A stretch of DNA of 64,000 nucleotides, taken from assembly GCA_963776315.1 (NCBI GenBank), contig CAVZMJ010000015.1, positions 54,426-118,425 on the forward strand, given 5' to 3'. Every line of letters starts with the position of its first letter. The stretch's first letter is position 1. A model generated the notes under the pieces. That model did no database searches. It was not told the DNA's origin and saw nothing but the letters and a program-made list of their open reading frames with translations. Source of the stretch: an uncultured Acidobacteriota bacterium (GTDB taxonomy: Bacteria; Acidobacteriota; Vicinamibacteria; Vicinamibacterales; 2-12-FULL-66-21). This document shows positions 1-64,000 of this stretch, in pieces. A program made the position numbers and the translations under genes.

Positions 1-114
1 GCCCCGCCTTCCCGCCTACGCCCTTCGGGCTTCGGCGCGGCAGGCCCGCGCTTCGCGCTTCGGCGCGGCAGGCCCCCGCCTTCGCCCTTCGGGCTTCGGC
101 GCGGCAAGCCCGCC
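1..114. repeat. REP-like GC-rich palindromic repeat cluster (CCGCCT(A/T)CGCCCTTCGGGCTTCGGCGCGGCA x2 plus a partial copy)
   Basis: Direct repeats at ~12 and ~76 with an internal CCCTTCGGG hairpin; lies just 3' of the FKBP gene. Confidence 0.7.
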
Positions 115-570
115 TCACTGCACGTCGAGCAGTTCGACCTCGAAGACGAGCGTCGCGTTCGGCGGAATGGGCCCGTTGCGGACCGCCCCGTAGCCGAGCG
201 ACGGCGGGATGATCAGCCGGCGCACGCCCCCGACCCTCATGCCCTGAAGACCCTGATCCCATCCGGAGATGACCTGACCGGCCCCGAGCGTGAAAATGAA
301 GGGATCGCCACCGGCCGATGTGTCGAAGACCGGGCCTTTCTTCTCGGGCCGCGATTCACCATAGAACCAACCGGTGTAGTTCACAGTTAGCTGCCGGCCG
401 CTCACGGCATCCCCGCCGGTTCCTACCGTGAGGTCCGACTGGCTGAACGGCGCGTAGTTCGAGGGCGAGGTCGGCGAATCGCTGCAGCCGGCGACGCTGG
501 CGGCGAGCACCAGCAGTGGCAGGAATATCCGCGCACAACCCAGCGTCGACTCCAACTGGGATTTCAACAA
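115..570 (-). CDS. FKBP-type peptidyl-prolyl cis-trans isomerase, probable lipoprotein (start uncertain)
   Basis: VNYTGW...FDTS...FTLGAGQVISGWDQGLQGMRVGGVRRLIIPPSLGYG...IPPNATLVFEVEL; lipobox-like VAGC. Confidence 0.92.
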   Translation of the reverse strand: MLKSQLESTLGCARIFLPLLVLAASVAGCSDSPTSPSNYAPFSQSDLTVGTGGDAVSGRQLTVNYTGWFYGESRPEKKGPVFDTSAGGDPFIFTLGAGQVISGWDQGLQGMRVGGVRRLIIPPSLGYGAVRNGPIPPNATLVFEVELLDVQ

Positions 571-658
571 TCGAAACAGAATCACACCAGCTCCAGGCAG
601 AACGAACGGCAAGGCGAGGGCACTGCCTCTGATTATGTAACGAAACCGCTCGGTCTGG

Positions 659-1420
659 TTACTGACCGAGCTGGGAGAGCGTAAAACGCAGCGGGAAGCT
701 CGAAATTCTGATGACCCCATCGAACGGGCCGTCGAGCTCGAGGATCAGGAACACCGCCGCCGCGACCGATACCGCAGCGACGAACAGTACCGCAAGGACC
801 GAAGCGTTGGACTGGGCGTACAGGCCGAAGCTCGTAAACGTGACCGCCAGCCAGGAGATCACGACGATGAGGAATACGAGCGGAACCGATCCACCCTGGC
901 TGTTCAGGATGCGCCAGCGCGACTTCGAGACTTCTTCGCTCAGCTTCAGCGCCTCGCCCTTGAACCACCGCTGCGCGTCGGTTGCGGGCGCCAGCTGGAG
1001 GATCTGGTTCTCGACTTGCTCGATGTCCTTCAGCGTTGGAGTTCGCGTGAGCCCCGACCCTGCCGATCCATCGGCGGGCCAGGTGCTTTCGATCCGGAAG
1101 GCGACGAACGTGCGGATCAAATCTCTCGTCGGCTGCGTCTCCGGACCGTATCGGGCGAGCAGACGATCGAGCGTGAGGATACTAGCCGCGTTCGATCGCA
1201 TCGCGGCGTCCTGGCTGTCGAACGAGCTGCGCGCGGAAGCGGTCACCAGCCCGAGCAGCAGCGCCGTCATCGTCGCCACCAGGCCCATGCCGAGACGCAT
1301 CACGTCTTGAGATTCCTTGCTCAGGTGATTGGGCGGCAGGAGCGATCGAATGTAGGAACCAAGGAGCGCGCCGCCGAAGGCGCAGCCGAACGTCAGCGTG
1401 GCGACAAGGAAGGCGTTCAC
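659..1420 (-). CDS. DUF4239 / bestrophin-like membrane protein
   Basis: GLVATMTALLLGLVTASARSSFD and FLILELDGPFDGVIRIS motifs; about 4 TM segments. Confidence 0.75.
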   Translation of the reverse strand: MNAFLVATLTFGCAFGGALLGSYIRSLLPPNHLSKESQDVMRLGMGLVATMTALLLGLVTASARSSFDSQDAAMRSNAASILTLDRLLARYGPETQPTRDLIRTFVAFRIESTWPADGSAGSGLTRTPTLKDIEQVENQILQLAPATDAQRWFKGEALKLSEEVSKSRWRILNSQGGSVPLVFLIVVISWLAVTFTSFGLYAQSNASVLAVLFVAAVSVAAAVFLILELDGPFDGVIRISSFPLRFTLSQLGQ

Positions 1421-1490
1421 GGGGTGCCCATCAGTCTATCTCCGGCACCCCGTTCCCGCCACGTCCCGGCCGGCGCCGGCGAGGACGGAA

Positions 1491-2834
1491 TTATTTCGGA
1501 TCGGCAGTCTCGGTCGGCTTGAGCCGTTCGAACGCCTCGAGCGAGGCACGCTCGGCGGTCTCGGCCTTTCGTAACGCCGGCATGCTGGATTTGTGCAGGG
1601 CTGCGGCGCGAAGGCGCCAGCTTTCGTCGCGGAGCTTCAGGTACTCCTCGGCACTCGCGAGCAGCGGTTGATGTTCGGGAGGAACGCGACCGAGCGTCTT
1701 GAGCCGCGCCTGCATCGCGTGAAGCTCCGGGGTAATCTTGCGTTCGATCAGCTGCGCCAGGGCTTCGGCGCTCACCGTGCCGAGCTTGAACTGCGCCACT
1801 GCGCCCTGGTACACCCTTGCGGTGCTCTCCTCGACGGCAAGGACGCGCGAGATTTCCGGCCTGACGTCAGCGACGCCGCGCAGCGGCACGGCCGAGGCGA
1901 TAGCCACCACCACGGTGACGGCCATCGTGATGGCGACTCGAGGCACCGGCGGCGTGCTGGCGCTGACCCCTCGCGTCAGCACGACACCGCAGATGAAGCC
2001 GGCGGCGAATCCGGCAATCTCCGCGCCGCTTCCGAGGCCGCCGCTCACGAGGTTGTACAGCAAGAAGACGGCGGCCATCGGGGCGAGCCGCCGGGCCGCC
2101 GCCAGTGTCACGGTCACGCCCGCGTTCTCCGTCGCATTCAGCAGATCATCCTGCTGACCGGCCTCCGCGGTCTCGGTGTGGTCCGTCTGCGGCGTGTCGC
2201 GAAACCCAAAAGTGCTGAGCGAAGCGGGCTGCGGCGCGTCAACTGGGGCCGAAGGCCGGTGGATCGCGGTCCACGCCGCAGACGCCAGGAGAAGACCGTA
2301 GAGACCGAAGATGGCACCCGAGGCGCCGAGGCTCACGGCCATCGGATAGTCGGAGAGGCTCACGAGGCTCGCGAGGACTCCCGCGGCGAGGTAGACGGCG
2401 CCGAACGTGATGTGTCCGACGAGGCGCTCGAGGATCAGCCCGAGCTGCACGAGGGCCGCGCAGTTCACCACGAGCTGGAACATGCCCGTGTGCACGAACA
2501 TCGACGCGGCGAGCCGCCACCATTCTCCATTGGTGGTGCGCGGACCGAAGCTCGCGCCCCAGCCGACGAGGGTCTCCTGCTCGCTGCTGCCCCAGCCCAT
2601 CATCAGGAACACGAGGACGTTCACGGCGACCAGGGCCGGCATGACGAGAGGCCAGGGGGTTCGGTCGCGCAGCGCGTCGCGGAACGGTTCCGGCTCTCGG
2701 TGGCGGCGCGCCGCCTCGTCCCGCGCGCGCCAGGCCGTCGCCACCAGGCGCTCCTTCAGGCGCGTCCGTTCGTCCGGGCTCATCGAGTAGAGCGCGTAGC
2801 CGCCGAGCACGAGAATCACGAGGAGAATCATCAT
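1491..2834 (-). CDS. Rhomboid-family intramembrane protease homolog with C-terminal helical extension (catalytic His apparently absent)
   Basis: GEWWRL..SMFVH, GASGAIFG; TM6 reads GAEIAGF where AHxGG is expected. Confidence 0.85.
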   Translation of the reverse strand: MMILLVILVLGGYALYSMSPDERTRLKERLVATAWRARDEAARRHREPEPFRDALRDRTPWPLVMPALVAVNVLVFLMMGWGSSEQETLVGWGASFGPRTTNGEWWRLAASMFVHTGMFQLVVNCAALVQLGLILERLVGHITFGAVYLAAGVLASLVSLSDYPMAVSLGASGAIFGLYGLLLASAAWTAIHRPSAPVDAPQPASLSTFGFRDTPQTDHTETAEAGQQDDLLNATENAGVTVTLAAARRLAPMAAVFLLYNLVSGGLGSGAEIAGFAAGFICGVVLTRGVSASTPPVPRVAITMAVTVVVAIASAVPLRGVADVRPEISRVLAVEESTARVYQGAVAQFKLGTVSAEALAQLIERKITPELHAMQARLKTLGRVPPEHQPLLASAEEYLKLRDESWRLRAAALHKSSMPALRKAETAERASLEAFERLKPTETADPK

Positions 2835-3008
2835 GAGGGGCACCAGGTCCGCAGGGTACCAGCCCTGCCACAAGGTCAAGACCTGTGCCACGGGACCGGT
2901 CAAATCGGCGGCGTTTCCGCGCCTCTTCCACCTCAGCGGGAGGAGGTGATTGCAGGACTCGGATGGGAGTGACGAGGTTTGTAATGTGAGCCACAGACCG
3001 AAGACAGC

Positions 3009-3036
3009 CACGGAGAACGCGGACAACACGGATAAG
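3009..3036. repeat. Three tandem 9-mers (CACGGAGAA CGCGGACAA CACGGATAA), half element
   Basis: Seen directly; no clear mirror arm. Confidence 0.5.
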
Positions 3037-3100
3037 ATTGGTCATCTGGAGGCTCGGCGCCGAGCTTCCCAGCGAACCAACAGTGATGAAGGAGGCGCTG

Positions 3101-3637
3101 ATGCGCATGCGTTCATTTCTTCCCGGCGTGGCCCTGTTCGTCTGTGCGACTGCCGGCCTGGCGGTTGCGCAGGAAGTGACGAAGGAAACCGTCCCCGGCA
3201 TCCGCAACCTGGCGAGGATCCAGACGACGGTGGCGTGCGCGGGGGCGATCACGCCCGAGGCGGTTGCCGACATCAAGAAGATGGGATTCGTGTCGATCGT
3301 GAACCTGCGGCTGGCAAGCGAAGCCGGCGCCGAGGTCGAAAAAGAGGAGGCCGCGGCGAAGACTGCCGGCGTCAAGTATTTCCACGTGCCCTTCGACGGC
3401 AAGCCGGATCCCAAGGCTGCCAGCGCCTTCCTCGACGCGATCACCACCAAGGGCGCCGAGCCGGCCTTCATCCATTGCGCCGGCGGCAATCGCGCGGCGA
3501 CGATGTGGTTGATCAAACGGCTGGCCGTCGATCACTGGGACGTCGATCGCGCCGTCAAGGAAGCGACCGCCCTCGGCCAGACCAACGAGACGCTCAGGAC
3601 CTTCGCGATCGAGTACGGGCAGGCGAACAAGCGGTAG
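3101..3637 (+). CDS. Secreted DUF442/Blh-like (PTP-fold) sulfurtransferase/phosphatase
   Basis: SD AAGGAGG; signal peptide; IVNLR and HCAGGNRA (CX4R) motifs. Confidence 0.8.
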
Positions 3638-3671
3638 CGAAGAGCAGGGCTCTTCCGAGGAGAGAGGGCAA

Positions 3672-4664
3672 ATGAGCAGCGAGATGCCGAGACGTCAGCT
3701 CGGCCGGAGCGGCGTGTCCGTGTCGGCCATCGGCCTGGGCTGCATGGGCATGTCCGATTTCTATGGCGCGGCTGACGAAGTGAAATCGATCGAGACGATT
3801 CACCGCGCCATCGATCTCGGCGTCGACTTCTTCGACACCGCCGACATTTACGGACCGTTTACGAATGAAGAGCTCGTGGGGCGCGCGATCCGCGACCGTC
3901 GCGGCCGGGTTGTGCTCGCAACCAAGTTCGGCAACGTCCGGGCGGCCGACGGGAAGTTCCTCGGAGTCAACGGCAGTCCGGAGTACGTTCGGCAGGCGTG
4001 CGACGCATCGCTCAGGCGGCTCGGCGTCAACGAAATTGACCTGTACTATCAACACCGCGTCGATCCGGCGACGCCGATCGAGGAGACCGTCGGGGCCATG
4101 GCAGAGCTGGTGCAAGCCGGCAAGGTTCGCCACCTCGGATTGTCCGAGGCCGCGCCTGGCACCATCCGCCGGGCGCACGCCGTGCATCCGATTGCCGCCT
4201 TGCAGACCGAGTACTCGCTCTGGAGCCGCGATCCGGAAGGCGAGCTGCTCGACACGTGCCGCGAGCTCGGGATCGCCTTCGTCGCTTATAGTCCCCTCGG
4301 CCGCGGCTTCCTCACCGGGCGCTATCGCTCGATCGACGACCTCGCGCCGGATGACTGGCGGCGCAACAACCCGCGCTTCCAGGGCGACAACTTCCAGAAG
4401 AACCTCGATCTCGTCGGCAAGGTCGAGCAGCTCGCGAAAGCGAAAGGCAGCACGCCGGCTCAGCTCGCACTGGCCTGGCTGTTGTCCCGCGGTGAGGACG
4501 TCATTCCGATACCGGGGTCGACCCGAAGCGAGCGCGTCAGAGAGAATGCCGGCGCGGCGAGCGTCAAGCTGTCAGCCGATGACCTTCGATCCCTCGACGC
4601 ACTGGCGCCGACCGTCGCCGGCGAGCGCTATACCGAGGGCGGAATGCGCGCGGTCAATCGGTAG
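3672..4664 (+). CDS. Aldo/keto reductase
   Basis: [38 protein letters not shown]. Confidence 0.95.
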
Positions 4665-4673
4665 GCGGGGTCA

Positions 4674-4766
4674 CGGCTTTCGGCTTTAGGCTTCAGGCTC
4701 TAGCAAGAGCGTTCGAGATCTCGGTCCAAGCTCTGCCTAGAGCCCAGAGTCTAGAGCCCAGAGCCG
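4674..4766. repeat. Inverted heptamer-array hairpin (GGCTYTM left / YAGAGCC right) with family core
   Basis: About 4 units on each side of CAAGAGCGTTCGAGATCTCGGTCCAAGCTCTGC; between convergent genes. Confidence 0.8.
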
Positions 4767-4769
4767 TCG

Positions 4770-5258
4770 TTACCGCTTCGCGTACTCGTAGCTGGAACCG
4801 TCGGCCTTGAACGCCACGATCGAGTAGGGCCTGGCGTTGGGGCCTTCCATGCCCGGCGAGCCGATGGGCATGTTCGGGGCCGAGAGCCCGACGACGGTGG
4901 CCGGCGCTTCCTTGAGTAACTGGCGCACGACGTCGGCCGGGACGTGGCCTTCGATCACATACTTGCCCACGACCGCCGTGTGGCACGAGCGCAGGCTCTC
5001 CGGCACCTTCTGACGAGGTGCGACCCTGTCCAGTTCCGCCTGCACCATGACACTGCTGGCCATGTCGAAGCCGGCAGCCTTCATGTGATCCACCCACTTG
5101 CTGCAGCAGCCGCAGGTCGGTGTCAGGTACACCTTGGCCGCCACCGCGGCCGGTTTCGGAGCAGGCTTCGCGGGCACCGGCTTCTGGGCGTACAGCGAGC
5201 CGGATAGGCCGAGCGCCAGGACGGCGGCGGCGCACACAGCTTGTCTCGTTCGGGTCAT
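4770..5258 (-). CDS. DUF411 (CopG-like) periplasmic metal-binding protein
   Basis: PTCGCCSKW, SCHTA, YVIEGHVPA, PxMPxGSPGME; signal peptide. Confidence 0.9.
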   Translation of the reverse strand: MTRTRQAVCAAAVLALGLSGSLYAQKPVPAKPAPKPAAVAAKVYLTPTCGCCSKWVDHMKAAGFDMASSVMVQAELDRVAPRQKVPESLRSCHTAVVGKYVIEGHVPADVVRQLLKEAPATVVGLSAPNMPIGSPGMEGPNARPYSIVAFKADGSSYEYAKR

Positions 5259-5286
5259 ATCTTGATCATAGATCACGTTCGCGTTG

Positions 5287-5446
5287 CTGCTCGCGGCTGG
5301 CGGCTGGCTGTTGTTCATTCGAGCACCAAGCTGCGAGTTCGCAACCGCGACCTGCCAGCCGCGAGCCGCTCGCTCCGTGCGGTTGCCTATTAGCGGCATG
5401 GTGCTCGAATAAGCAACAGCCAGCCGCGAGCCGCGAGCCGCCAACC
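5287..5446. repeat. Inverted heptamer-array hairpin (GGCTGGC/GAGCCGC) with long inner stem and nested arm
   Basis: GGCTGGCTGTTG..ATTCGAGCACCA pairs with TGGTGCTCGAAT..CAACAGCCAGCC. Confidence 0.8.
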
Positions 5447-5454
5447 CCATCCCC

Positions 5455-7674
5455 TCACAAATCAATCGCAATGACCTCGTGCACGTCGACCGACGGCACC
5501 GTGACGATGAGCACGCCGTTGTTGCCCGGGGCAAACTCGGTGCGCGGAGTGGTTCTCGCTGTCAGCAGCTGAACCCTGCGCGGGCGCGCCGCCGGTTGCA
5601 CACGGATGCGCACGTGCAAAGGGCCGATGGGGACGATCTCGCGCAGCGGTCCCTTCATCATCATCGGGTTCGTCAGATTGACGAGGTGAACGGTCATCGA
5701 TTCCCGCTGCCGCCAGACGGTCATGTCGATCACGCCCGGGCCTTCGACTTCGACCGGCGGCGCCTCGTTGGTCGCCCACCGGACGGCGTTCTTCAGCAGC
5801 CGCCCGTGGTCGACGCAGAGGACGTCCCAGAACGTGCGGTCGATGTCCCACGGGATGTAGACGACGCGACTACCGCCCACCGTCCGGAGATAGAGCTCGC
5901 GCACGTCGGTGTGCGGGATGCGCGGGTACACGTCTTCCATCGGCAGGTCCGGATACGAGGGGACGAGCGTCAACGGCGACGGGAAGACCTCCGTCGGACG
6001 CACGCCGACGCGGAACACGCCGTTGATGATCCGCGGCGTGTCCTCGAGCCCTTCGAGGACGGGATGCCGACGGCCCGTCGCCGGATCGGTTTCGAGCGTG
6101 AGATACGAGTTCTGCATCGGACCCTGGATCTGACCGTCAAACGACACGCCGAACACGTCGGCCAGGCCGAAGTCGTCTCGGCGCCGGCCGAGCTCGTCGT
6201 AGAGCGAGCTTGCGAAGGTCGCCAGGACACTCCCGCCCCGTTTGACGTAGCCGCGAATCGCGTTGCACTGGGCGTCCGAGAGCGCCGCGGCGTCGGCGAG
6301 GATGAGCAACCGGAACCGATCGAGGCGATCCGGGGTCAGGAACGCCTCGTGCACGAGCTCGAACGGGACGCGCGCTTCGATGAGCGCGTGGTACATGCCG
6401 AGCGCGTGATCCTCGGTACGGTCGCCCGGAGCGACGCCGGCGTGATATGTCTCGGTCTGCTCGGAGTGCAGCACTGCGACGCGCGCCAGCGGCGCTTCGT
6501 TACGCAGGTAACGCTCGTTGTCGAAGTGCCACTGATAGATCCGCTCGACGACCGGCAGCCAGCGACGGTCGTAGAGGACGCCGGAAAACTTCGTGACCCA
6601 CGGGCGCATGCCGTTGGCCGTCCCCTCCGCCACCCAGAGCCGGATTTCCGATTCGCTCTGCACGGAGTCCTTCCAGCGATACGGCTCTTCGAGGCCGACG
6701 CTGAAGATCCCGCCGATCGGTTTCCTGCCCATCACCGAGCGGTATTCCTTGGCGCGCCGGCCGTTGGCCCAGGGCGGCGTGAGGCCGCGGCGCGCCTGGT
6801 TGTCGGTGAACTGGATGGCCGCCAGTTCGCCCGCCGTCTTGAGATCCGGCGGGCCGTTGGGGATGAAATGCGCCTCGGGATTGACGGCCCTGACCGTCGC
6901 GTCCCACCGCTTCCAGAGCTCGGTGAGCCGCGCCTTTCGCCACTCGAGGTACTGGCGCCGCAGCGGGTCGCGCGGATCGGTCGTGCGCGGAAGCTCCGTC
7001 CCCGTCGCGTCTTTGTAGTTCTGCACGCAGTTGACGCAGAAGCAGTCGCCACCCTGCGGCGCCCACCGGTTGGCGAAGATGCCGTCCACCTTGTACATGG
7101 TGACGATCTCGCGGTGGACGCGGTCCATGAACTCGAAGTTGTAGGGGCCGAGCGCGCACGTGACCCAGAGATCGGGGTTGGCCCAGTGCCGCAGCGGCGC
7201 GCCGGTCCTCCCGACGGCAATCCAGTCAGGATGCGCCTCCCGCACATCCTCCCGCACTGCGTGCGGATCCGTGCGCGCGACGACCCGCATCCCGAGGGCG
7301 CGACAGCCGGAGACGAGCGTGCCGAACGGGTCCGACTGACCCAGCCACGCGCTGCGATGGTGGAGCGGGACCGTCGTGGGGTAGTACGCGACGATGCCGC
7401 CGGCACTGAGCGTGGCGGCGTCGGCGTGGAGCCGCCGGAAGTAGTCCAGCCAGAAGCGCGGGTCGAATCGGCCCGGGTCGTTCTCGACGAGCGTGAGCTG
7501 CACCCACCGCATCGGGCGATCGAACCAGCCCGAGAGGGGATCGACGCCCGCGATGATGGCCTGCGAGGGCGGCGCCGAACCGGTGGCCCGAAGGTCCAGC
7601 GGAGCGCCAAGGGAGGCGAACGCTCCAGCACCAGTGGCTTGAAGGAAACCGCGGCGGGAGAACGTGTGCGGCAT
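5455..7674 (-). CDS. Tat-exported putative glycoside hydrolase (GHL6-like TIM barrel plus GH42-type trimerization domain)
   Basis: SRRGFL Tat motif; GGIVAYYPT, VDGIFAN, CFCxNC, LADAAALSDAQC..IRGYVKRGG. Confidence 0.75.
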   Translation of the reverse strand: MPHTFSRRGFLQATGAGAFASLGAPLDLRATGSAPPSQAIIAGVDPLSGWFDRPMRWVQLTLVENDPGRFDPRFWLDYFRRLHADAATLSAGGIVAYYPTTVPLHHRSAWLGQSDPFGTLVSGCRALGMRVVARTDPHAVREDVREAHPDWIAVGRTGAPLRHWANPDLWVTCALGPYNFEFMDRVHREIVTMYKVDGIFANRWAPQGGDCFCVNCVQNYKDATGTELPRTTDPRDPLRRQYLEWRKARLTELWKRWDATVRAVNPEAHFIPNGPPDLKTAGELAAIQFTDNQARRGLTPPWANGRRAKEYRSVMGRKPIGGIFSVGLEEPYRWKDSVQSESEIRLWVAEGTANGMRPWVTKFSGVLYDRRWLPVVERIYQWHFDNERYLRNEAPLARVAVLHSEQTETYHAGVAPGDRTEDHALGMYHALIEARVPFELVHEAFLTPDRLDRFRLLILADAAALSDAQCNAIRGYVKRGGSVLATFASSLYDELGRRRDDFGLADVFGVSFDGQIQGPMQNSYLTLETDPATGRRHPVLEGLEDTPRIINGVFRVGVRPTEVFPSPLTLVPSYPDLPMEDVYPRIPHTDVRELYLRTVGGSRVVYIPWDIDRTFWDVLCVDHGRLLKNAVRWATNEAPPVEVEGPGVIDMTVWRQRESMTVHLVNLTNPMMMKGPLREIVPIGPLHVRIRVQPAARPRRVQLLTARTTPRTEFAPGNNGVLIVTVPSVDVHEVIAIDL

Positions 7675-7691
7675 GCGCCGGATTGTACGCT

Positions 7692-7781
7692 GGCTCAGGG
7701 CTCAAGGCTCAGGGCTCAGGGCAAATCTTCGAGCGTGGTCTCGAAGGTTTTGCCTGAGCCTTGAGGCCTGAGCCCTGAGCC
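7692..7781. repeat. Inverted heptamer-array hairpin (GGCTCAR x4 / CTGAGCC x4) with family core
   Basis: Core GCAAATCTTCGAGCGTGGTCTCGAAGGTTTTGC. Confidence 0.9.
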
Positions 7782-7787
7782 AAGCGG

Positions 7788-8294
7788 TTAGGCGTGCACC
7801 GGCGCCGGCGCCGCCGGACGCCGGAGACCGAGGTTCGCCAGACCACCCACCACACCGATGGCCAGGGCGCCCCAGTTGAGCGCCGTGGTCCAGACCGACG
7901 TCAGACCCAGCGCCGCGTCGAGCGAGTAGGCGCCGAAGCCGGTCAGCCCGAGCGCGGCGGCGGTCACGCCGTAGAGGATAGGCACCTCCATGCCGTTCGA
8001 TTGCGCGAACACGTTCGGCCAGTGGACGCTGAGCGCGGCCACGACCATCACCGACAGCATCAGCGCCGGGCCGACCGGCCCGAGTAGCCCCAGCGCTACG
8101 AGCAACCCGCTCGCAACTTCGCTGGCGCCTGCTGCGGCGGCGAACGTCCGGCCGGGCCGGAAGCCCAGGCCTTCGAAGAACCCGCCGGTGCCCGCCAGTC
8201 CGTAGCCGCCAAACCATCCAAACAGTTTCTGCGCGCCGTGCGCCGCCATCAGCGAGCCAACCACGAGTCGAATCAGAATCACGCCTGCATCCAT
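7788..8294 (-). CDS. DoxX family membrane protein (CatD/MhqP-like)
   Basis: HGAQKLFGWFGG, SEVASG, VHW, NGMEVP, GAYSLD. Confidence 0.92.
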   Translation of the reverse strand: MDAGVILIRLVVGSLMAAHGAQKLFGWFGGYGLAGTGGFFEGLGFRPGRTFAAAAGASEVASGLLVALGLLGPVGPALMLSVMVVAALSVHWPNVFAQSNGMEVPILYGVTAAALGLTGFGAYSLDAALGLTSVWTTALNWGALAIGVVGGLANLGLRRPAAPAPVHA

Positions 8295-8315
8295 TGTCGT
8301 CGCTCCTTATTCACT

Positions 8316-8534
8316 GCTCGCGGGGCCCCACCCCCGCTCGCTTTCGCGCGGCGCCTTCCGCCTTCGCTGAAGCTTCGGCGGACCGCCGTAGCCTTGGCGG
8401 AGGCTGGTCGCGCCGCGCTCAGGCCGCAGGCGCTGCCGAATGAGCGCCTGTGCTCTATTCACGTCCAGTCGGCTCGACCAAGCTCGCGCTCGCGCCGCGA
8501 CTGCTGGACGCGCCGCGCTCGCGCCGCAGGCGCT
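8316..8534 (-). repeat. Composite REP-like leader element (module A with nested module B, plus a partial second A)
   Basis: Homologous to 57455-57559; module B at 8358-8407. Confidence 0.75.
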
Positions 8535-8585
8535 GGAAATCCAAGTTCCGGCGGCCGTTTCGCTATCAATCGTCACGCGAGACAA

Positions 8586-8652
8586 ACTATATAAAACATA
8601 GTGACTAGAAATCAAGTAGTAACTTGCAATTGAGCCGGACGTGGGTTATGCT
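8586..8652 (+). promoter_or_regulatory. sigma70 promoter TTGCAA-N17-TATGCT plus AT-rich inverted repeat ACTAT-N7-ATAGT (candidate HxlR operator)
   Basis: -35 at 8624-8629, -10 at 8647-8652; palindrome at 8586-8602 between the divergent doxX and hxlR-family genes. Confidence 0.65.
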
Positions 8653-8666
8653 TGGTTGGTCGAATT

Positions 8667-9044
8667 ATGTCCAGAGTTCCAGCCGAAACTCCGTCTCTCT
8701 GCGGCCGGTTTCATCGGGCGAGCGAGCTCATCGGGCGCCGCTGGACGGGCGCGATCATCTTCGTGCTGCTGAAGGCGCGGTGCCGGTTCGCCACGCTCCG
8801 CGACGCGATTCCAGACATCACCGACCGGATGCTCAGCGAGCGTCTGCACGAGCTCGAGCAGGAAGGCATCGTCGAGCGCACGGTCGTGCCGGAGACGCCC
8901 GTCCGCGTCGAGTATTCGCTGACGAAAAAGGGCCGCGCGCTCGCGTCGGCCATGGACGCCATCGCCAATTGGGCCGAGAAGTGGATCGATCAGAAGGCTC
9001 CGGCCGCTGAGCCCGTCGCGGTGCGCACCAGGCGACGGGGGTAG
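8667..9044 (+). CDS. HxlR/DUF24 winged-helix regulator with N-terminal Cys (YodB/CatR-like)
   Basis: LCGRF..ASELIGRRWT, ITDRMLSERLHELE, PVRVEYSLTKKG. Confidence 0.93.
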   Translation: MSRVPAETPSLCGRFHRASELIGRRWTGAIIFVLLKARCRFATLRDAIPDITDRMLSERLHELEQEGIVERTVVPETPVRVEYSLTKKGRALASAMDAIANWAEKWIDQKAPAAEPVAVRTRRRG

Positions 9045-9045
9045 G

Positions 9046-9140
9046 AGCTTGCGGCTCGCGGCTGGCGGCTGGCGGCTGCTAGTTACCTGCAACCTGCGAG
9101 TTATCAACCGCGAGCCGCGAGCCGCGAGCCGCCAACCGCG
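9046..9140. repeat. Inverted heptamer-array hairpin (GGCTSGC / GAGCCGC)
   Basis: 4-5 units per side; core AACCTGCGAGTTATCAACCGCGA resembles the interior of the 5287 element. Confidence 0.85.
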
Positions 9141-9248
9141 CGGCGGCGTTTCGCGAGGCTCGATCGGGCGTGCCCGCACTCGCTCAATAAGGTCATGAAT
9201 CATCCGTAACTTAGGGCGTTTCGCAGATTGCCCTATAATTGCGTTTTG

Positions 9249-11039
9249 ATGAAGCCCACCAACGTCAGCGACCCCAACTACTACCACCGCGTAGTGGACT
9301 GTCAATGGGCGTGTCCCGCGCACACGAACGTGCCGGAATACATCCGACTCATCGCGCAAGGGAAGTTCACCGAGGCCTACCTGCTCAATCGGGAGTCCAA
9401 CGTGTTTCCGGGCATCCTGGGGCGCACGTGCGACCGGCCGTGCGAACCGGCCTGCCGCCGCACGCGCGTCGACGGAAAACCGGTCGCCATCTGCCGCTTG
9501 AAGCGCGTCGCGGCGGACAATCGCGACGAGGTGAAGCACCTGCTGCCGACTGCGCCGGCAGTCACGAACGGCAAGAAGATCGGGCTCATCGGCGCCGGTC
9601 CGGCGTCGCTCACGGTGGCCAACGACCTCACGCCGCTCGGCTACGAGGTGACGATTCTCGAGAAGTTGCCCCGGCCCGGCGGGCTGATGCGGATCAACAT
9701 CCCGGCGTTCCGGCTCCCCGAGCAGGTCCTCGACGAAGAGATCGGCTACATCGTCGACATGGGGGTCGAGGTTCGCTACAACTCGCCGGTGAACAGCCTC
9801 AAGGCGCTGCTCGACAGCGGCGAGTTCGATGCGGTGTTTGTCGGGAGCGGCGCGCCCAAGGGCAAAGAGCTCGACATTCCGGGGCGGCACGACACCAATC
9901 AAATCTTCATCGGCATCGAGTGGCTCGAGTCGATTCACTTCGGCCACGTCGAGTCGGTCGGCAAGCGCGTGCTGATCATCGGGGTCGGCAACACGGCGAT
10001 GGACTGCTGCCGGTCGTCGAAGCGGCTCGGCGCGACCGACGTCAAGGTCATCGCGCGCAAGACGCGGAAGTACTTCAAGGCTTCGCCGTGGGAGCTCGAG
10101 GACGCCGAGGAAGAAGGCGTCGAGATCATCGAGAACCTGCAGCCGGTGCGCTTCATCATCGAGAACGGCGTCCTGATCGGGATGGAGTTCGACAAGTTCC
10201 GGTCGGTGGAAACGGCGAAGGGGCTGCAGCAGGAGATCATCGGGCGGGAGATTCTTCCGTGCGACTCGGTCGTGCTCGCCATCGGGCAGGACAATGCGTT
10301 TCCCTTCATCGAGCGCGAGATCGGGCTGGAGTTCGGCAAGTGGGATATGCCGGTCGTCGACAAGACGACCTTCATGTCGACGCGTCCGGGCGTGTTCTTC
10401 GGCGGTGACGCGGCGTTCGGTCCGGCGAACATCATCTGGGCCGTCGAGCACGGGCACCAGGCGGCCATATCCATCCACAACTACTGTCAGGGCATTCCGC
10501 TGACCGAACGCCCGGCGCAGGGGATGACGCTCGCCAGCACGAAGATGGGCCTGCACGAGTGGGCCTACAGCAACAACTACAACTCCGCCCAGCGCCAGAA
10601 GATGATGCACGTGGAGCTGCCGGTCCGGTTCGCGAGCATGTCGACCGAGGTGGAGAAGGGGTTCACCGCCGAGCAGACGCGCGCCGAGGTCGAGCGGTGC
10701 CTGAACTGCGACATGGAGACGCATTTCATCGACTCGCTGTGCATCGAGTGCGACGCGTGCATCGATATCTGCCCGGTCGATTGCCTGACGATCACGCCGA
10801 ATGCCGACGAGCCCGATCTGCGCGCGCGGTTTGCCGCCCCGGCCGAGAACCTCGATCAGCCGCTCTTTGTCTCGGGCCAACTGAAGCAAACCGGACGCGT
10901 CATGCTCAAGGACGAGAACGTCTGCCTGCACTGCGGGCTGTGCGCCGAGCGGTGCCCGACCTACGCGTGGGACATGCGCAAGTTCATGCTGCAGATTCCG
11001 TATGCCGGCGCGACGGTGATTCCGCTCATGGCGGTGTGA
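9249..11039 (+). CDS. GltD-like FAD/NADPH oxidoreductase with C-terminal 2x[4Fe-4S] domain (KorC/DsrL-like)
   Basis: CQWACP, GRTCDRPCEPAC, GAGPAS, GVGNTAMD, CIECDACIDICP, CLHCGLCAERCP. Confidence 0.9.
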   Translation: MKPTNVSDPNYYHRVVDCQWACPAHTNVPEYIRLIAQGKFTEAYLLNRESNVFPGILGRTCDRPCEPACRRTRVDGKPVAICRLKRVAADNRDEVKHLLPTAPAVTNGKKIGLIGAGPASLTVANDLTPLGYEVTILEKLPRPGGLMRINIPAFRLPEQVLDEEIGYIVDMGVEVRYNSPVNSLKALLDSGEFDAVFVGSGAPKGKELDIPGRHDTNQIFIGIEWLESIHFGHVESVGKRVLIIGVGNTAMDCCRSSKRLGATDVKVIARKTRKYFKASPWELEDAEEEGVEIIENLQPVRFIIENGVLIGMEFDKFRSVETAKGLQQEIIGREILPCDSVVLAIGQDNAFPFIEREIGLEFGKWDMPVVDKTTFMSTRPGVFFGGDAAFGPANIIWAVEHGHQAAISIHNYCQGIPLTERPAQGMTLASTKMGLHEWAYSNNYNSAQRQKMMHVELPVRFASMSTEVEKGFTAEQTRAEVERCLNCDMETHFIDSLCIECDACIDICPVDCLTITPNADEPDLRARFAAPAENLDQPLFVSGQLKQTGRVMLKDENVCLHCGLCAERCPTYAWDMRKFMLQIPYAGATVIPLMAV

Positions 11040-11044
11040 CACGT

Positions 11045-11188
11045 CAGCTTCCAGCTGCCGGCTTCCAGCTTCCAGCCGCAGGGCATGCTGCTCTCTGGCT
11101 TCATCGGACGGCTAGGAGCAGGAGCTGGGGGCAGGCGATTGAGCTGAGAGCTGGAAGCGGGAAGCTGGGAGCTGGAAGCTGGGAGCCG
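11045..11188. repeat. Inverted heptamer-array hairpin (AGCTTCC / GGAAGCT) inside the operon
   Basis: About 4 units left and 6 or more right. Confidence 0.85.
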
Positions 11189-11198
11189 CCTTTTATCT

Positions 11199-12995
11199 AT
11201 GCCTCGAACCAACGAATTCGCGTTCAAGATCGCCACCGCCAACGGCACCGGATCGGCGTCGGCCAACGGCCTGATCATGCAGGCCATCTTCCGGATGGGC
11301 ATCCCCGTGACGGGGAAGAACGTGTTCCCGTCGAACATCCAGGGCCTGCCGACGTGGTACGAGATCCGCGTCGACAAGCACGGCTACACGGCGCGGACGC
11401 CGAACTTCGACCTGATGGTCGCGCTCAACCCCGCGACCTACCAGAAGGATGTCCAGGAGGTCCGGTCCGGCGGCTGGCTGCTCTACGATTCGACATGGCC
11501 GCTCGACCACCGCCTGGCGCGGCCGGACGTCACCTATCTGGGGATTCCGCTCGCCGAGCTGTGCAACACACAGTTCACGGGCCCGCGCGAGCGCATTTTG
11601 ATGAAGAACATCGCCTATGCCGGCGCGCTCGCGGCGCTTCTCGGCATGGACACCGAGATCATCCGGGCGCTCCTGACCGAGAAGTATTCGCGCAAGCCGG
11701 CGCTGATGGACTCGAACCGCCAGGCCGTCGACCTCGGTTACAACTACGCGCGCGAGCACTTCGCCTGTCCACTGCCGATCCGACTCGAGGCGATGGACAA
11801 GACGAAGGACTCGATCCTGATCGACGGCAACACGGCGTCGGGGCTCGGCTGCGTCTACGCCGGCGCGACGGTCGGCGCGTGGTATCCGATCACGCCTGCC
11901 ACGTCGCTGATGGAGGCGTTCACCACCTTCTGCCGCAAGTACCGGCGCGATCCGGAGTCGAAGAAGAACAAGTTCGCCATCCTGCAGGCCGAGGACGAGA
12001 TTGCCGCAATCGGCATGGTGATCGGCGCCAGCTGGGCGGGCGCGAGGGCCTTCACCTCGACGGCCGGGCCCGGCATCTCGCTGATGAACGAGTTCATCGG
12101 CCTGGCCTACTACGCCGAAGTGCCGGCGGTCATCTTCGACGTCCAGCGCGCCGGGCCGTCGACGGGCATGCCGACGCGCACGCAGCAGGGCGACCTCATG
12201 ATGTGCGCCTACGCGTCGCACGGCGACACCCGTCACATCTGCCTGTATCCGGCCGATCCGCGCGAAGCGTTCGAAACGGCGGCGATCGCCTTCGACCTCG
12301 CCGAGCGGTTCCAGACGCCGGTCTTCGTGTTGAGCGACCTCGATATCGGCATGAACGACTGGATGGTGCCCAAGCTCACCTGGGACGACAACTACCGGCC
12401 CGATCGCGGCAAGGTGCTCTCGGCCGAGGAGCTCGAACAGGCGAAGAGCTTCTCCCGCTATCTGGACGTCGACGGCGATGGCATTCCATATCGAACGCTG
12501 CCGGGCGTGCACCCCGCGGGCGCGTACTTCACGCGCGGCTCCGGGCACAATCGCTACGGCGCCTACACCGAGGACGCCGACGAGTACGTCGACGTGCTGG
12601 ATCGCATCGATCGTAAGATCCAGCGCGCGGCCCGGTTCGTGCCGGCCCCCATCGTACGCACCACGCCTGGAACGAAGCTCGGGCTGCTCACGATCGGCGG
12701 GTGTCACGCCGCCTGCACCGAGGCGCTCGACATCCTGGCGCGCGACGGCATCGCGGTCGACTACATGCGCGTGCGCGGCTTCCCGTTCGGCGACGAGGTT
12801 CGGGCGTTCCTCGACTCACACGACGTCACGTTCGTCGTCGAACAGAATCGCGACGCGCAGCTGCGCAGCCTGCTGATGCTCGAGACGAGCATCGATCCCG
12901 CGAAGCTGGAGTCGGTGCGCTACTACGGCGGGTTTCCGATGAGCGCGCACCACGTGATTTCCGGGGTCAAGGCCAAGCTGGAGAAAGCCGCATGA
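11199..12995 (+). CDS. korA: 2-oxoacid:acceptor oxidoreductase alpha subunit (gamma-alpha fusion)
   Basis: NGTGSASAN, WYPITPAT, QAEDEIAA, TAGPGISLM, QRAGPSTGMPT. Confidence 0.93.
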   Translation: MPRTNEFAFKIATANGTGSASANGLIMQAIFRMGIPVTGKNVFPSNIQGLPTWYEIRVDKHGYTARTPNFDLMVALNPATYQKDVQEVRSGGWLLYDSTWPLDHRLARPDVTYLGIPLAELCNTQFTGPRERILMKNIAYAGALAALLGMDTEIIRALLTEKYSRKPALMDSNRQAVDLGYNYAREHFACPLPIRLEAMDKTKDSILIDGNTASGLGCVYAGATVGAWYPITPATSLMEAFTTFCRKYRRDPESKKNKFAILQAEDEIAAIGMVIGASWAGARAFTSTAGPGISLMNEFIGLAYYAEVPAVIFDVQRAGPSTGMPTRTQQGDLMMCAYASHGDTRHICLYPADPREAFETAAIAFDLAERFQTPVFVLSDLDIGMNDWMVPKLTWDDNYRPDRGKVLSAEELEQAKSFSRYLDVDGDGIPYRTLPGVHPAGAYFTRGSGHNRYGAYTEDADEYVDVLDRIDRKIQRAARFVPAPIVRTTPGTKLGLLTIGGCHAACTEALDILARDGIAVDYMRVRGFPFGDEVRAFLDSHDVTFVVEQNRDAQLRSLLMLETSIDPAKLESVRYYGGFPMSAHHVISGVKAKLEKAA

Positions 12996-14047
12996 GCTAC
13001 ATCACCAAGCCCGCGCCGCGTCATCCGGCGCTGCAGAAGAACGCGCTCGGCCTGACCAGACGCGACTACGAGGGCGCAATCACCACGCTCTGCGCCGGGT
13101 GCGGGCACGATTCGATCACCGCCGCGATCACTCAGGCGTTCTGGGACCTCTCGATTTCTCCGTACAAAGTGGCGAAGCTCTCGGGAATCGGCTGCTCGTC
13201 GAAGACGCCCGCGTATTTCCTTCGCGAGGCGCACGGCCTGAACGGCGTCCACGGGAGGATGCCCGCGCTCGTCACCGGCGCCAACGCGGCCAACCGCGAT
13301 CTGATCTACATCGGCATCTCGGGCGACGGCGATTCGCTGTCGATCGGCCTCGGCCAGCTGTGCCATGCAATTCGCCGCAACGTGAACGTCCTCTACGTGC
13401 TCGAGAACAACGGCGTGTACGGCCTGACGAAAGGACAGTTCTCGGCCTCGGCCGATCCGGGCTCGCTCAGCAAGAAGGGCGAAGCCAACACCATGGGCGC
13501 CATCGACGGGTGTCTGCTGGCGCTCACGCTCGGCGCGACCTTCGTCGCGCGCAGCTTCTCGGGCGACAAGGGTCAGCTCGTGCCGATCCTCAAGGCCGGG
13601 CTTGCGCACAAGGGCTTCGCTTTTGTCGACGTCATCTCGCCGTGCGTGACCTTCAACGATCACGAGGGATCGACCAAGAGCTACGCCTACACGCGCGAGA
13701 AGAACGTCGAGGTGGTGCAGGCCGACTTCGTGCTGCCGACGGCAGCGATTACGACCGCCTACGACCCTGGCACCGTCAGTTCGGTCATGATGCACGACGG
13801 CAGCTGGGTGCGCCTGAGGAAGGTGTCGGAGGACTACGACCCGACCGATCGCGATCGGTCGTTCACCTACATTCGCGAGCGGCAGAAGGAAGGCGAGGTC
13901 GTCACGGGCCTCCTTTACATCTCACCGGATTCAAGCGACGTCCACGAACAGAACAACACGGTCGAGACGCCGCTCGCGCAGGTACCCTACGACCAGTTGT
14001 GCCCGGGGAGCGCTGAATTGGAGAAGCTCCAGCGGGGGTTCAGATAG
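12992..14047 (+). CDS. korB: 2-oxoacid:ferredoxin oxidoreductase beta subunit
   Basis: LCAGCGH, SGIGCSS, HGR, TPP motif GDGD...NNGVYGLTKGQFS; ATGA overlap with korA. Confidence 0.93.
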   Translation: MSYITKPAPRHPALQKNALGLTRRDYEGAITTLCAGCGHDSITAAITQAFWDLSISPYKVAKLSGIGCSSKTPAYFLREAHGLNGVHGRMPALVTGANAANRDLIYIGISGDGDSLSIGLGQLCHAIRRNVNVLYVLENNGVYGLTKGQFSASADPGSLSKKGEANTMGAIDGCLLALTLGATFVARSFSGDKGQLVPILKAGLAHKGFAFVDVISPCVTFNDHEGSTKSYAYTREKNVEVVQADFVLPTAAITTAYDPGTVSSVMMHDGSWVRLRKVSEDYDPTDRDRSFTYIRERQKEGEVVTGLLYISPDSSDVHEQNNTVETPLAQVPYDQLCPGSAELEKLQRGFR

Positions 14048-14123
14048 CTTCCAGCTGCCAGCTTCCAGCCAGATCTGGCCTGCTAGCGGGAAGCGGGAAG
14101 CTGGTAGCGGGAAGCTGGCAGTT
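14046..14123. repeat. Inverted heptamer-array hairpin (AGCTTCC / GGAAGCK) between convergent genes
   Basis: Seen directly; same unit as the 11045 element. Confidence 0.85.
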
Positions 14124-15062
14124 CTATTTCAACTCCTTCAGCACCACCTCGATATTGCTCTTGAGCCGCGCCGCCTGTGGCGCCGCATAGCCCGCATATT
14201 TCGCCGGCACCTTCCACGAGGCCGCGAGCGCGTCGGCTGCGGTGCCGGCCTTCTTCGCGTCCTTGACCGCCTGCAGGAAATCCCCGTTGAAGGCCGAGTA
14301 CTCCCGCAGTTCGGCGACGGTCATCTGCGTGCTGTGCCCGGTGATGATCGCCTCGATCTTCTCCTTGGTCGCGTAGTCGGCGGCCTTCGACAGGGTCTTC
14401 GGCATGTCCACGCCGCTCCCGCCGTTGAATCCGTCCAGGATCGGGATGTTCTTCCCAGAGAAGATGTCGCCCGCGTGCATGATCTTGAGCGCCGGGAAGA
14501 CGACCCAGGCGTCGCCGTTCGTGTGGCCGCGCCCGAAGTACCGCAGATCGATCCGGTCGTTGCCGCTGCCGATCGTCATCTTGTCCTTGAACGTCCGTTT
14601 CGGCAGGCCGCGGCCGCCGTTGGTCTCGAAGATCGTCGGCGTGGGCTTTTCCGGAGGGCCGCCAGGCGACACCATCTTCGCCATGTTGACCTTGGTGTTC
14701 TCCTGGGTGACGACGTCGACGGTGGCGGGGAACTCGACGTTGCCGCTCACGTGGTCGCCATGGGTGTGGGTGTTGATGATCGTCGTGACCGGCTTGTCGG
14801 TGAGCTCGCGGATCTTGTCGAGGATCGGTTGACCCCATCCCGGATTCTTCGTATCCACGACCACGACGCCGGTGGCGGTCACAAACACCGCCGTGTTGCC
14901 GCCCGATCCCGCGCCTTTCAGGACGAACAGGTTGTCCTTCAGTTTCTCGACCTCGAGGAGTTTCGCTGCCGGCTGCGCGGCGGCGGCCTGTTGATACGCC
15001 GACAGTGCCACCGACACCGAGCCCGCCGCAAGCAGAGCTCCCAACACGATCACTCGCTTCAT
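14124..15062 (-). CDS. Secreted MBL-fold metallo-hydrolase (cyclase-like)
   Basis: THTHGDH, GHTNGD, GD, GHS; signal peptide; SD GGAGG. Confidence 0.9.
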   Translation of the reverse strand: MKRVIVLGALLAAGSVSVALSAYQQAAAAQPAAKLLEVEKLKDNLFVLKGAGSGGNTAVFVTATGVVVVDTKNPGWGQPILDKIRELTDKPVTTIINTHTHGDHVSGNVEFPATVDVVTQENTKVNMAKMVSPGGPPEKPTPTIFETNGGRGLPKRTFKDKMTIGSGNDRIDLRYFGRGHTNGDAWVVFPALKIMHAGDIFSGKNIPILDGFNGGSGVDMPKTLSKAADYATKEKIEAIITGHSTQMTVAELREYSAFNGDFLQAVKDAKKAGTAADALAASWKVPAKYAGYAAPQAARLKSNIEVVLKELK

Positions 15063-15196
15063 GTTTGCCTGGCCTCCTGAACCACGTTCGCGCGATTATA
15101 GCTGCTGTCGGCGAAGCTCATCCATGCCGTCTCCTGCAACTGCGGAGGAGTTGCTCGTAGCATCCGGAAAACCGACACATAATTGAGGCCGTCATC

Positions 15197-17661
15197 ATGG
15201 AGAGCTTCTTCAAGGACCTCCGTCAATCGCTGCGAATGTTCTGGCAGAGCCGGGGGTTCACCGCCGCGGCGGTGGCGGCGCTCGCGCTCGGCATCGGCGC
15301 GAACACGGCAATCTTTTCGGTCGTCAACGCGGTGCTGCTCAAGCCGGTGCCGTTTCCGGACCCTGAAAGGCTCGTGCTGTTGCAGACGACCTCGCCGCAG
15401 GGGGTCAACGGCGGGGGGTCACCAGCGAAGCTCATGCACTACCGCGAACAGACGCAGGTCATTCGTGACGTGGCGGCGTTCAACACGGGGGTGGTCAACT
15501 ACACTGGCGGAGCGTTTCCCGAGCAGCTGCGTTCGGGCCGGGTGTCGGCGGACTTCTTCAAGGCTGTTTGGCACGCCGATCCTCAAGGGGCGCACGTTCA
15601 GCGCCGAAGAGGATCGCCCCGACGGCGACAAGGTCGTCGTGCTCAGCTACCAGGTCTGGACGCGCCGTTTCGACAGCGACCCCAACATCATCGGCAAGAC
15701 CATTTCGCTCAGCAGCAACCCGTATGTGGTCATCGGCGTCCTGGACCCGAGCGTCGATTTCGAGGAGCTCGTGCCCGACCCCGAGGTCTGGCTGGCGTTT
15801 CAGTTCGATCCGAACACGAAGGACCAGGGGCACTACTTCAGAGTGGCCGGCCGGCTGGCGCCGGGCGTGTCGCTCGAGCAGGCCAACGCGCGCCTGAAGC
15901 TCTCCTCGAGCGACTACACTCAGAAGTTCCCCAACGCCCTCGGCCAGAACACGGTGTTCGAAGCGGAGCCGCTTCGTGAGGCGCTCGTCAGCAACGTTCG
16001 CTCGTCGCTGCTGGTCCTCGTGGGCGCCGTCAGCTTCGTCTTGTTGATTGCCTGCGCCAACGTCGCCAACCTGCTGCTCGTCCGCGCGACCGGACGGCGG
16101 CGCGAAATCGCGGTGCGCGCGGCCATCGGCGCCGGCCGGGGTCGCATCATGCGGCAGCTGCTCACCGAGAGCGTTGTGCTGTCGCTCGCCGGTGGCGTCC
16201 TTGGCACGATACTCGGCATCATCGGCATTCGCGCGCTCCTTGCCGTCAACACGGCCGGCCTGCCGCGCATTGGCCAGGACGGCGGGCCCGTCGGCGTCGA
16301 CTGGCGGGTGTTGCTCTTTACTCTGGCGGTCTCGCTCGGTACCGGCATTCTCTTCGGCCTGATTCCAGCGATTCAGGGGTCGCGGGCCGATCTCAGCTCG
16401 ACGCTGAAGGAAAGCGCCGGGCGCTCCGGCACGGGGCTGCGCCAGAACAAGGCGCGGTCGGTGCTCGTTGTCCTCGAAGTCGCACTTGCCCTGATCCTGC
16501 TCGTCGGCTCGGCGCTCCTGATCCGCACGGCGGTGGCTCTCGGCCGGGTCGACCCGGGCTTCGACGCCAGCAACGTGCTGACGATGCGGATGTCGCTGAC
16601 CGGTCCGCGATTCCAAACGGCCGCGGGCGTCGAGCAGATGGTCCACGACGGCGTCGAACGGGTGCTGTCAGTGCCGGGCGTCGTCGCCGCCAGCGCCACA
16701 TGCTGCGTGCCGTTGACAGGGGGATATGGTCTGGGGTTCGTGATCGTTGGTCGACCGCTGCCCGCAGACGACCGCTCCCACGGCGGCGGCAATTGGGTTA
16801 CGATTTCGCCCGGCTACTTCGACGTCTTCAAGATTCCAATCAAGCGCGGTCGCGCATTCACCGACCGCGATACCAAAGCGGCACCGGGCGTCGTCATCAT
16901 TAACGAGACGCTGGCGCGAGAGCTCTGGAAAGACGCCGATCCGTTGACCGATCGCCTCGCAATCGGTCGCGCGATGCGCGAATTTGCCCAGGATCCTGAA
17001 CGCCAAATCATCGGCATCGTCGGCGACATTCGGAATGGTGGGCTTGAAAACGATCCCGGTCCCATGATGTACGTCCCGCAGGCACAGGTGCCCGATGCGG
17101 CCAACGCGCTCAACGTCAACCTGACACCAATCTCGTGGGTCGTCCGGACCGCAGGTCGAACCGAGGTCGGTCAGCGAGGCCGTGCAGGAGCAGCTGCGGC
17201 AGGCGAGCGGGCTTCCGGTGTCGAACGTGCGGACCATGAACGAAGTCGTGTCGCGGTCGACGTCCCGCCAGCAGTTCAACATGTGGCTGATGACCGTCTT
17301 CGGCGCCTGCGCGCTGCTGCTCGCGGCGATCGGCATCTACGGGCTGATGGCGTATTCGGTCGAGCAGCGCACGCAGGAGATCGGCATCAGGCTGGCGCTC
17401 GGCGCGCCGACCAGCACCGTCAAGAACATGATCGTCCGGCAGGGGATGCTGCTCGCGGTCATCGGCCTCGTGCTCGGCCTCGGCGCCGCGTTCGTCTTGT
17501 CACGATTCGTCGAGACGTTCCTCTTTCGCGTTCAGGCTCGGGATCCGATGGTCTTCATCGGCATGCCGATAGTGCTTGCCGCGGTCGCCTTCCTCGCGGT
17601 GTGGCTGCCGGCGCGCCGCGCCAGCCGCATCGATCCCATCATCGCGTTGCGCGCAGAGTGA
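15197..17661 (+). CDS. ADOP-type duplicated ABC permease (MacB-PCD/FtsX x2), frameshifts at ~15563 and ~17156
   Basis: [68 protein letters not shown] across three frames. Confidence 0.9.
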
Positions 17662-17663
17662 CG

Positions 17664-19923
17664 ATGTTCATGCAGAGCGTATTCAGCCGGATTGTCGTCC
17701 TGATCGTGTTCGTCGTGCTCGGAGCGGGTTCTGCGCGGGCCCAGTCAGGCGGCCCGCAAGTCCAGACGCGCCCGAGAATCGGGCTGGCGCTCGGGGGCGG
17801 CAGCGCCCGCGGCATCGCGCACGTCGGCGTGCTCGGAGTGGTTCGAGGAGCATCACATCCCGATCGATTTCATCGTCGGGACCAGCATGGGCGGCCTCGT
17901 CGCCGGCGCGTATGCGTCAGGCATGACGCCGGCCGAGATCAAGGAGCTCATGAAGACGGCGGACTGGGACCTGATGTTCCTGTCCGACTCTCCCTATAGA
18001 TACAAGACGTTCCGCCGCAAACAAGACAAGCGCGACTTTCCGTCACAGCTGGAATTCGGGCTCAAAGGCGGCGTGTCGTTGCCGGGTGCCCTCAACCCGG
18101 GGCAGCAGGTGGCCCTGATGCTCGATCGCATCGCCCTGCCATACGGCGACCTGCAGTCCTTCGACGATCTGCCGACTCCGTACCGCGCGGTGGCGACCGA
18201 CCTGCGCAAAGGCGAGGTCATCGTCCTCGGCCGGCCGCCGCTCGCGCGCGCGATGCGCGCGACGATGTCGATTCCAGGCGTGTTCGCGCCAGTGAACTGG
18301 GACGACTGGCTGCTCGTCGACGGAGGCGTGCTGAACAACGTTCCCGCCAACGTCGCGCGTGAGTTCGGCGTCGACATCGTGATTGCCGTCGATGTGGGGG
18401 CCGACGTCGGCGACGAAAAGAAGCAGACGGCGTCGTTGTTCGCGCTGCTGGGCAAGACCATCGACACGATGATGACCACCACCACCCGACGGTCGCTCGC
18501 GGCCGCGAACATCATCATCGACCCGGATTTGAAGGGTCTGTCGTCGACATCATGGCGACAGGCCGACGAGCTGACCGACCGCGGCTACAAGGCGGCGGCG
18601 GCGGTCGAGAGCAAGCTGCAGGCGTATGCGATCGGTTCGGAGGCGCACGCGGCCTTCCAGGCAGCCCGGGAGGCAAAGCGTCGCCGCGGGGCGGCAGTGC
18701 CGACCCAGCTCACCTTCCAGCCGCTCGGCACGCCCATCTCGCCGCGAGTCGAGGCCGAGATTCGCAAGGCGCTGAGTCCGGTGCTCAACAAGCCCGTGCA
18801 GCCAGACGAGATCGCGCGGCAGATCCTCGAAGTCACCGGAAGCGATCGCTTCGAGTACTTGACCTACGAGGTCACCGACCGTCCCACGCCAACGTCACTC
18901 CAGATTGGCGTGCGCCAGAAGACTTATGGCCCGCCGTTTCTGATGATCGGGTTGGACCTCAACAACATCGATTCGACGAACTTCGCCGTGAACCTGGCCG
19001 GCCGGGTGCTCCATTACGGCCTGCTGGGTGTGGGGTCGGAGACGAGGCTGAACTTCGTGCTGGGCACCACGCAGCTGTTGGGGGCCGAAGTCGTCAAGCC
19101 CATCGGGACCACGCCGATGTTCGTGGCACCGCGGGTCTACTTCGACCGGCGCGGCCGGAACCTGTATCAGGACGATATCTTCGTGGCCGAGTACCGTATC
19201 AGGCAGTTTGGTGCCGGCCTCGACATCGGGAGCGACTTCGGACGCAACTCCGAGGTGCGGCTCGGGTACGACATCACAGACTACAAGGGGCGACGGCGGG
19301 TCGGTGCCCCCGATCTGCCCGACGTCGATGGCAGCGAGCAGTATGCGCACCTGGACTTCGCGATTGACACGCAGACGAGCCCGCTGGTCCCAACCCGAGG
19401 CTTCCGCCTTCGCTCGACCCTCCGGCAGTACTTCGAGGCGCCAACCGCGAGCAGTACCCTGGACGACGTCGAGTTCGAGAGCCCGCAGTCGTTCACAAGC
19501 GGCGAGGTGAGGACTTCATGGTTCCGCCGCGTCCGAGGTGGCGGCGATCGCGTCTTCGTCATCGGCGAAGCGGGGAGCTCGTTCGGAGAAGATCCGCTCG
19601 TCAACGACTTTTCGCTCGGCGGTCCGCTGCGGCTCGGCTCGTTCAACAACGATCAGTTGCGAGGAGACAACTACCTGCTGTTCGGTGGCGGGTATCTGAG
19701 AGGCGTCGGCCGCATGCCGGACGTGCTCGGCGGCAGCATCTTTCTCGGCGCCTGGGTCGAAGGCGGGTCGGCGTTCAACGACTGGGACAACCAGGACTGG
19801 AAGAGCGACATCACCGGGGGAGCGATCCTCGAGACGCTGCTCGGGCCGGTATTCGTCGGCGGCAGCATCGGGTTCCAGGGCGGCGGCCGCTTCTACATCT
19901 CGCTAGGGCCGTTCTTCAAGTAG
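17664..19923 (+). CDS. Patatin-like phospholipase with C-terminal Omp85-like beta-barrel (PlpD/type Vd-like), frameshift at ~17836
   Basis: Signal peptide, GGGSARGIAHVGVL, GTSMG, DGG; beta-strand-rich C-terminus ending YISLGPFFK. Confidence 0.85.
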
Positions 19924-19945
19924 GCCGGAAGCGTCAAGACTTCAA

Positions 19946-20035
19946 TCACGAAGCGTCGCGAAGCTCACGATGTTCACGAAGCCCGACTGGTATTTCTTCC
20001 CGATCGTCGCGGTCTTCGACGTCTTCGCGATTGCG
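19946..20035. repeat. Inverted 9-mer array hairpin (CACGAWG.. / ..CTTCGNG) between convergent genes
   Basis: 4 units left, about 3 mirrored right. Confidence 0.7.
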
Positions 20036-20052
20036 TCGTCGTCCGTGCAGTA

Positions 20053-21258
20053 CTACTTGACGGTCGCGTACTCAGTTCGCTGCGACGCATGGCTGCGCCA
20101 CTCCGCCGGGTAGGTCACGTAGGACTCGTCGAGCTCTCCGACTGACGGGCAGCCGAGCAGCTTGAGCGCCCGAACCAGGTCCGCGCGCAGAATCTGGATG
20201 GCGCGCGACACTCCCGCGCGGCCCCCGGCGCCAAGCCCGTAGGCATATGCGCGGCCGATGAGCACCGCGCGCGCGCCCATGCACAACGCCTTCGCGACAT
20301 CGGTGCCGCGGCGGATGCCGCCGTCGAGCAGGACTTCACACTGGCCGTTCACCGCTGCGACGACCTCGGGCAGCGCGCGCAGCGTCGGGTAAACGCAGTC
20401 GAGCTGGCGTCCGCCGTGATTGGACACGACGACGCCCTGTGCGCCTTCGTCCACGGCGCGGCGGGCGTCGTCGCCGATCATCAGTCCCTTGATGACAATC
20501 GGTCCTTTCCAGACCTCGCGAATCCAGCGGAGATCGGCCCAGCAGACCGTCGACTGCTCGAGTGCCGCGCCGACGTCGGCGTACGACATCGGCCCATCCT
20601 TCAGTACGACATTGGGGAAGTTCATCAGTCCGCCGTCGCCCATGAAGCCGGCGAGCCACCGCGGGCGAAGGAGAAACTGATGCACGAAAGGAAGCATCGT
20701 CCACGGGTTGCGGGTGAGCAGTTCCTTGGTGCCGTTCCTGAAGTCCCGCTCGCGCAGTCCGGCGACGGCCGTGTCGATCGTGACGAAGAGCGCGGAGGCG
20801 CCCGCCTTCATGGCGCGCTCGAGGCCGGCCGTTGCCACGTCGCGTCCGCCGACGAGATAGAGCTGATACCAGAGCGGCCCCTTCGTTCCGGCGCCGACTT
20901 CGTCGACGCGGCATCCCGAGAGCGTCGACAGCGTGTAAGCGGTTCCGGCTTCGCCTGCGGCGCCCGCGGCGACGACTTCGCCGCGCGGATAGAACATCCG
21001 GCTGCTGCCGACCGGCGCGAGCGCGAAGGGGAGCGCAAGGTCGTGGCCGAGCACTTTTGTCCGCAGGTCCGCCGGCGCCGATACGGCACATCGCGGTCTG
21101 AACAGCACGTCGTCGAAGATCCGGCAGTTCTCGCGCAGCGTGACCTCGCCGTCCGCGCCGCCGTCGATGTAATCAAACGCCACCCGCGGCAGGCGGCGCT
21201 TGGCCAGCAGCCGCAGATCGGCGATGTTGAGGACGCGTGGGGAGTCGACTCGGGCCAT
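20053..21258 (-). CDS. FMN-dependent alpha-hydroxy acid dehydrogenase (LldD/MdlB family)
   Basis: FDYIDGGA, WYQLY, IVIKG, VSNHGGRQLD, DGGIRRGTD. Confidence 0.93.
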   Translation of the reverse strand: MARVDSPRVLNIADLRLLAKRRLPRVAFDYIDGGADGEVTLRENCRIFDDVLFRPRCAVSAPADLRTKVLGHDLALPFALAPVGSSRMFYPRGEVVAAGAAGEAGTAYTLSTLSGCRVDEVGAGTKGPLWYQLYLVGGRDVATAGLERAMKAGASALFVTIDTAVAGLRERDFRNGTKELLTRNPWTMLPFVHQFLLRPRWLAGFMGDGGLMNFPNVVLKDGPMSYADVGAALEQSTVCWADLRWIREVWKGPIVIKGLMIGDDARRAVDEGAQGVVVSNHGGRQLDCVYPTLRALPEVVAAVNGQCEVLLDGGIRRGTDVAKALCMGARAVLIGRAYAYGLGAGGRAGVSRAIQILRADLVRALKLLGCPSVGELDESYVTYPAEWRSHASQRTEYATVK

Positions 21259-21300
21259 GGGTCAAGCGCTAGGACGGCAGATTGTACTGACTATCTCGTC

Positions 21301-21729
21301 ATGATTCTGGTGGCCGGGGGCACTGGTGTCCTGGGGAGCGCCATCGCCCGACGCCTGCTCGCGCGCGGCGAGCGGGTTCGCGTGCTGACGCGCCGCCGCG
21401 AGCGGGCGCAGTCTTCGAGGAGGGCGGTGCCGAGGTCGTCACGGGTGACCTCCGTGACCGGCGGTCGCTGCATGGTCTGGCCGGTGGCGGGGCCACGCAC
21501 GTCATCAGTCACGGCGAACGCGTTGTCGGGACCGGCGATGACTCGGTTGCGGTGGTCGAGAGGTCCGGCAACTGGCATCTATCGATGCAGCCCGCCGCGC
21601 CTTGCCAGTTGTGTTCACCTCGGCGTGCTGCCCGATACATGTCGCGCCTCGACTACTTCGCCGCGAGTTTGCGACCAGGGTACCTGCGCACGACGGTCCC
21701 GTCGACCACAGGCGACGCATTCGCGCCGC
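21301..21729 (+). pseudogene. NmrA/atypical SDR NAD(P)-binding protein, heavily disrupted and truncated
   Basis: MILVAGGTGVLGSAIARRLLARGERVRVLTR, then frame lost repeatedly. Confidence 0.7.
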
Positions 21730-22535
21730 GTGAGTCCGCTCACCGTGATGTCCTTCAACATCCGATATGGCACCGGCCAAGGATGGCGAGAATCACTGGA
21801 CGGCGCGGCGCGAGATGCTGTTCGACGTCGTCCGCGAGCAGGATGCGGATCTCGTCGGCCTGCAGGAGGCGCTCGCTTCTCAGATCGACGAGATCGTCGC
21901 GGCCGTGCCGATCTACGCCGTGGTGGGTGTCGGCGCGGGACGACGCGGCGCGGGCCGGGGAGTACTCGGCGATCCTCTTCCGGAAGGATCGGCTGCGCGT
22001 CGCAGAGGCGGGAACCTTCTGGTTCTCCGACACGCCGTCGGTACCCGGGTCGAAGTCCTGGGGCAACAACATCACGCGGATCTCGACGTGGGCCCGTTTC
22101 GTCGATCGCGACGGCCGCGGTTTCTATCACTTCAACTTGCATCTCGACCACGAATCGCAGCCGTCGCGCGAGCGCAGCACGGCGCTGCTGAAGCAGCGCA
22201 TCGAGGCGCGGGCGTTCGGAAAAGAGCCGGTGGTCGTCACCGGGGACTTCAACGTCGGCGAGCGCAACCCGGCGCTGCCGGTGCTGGTCGGGCGGGGCCC
22301 CGGCGATCCCTCGGCCGCCTTCATCGACACCTTCCGGGTTCGGCATCCCGACGACACCACGGTCGGCACGTTTACGGCGTTCAAGTTCGGTGCGACCGGC
22401 GGCGACAAGATCGACTACGTGCTCATCCAGCCCGGAACGGAGGTGTTTGCCGCCGACATCGTGCGGACGAGCCGGAACGATCGGTATCCTTCGGACCACT
22501 TCCCCGTCGTCGCGAGAGTTCGATTGGCGCAGTGA
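21730..22535 (+). CDS. Endonuclease/exonuclease/phosphatase (EEP) family protein, N-terminus apparently missing, 2 frameshifts
   Basis: LTVMSFNIRY, DLVGLQEA, NLHLDH, TGDFN, IDYVL, SDHFPV over three frames. Confidence 0.85.
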
Positions 22536-22627
22536 CCCGGTTACAAAACGGTCGCGACGCCCGACCAAACCGTTACGGCGCAGGTGAGCCGATTCTCAGA
22601 AAAGCCCACTTTTTCGCGAGTCTGGCC

Positions 22628-22643
22628 CGGTCCCGCGGTTGCA
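22628..22643 (+). promoter_or_regulatory. Candidate sigma54 promoter CGGTCCCGCGGTTGCA
   Basis: GG-N10-GC with TTGCA, about 35 nt upstream of ATG 22678. Confidence 0.4.
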
Positions 22644-22677
22644 AGGCCTGCAGGTCCACTCCAATCAACCGTACCCG

Positions 22678-25035
22678 ATGGAATTCCGCGACTACGCCGC
22701 AAAGGAAACGGCCGCCCTGTTCAGCCGGCTGCTGGCCAGCCAGGCAGAGGCATCCGTCCAGCATCTCCGCAGTCTTCGTGACGCCCTCGACGCCGCCACT
22801 CGAGGGATAGAAGACGGCGGCTCCGCCACGCCTGAGGCCAACGAGGACGTGCAGGAGCTGATTCGCCGTCTGAACACCGCCTCCGGCACGGCCGCGAAGG
22901 TCGCGGCCCAGAAAGTCCAGAAGGAAGCGCAGGCGGTCCTCGAAGGGGTGCAGGACGAGCTCGGCCGTCAGCGCGCCGACAACGAGCGCCTGTCGGGGGC
23001 GCTCAGCGAGCTGCAGGCACACGCCGAGACACTCCGGGAACAGCTCCTGAAAGAAACCGAACGAGCCGAGGCTGTCGACCGCGATCTCGATGCGGCTATC
23101 GAGGCCCACGCGCACGTCGATGCCGCTCGCATCGAAGCAGAGGCCGAAGTCCGGAAGCAGACGGCGGCCCGCGCGGCCGCGGAAAAGGACCTCGGCGAGA
23201 GCCGCGGGCTGCTCGATGCCACGGTTGCCGACGCAGCACGGCTGTCGGGCGAGCTGGACGCCTCTCGCGGTGAGGCCACGGATCTCAACGAGCGCCTGAA
23301 CGCGGCTCACACCGCCGCCGAACAGATGCGCGCCGACTCGCAGTCCGCGCTCGAGGCCGCGCACGAAGAGCTGCGCGGCGAGCGCGAGCGTGGCGAACGC
23401 CTGTCGGCCTCACTGGTGGAAGTCCAGGCACAGGCCGACGTCCTGCTTGCGGACCTCGCCGAAGCCGAGACACAAGCCGAAGCGCACCGCGCGTCCCTCG
23501 CGGAGGCCCACGCGCAGACCGAGGCCGTCCGCGGTGAACTGGCCGGCGCTCATGGCCAGATCGATGTCCTTCGTGGCGACCTGGCCGACGCGCGCACGCA
23601 GGGCGATGCGATCCGTGGCGAGCTCACCGACGCGCACGGACAGATCGAAGGCCTTCGGACCGAGCTCACCGACGCCAGGGCTCAGGCCGAAGGGCTGCGC
23701 GCCGATCTCCGCCGGGAGACCGAGCGGGCTGACGCCGTCGACCGCGATCTCGATGCCGCCATCGAGGCGCACGCCAACGTCGACGCGGCCCGCATGGAGG
23801 CCGAAGCCGAGTGCCGCCGGCAGTCGACGGCTGTTGCGGCGGCCGAGAAGGATTTGGCCGACGTCCGCGCGCTCCTCGACGCGTCGGTCGCCCAGGCTGC
23901 GCGTCTCGGCATGCAGCTCGACGCCAACGCGGCCGAGAACGGGACACTCGCGGCGGACCTGAGCGCGGCGCATGCCGAGCTGGACGCCGCGCGCACGCAG
24001 CGCGAGGCGATCACCGCGCAGCTCGACGCCAGCCGCGCGCGGATCCAGACGCTCGAGCGCAATCAGGCCGCGAAGGAAGAGCAGGTCCGGCAGCTCGAAC
24101 GTTCGCTCGGCGAAGCCAACGATGCGGCACAGGCCCTGCGCGCGGAGTCGGGTTCGCGGCCGTCGGGCCAGGATTCTGGCGACGCGTTCGCCGATGCCAG
24201 CGCGCTGCGCGACGACGTGGCGCGGATGGGATCGCTGCTCGACACCTCCGCCCAGGCGGTCGACGAACTCGCCGACAAGACGACGGTCACCGATCTCTTT
24301 GCGGCGCTCGTGCGCCATCTGGCGGGCGAGTTCTCACGCGTCGCGCTCTTCCGGGTGAAGGCCAATCGGCTCGAGGGCGAAGATCAGATCGGCTTCGACG
24401 AGACGACGGACGTCACCAAGCTCGTGCTGCCTCTGAACGTGGATTCGCTCATCACGCGCGCGGCCAGCTCCGGCAGCTTCGAGCAGTTGATGGGAGGCGA
24501 GCTCGCCGACAGCAGCCGCGCGCCGTTCGGAGGCACTCCGACCGTCGCCCTGGCGATGCCCATTGCCTTCCAGGGCGAGACGCTGGCGGTCGTCTACGCC
24601 GACTCCGATCAGCCCGTCTCGGACCGCGGGCCCGCCGGCCACGACGCGAGCATCGGGTTCGCGAAGCTGATGGTGCGCACCGCCGGTGTGCTCCTGATGC
24701 GGCTGTCGCAGGAGCTCAAGATGCTCAACGAGCTGCGCGACTACGCGGCCATGCTTCTGCAGGAAGCGCAGGAGATGTACAGCGCCGACATCCAGGCGGA
24801 AAAGAGCGACGAAGAGCGGCGGTCGAGGCTGAAGGACACGATCGAGTGCGCGCGCCAGCTCTACGCCCAGCGCGCGGCGCTCGAGGGCTCGGCGGCGGCG
24901 ACGCTGTTCGACGATCGTATCGCGGCCGTTCTCGAGACCGACGGCGACACCACGTTCGCACGCGACCTGGCGGCCATCGCTGGGACCTCGGAGCGGCACG
25001 CAGAGCCGCGCCGCCGCAAGGCCGAAGCGTCCTAA
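22678..25035 (+). CDS. Long coiled-coil protein with internal duplication and C-terminal GAF-like plus helical domain
   Basis: Heptad A/E/L/R-rich body; FSRVALFRVK...ALAMPIAFQGETLAVVYAD GAF-like segment. Confidence 0.75.
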   Translation: MEFRDYAAKETAALFSRLLASQAEASVQHLRSLRDALDAATRGIEDGGSATPEANEDVQELIRRLNTASGTAAKVAAQKVQKEAQAVLEGVQDELGRQRADNERLSGALSELQAHAETLREQLLKETERAEAVDRDLDAAIEAHAHVDAARIEAEAEVRKQTAARAAAEKDLGESRGLLDATVADAARLSGELDASRGEATDLNERLNAAHTAAEQMRADSQSALEAAHEELRGERERGERLSASLVEVQAQADVLLADLAEAETQAEAHRASLAEAHAQTEAVRGELAGAHGQIDVLRGDLADARTQGDAIRGELTDAHGQIEGLRTELTDARAQAEGLRADLRRETERADAVDRDLDAAIEAHANVDAARMEAEAECRRQSTAVAAAEKDLADVRALLDASVAQAARLGMQLDANAAENGTLAADLSAAHAELDAARTQREAITAQLDASRARIQTLERNQAAKEEQVRQLERSLGEANDAAQALRAESGSRPSGQDSGDAFADASALRDDVARMGSLLDTSAQAVDELADKTTVTDLFAALVRHLAGEFSRVALFRVKANRLEGEDQIGFDETTDVTKLVLPLNVDSLITRAASSGSFEQLMGGELADSSRAPFGGTPTVALAMPIAFQGETLAVVYADSDQPVSDRGPAGHDASIGFAKLMVRTAGVLLMRLSQELKMLNELRDYAAMLLQEAQEMYSADIQAEKSDEERRSRLKDTIECARQLYAQRAALEGSAAATLFDDRIAAVLETDGDTTFARDLAAIAGTSERHAEPRRRKAEAS

Positions 25036-26375
25036 AGTCGTCCGATCGCAAACACGTGCTTGTCGGTGCGGATGAAGATCTGACCGTTCGAGATTGCCGG
25101 CGACGCCACGGCGCGCTCGCCGAGCGCGTTTCGGGCCACGACTTGCGGCGCGCTGCCGACCTTCAGCACCACCGTCTCGCCGTTCTCGCTCACGAAATAC
25201 ACGTGGCCGCCGCCGCCGACCGGCGAGGCCGAGAAGACGCCATCCACACGCTCCTGCCAGACGCGTTCGCCCGTGGCCGCATCGACGGCCGTCAGCACGC
25301 CGACGTCGTTCGCCATGTAGACGACGCGGTCGTAGTACAGCAGCGACGAGCAATACGGCGCGCCCGTGGCGATCCGCCAGACCGTCTGCGTCGAGGTGAC
25401 GTCGCCGCGCCCGCCGGGCTTGATCGCCATGTAGGGCCCGCTGCGATAGCCGCGGCTGGCGTAGATCACGCCCTCGTGAAAGACCGGGGACGGCACCGCA
25501 AAGCGGCTGGTTTCGCCTGTGTGCCAGAGGAACGCTCCCGTCTTCCCGTCGTACGCGTCGATGCGCTCGGTGGAGTTGACGATGACCTCGGCGCCGAACG
25601 CGCCTTCGACGACGAGCGGTGTGCTGTAGGACGATCGTCCCTGGCCGCGGTCGGCCTTCCACCGATCCTTGCCCGTCGTCTTGTCGAGGGCGAGGAGGTA
25701 CGAACGGGCCGGCTGGTCGCACAGCAGGATCAGTAGATCGCCGTAGAGCACGGGCGAGCTGCCGTGCCCCCATTGGATGTCGAAGGCGCCGTTCTCTTTG
25801 GCCAGGTGCCGCTGCCATGCCACCGCGCCGGTGCGATCGAGCGCGACGACCTGTCCGGTCCCAAACCAGGCGAACACCAGCGTGCCGTCGGTGACCGGGC
25901 TGGGCGTCGCGAGGTTGTGCTTGTCGTGCACCGGCGTCAGATCGCCTGTCGCCTCGATTCGCCGTTCCCACACGCGCTTACCGTCGGCGCGGCCGAACGC
26001 CTCGACGACGAAGTAGGTTTTCGAGGGATCGACGCCTGCGGCCGCGACGCCGAGCGCCGTCTCGCCCTGGGCCGCGGCGTCGGCGCCCTGCACGAGGCGA
26101 GGGTGGTTGCCCTCGCGCCTCACGCCGGCGCCGATCTGCGACGTGACATAGACGCGATCGCCGCTCACGATGGGCGTCGAGACGCCGGCGCCGGCAATCG
26201 GTGCCTTCCACGCGACGTTCTCGGTTGCGCTCCACTTGATCGGCAGTGTCCGGTCGGGCGCGACGCCGCTGGCGTTCGGTCCCCGCCAGTTCGGCCAATC
26301 CGCCGCAAGCGAAGCCACGCCAACCAGACAGACTCCGACGGCCGTTCCAAGCGCGAGATGTGACAGACGTTTCAT
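25032..26375 (-). CDS. Secreted PQQ-like (BamB-type) beta-propeller protein
   Basis: ADWPNWRGP, STPIV, ATPSPVTDG, ALDKTTGK.W repeats. Confidence 0.9.
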   Translation of the reverse strand: MKRLSHLALGTAVGVCLVGVASLAADWPNWRGPNASGVAPDRTLPIKWSATENVAWKAPIAGAGVSTPIVSGDRVYVTSQIGAGVRREGNHPRLVQGADAAAQGETALGVAAAGVDPSKTYFVVEAFGRADGKRVWERRIEATGDLTPVHDKHNLATPSPVTDGTLVFAWFGTGQVVALDRTGAVAWQRHLAKENGAFDIQWGHGSSPVLYGDLLILLCDQPARSYLLALDKTTGKDRWKADRGQGRSSYSTPLVVEGAFGAEVIVNSTERIDAYDGKTGAFLWHTGETSRFAVPSPVFHEGVIYASRGYRSGPYMAIKPGGRGDVTSTQTVWRIATGAPYCSSLLYYDRVVYMANDVGVLTAVDAATGERVWQERVDGVFSASPVGGGGHVYFVSENGETVVLKVGSAPQVVARNALGERAVASPAISNGQIFIRTDKHVFAIGRL

Positions 26376-26439
26376 GGACGGTATTTTACCCAACAGCCTC
26401 ACATCTGTCCCGCCGTTCGGAACTAGCGGCCGGCCCACG

Positions 26440-26523
26440 CACGATGACTCTGGCAGGATGCTCACGATGAATGCTGACGGTTCCAGTGCCTTCGTGACCA
26501 TCGTTTCATCGGGTTCATCGTGA
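26440..26523. repeat. Inverted 9-mer array hairpin (CACGATGAA / TTCATCGTG), degenerate
   Basis: 2 left units, about 4 mirrored right units; between divergent genes. Confidence 0.6.
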
Positions 26524-26594
26524 AGGGGTCGTGGCCCTGGTGACGAATCGCCAATTGAACACGGCTCGACCAACACGTGTATGATTCCCACCCG

Positions 26595-27362
26595 ATGCGC
26601 GTCAACACAGTGAAGCAGGCCCTCAAGGAGGGCCGGGTGCAGCTCGGCTGCAGTTGTTTTCAGCTCCGATCGCCGGATGCCGTCCGGGCGCTCGCGGCCG
26701 CCGGGCTCGACTGGGTCTTCTTCGACGCCGAACACGGGGCCTTCGGCTTCGAGACGCTGCAGGATCTGATGCGCGTGGCGACCGGCGTCGGACTCTGTCC
26801 GATCGTGCGCGTGGCCGACCTGGAGTACGCGCTGATCGCCAGGGCGCTCGATTGCGGCGCCGAGGGCGTGCTGCTCCCTCGCGTCGAGTCGCCCGAGCTT
26901 CTGGCGAAGGCCGTCAGCTGGACGCGGTTTCCGCCCATGGGCACGCGCGGCTTCGGCCTCGCCGCGCCGCATCTCAACTACGAGCCGGTGTCCATTCCCG
27001 ATGCCATCGCGCACGTGAACGCGAACGTGCTCGTGGTGCTGCAGATCGAAACGCGCACGGCGCTCGAGCGGATCGACGATCTCCTCGCGGTGCCGAACAT
27101 CGACGCGGTGCTTATCGGTCCCGGCGATCTGTCCATCTCGCTCGGGGTACCCGGACAGTTCGATCACCCGCAGTTTGTCGCCGCCGTCGAAACGGTTCGC
27201 GACCGCTGCGATCGCGCCGGCATCGCGCCCGGCATCCACATGCGATCGCTCGAGCTCGCGAAGCCATGGACCGGCCGCGGTCTGCGGCTCTTCAGCTGCA
27301 ACAGCGATCTCGGATTCCTGTTGGACAAGGCGACCGAGACCGTGGCGGCCCTCAAGCGCTGA
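26595..27362 (+). CDS. HpcH/HpaI class II pyruvate aldolase family
   Basis: DWVFFDAEHG, RALDCGAEG, RFPPMGTRG, QIET, IGPGDLS. Confidence 0.92.
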   Translation: MRVNTVKQALKEGRVQLGCSCFQLRSPDAVRALAAAGLDWVFFDAEHGAFGFETLQDLMRVATGVGLCPIVRVADLEYALIARALDCGAEGVLLPRVESPELLAKAVSWTRFPPMGTRGFGLAAPHLNYEPVSIPDAIAHVNANVLVVLQIETRTALERIDDLLAVPNIDAVLIGPGDLSISLGVPGQFDHPQFVAAVETVRDRCDRAGIAPGIHMRSLELAKPWTGRGLRLFSCNSDLGFLLDKATETVAALKR

Positions 27363-27378
27363 TCGCTGCTGCCCCGGG

Positions 27379-27812
27379 CGCGGATTCACGGGTCTCACGG
27401 GGACGCGGATTACGCAGATCACGGGTTCTCACGGGACGCGGATTTCGCGGATTCTGGGTTTCACGGGACGCGGATTGCGCGGATCACGGGTTTCACGGGA
27501 CGTCGGATTACGCGGATCACGGGTTTCACGGAGACGCGGATTACGCGGATCGACGGGTCTCACGGGACGCGGATTACGCGGATCACGGGTCTCACGGGAC
27601 GCGGATCACGCGGATCAGCGTTCTACCAGACGCGAATCACACGGCACTCGCATTTCTCAGAGTGAGCGCCGAGCTCTGCGCAAGTCCGCGTGATCCGCGT
27701 CCCGTAAAGTTTTCGTGATCCGCGATAATCCGCGTCCCGTGAAACCGTGAAAACGTGATCCGCGATCCGCGGCCCGTCCATTCCCGAACGAGCCAGACGA
27801 TCCGCGATCCGG
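27379..27812. repeat. Higher-order ~32-bp tandem array (9+7+9+7) x7 with an inverted partial array
   Basis: CACGGGTYT-CACGGGA-CGCGGATTA-CGCGGAT x7 at 27387-27615; mirrored at ~27684-27812. Confidence 0.9.
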
Positions 27813-27826
27813 GTATCCTCATACTC

Positions 27827-28474
27827 ATGACCACGCCTGTTGCCGACCCTCACGCCGGTCAACCTGTGCTTCGCCTCGGTCCCCGGCCGCAGGACGCGCG
27901 CCTGTCCGCGGTCCTGATTCATGGCCGCGGCGCGTCGGCGGAGGACATCCTCGGTCTCGCCCGCGAGTTTGCGACGGCCGATGTGGCCTATCTGGCGCCG
28001 CAGGCCGCCGGCAGCACGTGGTATCCGTACTCGTTTCTCTCGCCGATCCCGCAGAACGAGCCGTGGCTGACATCGGCGCTCCGCATCATTGGCGGGCTCG
28101 TCCAGTCGCTCGGCGACGAGGGGGTGGCCTCCGAGCGCGTGGCGATTCTGGGCTTCTCGCAGGGCGCGTGCCTCACGCTCGAGTTCGCGGCGCGCAACCC
28201 CCGGCGATATGCCGCGGTGATCGGCCTGAGCGGCGGGCTGATTGGTCCTCCAGGCACTCCGCGCGTCTATCCGGGCTCGCTCGACGCGACCCCGGTGTTC
28301 CTCGGATGCAGCGACGTCGACGCGCATATTCCCGTCGAGCGCGTGCGCGAGTCAGCCGCAGTGCTGCGGACGATGAAGGCGGAGGTGGATGAGCGGATCT
28401 ACCGGGGGATGGGCCACACGGTCAACGGCGACGAGATCGCTGCCGTCCGAGCGCTACTGCGCGCGCGAGCCTAG
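27827..28474 (+). CDS. Phospholipase/carboxylesterase (alpha/beta hydrolase, MhqD-like)
   Basis: IHGRGA, GFSQGA, D.HIP, MGH catalytic triad. Confidence 0.92.
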   Translation: MTTPVADPHAGQPVLRLGPRPQDARLSAVLIHGRGASAEDILGLAREFATADVAYLAPQAAGSTWYPYSFLSPIPQNEPWLTSALRIIGGLVQSLGDEGVASERVAILGFSQGACLTLEFAARNPRRYAAVIGLSGGLIGPPGTPRVYPGSLDATPVFLGCSDVDAHIPVERVRESAAVLRTMKAEVDERIYRGMGHTVNGDEIAAVRALLRARA

Positions 28475-28626
28475 ACCAGCAACAGCACGCCGAGTACGGC
28501 CACATACGCCGCGCCGGCGTAGGCCGCGACGACGAACGCACGCCCCGGGGTCGAGAGCACCCGCCACGCCGCCGTCGGATGAACGCAGAAGGCCAGGCCG
28601 CGACCGATCAGGAGATCGACTGACAT
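28471..28626 (-). CDS. Small (51 aa) membrane protein of unknown function
   Basis: MSVDLLIGRGLAFCVHPTAAWRVLS plus C-terminal TM helix; stop overlaps the esterase stop. Confidence 0.6.
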   Translation of the reverse strand: MSVDLLIGRGLAFCVHPTAAWRVLSTPGRAFVVAAYAGAAYVAVLGVLLLV

Positions 28627-28638
28627 GGTCGCACGTGA

Positions 28639-28654
28639 CGCAAGAACGTCGCCA
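28639..28654 (-). promoter_or_regulatory. Candidate sigma54 promoter TGGCGACGTTCTTGCG
   Basis: GG-N10-GC close to consensus; AT-rich tract upstream; predicted TSS near ATG 28626. Confidence 0.5.
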
Positions 28655-28751
28655 CGTAGTGGCCGCGAAATGTCTGTTTTATTGAGTGAATCTCGCATTT
28701 CTGTCGATAAGCTCGCCGTCTATTGTCTGCGCCAGGGCAGACTTCTGAAAT

Positions 28752-28825
28752 TGCTGAATGCTGAATGCTGAATTGAATGCTGAAGTTCGTAATTCCCTTC
28801 GGCATTCAGCACTCAGCATTCAGCA
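28752..28825. repeat. Inverted heptamer-array hairpin (GCTGAAT / ATTCAGC)
   Basis: Same unit and same 5-nt interruption as the 54049 element. Confidence 0.85.
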
Positions 28826-28831
28826 CTGCGT

Positions 28832-30231
28832 CTATCGCCTCGCCCCGCTGCCCGCGCGTCGCGCATCCGTCGACGAGGCGAGATCGATGAGCGGCCCGGT
28901 CATCGCTGTCGTGACGAGCGCCATCACGACCAGCATCGTGAACATGTGCGGCGAGAGGATGCCGAGGTCGTAGCCGACGTTGAGGGCGACGAGCTCCATC
29001 AGGCCGCGCGTGTTCATCAGCGCGCCGAGCACGAATGCGTCGTGCCAGCTCGATCCGGACCAGCGCGCGGCCAGCATGCTGCCGAGCAGCTTGCCTGCGA
29101 TGGCCGTCAGGATGATGCCCAGGCACACCGCCCAGCTCGCGGCGTCGTTCAGCAGGCCGATCTCGGTCCGCAGGCCGGTATAGGCGAAGAAGATCGGCAG
29201 CAGGAAAACCGAGCTGAGGCTCTCGAGCCGCTCGCGCAGCTGCTGTCGAAGCTCCTGGCCTGGCGGCATGATCGCGCCGGCGAGAAACGCCCCGAAGAGC
29301 GCGTGGATGCCGATGACTTCGGTCAGGAGCGCCGAGCCCAGCAGCACTACGAGCACGTGTGCCGTCAGTCCGCGCGACAGGGGTCCGCGCGATTCTTCGA
29401 ACCATCGCTCGAGCCATGGCCTCACCAGCCACACCATGACGGCCATGAAGATGCCGAGCGCGGACACCATGAAGGCGAGGGTTGCCCCGACGCCTCCTGC
29501 GGTCACGAGCGTCACGACCATCGGCCAGCAGCGACCACGCCGTCACATCGTCGACGGCCGCGCAGGCGAGCGCCGTCGTGCCGAGCGGCGTTTTCGAGTC
29601 AGGCCGCGCTCCTCGATGACGCGCGCCAGCACCGGAAATGCCGTGATGCTGAGCGCGATGCCCATGAAGAGCGCGAACGAGTGAAAGGGCACGTCCGGCC
29701 GGGGCATAGTGCTGAAAGAGCGCGAGCGCGACCGCGACGCCGAGCACGAACGGAACGACGATGCTGAAGTGGCTGACGGCGATGGCGATCGGCGCGCGCT
29801 GCCGGAGGTGGGTCACGTCGACATCCAGCCCGACGCTGAACATGAAGAGGATGACGCCGACCTGGCTCAGCAGCCGCAGGATGTCGAGCGATGACTCGGG
29901 AAAGAGAAACGCAAAGCCGGCCGGCCAGATCTGGCCGACGAGCGATGGGCCGAGCAGCAGACCGGCGGCAATCTCTCCGATGACCGCCGGTTGACCCAGC
30001 GAGGGCAGCGAGGCCGCCCACCGCCTGCGTCGCAAGGACGATGACCAGCAGCTGGATGATGAGCAGGGCGAGCGGGCGCCGAAGAGCGTCGAGCGGCGCC
30101 GCGACAGCCGTGCCGCCGACGTTCGTGACCTGCGAGGCCGGGAACCATGTCTCTCCGAGCTGCAGCAACCCGGCAATCGCGGCAACCGATGCCGCGATGA
30201 CGATCGCGTAGATGAGGACGCGCCTTTGCAT
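28832..30231 (-). CDS. CPA2 cation:proton antiporter (Kha1/CHX-like), multiple frameshifts
   Basis: QPAVIGEIAAGLLLGPS, ACAAVDDVTAW, FLLPIFFAYTGLRT, LMNTRGLMELV. Confidence 0.88.
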
Positions 30232-30338
30232 GGAATCTGAACCGTCGCCGGACGTTGTTACTTTACTCGATGGTCGGCCGTGGCTGAGCTGGTCGGACGG
30301 CACTCGACCTACACTTCTGAGGAAAGGGAGCTTCACAC

Positions 30339-30853
30339 ATGGCAGATGAGGTCATCACACGGGAAGAATTGATCGATCGTTTGAACGAGGACCTTGCCAG
30401 GGAATACCAGGCGATCATCGCCTACGTCGTCTATTCGCAGGCGCTCAAGGGCGCCGCCTACATGAACATCGCCGCGGAGCTGGAAGTGCACGCGGGCGAG
30501 GAGCTGCAGCACGCGATCACCATTGCGCGCCACATCGACTACCTCGGCGGGATGCCGACCGGGAGCGCGAAGCCGGTCGTGCTCAGCGACAAGGCCGAGG
30601 TGATGCTGAGGGCCGACCTCGAGAACGAGAACGACACCGTCAGGAACTACCGCGAGCGCCTGAAGCAGTGCGAAGCGCTGCAGGAGTACGCGATCGCTGA
30701 GGACATCCGCGAGATCCTGCGCCAGGAACAGGAGCACCAGATAGATCTGGCGACGGCGCTCGGCGAGGACGTGCCCGATGTCTCGCGCCTGAAGAAGGCT
30801 GGGAAGAAGGCTGGGAAGAAGGCTGGGAGAAATCCGGCAAGAAGAAGCGGTAA
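30339..30853 (+). CDS. Ferritin-like (bacterioferritin-related) protein with Lys-rich C-terminal tail; 1-nt deletion at ~30828
   Basis: E..AI..Y, EELQHA, ADLENE, EQEH ferroxidase ligands; restoring one A gives KKAGKKAGKKAGKKSGKKKR-stop. Confidence 0.88.
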
Positions 30854-30863
30854 CGCGCCGGCG

Positions 30864-31877
30864 TTACTGCCTCACGTACTTCTTGATCATCTTCGGGCCG
30901 ACTTCGGCCCCGAAGATGTTGCCTTGCGCGTCGGCGGCCACGCCTTCGGCGCCGCTCGTCGCAGAGGCGTCCGGCTTTTCCTCAGGGTCGGGTATGAAGG
31001 CCGTCACCTTGCCGTCGCGCACGCTGCCGACCCGGATGCCCCGCTTCCAGCCCGGGTTGCGCTTGGTGTTCGACTCGGAATCAGCGCCGTAGAGGATGTC
31101 GTTCCTGTCGATATAGATGCCGCTCAGCCGGCTGAACTGCTTCCACTCGTCGATGAACTTTCCGTCCTGGTCGAAGATCTGCAGCCGGTTGTTCGCGCGA
31201 TCGGCGACGAACAGCCGCCCCTTGGAATCGAACGCCAGGCCGTGCGGGACGCTGAACTCGCCGGGCGCCGCACCGGGTTTGCCCCAGGTCTTGATGAACT
31301 TTCCGTCCTTTGTGAACTTCATGATGCGCATGTTCGAGCCGGCATCGTGTCCGTCGGCCACGAAGATATCGCCGTTTGGCGCGACCACCACATCGGACGG
31401 CTGATTGAGCTCGTCCAGCCCCGCGCCGGCGACGCCGGCCTTGCCGAGCGTCAGCAGGATCTTGCCCTCGGGGCTGAACTTGAAGACCTGGTGCCCCTTG
31501 CCGTCCTTACCTTGGCCGTCGGTCACCCAGATGTTGCCGTCTCTGTCGATATGAAAGCCGTGCGGGAAGACCATCAGTCCTGCGCCGAAGGTCTTGAGCA
31601 GTTTGCCCGACGGATCGAACTCGAGGATGGGCGGCACGTTCGAGCCGGCGCAGGTGTTGGCGCCGCAGCGCTCGGCGACCCAGACGTGGCCGTTCGGCGC
31701 GACGTCGACGGCGCTGGTCGAGCCCCACGCTCTGCCGTCCGGCAACTGACCCCATTTTTCGATCGTGGTGTAGGGATTCGGCTGACCGGTGATCGATGCG
31801 CCTGCGCCGGCGATCAGCGCGGCTGCCACGGCGATCGGTGCCCATGTCGGCCAAGTAAGTGCTTCTGTCGCCTGCAT
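30864..31877 (-). CDS. Secreted NHL-repeat beta-propeller (PAL-like)
   Basis: FPHG..D.DGNIWVTD, QPSDV, PHGLAFD, VADRANNRLQIFD. Confidence 0.9.
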   Translation of the reverse strand: MQATEALTWPTWAPIAVAAALIAGAGASITGQPNPYTTIEKWGQLPDGRAWGSTSAVDVAPNGHVWVAERCGANTCAGSNVPPILEFDPSGKLLKTFGAGLMVFPHGFHIDRDGNIWVTDGQGKDGKGHQVFKFSPEGKILLTLGKAGVAGAGLDELNQPSDVVVAPNGDIFVADGHDAGSNMRIMKFTKDGKFIKTWGKPGAAPGEFSVPHGLAFDSKGRLFVADRANNRLQIFDQDGKFIDEWKQFSRLSGIYIDRNDILYGADSESNTKRNPGWKRGIRVGSVRDGKVTAFIPDPEEKPDASATSGAEGVAADAQGNIFGAEVGPKMIKKYVRQ

Positions 31878-31927
31878 GGCGCGTCAGTATACTGCAGGCG
31901 ACACAGGGTAACGACGCGATCCGAGAC

Positions 31928-34316
31928 ATGAGCAGGCAGTCGATCGAGGCCATCCGGCAGGACGCGCGCTATGCCCTTCGTGTCATGCGCAAGAGCCCGG
32001 CGTTCACCGCCCTCGCGGTTGTGACCCTGGCGCTCGGCATTGGCGTGAACGTCGCGTCGTTCGCGGTGGCCTACGGCATTCTCATTCGCCCTCTCCCGTA
32101 CCGGCAACCCTCGAGGGTCGTCGTCCTGAACTTGCTCTTCGCTGATGGCAATGACCAGGGATTCTCGCCACGAGCGCTTCGAGATTGGTTGCCTCGGCTG
32201 CGGACCGTCGACGTGGCGGCCGCGTACTGCAGGCGTGAGGTCACTGTCCGGTCGGGTGAGCACGCCACCGTCGTGCCCGCTGCGCTCGTCACGGACCGGT
32301 TCTTCGAGGTACTGGGGACGCCAGCTGAATTCGGGTCCGCGCGCGTCGGCGCCGACACCGCGGAAGCCGTGGTCGGCGGGCGGGCGGCGAGTCAGATTCT
32401 GCGCGAGGCGCCCTTGGCCGCGGTGGGCGCCGTCTTGTCAGTCAGTGACAGGAGCCGGACGATCAATGGAATCATGCCGTTCGACTTCGCTTTCCCTGAC
32501 GATCAGACCGGTCTATGGCTGCCGTCGCAGGTGTTGAAGCCGGACGCCAGGCCGGAAGGCTCGGGGTACTCACGGATCGTGGCGCGTCTCAAGCCGGGAG
32601 TGACGCTCGCTCAAGTCCGCGACGATGCAGACCGAGTACGCCTCGAGCTCAACCCCAAGAGCAGCGACACCGTCACGATCGCAGTTCTTGGTGAGTCGGT
32701 CGTCGGAGGCATGGGCCAGTTGCTGATGGTCGTGCTCGCTGGTTCGATGCTGGTACTGCTCGTCGCCTGCGCGAATGTGGCCACGCTGTTCATCGGCCGC
32801 GATGTCGCCCGCCAGCGGGAGCTCGCTGCGCGCATGGCGCTTGGCGCAACGGCAGCTCAGCTCGTCCGCGGTGTCGGCGTCGAGACGTTGCTGATAGCGA
32901 TGATGGCGTCACTAGTAGGGATGGCGGTGGGAGCCGCCACACTCGAGGTGTTTCTGAAGCTGGCCTCCGGCACTATTTCAGGGCTTCATCGCGTCGACGT
33001 GGGGCTCCCCGTTGCCACAGCCACAGCCGTGTTGACAATAGCCGTGACGGTGCTCTGTGGAATGGTGCCGGCGTGGCATGCGGCTCGGGCTGACGTCAGC
33101 CCGTTCCTGCGCGCGAATACTACCTCGAGTCCTCGCGCCTGGCGCGTCCGCTTTGCGCTGGTCGTCGCGCAGATCGCCCTTTCATGCGTGTTGTTGATCG
33201 GAGCCGGATTGCTGGCCCGCACGGTGTCGGTCCTGACGCAGGAAGATCACGGGGTTCAGCCCAGGGGCGTGGTCGAGGCGAAGGTCGTGCTCTCGGACAC
33301 GGTGCTGTTTCGCGGGAGCGGACGTGAGTCGTTCGTGACCCTCCTGCTCGAGCGCGTTCGAGCAATGCCAGGCGTCCAGCACGCAGGGTTCGGAACGAAT
33401 CTGCCGCCGCGCCCGGCGCTGGTCACCATGGCCGTCGACTTCGTCTCCGACGACAGCAAGGAGCGCCGGTTCATGAAGGTTGGTTCCGCTACTCCGGGTT
33501 ATCTTCGAGCGATGGGCGCGCAGTTTGTCGGCGGCCGGGACTTTGACGCCGCTGACGCCGGGTCCGGAGCGGCGGTGGTGATCTTGAGCGAATCGGCCGC
33601 GCGTTTCTACTTTGCAGCCGAAGACCCGGTGGGGCGGACCATATCTCGACTGCCGTCGGTCTTTGGAATGACGGCAAACCCAAGGGTGGTCGGCGTCGTT
33701 CGGGATATCAAGTACCGAGGGACTGGATTCGCCCGCGACCAGTGCGATCTACATCCCATGGGGTCTCCGTCCCTTCGGGAGTGGCTACCTGGTTGTTCGA
33801 ACCGCCGGCGATCCGACGCGACTGGCCGCCGACATACGGCGCACGGCTCAAGCACTCGATTCCACGGTGCCTGTTCCGGAGGTGCAGTTGCTGGAAGATG
33901 CAATGGCCCAATCGATCGCGAATCGTCGAGTTCGCGCCCTGCCGGCGGTCGGCTTTGGTCTGCTGGCAGTCGGTGTGGCCTTTGTCGGCCTGCTCGCCAC
34001 ACTGACGACGCTCGTTGCCGAGCGGCGGCGGGAGCTTGCGATTCGCTCGGCGCTCGGCGCATCTCCAAGGCAACTCGCGCGGAGGATTCTGGGCCATGGA
34101 ATGGCGTTGACCATCGTCGGCCTGGCCGTGGGTCTCGGTCTCGGCAGCGCCGCGGCGCGGGGCTTGTCCACTCTCTTATATCGTGTCAGCCCGTTCGACC
34201 TGATGACGTTCGCAGGCGCCGCACTCGTGATTGGCGGGGGAGCGATGCTGACGACGTACCTCGCGGCGTTTCGGGCGCGCAGCATCGATCCGCTCGTGGT
34301 GCTGAGGGACGAATGA
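31928..34316 (+). CDS. ADOP-type permease 1 of tandem array, frameshift at ~33716
   Basis: [49 protein letters not shown]. Confidence 0.87.
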
Positions 34317-34371
34317 GCTGGCGACGAGACGCTTTCCGAGGTATGAGTGCAGAAGGCTCTTCGGTGGGATT

Positions 34372-36842
34372 GTGATCAGAGATCTTCTCAGCGATCTCCG
34401 GTATTCGCTTCGCATGCTGAGGCGGAGCCCCGTTTTTAGCATTACGGCTGTCGCCGCGCTCACCCTGGGAATCGGCGCCAATACGGCTATCTTCACAGTT
34501 GTCAATGCGGTGTTGTTGAAGCGGCTGCCCTATCCGGATTCCGATCGCATCGTCATCTTCACTACGCGTACCCCGGCCGGCTCCTTTGCAGGTGCATCCA
34601 CCACGAAGCTCAACATTTGGAAGGAGAGGGCGGAGCCTTTCGAGACGTGTCGGGCTATCGTTTTCGGTTTTCTCAACCTGCGTGGCGGCGCGAAGACCGA
34701 GCAGATTTCCGTTGGTGAGGTCAGTACCGATTTCTTCCGACTATTCGGGGCGTCGTTCGAGCGCGGACGCGCGTTCACCGCCGACGAACAACGGCCTGCG
34801 GGTGGCCACGTCGCCATCCTCAGTGCCGGGTTCGTGCGGCGCCACTTTGGCCTCAACACGAACCCGGTGGGTCAGACGATCCGGCTCGACCGCGATGCCT
34901 ACGACATCGTGGGAGTGTTAGATCCAGCCTTCGATGGAGAGACGCTGGCCGGACCTGTGCTGGGGACTCCCGATGTCTGGATTCCTCTTCAACTTGATCC
35001 GAGTAGCCGCGATCAGACCAACAACATGGTCGCTGCGGCTCGACTCGTCGCAGGAACGACCGTCGAGGGCAGCAAATCGCAACTCGAACGTGCGACGCAG
35101 CAGTTTCGACGGATATTCCCAGGGATCATCGGGCCGAACGATACGTTCAACGTCGAGATTCTCCGAGACTCGATGGTTCAGGACGTGCGGCGATCCCTGC
35201 TGGTGTTTCAAGGGGCCGTCGGGTTCGTCTTGCTGATAGCCTGCGCGAACGTTGCCAGCCTGTTGCTCGTACGATCGACCGCGCGCGCGCGAGAGATTGC
35301 CGTCAAGGCCGCTCTTGGCGCTGGTCGAAGCCGAATTGTGCGGCAGTTGCTTACCGAGAGTCTCGTCCTGTCGACACTTGGCGGAGTGCTCGGACTCACG
35401 CTCGGCATCCTGGGTATGGAAGCGCTGGCGGACTGTACCCCGGGAATCTTGCTTGGATTGGCAGGGTCGGCTCGAGCGCGGTCGATAAAGAAGTCCTCGG
35501 ATTCACCACCCTCGTGACGGTGATGACCGGCATCCTCGCGGGACTGTTTCCAGCATTGCACGCGTCTGGCTTCGATCTCAATCTGGCGTTGAAGGAGAGC
35601 AATACGCATGCCGGCAGCGGGGCGCGCCACGACAAGGTTCGCTCGCTGTTGGTCGCCGCGGAAATCGCTCTCGCCTTGGTACTCCTGGTTGGTGCGGCAC
35701 TGCTGGCGCGAACGTTTCTTGCGCTGCGTGCCGTGAACCCGGGCTTTGATCCCAACGGCGTGCTGACGCTCCGCATGTCGCTCGACGACCCAGGTCTCAC
35801 TGGCACAGCGGGAGTCGCACAGCTTGTCCGTGGTGCCATTCAGCGGCTCAGCACGGTGCCAGGGGTAATGGTCGCGAGCGCGTCGTGTTGCATGCCCATG
35901 GAGAACGATCTGCGCCTGCGCTTCCTGATCGTCGGCCGTCCGCTCGAGGGGGCCTACCACGGGATGGGCAGCTGGCGTTCGGTCTCGCCCGGGTATTTCG
36001 ACGCGCTGAAGATTCCGCTCGTTCGTGGCCGTCTCTTCACCGAGCGCGATCGACTTGGCGCACCTGGCGTCGTCCTCGTCAACCAGACGATGGCCCGTCA
36101 ATTGTGGCCCGGTGGCGATCCACTCAACGACAGTCTCCTGATCGGGAAAGGACTCGGCCCGCAGTTCACCTCGGAGCCGACTCGTCGGATTGTCGGGATC
36201 GTCGGCGATGTCCGCGACGCCGCCCTGGACAGCGAGCCGCGACCAACGACGTATGTGCCTATCGCACAGCTTCCCGATGGGGTCATGGAAAAGACGATGG
36301 GCCCGCTTCCTCTCACGTGGATTGTCCGGACGTCAGGCCAATCCCAGGGGCTGAGTCGTAGGATTCAAGATGAGCTGGAGCGCGACAGCAGCCTGCCGGT
36401 AACGGATGTCCAGTCACTTTCAGCGATCATGCGGGGTGCGACCTCTGACAGCAATTTCTATTTCACGATCATGGGCGTTCTCGGCGGAGCAGCGCTGGTG
36501 CTCGCGGCAATCGGGTTGAACGGAGTCATGAGGTATGCGGTGCAGCAGCGCACGAAGGAGATTGGCGTCCGCATGGCGCTAGGCGCTGAACCGACAGACG
36601 TCAGAAACATGATGGTGTCGCAAGCGATGCGGCTGACCCTTGTCGCCATTGGGATTGGTCTCGTCGGCGCATTCGCGTTGACACGCTTGATGACCAACTT
36701 TCTGTTCGGCGTTACGGAACGCGATCCACTTGTGTTTGTCGCCGTGCCGGTTGTCGTGTTCGTGGTCGCCTTCGTGGCGGTGTGGTTGCCGGCGCGCACC
36801 ATTGCGGGATTGGATACGATTCGGGCACTTCGCTCTGAGTGA
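34372..36842 (+). CDS. ADOP-type permease 2 of array, frameshift(s) at ~35430-35515
   Basis: [45 protein letters not shown]. Confidence 0.87.
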
Positions 36843-36931
36843 GCCAGACGGACAATCGGCGCGCTCAAGGCGATCGGCGTTCGAGCCCCCGCTCTGCCGA
36901 GTCTCGCCGTTGGTCGCATAGAGGTGCTCCC

Positions 36932-39375
36932 ATGACACTCGCGACAGATTTCAGGTCGGCCTCCAGGAACGTGCGTCGCGGCGGCTGGTTGTCGGCGACC
37001 GTCGTGTTGATCCTCGCCGTGGCCATCGGAGCCGTCACCGCGATCTTCAGCATCGCGCATGCCGTCCTGATCAGGCCGCTGCCGGTCGTCGAGCCCGACC
37101 GCGTCATGCTCCTGTGGGGGCGCGACGATGCCCGTTCGCAGCAGGTCGTGGAGGTGTCGGTGCTGGATCAGCGCGCGTGGCTGGCCGGCCAGAAGAGCTT
37201 CACGGCGATCGAGCTGTTCGGATCGGTCAACTGGGGCGAACTGCACGTCACGGGCCCGGGACAGCCGTTCCGCGCCGTGCAGAACGCGGTGTCGCCGGGA
37301 TTCTTCGACGTGCTCGGCGCACGGCCGATGCTCGGGAGGACCTTCCGCCCCGCGGACGATCTTCGCGGTGCACGGCCGACGGTGGTGTTGAGCGCAGACG
37401 TCTGGCGGCAGCAGTTTTCGTCCGATCCCTTCGTCGTCGGACGGCTGCTGACCGTCGGTACGGGAGCGAAGGCCGTTGCCGTCGAAGTGATCGGCGTCAT
37501 GCCGCCGGACTTCCGCATTCCCGCCGGTGCTCAGGTGTGGACGGCACTTGGCCCGGCACTGGCGGGCGCGGAGAACGTGCGGGCGATGTACGCGCTCGGC
37601 CGCCTGGCGCCCGGCGCAACCGTCGAAAACGCCGTCGCCGAGCTCTCGACCATCGCTCGCAACGAAGAGTTGAAGAATGGGATGGCGAACACGTCGATGG
37701 CGGTGGTGGCGACCCCGTTGATGACGCACTTGCTCGGTCCCTCTCGTCCGGCGCTGCTCGCCATCGCTGGCGCCTCGGGCGCGCTGCTGCTGATTGCGTG
37801 CGCCAACGCGGCAGCGCTGCTGCTGGTTCACGGCGCGTCAAGGACGCGCGAAGTGGCCGTGAGATTCGCCCTCGGAGCGCGCCGGCTGCAGATCGTTCGG
37901 CAACTGTTCTGCGAATCGATCGTGCTGTCGCTGGTCGCAAGCGTCCTGGGTGTCGGTCTCGCGTACGTGAGCTTCAGTGCGATCGTGTCGCTCGCTCCGA
38001 TCGAGGTGCCTCGCCTCGACGAGGCAACGATCGACGTCCGCGCGTTGCTGTTTGCGCTGGTCCTGTGCCTGGGGACCGCGGTCATGGTCGGGCTCCTGCC
38101 CGCATGGCGTCACAGCGGCGCCGCGCCCGTCGCCGGACTTCTCGAGCGTTCGCGGTCGGCGACCGCGGCAACCTCTTCCGCGCGCGCACGCAAGCTCCTG
38201 GTGGCGGCGCAACTCGCGGCGGTGGTGGTGCTGCTGACGGCTGCCGGACTGTTCATCCGCAGTTTCAACGCGCTCCTTCGACTCGATCTCGGCTTCGATC
38301 CGCAGGGCGTGCTGACGTTCAACCTCGGATTCTCGGAAGAGAAGCACGATACGAAGGAGAAGCAGTGGGCGCTGGTCGACGCCGTGCTCGACAGCGCACG
38401 GCAGCTGCCGGGAGCGATTGCCGCCGGCGCCGTGTTTCAGCGGCCCTTCGCGCATGGCGCGATCGGCATGGACACCAACGTCATCATCGAAGGGCAGCCG
38501 CTCGCCTCCGAGAGTGCGAGCCGTAACCCGATACTCAACTGGGAAGTTGCCACGCCGGATTATTTCCGCGCCATGGACATTCGATTGCTGCAGGGCAGAC
38601 TCTTCGACGAGCGCGACACCGTAAAGTCGCCGCTGGTGGTCATCGTCGGGCAGTCGCTGGCCGCGCGGCTGTGGCCGGGACAGGATCCGATAGGCAGGCG
38701 CATGCTGACAGAAGCCCAGGAAGGAAAGGAGCCACCATGGCAGACGGTGGTCGGGGTCGTTGAAGATGCCAGGTATCGCGAAGTCGAGACGCCGCGGTTC
38801 GATCTGTATCTGCCGTACCGGCAGGCGCCCAATCCGGTCCAGCACTTCATGGTGCGCCTGTCGGGCGATCCGCTTGCGGCGGTTCCGGCTCTGACGGAGC
38901 GCCGTCGCCGCGCTCGATCCCGAGGCGAGGGTCGACGGAATCTCGACGATGGAGGAGGTCGTCGGCCGGGCATTCGCGCCGTGGCGGTTCAGCAGCATCG
39001 TCGTTTCCGCGTTCGCGGCGATCGCCTTGACGTTCGCCGCGGTCGGAATTGCCACGCTGGTGGCCTTCGCGGTGACCGCAGCGCACACGCGAGATCGGCG
39101 TCCGAGTCGCGCTCGGCGCGCAGACCCGCGACGTCGTCGTACTCGTCGCGAGCGAGGGCGCTTGGGTTGCGCTGGCAGGACTCGCCATCGGCGTGCTCGC
39201 CGCGTGGATCCTGCGACGGTCGGTTGAGTCGATGCTGTTCGGCGTCGCGCCGGACGACACCCTGACGTTCGGCGGCGTGGCGCTGCTGCTTGGCGTCGTG
39301 TCCGTGTTGGCCGCCTATCTGCCGGCGCGAAGCGCCGCACGCATCGATCCGGCCGCGGCCCTGCGCGCGGAGTAG
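36932..39375 (+). CDS. ADOP-type permease 3 of array, frameshifts at ~38897 and ~39085
   Basis: LAVAIGAVTAIF, LLIACANAA, DLGFDP, IDPAAALRAE. Confidence 0.87.
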
Positions 39376-39515
39376 CGCGCGTCGTAGGGAGTGGATTCAT
39401 GCTCAAGCGCCATGGTTCACGGGGAGAGTGGGCCCGTCTTCAACGCAGTTGGAGCGCACCTGAGGTCCCTCGCGAAGTAGAGCTACCATTACGTAGACGA
39501 TTGTCGAAGGGGGCC

Positions 39516-41954
39516 ATGGCGCTCAGCGAGTACGTCGGGGAGCTGCGGCAGGATGTCGGCTATGCGCTGCGCCTGCTGCGACGCGCGCCCGGTTTTGCCG
39601 CCGTCGCGATTGCCACGCTCGCGCTGGGCATCGGGGCGAGCACGTCAATGTTCACCATCGTCGATGCCGTCCTCCTGCGTCCCCTGAGATTCGCTGAACC
39701 GCAGCGGCTGGTCATGATTCAGCCCACGTCGGGTTCGCGTCTTTCCTCGTCATATCTCCACCACTGGCGTCTCCAGAGCCGGGCCTTCAACGATATGGCC
39801 GGGTGGCAGGATGTGCGCGTGAACCTCACGGGTCGCGGTGAACCCCTCGAAGTGCTGGCCGACCAGGTCACATCGAATTTCTTCGCCATGCTTGGCACTC
39901 CCGCCATCGTCGGCCGCACCTTCATCTCCGGAGCGGAACTGAGCCACGTCGAGCCAGAAGTCGTCTTGAGCCACGGATTGTGGCGGCGGCGATTCGAAGG
40001 GGATCCGGATGTGGTCGGCAAGTCGATCGTGCTCGACGGAGACAGTTTTACGGTCGTCGGGGTCATGCCGGACGGCTTCACGATACGGACCACCGAGTTG
40101 TCCGAATCACACGCGGAGCTCTGGATGCCGCTGCGATTGGTCCTCGACGATCGCGACGGCATGGGAGGCAGCCTCAATGTTGTCGGCCGCCTTGCGCCGG
40201 GTGTCACGCGGGACCAGGCGCAAGCAGACCTCACGATGATCGCCCGGCAGATTGAAGCGATGCATCCGTCCTACAGTCGTGATTGGGGAGTTGGCGTGAC
40301 TCCTCTACTCGCAGCCACGGTGAGAGACGTCCGCCTGACACTCCTGGTGCTGTTCGGGGCGGTCGGAATCCTGTTGCTGATCACGTGCACCAACGTGGCG
40401 AACCTGCTCTCGAGCCGGGCCGCCAGACGCCAAACGGAGCTGGCCATCCGGTCCTCGCTCGGCGCGTCTCGCGGCCGGCTGGCTCGGCAATCCCTGACGG
40501 AAAGCTTCGTTCTCGCGGTTGTCGGAGGCCTGCTCGGTGTGGTATTGGCGGTCTGGGGAACGCAGCTGCTCATATCCGTTATCCCCGCCGGCCTGGACCT
40601 TCCGCGCACGCGCGAGATCCGTGTCGACCTGCGAATCCTCGCCTTCGCGTTCCTCGTCACGGTTCTCACTGCTGTTGTCTTCGGACTGGTGCCTGCGATC
40701 GCCTCGGCACGATTGGCCTCGCATCCTCACCTCCGCGAGGCGACGCGCGGATCTTCGGCGGGTCGCGGTCGCAACCGCCTTGGCAGCATCGCGATCGTGT
40801 CGCAGGTGGCGCTGGCGGTGATCCTGCTCGTCGGTGCCGGTCTTCTCGGACGCAGCTTCTGGAAACTGACTGAAGTGCAGTCTGGATTCCAGCCGGACCA
40901 GGTCCTTACGATGCGGACCACTCTCCCTGCGTCGAGGTACGATTCCGATGGCCGCATCCGTGCCTTCGGCAGCGAGCTCCTCGAGCGCATCAGGAATCTC
41001 CCAGGCGTTCACGCGGTCGGCTTTGTCAGCTACCTTCCCATGAGCAGCGTTGGTCGAGCGGGCTTTTTCGATATCGAAGGGCGTCCACCGATCCGCTCCG
41101 GAGACCGCCCCAGCTCATGGATCAACGTTGTTGGCGGGCGGTTTTTTGACGCGATGGGAATTCCTCTGCTTCGGGGGCGTTTTCCCGGTGCCGCGGACAC
41201 CGCGACGACTGAGCCAGTCTTCGTCATCGACGAGAGACTCGCGCGCCTCTACTGGCCGGATGAGGATCCGATCGGCAGACGTCTCGTCTGGGGCAGCGTT
41301 GCGGGTCGAGGGATGTCAGGCGAGATCGTCGGCGTCGTGGGGAGCGTACGCTGGATTGGCGTGGCCACCAGTCCCCAACCGACAACCTATTTCTGGTTTC
41401 CGCAGGATCCCGGCCGCGAACTCACGATCGTCGCACGCACCGTGGGGAATCCCGCTGACATGGCCACCTCCATCGCGGCGCAGGTCATGGCGCTCGATCC
41501 CAACCAGCCGGTTGCCGAGATTCGGCCGATGCGAGACTTCGTGTCCGCCGACCTCGCGCGCCCGCGATTCACGATGCTGCTCCTCGGCGGTTTCGCCGCC
41601 GCGGCGCTCCTGTTGGCGGCCATCGGCGTCTACGGCGTGATCGCCTTTGGGGTGACGCAGCGGACGCGGGAAATCGGTGTCCGCATCGCCCTCGGCGCCG
41701 AGCGTCGCGATGTGCTCCGATTGGTCATGCAGCGCGCTACGCTTCTCATCGGAACCGGGCTCGCCATCGGGATCGCGGCGGTGTTGGTTCTGGGCCGCTT
41801 CGTGGCAAGCCTGGTGTACGGGATCACGCCGAACGATCCTGCGACTCTAGTTGCGATCGCGGTCTTTCTGGCCGCCGTCGCGATCCTTGCCACCTACCTG
41901 CCCGCTCGCGGCGCCGCGCGGGTGGATCCGATGCTGGCGCTGAGAGCCGAGTGA
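39516..41954 (+). CDS. ADOP-type permease 4 of array (intact; alternative start 39399)
   Basis: QDVGYALR, TLALGIGAS, RTREIGVRIALGA, VDPMLALRAE. Confidence 0.92.
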   Translation: MALSEYVGELRQDVGYALRLLRRAPGFAAVAIATLALGIGASTSMFTIVDAVLLRPLRFAEPQRLVMIQPTSGSRLSSSYLHHWRLQSRAFNDMAGWQDVRVNLTGRGEPLEVLADQVTSNFFAMLGTPAIVGRTFISGAELSHVEPEVVLSHGLWRRRFEGDPDVVGKSIVLDGDSFTVVGVMPDGFTIRTTELSESHAELWMPLRLVLDDRDGMGGSLNVVGRLAPGVTRDQAQADLTMIARQIEAMHPSYSRDWGVGVTPLLAATVRDVRLTLLVLFGAVGILLLITCTNVANLLSSRAARRQTELAIRSSLGASRGRLARQSLTESFVLAVVGGLLGVVLAVWGTQLLISVIPAGLDLPRTREIRVDLRILAFAFLVTVLTAVVFGLVPAIASARLASHPHLREATRGSSAGRGRNRLGSIAIVSQVALAVILLVGAGLLGRSFWKLTEVQSGFQPDQVLTMRTTLPASRYDSDGRIRAFGSELLERIRNLPGVHAVGFVSYLPMSSVGRAGFFDIEGRPPIRSGDRPSSWINVVGGRFFDAMGIPLLRGRFPGAADTATTEPVFVIDERLARLYWPDEDPIGRRLVWGSVAGRGMSGEIVGVVGSVRWIGVATSPQPTTYFWFPQDPGRELTIVARTVGNPADMATSIAAQVMALDPNQPVAEIRPMRDFVSADLARPRFTMLLLGGFAAAALLLAAIGVYGVIAFGVTQRTREIGVRIALGAERRDVLRLVMQRATLLIGTGLAIGIAAVLVLGRFVASLVYGITPNDPATLVAIAVFLAAVAILATYLPARGAARVDPMLALRAE

Positions 41955-42014
41955 GGCTGCCAGAAGATCAAGGTTGCGGCGCACTGATCCCGGGCGGTGA
42001 GATAAGCTCTCACC

Positions 42015-44494
42015 ATGCGCGCGTTCTCCCAGGATCTCCGCTACGCGATTCGCGCCCTTCTCACCACCCCCGGATTCTCCATCGTCGCGGTCCTGTCGCT
42101 CGCGATTGGCATTGGCGCGAACACCGCGATCTTCAGCGTCGCGAGCGCGCTCCTGCTGCGGCCGCTGCCATACAAGAACGCGGACCGTCAGGTGATTCTC
42201 TGGAACACGTCTCCCGGCCTCGGGATCACTGAAGACTGGTTCTCGACGGCGCAGTACTTCGATATCAGGAACAGCACGCAGAGCCTCGAGGATGTGGCGA
42301 TCGCGATCGGGGCCAACTCGAATCTGACCGGAGACGGCGAACCCGAACGTGTGGGGACCATCCGCGTCTCGTCAAATCTGCTGCCGATGCTCGGCGTGCG
42401 TCCGTTCCTTGGCGATTTCTTCGGAGCAGACGATGACCGGCCGGGGAAGACGGGCAAGGCGGTGCTCGGGTTCGGCACCTGGATGCGGCGCTACGGCGGG
42501 GATCGCAACGCGATCGGCCGCTCCTTGACGCTGAACGGCCAGCCATACGAGGTCATCGGCGTGCTTCCGGCATCGTTCACGCTGCCGCGCGAAGTCATGC
42601 CGACGCTCGGCGTCGTCGACGATGCGGAAGTTGTGCTGCCGCTGCCCCTCGCTGCCAACGCGGCGGAGGTTCGCAATCGTGAGGACTACAACGTCATCGC
42701 GACGTTGAAGCCAGGAGCGACGATCGAGCGTGCGCGAGCCGAGCTCGACGCGCTGACGGCACGGCTGCGACGCGAGCACCCCGACTTCTATCCGCCGAAC
42801 GGCGGGCTCACGTTCCGCGTGCTGCCGCTGCAGGAACAGGCGGTCGGGCGCGTGCGTCTGGCGCTTCTGGTGCTCGTCGCCTCGGTGGCGTTCGTCCTGC
42901 TCATCGCGTGTGCGAACGTCGCCAATCTTCTCTTGTCCCGCGCGCTGGCGCGACAGAGGGAAGTCGCCGTACGGGCGGCGCTCGGCGCCAGCCGCTGGCG
43001 CATCGTGCGTCAACTGCTGACGGAGAGCCTCGTGCTCGCGGTCGCCGGTGGTGTTGTCGGTCTACTCTTGTCGTACATCTGCCTCCAAGGCATCCGGACG
43101 CTCGGCGAGGCCAGCGTGCCACGGCTCCATGAGATCACCATCAACTGGCGCGTCATGCTGTTCGCCCTGACGATCTCGATGGTCGCCGGGGTGATCTTCG
43201 GGCTTGCTCCCGCGCTCCGCCTGTCGAGTCTCGATCTTCATGGCCACCTCAAGGACGCCAGCCGCGGATCGGCCGGCACGAGCGCTGTGTGGGGCCGCGG
43301 CCAGAACCTGCGCCGCCTGCTCGTCGTCGCCGAGCTGGCGCTGTCGGTGATGCTCCTGATTGGTGCAGGGCTCCTGATACGGAGCTTCTCGCAGCTGCAG
43401 CACGTCACTCCCGGATTCAATCCCGCCAACGTTCTCACGCTAGAGCTGACGATGACGGGCCGCAAGTACAACGATGCCGACGCGGTGCTCCAGACCTACA
43501 AGCAACTCTGGGAGCGCCTGTCGGCCCTGCCCGGAGTGACGGCCGCCGGTGGAGTCACGGCGCTGCCTCTCAGCCAGATGATGGCGTGGGGGCCGATCAC
43601 GGTCGAAGGACGCACGGCGCCGGAAGGGGAGAAGTTCATCAACGCCGACATCCGCACGGTCGGCGGCGACTACTTCCGCGCGATGGACATTCCGCTCGTG
43701 AAGGGACGGGTCTTCTCGCCCGAGCTCGACACGCGCTCGTCCCCCCGCGTCGTCGTCATCGACGAGCGCATGGCCAATCAGTTCTGGCCCGGGGAGGATC
43801 CGATCGGCAGGCGCATCCGCACCGGCGGCTTCGATGTGACGCCCGATACGCCGTGGATGACGATCGTCGGCGTCGTCGGCGGCGTGAAGCAGGACGCGCT
43901 CGACGCGGACTCGCGCATCGCGTACTACCGCTTCCAGGGCCAGACCGCCGTCGCGCGCGATGAACGTCGTCGTGCGAAGCCGTACCGATCCGTCAAGTCT
44001 TGCCGCCGCCGTCACCGGTCAGATTCGCGCGCTCGATCCCGATCTCCCGATCTACAAGATGCGGACGATGGGGGAGCGTGTCGAGGCGTCACTGTCGGAA
44101 CGACGGTTCTCGATGCTGCTGCTGACGCTTTTCGCCGCGCCTCGCGCTCGGCCTGGCCGCGATCGGGATCTACGGCGTGATGGCGTATCTCGTCAGCCAG
44201 GGCACGCGCGAGCTGGGGATTCGTCTGGCGCTCGGCGCCGCGCCCCGCGATCTGCTGCTGCTTGTCGTGCGGCAGGGGATGTCGGTCGCCGCGACGGGCA
44301 TGGTGCTGGGCCTGGCGGGCGCGTTCGCGCTGACCCGCTTCATGCGCGCGCTGCTCTTCGGCGTGCAGGCCAGCGATCCACTGACGTTTCTTGCCATCTC
44401 CGCGACGTTGACGCTCGTAGCGTTCGTCGCTTGTTACGTGCCGGCTCGCCGCGCGGCGCGAATCGATCCGATTGTGTCGCTGAGGACGGAGTAG
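42015..44494 (+). CDS. ADOP-type permease 5 of array, frameshifts at ~43950 and ~44138
   Basis: [44 protein letters not shown]. Confidence 0.88.
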
Positions 44495-44542
44495 GGTCAG
44501 TCGACAGTCGCAGAGCTGATGCGAACGAGCCAACGGGTCGGT

Positions 44543-44625
44543 CACGATGAACACGATGGCACGATGGTCACGATGAACCAGGAAACGAAAACCATCGTGG
44601 TCTTCGTGTCATCGTGGCCATCGTG
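44543..44625. repeat. Inverted 9-mer array hairpin (CACGATGAA x4 / CCATCGTG x4)
   Basis: Seen directly. Confidence 0.85.
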
Positions 44626-44702
44626 GCGAAGCCGTCAGCCCGTGACTAGCTTCACTGCGTTGATCGCGGTTCGTTGAGAGTTCCAGCAGGAGGACGATCG
44701 AG

Positions 44703-46654
44703 ATGAAGAAGTCCATGCGCCTCGTCGTGTGTGCCACCGTCGCCGCGTTTGCCGGCGCCACGGCAATCGGTCTGGCCCAGCGCGGGGCGGGGCTGGCGCC
44801 GGACGCGGCGGCACGGCGCTGGGAGATCGAGAAGGAACTGCAGTCGATTGCCGTCGTCGAGCGCAAGGTGATGATGCCGATGCGCGACGGCGTGCGGCTG
44901 GCCACCGACATTTATCGTCCGAAGGACGCGCGCGCCAAGGTTCCCATCATCTGGGTGCGCACGCCGTACAACTTCAACTACTGGGACGTCAGGAACGGCG
45001 TGCCGAGCGACATGACGGCGGCGCTGACTGCGGTCAAGCGGGGCTATGCCTACGTCGTGCAGAACGAGCGCGGCCACTTCTTCTCCGAGGGCAACTACGA
45101 CATCCTCGGCTCGCCGACCGATGGGTACGATGCGCTGGCCTGGCTGTCGCAGCAGCCGTGGTCCAACGGGAAGGTGGGGACGACGGGATGTTCGTCGACG
45201 GCTGAATATCAGATGGGCGTGGCGGCGCTGGGCCATCCGGCGTACGCAGCGATGAACGTGCAGGGCTTTGGCGCCGGCGTGGGACGCGTCGCTCCGTACT
45301 TCGAGCAGGGCAACTGGTACCGCGGTGGGGCCGTGCAGATGCTGTTCATCACCTGGATCTACGGCGAGCAGAATCAGGTCCGGCCGATGTTTCCACGCGA
45401 CACGCCGCAGGACGATCTCGTTCGCGCCTCCAAGTCGTTCGATCTGGCCCAGCAACTGCCGCCGGTAGACTGGTCCAAGGCGCTCTGGCACCTGCCCGTG
45501 CAGGACATTCTCAAGGCCGTCGACGCTCCGCGCGGGATCTTCGCGGACGCGATGCCCGTGGACACCGGTGGGCAGATGATCCAGCGCGCGCCGAACGATC
45601 CGGCGTGGTACAAAGGCGGGCTCTATCACGACAGCATGCCGCTGAATGTCCCGGGGCTCTGGTTCATGTCGTGGTACGACGTGTCGGTCGGGCCCAACCT
45701 GGCGCTCTTCAACCACGTGCGCAAGACGGCGAAGCCCGACGTGGCCGACCAGCAATGGGCGGTCATCGCTCCGGTCGCGCACTGCGCCTATACGCGCGCG
45801 ACGGAGAACACCGTCGTGGGCGAGCGCAGTATGGGCGATGCGCGCCTCGACTACGCCGAGCTCACGTACGGGTTCTTCGATCGCCTGCTCAAGGGGGAGA
45901 AGAGCCCGAAGCTGGACGCCCAGCCCAGGGTCAGTACTTCACGATGGGCTCGAACAAGTGGCAGTCTTCGGATACCTGGCCGCCGAAGGGCGCCCAGCCG
46001 ATGACCTTCTACCTCGCGAGCGGCGGCAAGGCGAACACGCTCGAGGGAGACGGCGTCCTGGCATCGGCGCCGCCGGCAGACAACAAACCGGACTCGTTCA
46101 CCTACGATCCGATGAACCCGGTCCCGTCGTACGGCGGCAACGTCTGCTGCACGGGGACGGCGATCAGCGCCGGATCCTTCGATCAGCGCAAGATGGAGGC
46201 GCGGCCGGACATCCTCGTCTACACGTCCGAACCCTTCAAGGAAGGCGTCGAGCTCAGCGGTCCGATCGAGCCGACGCTCTACGTGTCGTCGGACGCGAAG
46301 GACACCGACGTCACCGTCAAGGTCATCGACGTCTATCCCGATGGCCGCGCCTACAACCTGGACGAGTCGATCCAGCGCCTGCGATATCGCGATGGATACG
46401 ACAAGCCTCTCGTCTGGATGGAACCCGGCAAGGTCGTCAAGGTCACGCTGCAGCCGCTGACGACGAGCAACTATTTTGCGCCCGGCCACAGCCTCCGCAT
46501 CGAAGTGTCGAGCAGCAATTTCCCCCGCTTCGATCGCAACCTCAATACCGGCGGCAACAACTACGACGAAGTGAAGGGCGTCGTCGCGCACAACGTCATC
46601 CACCATTCGAAGCAGTATCCGTCGAAGGTGACGGTCACGGTCGTGAAACGATGA
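44703..46654 (+). CDS. CocE/NonD family hydrolase (secreted), frameshift at ~45930
   Basis: [52 protein letters not shown]. Confidence 0.9.
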
Positions 46655-48024
46655 GCGATCGGGTTGTTTCGCAGTCCGGTTGCAGCGTGCCTTCTGGTCG
46701 CGTTCGCGGCCATGCCGCACGACGCGGCCGCGCAAGCACGGCCGAACATCGTGCTCATCGTCGCCGACGATCTCGGTTACGGCGACCTGAGCAGCTACGG
46801 CGCGCCGGACATCAGGACGCCGAGTCTCGATCGGCTCGCGCGCGAGGGAGTCCGGCTGACCGAGTTCTATGCGAACGCGCCCGTGTGCACGCCGACGCGG
46901 GCGGCCTGATGTCGGGCCGATACCAGCAGCGCGTGCCGCTCGAACGTCCGCTCGACACCAACGCGGCGACTCCTGGCACCGGACTCGACATCGGCCTCCC
47001 GGCGACCGGCCGCTCGTTGCCGCAGCTGTTGAAGAACGCGGGCTACGCCACAGGGCTGATCGGTAAGTGGCACCTGGGCTTCAAGCCGCAGTTCCATCCG
47101 AATCGCCACGGCTTCGATTACTTCTGGGGCTATCTGGCCGGTTACGTCGATTGGTACGCGCACGTGCGCGGCGACGGTCAAGCGGACCTGTGGGAGAACG
47201 CCACAGCCGTTCGATACGACGGCTATCTCGATCACGAGCTGACGAATCGTGCTGTGGCCTTCATGTCCGAACACGCCAGCGGTCCGTTCTTTCTCGAGGT
47301 CGCGTACGGCGCGCCGCACTGGCCGTTTCAGTCTCCGCACCACCCCTCGACGGCTGTTCTGAAGAACGGCTCGATGCTCCAGCAGCCAGCGGACGCCGAT
47401 CCGCCGAGCCGCAAGGACTACGTAGAGATCGTCGAAGACCTGGATGCGAGCGTCGGGAAGATCCTCGAAGCGCTCTCGGCGCGTGGCCTCGCTGAGAAGA
47501 CGCTCGTCGTGTTCGTGAGCGACAACGGCGGCGAGTGGCTCTCGCGCAACGCACCCTTCTTTCACCGGAAGGACACGGTGTGGGAGGGCGGCATTCGCGT
47601 GCCGGCTATCTTCCGCTGGCCGGCCGCGTTGCCGGCCGGCCGGACACTGTCGCAGGTGGGCATCACGATGGATCTCTCGGCGACGTTCGTCACCCTCGCG
47701 GGCGGTTCGGCCACGGCGAACCGGCTCGAGGGCATCGATCTCCTGCCGATGCTCCGCGGGACGGCGCCGTCTACCGAGCGGACGCTCTTCTGGCGCGTCG
47801 GCGCGGCGCCGGGTCAGCCGCGCGCCGTGCGGAGCGGCGACTGGAAGCTGATACTCGACGGATCGAAGCAGCTGCTGTTCGACGTCAGCCGCGATCCGGG
47901 AGAACGCGAGGATCTCGCGGCGCAGCATCCGGATCGTGTGCGGGCACTGAAGGGGATGATCGAAACCTGGGAGAAGGACGTCGACTCTGAAGCGGCGGCG
48001 GCGTCAGGCCGGGTGCCACGTTGA
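46651..48024 (+). CDS. Cys-type sulfatase (secreted), indels at ~46662 and ~46905
   Basis: [21 protein letters not shown] FGly motif, GKWHLG, SDNGG, EGGIRVP. Confidence 0.9.
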
Positions 48025-49655
48025 CCGCGCCAGCGCCCGGACTTCGCTGGTGGCCCGCGGCGCTGATTGCGCTCGCGAGCGCTTCCGCGCTCGCCTGGGT
48101 CTGGTTGCCAGACGGCGGCGACCGACAGGAACGGGTCCTGTCCACCTTCCCGATCGTGTTCGCGACGCTGCTGCTCCTCGCGACCTGGCTGATCTTTTTC
48201 TCACGATTGTCACGAAACCACCGTCGCTGGGCGACTGGCGCTGTTCTATTGACGGTCGTCCTCTCCGCGGCGACGACTCGAATCCGCGGCGTCACCGGCG
48301 ATCTCGTCCCGATCGTCGAGTGGCGCTGGGCGTCGCGCGTGGCGCCCGCGCTCCCGCCGGTGCCGACGCCTGACGCGCCCGCGGCGGCCGTCGCCCCATC
48401 CGTGGCCGTGCCGTCGAGCACGCCCACTCCGGCGAGCGAACCACTTTCCCCAGTCCCCTCCGCGGTTCCTGTTCCCGCGGACGCGTCGATCTCCGCTGGC
48501 GAGTATCCGCAATTCCTCGGCGCGCAACGCGACGGTTCGGTCACCGGCGTTCGTCTGGCCGACGACTGGGCGGCCCGGCCTCCACGCCTCGTCTGGCGGC
48601 ATCGCATCGGGGCGGGATGGTCCGGATTCGCGGTGGCTCGAGGCCTTGCGGTCACGCAAGAGCAGCGCGGCGCTCGAGAGATGGTGGTCGCGTACAACCT
48701 CGCCGACGGCACCCCGAAGTGGTCGCACGGAGATGAGGCGCACTACGAGTCCACGATTGCCGGCGAAGGCCCTCGAGCAACGCCGACGATCTCAGACGGG
48801 CGAGTCTTCACGCTCGGGTCGACCGGACTACTCAACTGCCTCGATCTGGAGACTGGCAAAGCGATCTGGCGACGGGACATTGCCGCTGACAATAAGTCGC
48901 CCCAGCCCGACTGGGGCCGGAGCAGCTCGCCCCTCGTCGTCGACGATCTCATCGTCATCAGCGCTGGTGGGGCGACCGGGCGATCGCTCGTCGCCTATCG
49001 CCGCGATACGGGAGAGCCAGCCTGGCACGCCGGCGACGACAGTGCCAGCTACAGCTCGCCGGTGCTGGCAACGCTCGCCGGCGTGCGGCAGATTGTCGTG
49101 CTCAACCAGGCGAGCGTCGCCGGACACGATCCGGCGACAGGCCGCGTGCTCTGGAATCATCCCTGGCCGCGATCGGCTCCGACCGTCGCGATACCGCTCG
49201 TCCTCCCGGAGAGTCGCGTCCTCCTCTCCGCCGGGTACGGCGTCGGCAGCCGGCTGCTGCAGATCTCGCAGGATGGTGACGCTCTCAAGGAGAGCCTCGT
49301 CTGGGAGAGCACGCGCCTCAAGGCCAAGTTCACCAATCCGGTTCACTCCGACGGTTTTGTCTATGGCCTCGACGATGGAGTCCTCGTGTGTTTGGACCCG
49401 TCAAGCGGCGAACGCCGGTGGAAGGGTGGCCGATACGGCCACGGCCAGACGGTCCTCGTCGGCAATCGTCTGCTCGTGCAGACGGAAGACGGCGACATCG
49501 TGCTCGTCGACGCGAGTCCTGACGCGCATCGAGAGCTCGCGCGATTCACGGCCTTCTCGCAGAAGACATGGAATCCGCCCGCGCTCGCCGGTCGCTTTCT
49601 GGTCATCCGTACTGATACAGAGGCGGCGTGTTACGAGTTGGCGGGGGAGTCGTGA
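48021..49655 (+). CDS. Membrane-anchored PQQ-like beta-propeller protein
   Basis: 3 N-terminal TM segments, Pro/Ala linker, YPQFLG..RDG, GPRATP, SSSPLV, TWNPPALAG. Confidence 0.88.
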   Translation: MTAPAPGLRWWPAALIALASASALAWVWLPDGGDRQERVLSTFPIVFATLLLLATWLIFFSRLSRNHRRWATGAVLLTVVLSAATTRIRGVTGDLVPIVEWRWASRVAPALPPVPTPDAPAAAVAPSVAVPSSTPTPASEPLSPVPSAVPVPADASISAGEYPQFLGAQRDGSVTGVRLADDWAARPPRLVWRHRIGAGWSGFAVARGLAVTQEQRGAREMVVAYNLADGTPKWSHGDEAHYESTIAGEGPRATPTISDGRVFTLGSTGLLNCLDLETGKAIWRRDIAADNKSPQPDWGRSSSPLVVDDLIVISAGGATGRSLVAYRRDTGEPAWHAGDDSASYSSPVLATLAGVRQIVVLNQASVAGHDPATGRVLWNHPWPRSAPTVAIPLVLPESRVLLSAGYGVGSRLLQISQDGDALKESLVWESTRLKAKFTNPVHSDGFVYGLDDGVLVCLDPSSGERRWKGGRYGHGQTVLVGNRLLVQTEDGDIVLVDASPDAHRELARFTAFSQKTWNPPALAGRFLVIRTDTEAACYELAGES

Positions 49656-49693
49656 CGTGCGGCTCGATGTTGGTGGGCTCGCCGCCCGCCGAT

Positions 49694-49803
49694 CCGGCTC
49701 AGGGCTCAAGGCTCAGGGCTCAAGGAAGATCTTTCAGATCCCAATCGCCGGCTGAGAGCTCAAGGCTCTTGCCTGAGCCGGCGCGGCCCTGAGCCATGAG
49801 CCT
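49694..49803. repeat. Inverted heptamer-array hairpin (GGCTCAR / CTGAGCC), expanded core in reverse orientation
   Basis: Reverse complement of core begins GCAAGAGCCTTGAG. Confidence 0.8.
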
Positions 49804-49850
49804 GGCCCCCCGGTAAGCATTCAGCTGGGCCAGCCGGTATAGGTACAGGC

Positions 49851-51185
49851 ATGCCCGATACGTCGCAGGTCGCCGACCTCGAGCAGACCGAGGTCGGCAG
49901 CTATTTTGTCGCGAATTACCCGCCATTTTCGGTCTGGACGCCCGGTGCCGTCGCCACGGATGCGAAGGCCGCGCTTGCTTCGCCGGCCCGGCCCGAGATA
50001 CCGCTGGGGGTGTACCTGCACATCCCTTTTTGCCGTAAGCGCTGTCATTTCTGCTATTTCCGGGTGTACACCGACAAGAACGCGAAGGAGGTCGAGCAGT
50101 ACCTCGACCTGCTGGGGCGCGAGTGGGAGCTCTACGCGGGTCAGCCTGCGCTGGCTGGGCGGCCGTTCAATTTCGTGTACTTCGGTGGCGGGACCCCCTC
50201 GTTTCTGTCGACGCGGCAGCTGGAGACGCTCGTCAAACGGGTCACTGCGAGCCGGTCGTGGGAGACCGCCGAAGAGATCACATTCGAGTGCGAGCCCGGC
50301 ACGATTACTCGTCCCAAGCTGGCGGCGATCCGCGGCATCGGCGTCACGCGGCTCAGCCTCGGCGTCGAGAATTTCAGCGATCGCATCCTCGAGCTGAACG
50401 GCCGCGCGCACCGTTCGCCGGAGATTACGCGGGTCTACAAAGAGTCCCGTGATCTGGGCTTCCCTCAAATCAACATCGATCTCATCGCGGGCATGCTCGG
50501 CGAGACCGATGAGAACTGGGCGGACTGCATCAGGCGCACGGTCGATCTTGCCCCCGACAGCGTGACCATCTACCAGATGGAGCTGCCCTACAACACGACA
50601 ATCAGCCGGGACCTGCTGAAGCACGGCGGCCAGTTCGACGAGCCCGTGGCGCAGTGGTCCGTGAAACGGCGCTGGGTGGCCGAGGCGTTCGAGGCGCTCG
50701 AGCGTGCCGGCTACACCATCGGCAGCGCCTACACGGCGGTGAAAGATCCGGCGAAGACGCGGTTTCTCTACCGCGACCGTCTGTGGCAGGGCGCCGACAT
50801 GGTCGGGCTCGGCGTGGCGTCGTTCGGCCACATCAATGGTGTGCACGTGCAGAACGTCGATACGTGGGAAGCCTATAGCGCGGCGATCGCCAGGGGCGAG
50901 ATTCCCCTCGGCCGCGCCTATCGCCCCACGGCCGAGGAGCGGATGATCCGCGAGTTCGTGCTGCAGCTCAAGCGCGGATCCGTGCGTCCGGCGTATTTCG
51001 CCGGCAAGTATGGCGTCGACGTGCGCGAGCGTTTCCGCGACCAGTTGACGTCGCTCGAGAAAGCCGGCTTGCTGGCACGTGCCGGCGACGACGCAATCGC
51101 GATCACGCGTGAGGCGCTGCTGCGCGTCGACACGCTCCTGCCGCGGTTCTTCCTCCCGCAGCACGCGGGGATCCGATATACGTAG
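49851..51185 (+). CDS. HemN-like (class C) radical SAM enzyme
   Basis: YLHIPFCRKRCHFC (CX3CX2C), YFGGGTPS, RLSLGVE, NIDLIAG. Confidence 0.9.
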   Translation: MPDTSQVADLEQTEVGSYFVANYPPFSVWTPGAVATDAKAALASPARPEIPLGVYLHIPFCRKRCHFCYFRVYTDKNAKEVEQYLDLLGREWELYAGQPALAGRPFNFVYFGGGTPSFLSTRQLETLVKRVTASRSWETAEEITFECEPGTITRPKLAAIRGIGVTRLSLGVENFSDRILELNGRAHRSPEITRVYKESRDLGFPQINIDLIAGMLGETDENWADCIRRTVDLAPDSVTIYQMELPYNTTISRDLLKHGGQFDEPVAQWSVKRRWVAEAFEALERAGYTIGSAYTAVKDPAKTRFLYRDRLWQGADMVGLGVASFGHINGVHVQNVDTWEAYSAAIARGEIPLGRAYRPTAEERMIREFVLQLKRGSVRPAYFAGKYGVDVRERFRDQLTSLEKAGLLARAGDDAIAITREALLRVDTLLPRFFLPQHAGIRYT

Positions 51186-51278
51186 GGCTCAAGGCTCAAG
51201 GCTCAGGGCTCAGGGCTCAGGCAAAACCTTCGAGCGCACATTCGACGCTCTTGCCTGAGCCCTGAGTCGCTGAGCCCG
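51186..51278. repeat. Inverted heptamer-array hairpin (GGCTCAR x5 / CTGAGCC x3) with family core
   Basis: Core reverse complement GCAAGAGCGTCGAATGTGCGCTCGAAGGTTTTGC. Confidence 0.9.
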
Positions 51279-51291
51279 ACTATCAGCGTCT

Positions 51292-52614
51292 ATGTCCATG
51301 TCCATGTCTTCATCCAACTACGATGTCGTTGTCATTGGTGGCGGTCCGGCCGGGTCGACCACGTCGACACTGCTGGCCCAGCACGGCTTGAAGGTGGGGT
51401 TGTTCGAGCGGGAGACGTTTCCCCGGTTCCACATCGGCGAGTCGCTCATCCCGGAGACGTACTGGGTTCTCAAGCGGCTGAACATGCTGCCGAAGATGCA
51501 GCGCAGCCACTTCGTCAAGAAGCACAGCGTGCAGTTCGTCAACGCGAACGGGAAGTTGTCGGCGCCGTTCTACTTCTGGGACAACAAGCCGCACGAGTGC
51601 TCGCAGACCTGGCAGGTGGTGCGCAGCGAGTTCGACCAGATGATGCTCGACAACGCGCGCGAGCACGGCGTCGAGGCCTTCGACGGCGTCCACGTGGTCG
51701 ACGTCCTGTTCGAAGGCGATCGAGCGTGCGGAGTGCGCATTGCCGATAGGAACGGCCGGCGCGACGTTCGGGCACCGGTCGTAGTCGATGCGAGCGGGCA
51801 GGCGGCGCTGCTGCAGAACCGGTTCAAGCTGCGGCTGTGGGATCCGATGCTGAACAAGGGCGCCATCTGGACCTACTGGCAGGGGGCCTATCGAGACACC
51901 GGCCGCGACGAGGGCGCCACGATGGTGCTCCAGACCGTCACGAAGAACGGCTGGTTCTGGTACATCCCGCTGCACGACGATATCCTCAGCGTCGGCGTGG
52001 TGGCGCCGTTCGACTACCTGTTCAAGGGGCGCAACGGGCACGAGCAGACCTATCACGAAGAAGTCGAGCGCTGCCCGGTCGTCAAGGACCGCGTCTCGAA
52101 GGCGACGCGCGTCACCGGCCATTTCGCCACACGTGACTACTCGTACCGTGCGAAGGAAGTGGCGGGCCACGGATGGGTCCTCGTCGGCGACGCCTTCGGC
52201 TTTCTCGATCCGCTCTATTCATCGGGCGTGCTGCTGGCGCTGCGATCGGGCGAGATGGCGGCCGACGCGATTGCCGAAGGATTGAAGGTGGGCGACGTGA
52301 GCGGCGCCCAGCTCGGGAAGTGGGGCGCGGGCTTCAACGAGGGCGTGGATCGCATGCGCCGGCTCGTGTGCGAGTACTACAACGGCTTCAGCTTCGGTGG
52401 GTTCGTGCGGCAGTATCCCGAGCTACGCGGCACGGTGACCGACCTCCTCATCGGCGACTTGTTCACGAACCGCGTCGACAAAGTGTGGGGACCGATGGAA
52501 TCGCTGTACGGTCCGGAACACAAGACCATTCCACCCTGGCACGCCGGGACGACGCCGGAAGAGGCCGGGAACAAAGCCAACGAACTCGTGCTCCCCGACG
52601 GCCGACGGCCGTAG
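51292..52614 (+). CDS. Flavin-dependent halogenase-family oxidoreductase
   Basis: GGGPAG, FPRFHIGESL, FVKK (candidate catalytic Lys), WFWYIP (WxWxIP), GDAFGFLDPLYSSG. Confidence 0.85.
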   Translation: MSMSMSSSNYDVVVIGGGPAGSTTSTLLAQHGLKVGLFERETFPRFHIGESLIPETYWVLKRLNMLPKMQRSHFVKKHSVQFVNANGKLSAPFYFWDNKPHECSQTWQVVRSEFDQMMLDNAREHGVEAFDGVHVVDVLFEGDRACGVRIADRNGRRDVRAPVVVDASGQAALLQNRFKLRLWDPMLNKGAIWTYWQGAYRDTGRDEGATMVLQTVTKNGWFWYIPLHDDILSVGVVAPFDYLFKGRNGHEQTYHEEVERCPVVKDRVSKATRVTGHFATRDYSYRAKEVAGHGWVLVGDAFGFLDPLYSSGVLLALRSGEMAADAIAEGLKVGDVSGAQLGKWGAGFNEGVDRMRRLVCEYYNGFSFGGFVRQYPELRGTVTDLLIGDLFTNRVDKVWGPMESLYGPEHKTIPPWHAGTTPEEAGNKANELVLPDGRRP

Positions 52615-52619
52615 GGCAG

Positions 52620-52829
52620 GGCTCTCGGCTTTAGGCTGCTCTAGACTCTCGGCTCTAGCAGAGCGTTGATTACTTGGTCCGAGGTTTTGGCTAGAGCCCA
52701 GAGCGAGAAGCCAAGAGGCCCAAAGAGTGGGCTCAAGGCTCAGGGCTCAGGCAAAAAACTTTTGACCACATACTCGAAGATCTACTGCCTGAGCCCTGAG
52801 CCCTGAGCCGGCGAGCGGCGAGCCGGCGG
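52620..52829. repeat. Two back-to-back inverted heptamer hairpins (GGCTCTM type, then GGCTCAG type), cores in opposite orientation
   Basis: Cores GCAGAGCGTTGATTACTTGGTCCGAGGTTTTGG and (reverse complement) GCAGTAGATCTTCGAGTATGTGGTCAAAAGTTTTTTGC. Confidence 0.85.
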
Positions 52830-52843
52830 ACTGCTGTGAGACC

Positions 52844-54031
52844 GTGCAGCAGCTGAAGCTCGGCATCCAGGACTCGGCGCCCGAGCGCGTCTGGTTTGCC
52901 GACGTGTCCGTCGACGATTCCCAGAGGCCAGCAGCTCGGTTGTCGGATTTCCAGGATCGACTTCGTCTGTATCTCGAATCGATGTCCGGCGTCGAGTCGG
53001 TGGGGCTGAGCTCCGGCCGGCCCCTTTCGTCCATTCGCCGCGGCCCGCTCCATGTCGAGGGCATGACGAGTGTTCCCGACAGCAAGCCGATGCCGTGGGG
53101 TCCGCCGCCTCCGCCGCCGCCACGCGGGGCGATCCGCCTCGAGAAGCAGTGGATTGTGAGTCAGAACTACGTCACGCCTGGGTACTTTGCCGCGCTCGCG
53201 CTGCCGATGCGCCAGGGCAGAGATTTCACGAGCGCCGACGGCGCCGGCAGCCCCCGCGTCGCGATCGTCAACGAGACGCTCGCCGCGCGTGCGTTCGGGA
53301 AGTCGAGCCCGATCGGACGCCGGGTGTCGTTCGCAAAGCCCGGTACGTTCGACATCGAAATCGTGGGCGTCGTGCGTGACCTCCGTTACGAACACCTGCG
53401 GGAGGCGGCGCCAGACGGCATCTTCTTCCCGCTCGCGCAGATCCCGCGCGGCGAGGACGAATCGCCGACTGCCAGCGGCGGGACCGAACCGATCAATCTG
53501 ACGCTCATCCTGCGCGCGCGACACGACGAGCGCATGACGCGTGTTCGGCTCCTGCAGCACGCGGTCCAGTTCGATTCCGGACTCTTCTTCGACAGAATCG
53601 CGACCTTCGACGAGGAGGCCAACGATGCCCTCGGCCAGGAGCGGGTGCTTGCCTCGGTCGGCTCGATCCTCGGCGCGGCGGCGCTGGTGCTGCTCGTCAT
53701 CGGCCTCTACGGCACGATGGCCGCTGCCGTCATTCGCAGCCGACGGGAGATTGGGATTCGGCTGGCGCTTGGCGCCCGCCCCCGCTCGCTGCGAGCGCTG
53801 GTCGTCGCGCGCGGCCTGCTCGTCGCCGGCGTTGGCCTGGGCCTGGGATTGCCGCTGGCCTACGCGGCCACGAAGTCGTTCGCGCACCTGCTCTACGGAG
53901 TCCGGCCACTCGACCCGCTCGTCGGCGCAGTCACGGTCGCCATCGTCTTTGCCACCGCAGCCGTCGCCGCGTTTGTGCCCGCCCGACGCGCGTCGCGCGT
54001 CGATCCGGTCATTGCCTTGCGCGCGGAGTGA
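52844..54031 (+). pseudogene. C-terminal half of an ADOP permease (5'-truncated)
   Basis: NYVTPGYF, GRDFT, RREIGIRLALGA, VDPVIALRAE; lacks the N-terminal TM and first repeat. Confidence 0.7.
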
Positions 54032-54048
54032 CGGCTGACGCGCGCGTG

Positions 54049-54143
54049 AAATGCTGAATGCTGAATGTTGAAGTGAATGCTGAACGAAATACTGAGACAG
54101 GGACCAATGATTCCTGATTCCGCATTCACTTCAGCACTCAGCA
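54049..54143. repeat. Inverted heptamer-array hairpin (GCTGAAT / TTCAGCA)
   Basis: Homologous to the 28752 element. Confidence 0.8.
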
Positions 54144-54170
54144 TCGAGCTCCAGCTTACACTGTCACCGA

Positions 54171-54614
54171 AGGGCCACAGAGAAAATCGATCCCGCGGAG
54201 CCGGGATTCCGCTACACACGCCGAGTTTTCTTCTACGAGACAGACCTCGCCGGCGTCGTCCACTTCAGCTGCTATTTCAGATTCATGGAGGAGGCGGAGC
54301 ACGCGCTGTGGCGCGCTGCGGGGCTCACCGTCGATCGCGCCGGCGCGGGCATCGGCTACCCGCGCGTGTCGGCGACGTTCGACTACAAGAGCCCGCTCTT
54401 CTTCGAAGATGAACTGACGATCGTCGCGCGCGTGCACGCGGTGACCAGGCGCACGATCAAGTACTCGTTCGTCTTCACCCGAGGCGACACGGCCGTGGGC
54501 ACCGGGTGGCTGACGACCGCCTGCGCCACACGCCAGGAGGACGGCTCCATGCGTTCCGTTGCGATTCCCGCCGGGGTCGTGTCATCCTTGCGCGCCGCGG
54601 CGGGGCAGAGTTGA
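54171..54614 (+). CDS. 4HBT/YbgC-type hotdog acyl-CoA thioesterase (start codon reads AGG, probably ATG)
   Basis: In frame upstream of the called ORF: FRYTRRVFFYETDLAGVVHFSCYFRFMEEAE; DYKSPL.FED. Confidence 0.85.
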   Translation, partial: RATEKIDPAEPGFRYTRRVFFYETDLAGVVHFSCYFRFMEEAEHALWRAAGLTVDRAGAGIGYPRVSATFDYKSPLFFEDELTIVARVHAVTRRTIKYSFVFTRGDTAVGTGWLTTACATRQEDGSMRSVAIPAGVVSSLRAAAGQS

Positions 54615-54731
54615 GACCTGTGGCTCCGACTTAGCCGTTTGTTCCTGAAAACCCGTGGTTTCCGACATCAGGTGGCAACTGAGCAGAGTCGTGGCGCTCA
54701 GCGCGGTTCGCCACCGACACATGAGGTATCG

Positions 54732-55616
54732 ATGAAGCGGATCAGAAAGCTGATGGACCGGCTGATCGCCAGGCCCGGGAAGAAGATCTCGCTCAAGGAC
54801 TACGACCCGAAATGGACGGGTAACATCAAGGACAAGAAGAAAGCCACGGCCCTTCTCGAAAACGGCGTCCAGCAGCTCGCAAAGCACCAGGACAAGCTCT
54901 ACGCGCAGGACACATATTCACTGTTGATGGTGTTCCAGGCGATGGACGCGGCCGGCAAGGACGGCACGATCCGGCACGTGATGTCCGGCGTCAACCCGCA
55001 GGGCTGTCAGGTGTTCAGCTTCAAGGCGCCATCGGCTGAAGAGCGCGATCACGACTATCTGTGGCGGACGATGAAGGCCCTGCCCGAGCGCGGGCGGATC
55101 GGCATCCACAACCGGTCCTACTACGAGGAAGTGCTCGTAGCCCGCGTGCACCCAGAGATCCTCGCATCGCAGCAGCTGCCGGCGGATCGCAAGAAGGACG
55201 GCATCTGGAAGCGGCGCTTCGAGCAGATCAATGACTTCGAGAGCTACCTGGTCGACAACGGCATCGTCGTGCTGAAGTTCTTCCTGCACGTGTCGAAGAA
55301 GGAACAGAAGCGCCGGTTCCTGGAGCGGATCGACCTCGACGACAAGAACTGGAAGTTCTCGGTGAACGACGCCAAAGAGCGCACGTTCTGGAAGGACTAC
55401 ATGCACGCCTACGAAGAGGTGTTCACGCACACGAGCACCAAGGCGGCGCCCTGGTACATCATCCCGGCGGACAACAAATGGTTCTTGCGGCTGGCCGTCG
55501 CCGCGATTGCCTATCAGACGCTCGACGATCTGAAGCTCGAGTACCCGACACTGACCAAGGAGAAGAAGCAGGAGTTGCTCGAAGCCCGGAAAGTGCTGAT
55601 GGCCGAGAAGGACTGA
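54732..55616 (+). CDS. ppk2: Polyphosphate kinase 2 family (class III-like polyP:nucleotide phosphotransferase)
   Basis: QAMDAAGKDG Walker A, GVNPQG, NRSYYEEV, KFFLHVSK.EQ, APWYIIPADNKW. Confidence 0.93.
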   Translation: MKRIRKLMDRLIARPGKKISLKDYDPKWTGNIKDKKKATALLENGVQQLAKHQDKLYAQDTYSLLMVFQAMDAAGKDGTIRHVMSGVNPQGCQVFSFKAPSAEERDHDYLWRTMKALPERGRIGIHNRSYYEEVLVARVHPEILASQQLPADRKKDGIWKRRFEQINDFESYLVDNGIVVLKFFLHVSKKEQKRRFLERIDLDDKNWKFSVNDAKERTFWKDYMHAYEEVFTHTSTKAAPWYIIPADNKWFLRLAVAAIAYQTLDDLKLEYPTLTKEKKQELLEARKVLMAEKD

Positions 55617-55629
55617 GACGATTACCAGG

Positions 55630-57333
55630 TCAGGACGGCGGGGTGCCGCGCGCGGCGCGCTCGATGGTGCTGACGACGATCCCGACAATCACCACGACCA
55701 CGGCGCCGACGACGTTGTGCCAGAGAAAGGCGATGTTCGTGAACGAGGCCACCCATGCGACCGAGGCCATGCCGGCGATGAGGCCCACGAAGGCGCCGGT
55801 GCCCGTCGCCAGAGGCACGGCCACGGCGAGGATGAACACCCCCAGGATCGAACCGTAGAAGAACGAGCCGAACCGGTTCACGACTTCGATGAGCGAACCG
55901 AGCTCTGCCGCCCACACCGCGACGATGCACGCGAAGATCCCCCAGAGGCCGGTCACGACCTTCGAGACCGTGAGGTAGTGCGCGTCGCTCGCGACGGGCC
56001 GGAACTTGCGCTTGTAGAAGTCGATTACCGTCGCGGTCGAGAGCGAGTTCAATTCGCCGGCAATCGTGTCTGTCGCAGCCATGATGATAGCGAGGATGAG
56101 GACGCCGACCAGGCCGATCGGGAGCCGCGTGAGGATGAACGTCGGCGTGATGTAGTTGACGTCAGAGAAGCGGCGGTCGCTGCCGTTCTCGCGGACAATG
56201 GCGGCGGCGCGGTTCCGCACGTCGTTGACCGCAGCTTCGGTCTTCTGTATGGCGATCTTACCTGACTCGACGCCCGCGGCGTTACCGGCATGGCGTGCCG
56301 CGACGAACTCGGAGGCCGCCGCCCGCCTGGCATCGAACGCCGTCTGGAAATCGGTTTCGAGGGCCGCGTAGGCCGGGGCCGAGGCGCCGGCTCGAAGACG
56401 CTCGGCCTGGGCCGAGCTGAAAAGGAGCGGCGGGGGCGTGAACACGTAGAAGACGAACACGAGCACGCCGAGCAGCAGCACGAGCAGCTGCAGCGGAATC
56501 TTCCAATACGCGCTCATCAGCAGCGAGTGCCGGGCTTCGTCGACCGACCGCGCCGTCAGGTACCGCTGCACCTGGCTCTGGTCGGTGCCGAAGTACGAGC
56601 AGAAGAGGAAGAGTGCGGCAATCATCCCCGACCAGAACGTGTACTGGTTGGTCAGGTCGAACGAAAAGTCGAATGTACGCAGCCGTCCGGTCGCGGCGGC
56701 GATGCTCAGGCCATCGGTCAGCCCGACGCCGGAGGGCAGCCCGATGAGCGCGGTCGCAATCACGGCGAAGAGCCCAAAGACGATGAGGACCATGATCTTG
56801 ACGTCGGTCCAGGTCACCGCCTGCACGCCGCCGAACATCGTGTAGACCACGGCCGGCAGCGCGATCGCGAGCGCGGTGGCCGTCAGCCCCCAGCCGAGCA
56901 CCAGCGACAGCACGACTGCCGGCGCCGAGATCACGGCCCCGCACGACATTCCGCGCGACACGAGAAAGAGCAGGCTGGTCAGGCTCCGCGTCTTCGAGTC
57001 GAACCGCCGCTCCAGGTACTCGTACGCAGTGTAGACGCCAGACTTGTAGAAGAAGGGCACCAGCGTGAGCGACAGGATGACCATCGCCAGCGGCAGCGCG
57101 AAGTAGAACTGGATGAAGCGCAGCCCGTCGGTGTAGCCCTGACCTGTCGTCCCAATCATGGTGATGGCGCTCAGCTGCGTCGCCATCACGGAAATGCCGG
57201 CCGCCCACCAGGGAATCGAGCGGTTCGCGAGGAAGTACCCCTCGATCTCGTGGCTGTCCTTCGTACGCTTGAGGCCGTCGTACACAATCCATGCGGTGAA
57301 GCCGAGGACGACGGCCCAGTCGAGAGGGTGCAT
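55630..57333 (-). CDS. Sodium:solute symporter (SSS)
   Basis: YFLANRSIPWW, SVMATQLSAIT, AYEYLERRF, GTDQSQVQRYL. Confidence 0.93.
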   Translation of the reverse strand: MHPLDWAVVLGFTAWIVYDGLKRTKDSHEIEGYFLANRSIPWWAAGISVMATQLSAITMIGTTGQGYTDGLRFIQFYFALPLAMVILSLTLVPFFYKSGVYTAYEYLERRFDSKTRSLTSLLFLVSRGMSCGAVISAPAVVLSLVLGWGLTATALAIALPAVVYTMFGGVQAVTWTDVKIMVLIVFGLFAVIATALIGLPSGVGLTDGLSIAAATGRLRTFDFSFDLTNQYTFWSGMIAALFLFCSYFGTDQSQVQRYLTARSVDEARHSLLMSAYWKIPLQLLVLLLGVLVFVFYVFTPPPLLFSSAQAERLRAGASAPAYAALETDFQTAFDARRAAASEFVAARHAGNAAGVESGKIAIQKTEAAVNDVRNRAAAIVRENGSDRRFSDVNYITPTFILTRLPIGLVGVLILAIIMAATDTIAGELNSLSTATVIDFYKRKFRPVASDAHYLTVSKVVTGLWGIFACIVAVWAAELGSLIEVVNRFGSFFYGSILGVFILAVAVPLATGTGAFVGLIAGMASVAWVASFTNIAFLWHNVVGAVVVVIVGIVVSTIERAARGTPPS

Positions 57334-57353
57334 TCAGCGGGATCCGGCCGGCG

Positions 57354-57446
57354 TCAGGAGAAGTACTCCTGAAACGCGTAGAGCGCGAGCAGCGTGACGA
57401 GCCAGACGATGAGCACGCGAGCGTAGCTGCGGCGCATGTCGCTCAT
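57354..57446 (-). CDS. 30-aa single-TM protein, putative SSS accessory subunit
   Basis: MSDMRRSYARVLIVWLVTLLALYAFQEYFS*; GC3-rich codons; 20 nt upstream of the SSS start. Confidence 0.7.
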   Translation of the reverse strand: MSDMRRSYARVLIVWLVTLLALYAFQEYFS

Positions 57447-57454
57447 TTCTCAGC

Positions 57455-57559
57455 GCTCGCGGGGCCCGCGCCTTCGCATTGCTTCGCCGACGCTCGCCGT
57501 AGCCTTGTCGGAGGCGGGCCCCCCCCGCTCGCAGTCGCCGCGCTCGGGTCGCAGGCGCT
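57455..57559 (-). repeat. Composite REP-like leader element (module A with nested module B)
   Basis: Homologous to 8316-8434; -10-like TAGAAT at 57591-57596 upstream. Confidence 0.75.
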
Positions 57560-57651
57560 GGGCGCCGGTCCGGGAAGAAGGCATTGACGCATTCTAGCGC
57601 GTGAAGCCGACCTGACAGAAGCCGGCAAAGGGAAAAGGTCGAGCGGTTGGT

Positions 57652-58317
57652 TCAGGAACAGCCGTTCAGGAAGCGCGATCCCTGAAGCCACTGCTTGTCG
57701 GGGTAGTACGCGAAGACGAGCGAGCCTTGCTTGATAGTGTCGATGACCGTTCGCGCGATGGCGGGGCGTAACGCCGGGCAGCCGTGGCTGCGGCCCAACC
57801 GTCCCACGGTGCGCAGATTGAACTCGCTCACGTACGGGGCGCCGTGCATGACGATCGCGCGGTCGCGCGCGCGGTCGTTGACGCCGGCTTCGAGTCCATC
57901 GAGGCGAAGCGAGTAGCCGTTGCTGCCGACGTACGTGTCGGCAGTACGGAAGAGCCCGAGGCTCGTCTGGTGGCTGCCTTCGGCGTTCGAGAACCGCGTC
58001 GCGAAGTTCTCGCCGCTGCCGCGGCCATGTGCGACGAGCTCCTCGAAGAGCACCTGCTCGTGTTCGAGGTCGAGGACCCAGAGGCGCGGTTCGGTCGAGG
58101 CTTTGGAGTAGTCGATGACCGTGAGGAGCCGGTCGTTGGCGACGGCCCCGGCGTTGCGCGCGCAGGCGGCGGCGTTCAGCGCGAGCCGGAGCACCGATTT
58201 GTTGAGCGATCGCGCGCCAGGGAAGCCCGGCGGGCCGGGTGTTGATTCCGGCGTGCTCGCGCGGCCGGCGAAGCTGGCCATGGCGATCGCGAGCACCAGT
58301 GCCACAGGAAAGCGCAT
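57652..58317 (-). CDS. L,D-transpeptidase catalytic domain protein (YkuD_2 type)
   Basis: IDYSK.S...RLWV, VAHGRGSG, FSN..GS..TSLG, IVMHGA, LGRSHGCPA. Confidence 0.92.
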   Translation of the reverse strand: MRFPVALVLAIAMASFAGRASTPESTPGPPGFPGARSLNKSVLRLALNAAACARNAGAVANDRLLTVIDYSKASTEPRLWVLDLEHEQVLFEELVAHGRGSGENFATRFSNAEGSHQTSLGLFRTADTYVGSNGYSLRLDGLEAGVNDRARDRAIVMHGAPYVSEFNLRTVGRLGRSHGCPALRPAIARTVIDTIKQGSLVFAYYPDKQWLQGSRFLNGCS

Positions 58318-58411
58318 GTCCGTCAGATTCCCTCCAGAAAACTGCCCGCCAGGAGGTCCCCGGTCCTTCTAGAGAGTAGCAGCCGGGAGGTCATTTGACC
58401 AGCCCGGCCCT

Positions 58412-58612
58412 TCAGGCGTCGACGGCAGGAAGATCCTTCTCGACGGACTCCCGGTCTGCCCGCCTCCGTTCATTGTCCAGGGCGCGCTTGAGCCGCTCGG
58501 CCAGGTCGCCGAACGTCCTCGCGGCCTCGCGCAGGTGCGCGTTCTCCTCCTCGAGCTGCCGGATTCGGGCAAGGCAGTGCTCGAGTGTCTGGGATGCCTC
58601 CGGTTCGACCAC
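58412..58612 (-). CDS. Small coiled-coil hypothetical protein (66 aa)
   Basis: GGAGG SD before GTG; RIRQLEEENAHLREAA heptads. Confidence 0.6.
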   Translation of the reverse strand: MVEPEASQTLEHCLARIRQLEEENAHLREAARTFGDLAERLKRALDNERRRADRESVEKDLPAVDA

Positions 58613-58772
58613 TGCGCCTCCTCCGATGCGAATGATCTGGGCGACACGCCGGAGCTGAGTCAGTGGCCAGCTCGTGCCAAGGGCCATCATTCCGTCGCAG
58701 CCGGATGGTGGCCCCACCGTCCTATCAATACTACGTCGATCCACGTCTACGACACCACGCAGCCTCAGACAT

Positions 58773-59333
58773 TCATGTCGGGGACACGCCGGCGCTCTGG
58801 CGAAGGGAGGCCGGCAGGAGCCGATCGATGTCCGGATCGGACGGCGCGCCGGTGCCGGCGCTGAGCGCCTCCCGCGCAATCTGATAGGCCTCGCGATCGG
58901 CGGGAAGCGCGTGCTCATAGACGCTCTGTACCTCGCGCATGAGGGTGTCCCGCCGGGCGGTTGTTTCGGGCAGGTCGATCAGCCCGTCGTGGACGTCGGC
59001 CAGGAGGGCGCGGTACTTCTCGCAGAGGAGCCAGAGCTGTGCCGTGCACGCGCGATGGGCAAAGGCACGTGCCTCGAAGTCGAGCGCGTGCACGATCGAC
59101 AGTCCGACGAGCGCCGTCGTCGCCAGCGCCGCAGCGGCGATCTGGAACGGTCGAACTCCGGTGAGCGCCATGACGGAAGCGCCCGTCGACAAGCCGAGGA
59201 GTAGGACGAGAACGACCCGCGACTGCCGCGCGCGCGCGGCCAGTCGCTCCGCCACCTGCGCGTGCGCGCGGTAGCTCATGGCGACACTCCCAAAACTCAG
59301 GCGGATGTGATCGACCAGGCTGAGCTGGAACAC
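58773..59333 (-). CDS. SLATT (SLATT_4-like) 2TM effector domain protein
   Basis: IR..FG.V..SY.AH, two TM segments, AH..C...LW...E.Y..LL.D, R..L......Y, AY..A..AL pattern. Confidence 0.75.
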   Translation of the reverse strand: MFQLSLVDHIRLSFGSVAMSYRAHAQVAERLAARARQSRVVLVLLLGLSTGASVMALTGVRPFQIAAAALATTALVGLSIVHALDFEARAFAHRACTAQLWLLCEKYRALLADVHDGLIDLPETTARRDTLMREVQSVYEHALPADREAYQIAREALSAGTGAPSDPDIDRLLPASLRQSAGVSPT

Positions 59334-59402
59334 GAATCCTCCGTCAAACTATGGGTCGACAAGAGTCACGAGGGGTTGAGTGGTAAATGCAGGTTCAGAT
59401 CG

Positions 59403-59419
59403 ATGCAAGAGGGGGACCT
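59403..59419 (-). promoter_or_regulatory. Candidate sigma54 promoter AGGTCCCCCTCTTGCAT
   Basis: GG-N10-GC with TTGCA, 70 nt upstream of the SLATT start. Confidence 0.35.
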
Positions 59420-59559
59420 CCCCGGAAACAGGAAAGAAGTCAGGAAAGCAGCCAGAATGACTCGAGGCGCGCGACGTGCTGGCGGCGCAGCCGTGCAACT
59501 TTGCCACTGCGTTCTGATAAGTCTTGACCGGACGGCCCGAACCGGGTCAACTACTCACC

Positions 59560-60417
59560 GTGACCGAGTCTCCACAAGCTCAACCATTCACGCAACCGTT
59601 CGATGAGCGGTCGGCGCTCGAGGAGCTCGAGCAGCTCGCCGACAAGATACAGCTGTCCAGACGTCAACGGGAACAGAAGGTTGCCGAGTTCGACGATTTC
59701 GTCCGGACATTCCGTAGGGACCGCTATAACACGTCCATCGCCGCCACCGAGCGGGAGCGCCGCGCGGAAGACCGTCGAGCGGCCTCGAGCGAGGCAGCCC
59801 ACGTCGCGCGAGTTGTGGTTCCTGAGACGCAGGCGAGCACTCCACTGCCTGACGCATCCGTCGTGCCGTTGGCCAGTCTCCCGGAGAATACGGCATGGGG
59901 TGTGACCGAGCCCCGCGCGCCGGTCGCGGATGTTCGAAGGAATCGACCGGGACGGCTGCGCGCGGCTTACGTCGGCGTGACCATCGCCGCCCTTGCCGTG
60001 GTGCTGGTGACGGTGCTGTTGTGGCGGTCCGCCGCAGCCCCAGTCGGTCCCGCCTCGCAATCGGATCCTCGAGCCGTTGCGGCGACATCGACTCCACGGG
60101 CCACCCCGACCGCCGCGGCACCGGCCGCGGCTGCGCCCGCACCGACGCCGGCAGTGCCGGCAGGCCCGCCGCGCGCGCTCAACATCGAGTTCGTGACGGT
60201 CCGTCCCGTATGGGCGCGGATTACCGTCGACGGCCGGCGCGCGATGGAGCGTGAGTTCAAGGCCGACCAACGCATTCCGTTCGGTGCCGATCGCGCGATC
60301 CTCATCCGCGCCGGTGATGCCGGAGCGATTCGTCTGGTGGTGGACGGAAAGGATCTGGGAGTGCTGGGGCGCGACGGTCAGGTCTTCGAGCGGGCGTTTA
60401 CGGCGCAGGCGAAATAG
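59560..60417 (+). CDS. Single-pass membrane protein with C-terminal RodZ-like DUF4115 domain (no HTH)
   Basis: TM, Pro/Ala linker, VWARITVDG...IRAGDAGAIRLVVDGKDLGVLG..GQV. Confidence 0.8.
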   Translation: MTESPQAQPFTQPFDERSALEELEQLADKIQLSRRQREQKVAEFDDFVRTFRRDRYNTSIAATERERRAEDRRAASSEAAHVARVVVPETQASTPLPDASVVPLASLPENTAWGVTEPRAPVADVRRNRPGRLRAAYVGVTIAALAVVLVTVLLWRSAAAPVGPASQSDPRAVAATSTPRATPTAAAPAAAAPAPTPAVPAGPPRALNIEFVTVRPVWARITVDGRRAMEREFKADQRIPFGADRAILIRAGDAGAIRLVVDGKDLGVLGRDGQVFERAFTAQAK

Positions 60418-60420
60418 TGT

Positions 60421-60510
60421 GGTTCAGGGTTCAAGGTTCAAGGTTCAGGGTTCAAACAAGATCTTCGAGTGTGCTGTGGAAGGTTTTGTCTGAACCCTGA
60501 ACCCTGAACC
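60421..60510. repeat. Inverted heptamer-array hairpin (GGTTCAR x5 / CTGAACC x3) with family core
   Basis: Core ACAAGATCTTCGAGTGTGCTGTGGAAGGTTTTGT. Confidence 0.9.
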
Positions 60511-62313
60511 TCAATCCCCCCCCTTCCCCCACAGCGTCCGCGTCACGCTCGCCAGCACCAGGGTACTCACCAGGAAGACCCCGAACAGGATTCCTGCGGC
60601 AAGCGGTCGCATGTAGAGAAGGTTGCCGACGGTGAAGAGCGCCGACCAGATCGCGGTGCAGCCGGCGGTCCAGCCGAGCATCGCGAGCGGGATGTTGTCG
60701 GCCGAGGCGGTGCCTCGTGGCAGGCCCGCGGCCTGACGGATGGGCTCCCACCCCGGACCTGACGGCCGAACTTTCCGGTAGAACTCGACCAGCACGGCGC
60801 GATCCGTTACCGGTCCGAGCCAGGCCGTGGCGACCCAGCAGACCGTGGTCACGCCGATCGTGATGAGGAGCGCACGATGGGTGCTCATCACGACGCCGTT
60901 CTTCGCGAGCACGAGCAGCAGCACCGAGACGACGAAGGAACTGATCATCGCGACGACTTCGCACCACGCGTTCACGCGCCACCAGAACCAGCGCACCAGA
61001 TACAGGAGGCCGGTGCCCGCGCCAATCTGGAGGATGATGTCGAACGTGTCCTTCGCCGTGTCGAGGAGATAGACGACCGCGGACGAGCAGAGGAACAGTC
61101 CTATCGTGACCAGCCTGCCCGCCTTCACGTAATGCTTCTCCTCGGCGTCCCGGCGGATGAAACGGCGGTAGAAGTCGTGGACGAGGTACGACGCGCCCCA
61201 GTTGAGGTGCGTCAGGATGGTGGAGGAGTTGGCCGCGATGAGGCCGCCAACCATCAGGCCCACGAAGCCCGCCGGCAGGAACTTCAACATCGCCGGGTAC
61301 GCGATGTCGTGCCCGAGCAGACGCGGATCGAGGTTCGGGAACGCGCGCTGAATGTCCGACAGTTCCGGGTAGACGAGGATCGAGCAGAGCGCGACCAGAA
61401 TCCACGGCCAGGGCCGCAGCACGTAGTGGGCGACGTTGAAGAACAGCACCGCGCCAAGCGCATCCTTCTCTGACTTCGACGCGAGCATCCGCTGTGCGAT
61501 GTAGCTGCCGCCGCCGGGCTCGGCGCCGGGATACCAGACCGCCCACCATTGCACCGCGACGGGCATGATGAACACCGCGACGGCCATGTCCCAGTGGTTC
61601 GAGAAGTCCGGGAGCACGGCCAGATAGTCGATGCCTCCGGGCCCGCGGGTCACCGACAGTTTGTCGATGAGGCCGGTCAATCCTCCGACCTGCGGCGCCT
61701 TCAGCGCGAACCACGCGGCCGCGACCACGGCGGTCATCTTGATGAAGAACTGAATCATGTCGATGACGAGCACGCCCCAGAGACCCGAATGCGCAGCGAA
61801 CACCACGTTGAGGATGCCCACGCCGAGGAGCGTCTGCCAGCGTTCGAGGCCGAAGAGGATGCCGGCGATCTTGCACGCGGCCAGGTTGACCGTCGCCATG
61901 ATCATGCAGTTGAAGAGGAGTCCGAGATACACGGCGCGGAATCCGCGGACGACGCTCGCCGCGGTTCCCGAGTAGCGGATCTCGTAGAACTCGAGATCGG
62001 TGAGGACGCCCGAGCGGCGCCATAGCCTGGCGTAGAAGAACACCGTCGAGACGCCGGTGAGCACGAACGCCCACCACACCCAGTTGCCGGCCACGCCGTT
62101 GCGCCGAACGATGTCGGTGACGAGATTAGGGGTGTCGCTGCTGAATGTCGTGGCGACCATGGACAGGCCTGCGAGCCACCACGGTACCGACCGACCCGAG
62201 GCGAAGAACTCGGATGTGCTGCGACCCGCCCGCTTCGCAAAGAACAGCGCCGGCACGAAGCACACGAGCAGCGTCACGGCAACAATCACCCAGTCGAGCG
62301 GGGCGAGGATCAT
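60511..62313 (-). CDS. Sodium:solute symporter (SSS)
   Basis: FFASGRSVPWWLAGLSMVATTFSSDTP, GAEPGGGSYIAQRML, RWFWWRVNAW. Confidence 0.93.
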   Translation of the reverse strand: MILAPLDWVIVAVTLLVCFVPALFFAKRAGRSTSEFFASGRSVPWWLAGLSMVATTFSSDTPNLVTDIVRRNGVAGNWVWWAFVLTGVSTVFFYARLWRRSGVLTDLEFYEIRYSGTAASVVRGFRAVYLGLLFNCMIMATVNLAACKIAGILFGLERWQTLLGVGILNVVFAAHSGLWGVLVIDMIQFFIKMTAVVAAAWFALKAPQVGGLTGLIDKLSVTRGPGGIDYLAVLPDFSNHWDMAVAVFIMPVAVQWWAVWYPGAEPGGGSYIAQRMLASKSEKDALGAVLFFNVAHYVLRPWPWILVALCSILVYPELSDIQRAFPNLDPRLLGHDIAYPAMLKFLPAGFVGLMVGGLIAANSSTILTHLNWGASYLVHDFYRRFIRRDAEEKHYVKAGRLVTIGLFLCSSAVVYLLDTAKDTFDIILQIGAGTGLLYLVRWFWWRVNAWCEVVAMISSFVVSVLLLVLAKNGVVMSTHRALLITIGVTTVCWVATAWLGPVTDRAVLVEFYRKVRPSGPGWEPIRQAAGLPRGTASADNIPLAMLGWTAGCTAIWSALFTVGNLLYMRPLAAGILFGVFLVSTLVLASVTRTLWGKGGD

Positions 62314-62351
62314 GGCGCGACACTGTATCCCAGCTTTCGGCTTTCAGCCAC

Positions 62352-62538
62352 GAGTGGCGGCTCGCGGCTCGCTGCTGGCGGTTGCCAGGTCGCGGCTTGG
62401 GGGGGCGGCTCGCGGCTGGCTGCTGGCGGTTGCCAGGTCGCGGCATCGGTGGTTGAAGTCGCGCGTTGGCCGATCCGCTTCGCCAGTCGCGAGCCGGCCC
62501 CCAAGCCGCGACTTGGCAACCGCCAGCCGCGAGCCGCC
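62352..62538. repeat. Inverted heptamer-array hairpin (GGCTSGC / GAGCCGC) with duplicated left arm
   Basis: GGTTGCCAGGTCGCGGC occurs twice on the left and pairs with GCCGCGACTTGGCAACC on the right. Confidence 0.8.
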
Positions 62539-62541
62539 TGA

Positions 62542-62895
62542 CTAGCGCCCTTCGCTCGACGGCGGCACGATCCCCTTGGCGCGCAGGTAGGTCACGAGGT
62601 TGCCGTAGTGTTCGTTGTTGTGGGCGAGGTTGCTGATGAGCGAGTTGCCGCGCGCCCGCTCGAGCGTCGTGTTGTTCGGTCCCGGTCGCTTCAGCATCTC
62701 GTTGATGCTGGCGCTGGTCTGCGCATCGTAGATGGCGTCGCAGTAGGCGAGCGCCTCGTTGAGCATCGTGACGAGGTCAGCCTTCGGCTGCATTTCCTTG
62801 TCGTTGGCCGCGTGCTTGGGCGCTGGCTCGGGCTTCGCTTGTGCACAATAACGTAGTTGGCGGCCACGAGATGCGCCACCATCTGACCGAAACGT
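62542..62895 (-). pseudogene. DinB family protein, 5'-truncated at the IS91 junction
   Basis: TFGQMVAHLVAANY..C, AHNNEHYGNLVTYLRAKGIVPPS. Confidence 0.85.
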
Positions 62896-63670
62896 CGGCG
62901 GCCGCGTCCGTGCAAGGGACCATCGCCCTGGGCGACAGTCGGGGCGCCCGCCTTCGTCGTCTGGGCGACGCGGCCGAGCCAGTTGAGACGCCCACCCCAG
63001 GGCCGTGTCACGCCCGGGCGAACGGGTTTGATCTCCACGCGGGCCTGGTCGTGCCGGCCAGGCAGCGGGAGCGGCTCGAGCGGATCGTCCGCTATACGTT
63101 GCGACCGCCCGCGGCACAGGAGCGGCTCCACCTCACCCACGACGGGCAGGTGCGGCTGGGGTTGCGGCACCCATGGCGCGATGGGACGACGGCCCTCGTT
63201 TTCGACCCCGTCGAGTTCCTGGGGCGGCTGGCGGTGCTGGTGCCGCGACCGCGCATCAACCTGCTCCTGTACTACGGCGTGCTGGGCCCGCGAGCGGCCT
63301 GGCGGGCTGAAGTAGTTCCGCGCCAGACGACGTCAGGTGGTGGTGAGGCGGCATTGACGGAGCCGGCCACCGAGCCGGCTCGTGAGCCTGACCCCGCGGA
63401 GATGGCGCGGCGTCAGGCCCGTGCCCAGTGTTGGGCGTCGCTGATGGCACCTTCGGGTTTGATGTGCTGGCGTGCCCCCGGTGTGGCGGCCGCCTGCGTC
63501 TCGTCGCGCTCATCGAGGAGGCGGCCGTCCTCGGCCGGATCCTCCGGCATTTGGGTCTGCCGACCGAAGTCCCCTTGCCGCGTCCGGCGCGCGCGCCGCC
63601 GCTCGCGCCGGGAGTTCCCGACCAGACCGGCCGGGACGACGACACCTGGGTGTTCGACCCGTGTTCTTGA
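62896..63670 (+). mobile_element. IS91/ISCR-family rolling-circle transposase, C-terminal fragment (frameshift at ~63448)
   Basis: GFDLHAG, RLER..RY..RP, WRDGTT.L...P.EFL.RLA.LVP.PR..L..YYGVL, CPRCGGRLRLVALIE, RARAPP. Confidence 0.88.
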
Positions 63671-63755
63671 CGCGTCTCAGCGACGGTCCGCCGTCGGCGC
63701 GCCGAAGGTGTGCCTCGTGAGCCCGGGGCAACGCAGGGCCGAAACCTCCCCGCGG

Positions 63756-63785
63756 TTGACAACGCGTTTGCGCGAGTTCTAATCT
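63756..63785 (+). promoter_or_regulatory. sigma70 promoter TTGACA-N18-TAATCT downstream of the transposase
   Basis: Perfect -35; points at the TIR gene. Confidence 0.6.
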
Positions 63786-63872
63786 GCGCTGTGGCCGTGG
63801 GCTGGCTGGGCTGGCTGTGGCTGTGGCCGTGGTCTCAGGACATCGCGTAGGAATAGGTGGGCACATCTTCCC

Positions 63873-64000
63873 ATGGGCACCTCGAGTTCCGCTCCCAAGG
63901 CGTTCATTTCCTACAAATGGGAAGGCGACGACGTCAAGAGTTGGGTCGAGCAGTTCGCGCGCGATCTGCGGAAGAACGGAGTGGATGCGCTTCTTGATGA
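63873..64000 (+). CDS. TIR/SEFIR domain protein, N-terminus (runs off the window)
   Basis: MGTSSSAPKAFISYKWEGDDVKSWVEQFARDLRKNGVDALLD. Confidence 0.85.
   Translation, partial: MGTSSSAPKAFISYKWEGDDVKSWVEQFARDLRKNGVDALLD

Follow-up and report, generated by a model that had tools for sequence, protein, structure and literature searches.

Intervening sequences (IVS) of the Coxiella and Leptospira type are inserted at helix 25 or 45 of 23S rRNA, and direct heptamer repeats of cyanobacteria are known as STRR. The PF05635/TIGR02436 family is the four-helix-bundle '23S rRNA intervening-sequence protein', a relative of Avd, and REP and REPIN sequences are reportedly short intergenic palindromes that reach hundreds of copies near gene 3' ends in lineage-specific bursts. 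The Coxiella IVS is described as a hairpin around the S23p ORF, the stem region of which contains tandem heptamers (GACAGAT, 2-3 copies) that vary between strains, and is cut by RNase III (PMC4990558). In Xanthomonas, 70-75 convergent pairs of GGGAATC heptamer arrays per genome are reported from intergenic regions (Rehm et al. 2015, PMC4692102); the account describes a gene context that is conserved between species, a length and sequence that vary and a G-rich strand in the 5' arm, and treats the pairs as G-quadruplex-forming microsatellites. The TAACTGA heptamers of Beggiatoaceae are described as direct arrays upstream of start codons, with one inverted set among 170 (PMC4679880), and Avd, which PF05635 resembles, as a pentameric assembly of four-helix bundles found alongside a reverse transcriptase (PMC10053308). 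In the literature covered, with subscription journals and supplements outside its scope, we came across no account of unit switching, nor of PF05635 genes enclosed by mirrored heptamer arrays.

Mirrored heptamer hairpins in the window

The window, by which we mean the whole stretch of 64,000 nt analysed here, contains the seven hairpins that an earlier note had placed in it, with the anatomy given there: 3-5 tandem heptamers, a core and an array of the reverse-complement heptamer. The loops of the seven are 31-50 nt long and none of them encloses a PF05635/TIGR02436 ORF, and since six long relatives in the same genome do carry one, the window copies are gene-less relatives and not full members of the IVS-type PF05635 elements. 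As the note had also stated, the window encodes no candidate enzyme, all matches to TIGR02436, Y1_Tnp and reverse transcriptase (RT) being on other contigs. An Rfam scan of the window at gathering scores returned 0 matches.

At least three conserved core families can be told apart: A, in five of the seven window copies, B, in the element at 49694, and C. For core A we used a covariance model that takes in the core and two units per side; its training set was 23 copies, of which the window supplied three. The cores had been said to share a polarity, and this is real for five of the seven copies because their covariance scores differ between the strands; the claim does not extend to the element at 4674, where no polarity is measurable, or to that at 49694, which belongs to the other core family. 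Forward polarity is seen at 7692..7781 (plus strand), where core A lies between GGCTCAR arms and positions 7706-7767 score 66.3 bits on the plus strand vs 55.7 on the minus strand; at the orthologous sites in the congeners G002 and G003, core A has the same orientation and the arms are GGCGCTC and GGCTCTA. The hairpin at 60421..60510 (plus strand), which takes up the entire gap between two convergent stop codons, scores 75.8 bits on the plus strand (60442-60503) and has, just as described earlier, a GGTTCAR/CTGAACC unit together with AC..GT core ends, the closing pair of core A having changed from G-C to A-T. Its orthologous site in G005 holds core A in the same orientation between GGCTCTA arms. 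Two elements held out of model training follow directly upon one another, namely 52620..52712 (plus strand), in which the GGCTCTN arms are degenerate and core A has diverged (52644-52704, 30.2 bits on plus vs 16.5 on minus), and 52730..52810 (minus strand), with GGCTCAR arms and a core A of reverse polarity (52737-52802, 59.3 bits on minus vs 42.7 on plus). Reverse polarity is also found at 51186..51280 (minus strand; 51207-51268, 73.9 bits on minus), where the GGCTCAR arms comprise five units on the left and three on the right. The same element is present in G002, and the slot holds GGGATCA arms with a different core in G003, G004 and G005 and GGTTCAR arms with a short loop in G012.

The two remaining elements have no assigned strand. 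That at 4674..4765 has arms of GGCTYTN type around a core A-like centre, the score of which is equal on both strands (4689-4751, 36.9 bits on plus and 36.8 on minus); its ortholog is present in G003 and the orthologous site in G002 is empty (16 nt). The element at 49694..49805, with GGCTCAR arms and a core of about 50 nt, had been taken for an expanded version of core A. The covariance model gives it just 20.6 bits, and we assign it instead to the separate family B, which has 48 sites in the genome. At its orthologous site, core B is found between GGCTYTW arms in G003, and core A between GGCTCAR arms in G002.

Metagenome contigs from four DNA runs matched positions 48000-54500 as short fragments only. 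Depth over the same interval peaked in several bins, some of them with repeats, and loose ends of mixed sequence were present beside 51186. This pattern of fragments and depth fits dispersed copies in related organisms. Among RNA runs, none was found to cover positions 48000-54500.

The count of seven was too low, and further mirrored arrays with other units are present in the window, those built of units of up to nine nucleotides and the compound set having no assigned strand. Arms of GCTGGCG type surround a long centre at 5289..5441, and GCTGGCG/CGCGAGC-type arms make up the element at 9047..9140, the site of which is filled in G003 and empty in G002. CAGCTTC/GAAGCTG arms are found at 11045..11186, where G002 has the same element and G003 a 9-mer hairpin, and AGCTTCC arms with a short loop at 14046..14118, with convergent genes on either side. 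The slot of the TGCTGAA/TTCAGCA arms at 28752..28827 is occupied in congeners by long elements of the GAAGTGG family, and that of the mirrored 9-mer hairpin at 44543..44627 (unit CACGATGNN) by REP-like palindromes in G002 and G003. The AATGCTG arms at 54050..54140 correspond to the same unit in G005 and to GGCTCTA arms with core A in G003. Compound mirrored arrays with units of GGCTCGC/GCTGGCG type lie at 62355..62538, and mirrored 33-mer arrays at 27379..27790.

Genome-wide abundance, folding and gene context

The seven window elements belong among at least 370 mirrored-heptamer hairpins in the 7.2 Mb genome, probably one of the Acidobacteriota. We counted 1421 non-overlapping period-7 arrays, and neighbouring array pairs within 120 nt were inverted in 358 cases vs direct in 19; likewise, the pattern GGCTCARGGCTCAR occurred 397+379 times vs 1+6 times for the reversed control, an excess that lies far outside chance expectation. 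That the copies are homologous and dispersed, as proposed earlier, was borne out by the core A model, which had at least 149 matches in this genome, certain sites matching on both strands, and which matched 11 of the genus's 13 genomes, with per-genome counts from 0 to at least 149. Outside the genus, only weak core A matches were obtained, in 6 of 60 genomes of the order and at no more than 39 bits.

In the 23 modelled copies, 89.4% of cells at the 27 stem pairs are paired, and the arms covary, with changes on both sides in 8 of 15 arm pairs. Within core A, two G-T (G-U) positions are kept in 21 and 17 of the 23 copies and the loop is free to vary. Conversion should erase such mismatches, and we therefore conclude that the core is held by something other than pairing. 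Core similarity is independent of the arm unit: the Hamming distance between cores is 7.28 for pairs with the same unit vs 7.26 for pairs with different units, and among the 15 closest core pairs 8 differ in unit class. The elements are modules, each a combination of an arm unit and a core family, that reassort. About 50 unit types coexist in this one genome, and the arrays are mosaics of one-step variants with 14-nt super-periods. G3 tracts are present in GGGCTCA, GGGTTCA and GGGATCA and absent from AGCTTCC, AATGCTG, GGCTCTA and CAGTCGG.

The 370 hairpins have a mean length of 111 nt and a mean RNA minimum free energy of -68.5 kcal/mol, and would fold very stably on either strand. The idea of a structured RNA found no support in a strand-specific form, Rfam giving no match in the window; core A is oriented like co-directional flanking genes in 18 cases and opposite to them in 17, and the fold energies of the 370 hairpins reveal no consistent difference between strands, for which reasons we reject a strand-specific RNA function for now. 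TTTT follows just 14 of 740 hairpin ends vs 43 of 3821 background positions, which rules out canonical intrinsic terminators.

The placement of the hairpins relative to genes raises the question of whether the host selects them. Only 268 of the 1421 arrays lie inside gene calls, though these cover 80% of the genome. The hairpins could be RNA structures that are kept after genes as terminators without a U-tract, as 3'-end protectors or as RNase III sites, heptamer arrays being the easiest way for a stem to grow and the likeness of copies being due to convergence and conversion rather than mobility. Such selection would account for hairpin edges that abut stop codons (median distance 5 nt, compared with 36 nt to an adjacent start codon), for their presence in 94 of 889 convergent (10.6%) vs 41 of 956 divergent (4.3%) intergenic regions and for the covariation of the arm pairs. 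It would also suit the finding that a palindromic repeat of some kind occupies 27 of 30 orthologous slots, including those in which unit, core or repeat class differs entirely, vs about 10% of 3'-side intergenic regions genome-wide; this occupancy could mean that a hairpin is needed there and that the elements are not merely selfish. However, we consider host selection unlikely as the main explanation, given that it leaves unaccounted for the random orientation of the cores to transcription, the lack of a consistent strand difference in fold energy, the TTTT counts and the 41 copies between divergent genes. The range of core A from 0 to more than 100 copies among congeners, with G006 and G008 nearly without the tested units, likewise argues against it, and the conserved cores and termini, together with the gene-bearing versions described below, indicate descent by copying.

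PF05635-bearing relatives and the evolution of the arms

The earlier note had said that heptamer arrays often flank TIGR02436 genes and had suggested a search for long versions with an ORF in place of the core. Such versions exist, and all six TIGR02436/PF05635 genes of this genome lie between mirrored arrays. In five congeners, arrays were present on both sides at 18 of the 21 PF05635 loci examined, out of 27 among the matches listed. A set of 80 homologous loci from many phyla, gathered with a single protein query, contained mirrored arrays at 39 loci, 36 of these with period 7, and an array on at least one side at 69. In the GAAGTGG family, gene-bearing and gene-less copies have identical outer termini, and the C3 locus holds the gene in some congeners and a short hairpin or a degraded gene in others. 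The C3 element that bears the gene combines GGCTCAG arms with inner ends that resemble cores B and C. Five of the six units that flank PF05635 genes in our genome are among the abundant gene-less unit families, which is suggestive of one PF05635 paralogue per unit family; we rejected this rule, into which G012 (89% complete) does not fit, having 240 GGCTYTN dimers and such arms at 0 of its 4 PF05635 matches.

The C3 locus also provides a direct case of what had been proposed for the window hairpins, a concerted switch of the unit on both arms of a vertically inherited insert. The orthologous gene is flanked by GGCTCAG arms in G000, G002, G010, G001 and G007 and by GGCTCTA/GGCTTTC arms in G003. 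Among 30 orthologous comparisons, which were classified by hand, 4 had the same core and a different unit. Every congener is dominated by a unit of its own: GGCTCAR and GGCTYTN dimers stand at 407:1 in G007 and, at the other extreme, at 6:240 in G012, and G006 and G008 contain almost none of either class. Arm units switch jointly and match the prevailing unit of the genome, the insert staying orthologous. Filled and empty alleles, which the note had proposed to look for, were seen between congeners in both directions, the sites near 25030 and 30280 being empty in the window and filled in G002/G003 and in G005; these empty/filled pairs are too diverged for base-by-base alignment. At five elements with defined termini, inspection by eye revealed no flanking direct repeat that would represent a target duplication.

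The note had further inferred that arms are re-synthesised or homogenised from one unit and mirrored; in the sense of a whole-arm copy, this found no support. The number of units on the left says little about the number on the right (Spearman 0.15), the two differing by at least one unit in 201 of 370 hairpins, and variant units follow a mirrored order to a small extent only (median z 0.71, with 115 of 185 elements above the unit-shuffled mean), a result that is generous since the shuffle also penalises arrays with indels. Fold-back copying of whole arms was set aside on this basis. The arms do have a polarity, GCT being present in 84% of 5'-arm units vs 20% for AGC in this genome, and counts in 5' arms across phyla being 17 for AGT vs 3 for ACT, 13 for GTT vs 0 for AAC and 12 for CAG vs 1 for CTG.

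Polarity is one of the features that a dedicated machine might explain, if it laid down both arms from one short template during insertion or repair, for example by extending the two 3' ends of a break with heptamers, much as telomeres are extended. In this scheme, a sharpened form of the idea in the note, the pentamer of PF05635 would be a specificity or accessory factor, possibly with an RT acting in trans; the genome has three RT genes, and PF05635 resembles Avd, the RT accessory of diversity-generating retroelements (PMC10053308). Extension of 3' ends would be expected to place the G/T-rich strand 5' to 3' towards the centre on both sides, as observed, and two independent additions would yield unequal and uncorrelated arm copy numbers. 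The identity of the unit on both arms in every case, the dominant unit specific to each genome and the association with PF05635 across phyla point the same way. Yet the same polarity is equally expected of ordinary terminal inverted repeats that are read by a protein, and we know of no such biochemical activity for PF05635. With some 50 unit types present at once in one genome, no single template can explain them all; the mosaics of one-step variants and 14-nt super-periods look like slippage, and the abundant GGCTYTN dimers of G012 are not matched by PF05635 genes with such arms. Taken together, templated synthesis of the arms appears quite improbable to us.

Nothing found demands the copying mechanism of their own that the note had ascribed to the elements, or more than slippage, conversion and selection for pairing. 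With slightly more belief than doubt, we regard the window hairpins as gene-less, MITE-like members of a class of palindromes with tandem-heptamer arms, the full-length members of which carry PF05635/TIGR02436 in the loop, and which evolve by slippage and conversion and are mainly selfish or neutral. Each arm would lengthen and shorten independently by replication slippage, the turnover of which would also spread unit variants inside an arm, while both arms and the dispersed copies would be kept alike by conversion of short tracts, or by template switching, between arms that are complementary or homologous, with the aid of selection against stems that fail to pair. For their part, cores A, B and C may be lineage-specific passengers of the loop that are swapped by conversion, with the common arms as homology. 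When transcribed, the hairpins could, by analogy with IVS elements, be dsRNA substrates of RNase III or 3'-end protectors rather than U-tract terminators, and the elements would be mainly selfish or neutral occupants of permissive slots.

Several observations bear on this reading. In its favour we counted the abundance and mirroring of the hairpins, the link to PF05635, the concerted switching, the proliferation within the genus and the Coxiella and Xanthomonas precedents; the low left/right correlation and the 51186 ortholog, with 5+3 units here and 4+4 in G002, were counted in favour of independent slippage in each arm. Counted against the reading are that we found neither an enzyme nor a target-site duplication nor an intermediate of transposition, that the two G-T positions of core A are kept, that most orthologous slots hold some palindrome, that ectopic replacement of an arm needs homology on the outer side, which the unique flanks do not offer, and that slippage and conversion do not predict arm polarity.

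Two old loose ends meet in these elements, the excess of heptamer repeats in bacterial genomes and the question of what the IVS/S23p protein family does. The same small gene lies between mirrored heptamer arrays with a common polarity in many phyla. The boldest proposal is that PF05635 elements are a pan-bacterial class of mobile DNA and that a templated process directed by a protein makes their heptamer arms or maintains their uniformity, for example by adding G/T-rich heptamers to both 3' ends where the element inserts. We think it quite unlikely; if true, the process would account in one go for arm polarity being fixed, for the unit being identical on both arms and for units being specific to each genome. 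It would make one system of the 23S rRNA IVS, the GGGAATC pairs of Xanthomonas and, perhaps, the heptamers of cyanobacteria, and would render the function of a 30-year-old orphan protein family testable. Whether a PF05635 paralogue recognises its own heptamer is a question that arises from this and can be tested directly. The genus itself is a natural experiment, with 13 genomes, from 0 to more than 100 copies, differing units and orthologous sites at which the arms alone have changed, and lets one measure how fast and in what manner dispersed palindromes evolve in concert. For annotation, it is relevant that in genomes of this kind the hairpins account for much of what lies between genes and for many breaks between contigs.

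Comparison with described systems

REP and REPIN sequences are like the elements described here in size, in intergenic placement on the 3' side of genes, in their hundreds of copies and in lineage-specific bursts. It might be asked whether the hairpins are REPIN-type elements that are mobilised by a RAYT (Y1/HUH transposase) from another place in the genome, as palindromic, intergenic elements in hundreds of copies with no target duplication seen would allow. The genome does have two Y1_Tnp genes, and one of them (C10:79947-80651) is situated between mirrored tandem arrays. These are, however, 11-mers (GGGGTCAGACC) and not heptamer families, and only a 13-mer array is listed near the other gene. 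Unlike REP sequences, of which a conserved GTAG head next to a short palindrome is the hallmark, the heptamer hairpins have no such head and their arms consist of tandem units; a separate GTAG-headed REP-like family with 78 palindrome matches is a likelier RAYT client, and it is PF05635 rather than Y1_Tnp that accompanies heptamer arms from phylum to phylum. We found no RAYT flanked by heptamer repeats, and mobilisation by RAYT is without support and seems to us very unlikely.

With MITEs, the elements have in common the terminal inverted repeats, gene-less copies that share their termini with gene-bearing ones and presence or absence between congeners. They differ in that the gene of the long copies is PF05635 only and no known transposase, that no target-site duplication was seen and that the arms are internally repetitive and evolve in concert. 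The TAACTGA and STRR arrays are likewise intergenic tandem heptamers in many copies per genome, and the other strand of TAACTGA includes CAGT, which is more frequent than any other tetranucleotide in the 5' arms of the multi-phylum set. As for Avd, the PF05635 genes here have no adjacent RT and no template/variable repeat pair, the three RT matches being elsewhere.

The IVS of Coxiella and Leptospira type have a build, a stem around a PF05635 gene, that six long elements of this genome share exactly. Whereas IVS sit inside 23S rRNA, the elements here are intergenic, and the genome's own 23S gene, with 2991 nt for 2925 model positions, therefore has no large insert. The elements further differ from IVS in that most copies have lost the gene or never had one, that copies number in the hundreds and that the arms are long arrays of many unit types. 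The Xanthomonas pairs share with our elements the convergent intergenic heptamers, a conserved gene context in which length and sequence vary, the G-rich strand of the 5' arm and the G3 tracts, found here in GGGCTCA and GGGATCA; a conserved core, a link to PF05635, unit switching and a view across phyla do not feature in the account of the pairs as given in PMC4692102. The closest published cases are the inverted heptamer pairs of Xanthomonas and the heptamers of the Coxiella IVS.

Mirrored heptamer hairpins in the window and across the genome

Re-reading of the sequence confirmed seven hairpins, starting at 4674, 7692, 49694, 51186, 52620, 52730 and 60421, each of which consists of 3-5 tandem heptamers (the arm units), a centre of 31-50 nt and the reverse-complement heptamers. 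We used Tandem Repeats Finder to list these arms and other mirrored arrays in the window, and found arrays built from different units at 5289/5422, 9047/9108, 11045/11141, 14046/14085, 28752/28802, 54050 and 62355/62520, as well as a mirrored 9-mer array at 44543/44592. A mirrored 33-mer block at 27379-27790 repeats this build with a much longer period: 7.5 tandem 33-nt units (CGCGGATCACGGG-type) are followed about 100 nt on by fragments of that unit in reverse complement. When genes were placed with a crude caller using third-position G+C, all mirrored arrays in the window were intergenic and most abutted a stop codon, the hairpin at 60421-60510 taking up all of the space between a convergent pair of stops. 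No Rfam matches were detected in the window. GGCTCAG arms (7692-7722, 51186-51221 and others) can also be read as GGGCTCA, in which case four or more units form G3-N4 tracts, the usual G-quadruplex pattern; in the A variant of the unit the G3 tract is interrupted.

The commonest tandem period in the draft assembly (7.2 Mb, 66% G+C, 29 contigs) is 7 (1745 Tandem Repeats Finder rows). Only 268 of 1421 non-overlapping period-7 arrays with at least 2.7 copies lie within gene calls, although gene calls make up 80% of the genome, and array neighbours no more than 120 nt apart are reverse-complementary 358 times versus direct 19 times. De-duplication gave 370 hairpins with a centre of at most 120 nt, a mean length of 111 nt and a mean predicted RNA folding energy of -68.5 kcal/mol. 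About 50 unit types occur, GGCTCAR being the commonest, followed by AGCTTCC, AATGCTG, GGCTCTN and GGTTCAR. Hairpins are held by 94 of 889 convergent, 199 of 2407 co-directional and 41 of 956 divergent intergenic regions, with their edges at a median distance of 5 nt from neighbouring stop codons and 36 nt from neighbouring start codons. TTTT tails were seen after 14 of 740 hairpin ends versus 43 of 3821 background positions. In a ribosomal-protein cluster on contig C12 (33840-41257; S8-, S13- and S11-like by translation), consecutive spacers carry AGCTTCC/GGAAGCT arrays, and arrays flanking a gene thus pair up across that gene.

Core families and their distribution

The hairpin centres group into families A, B and C. 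Core A, of about 34 nt, is itself a stem-loop, and its polarity is given by two conserved G-T (G-U) positions. A fuzzy pattern found 65 orientable core A sites in the genome, and a covariance model built on 23 copies returned at least 149 matches, some sites being matched on both strands, which upholds the homology of the copies proposed in the earlier note. The polarity described there holds for five of the seven window elements but not for 4674, which has none on the covariance model. The element at 49694, previously taken for an expanded version of the shared core, is not recognised by the model and belongs to core B (about 50 nt, 48 sites); core C accounts for 37 sites. In the 23-copy alignment, with 89.4% of cells paired, both sides had changed in 8 of 15 arm-helix pairs, as expected if the arms covary, versus 0 of 12 core-helix pairs; the core A wobble positions are kept in 21 and 17 of the 23 copies, and the loop is free to vary. 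Because arm pairs covary, core pairs do not and the wobbles are kept, we conclude that constraint acts on pairing in the arms and on sequence in the core. A strand-specific RNA role is disfavoured, since core A orientation is random relative to co-directional neighbours (18 same, 17 opposite) and neither strand is consistently favoured in fold energy.

At E ≤1e-6, core A is present in 11 of 13 genomes of the genus. It is absent from G006 (100% complete) and G011 (66% complete), numbers 3-8 in G008, G012 and G007, and otherwise ranges from 78 to at least 149. Among 60 other genomes of the order, six gave weak hits (≤39 bits), and three from other genera of the same family gave none; core A is thus confined to the genus. 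One GGCTCAR/core A hairpin (C9:271711-271800) is separated by about 560 nt from the nearer end of a 23S rRNA gene (C9:272364-275354), inside or beside the rRNA operon.

PF05635 genes between mirrored arrays

The earlier note mentioned a link to TIGR02436 genes and suggested long versions bearing an ORF. Both are borne out: all six TIGR02436 matches in the genome, one of them with an internal stop, lie between mirrored arrays (five heptamer, one 8-mer), and the flanking units differ at all six (AGCTTCC, GGCTCAG, GGGCTCG, CAGTCGG, GGTTCAG and GGTGCC-type). Protein scores were 108.7 bits for TIGR02436 and 111.5 bits for PF05635, '23S rRNA-intervening sequence protein'. In five congeners, 18 of the 21 loci examined (21 of 27 matches listed) are flanked to the left and right by tandem arrays with periods of 7-10. 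A wider scan, with a single genome for each species, found a relative encoded in 568 of 600 candidate stretches; among the best 80, from many phyla, reverse-complementary arrays occur on both sides at 39 loci (period 7 at 36), and 69 loci have an array on one side or both. A looser BLAST survey agreed with this picture.

A GAAGTGG family has defined outer termini that are identical in two PF05635-bearing and three gene-less copies. At the C3 locus, a site on contig C3 with a PF05635-bearing element, the gene-bearing element is found at the orthologous position in G002, G003, G010, G001 and G007. G004 has a split version and G006 a degraded one, and a 146-nt hairpin replaces the element in G012; in G005 the position is taken by 171 nt of GGTTCA-type repeats that lack a clear right arm, and in G008 by other DNA. 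Since gene-bearing and gene-less copies share termini in the GAAGTGG family and alternate at the C3 locus, we conclude that gene-less hairpins relate to gene-bearing elements as MITEs do to full transposons, although the gene of the long copies is no known transposase. The genome encodes two Y1_Tnp genes and three reverse transcriptases, all outside the window, where no gene of either kind was found. Within C10:79855-80891, one Y1_Tnp (IS200/RAYT-like) gene lies between mirrored 11-mers (GGGGTCAGACC x4 upstream, complement x4.4 downstream) and hence represents a second kind of small gene in a tandem-armed hairpin build.

Unit switching, arm turnover and polarity

The C3 locus is also the cleanest case of the concerted unit change claimed earlier. 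Flanks and gene align throughout at 80-90% identity, and the arms are GGCTCAG/CTGAGCC in five genomes, while in G003 both have changed (left GGCTCTA/GGCTTTC, right TAGAGCC/TAAAGCC). We compared 14 intergenic slots of the window with syntenic DNA of three congeners, which yielded 30 comparisons with both anchors, in classes assigned by the analyst. Unit and core were the same in 8; the core was the same and the unit different in 4 (7675 in G002 and G003, 49656 in G003, 60418 in G005), with core orientation unchanged in every case; and the unit was the same with another core in 1 (49656 in G002). A different mirrored array was present in 12, REP-like palindromes in 2 and a one-armed array in 1. 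Two slots were empty, and a converse survey from the relatives' side found two further slots filled there and empty in the window, so that the predicted presence/absence differences do occur.

At window 24990-25080 and 30277-30292, convergent gene ends overlap or leave a 14-nt spacer; the counterparts are full elements, of 208-229 nt and the GAAGTGG family in G002/G003 and of 173 nt with 8-mer GGTGCCAG arms in G005. The G003 slot syntenic to 49656-49850 (L103-L106) spans 1018 nt and places a gene between two hairpins, an ORF of about 230 codons separating a core B hairpin from one with GGGATCA arms. Another family, REP-like and headed by GTAG (78 palindrome hits in the genome), is represented in G002/G003 slots (L099-L106) by GTAGTGTCCGGCTnnAGCCGGAC-type palindromes, sometimes tandem, at positions where the window (44495-44702, 14040-14123, 60418-60510) has heptamer or 9-mer hairpins.

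Within the genome, core A similarity is independent of the arm unit: the 544 pairs that share a unit have a mean Hamming distance of 7.28, and the 537 pairs that do not have one of 7.26. Of the 15 closest pairs, 8 combine two unit classes, and in one case two identical 34-nt cores are framed by different arms. The prevailing unit is specific to each congener, with GGCTCAR:GGCTYTN dimers at 776:336 in the window's own genome, 750:60 in G002, 407:1 in G007, 194:429 in G003, 79:147 in G005 and 6:240 in G012; in G006 and G008 the counts of both dimers are close to zero. In the core-kept, unit-changed cases of G003/G005 and at the C3 locus the arms match the host's prevailing unit, albeit at few sites in related, non-independent genomes.

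The arms do not behave as whole mirrored copies. Left and right copy numbers are poorly correlated (Spearman 0.15, 370 hairpins) and differ by at least one unit in 201 and at least two in 114 of 370; variant-unit order is mirrored only slightly more than in unit-shuffled arrays (the shuffled mean is exceeded in 115 of 185 elements; median z 0.71), and arrays are mosaics of one-step variants, several with a 14-nt super-period. These are the expected products of slippage within each arm. Our data do not demonstrate the dedicated copying mechanism envisaged in the earlier note. Arm polarity goes beyond what slippage and homogenisation predict. The 5' arm is G/T-rich everywhere: copy-weighted 5' units contain GCT in 84% versus the complement AGC in 20% in the window's genome, and the 36 period-7 PF05635 loci of other phyla have AGT 17 versus ACT 3, GTT 13 versus AAC 0 and CAG 12 versus CTG 1. 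This bias points to an oriented process, which may be protein recognition of the arm or synthesis in one direction.

Collectively, our data confirm and extend the earlier observation. The simplest account is a MITE-like family with kinship to IVS-type PF05635 elements, in which slippage would shape the arms and homogenisation would act on them both within copies and from copy to copy; more active or functional readings are kept alive by the polarity of the arms, the conservation of core sequence and the nearly constant filling of slots. Neither the link between PF05635 and mirrored heptamers nor the core families or unit switching was found in the full texts that our searches covered. PMC4990558 describes the Coxiella IVS as a hairpin around an S23p (PF05635) ORF, whose stem region has 2-3 GACAGAT heptamers that vary between strains and which RNase III excises, and cites IVS mobility as an older idea. 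PMC10053308 notes a likeness of PF05635 to Avd of diversity-generating retroelements. Direct TAACTGA heptamers are mentioned for Beggiatoaceae and cyanobacteria in PMC4679880. In Xanthomonas, according to PMC4692102, each genome has 70-75 convergent GGGAATC array pairs in conserved intergenic contexts, treated as G-quadruplex formers; the pattern of the arms read as GGGCTCA parallels these repeats, and their convergent G-rich arrays match the G/T-rich 5' arms described here.
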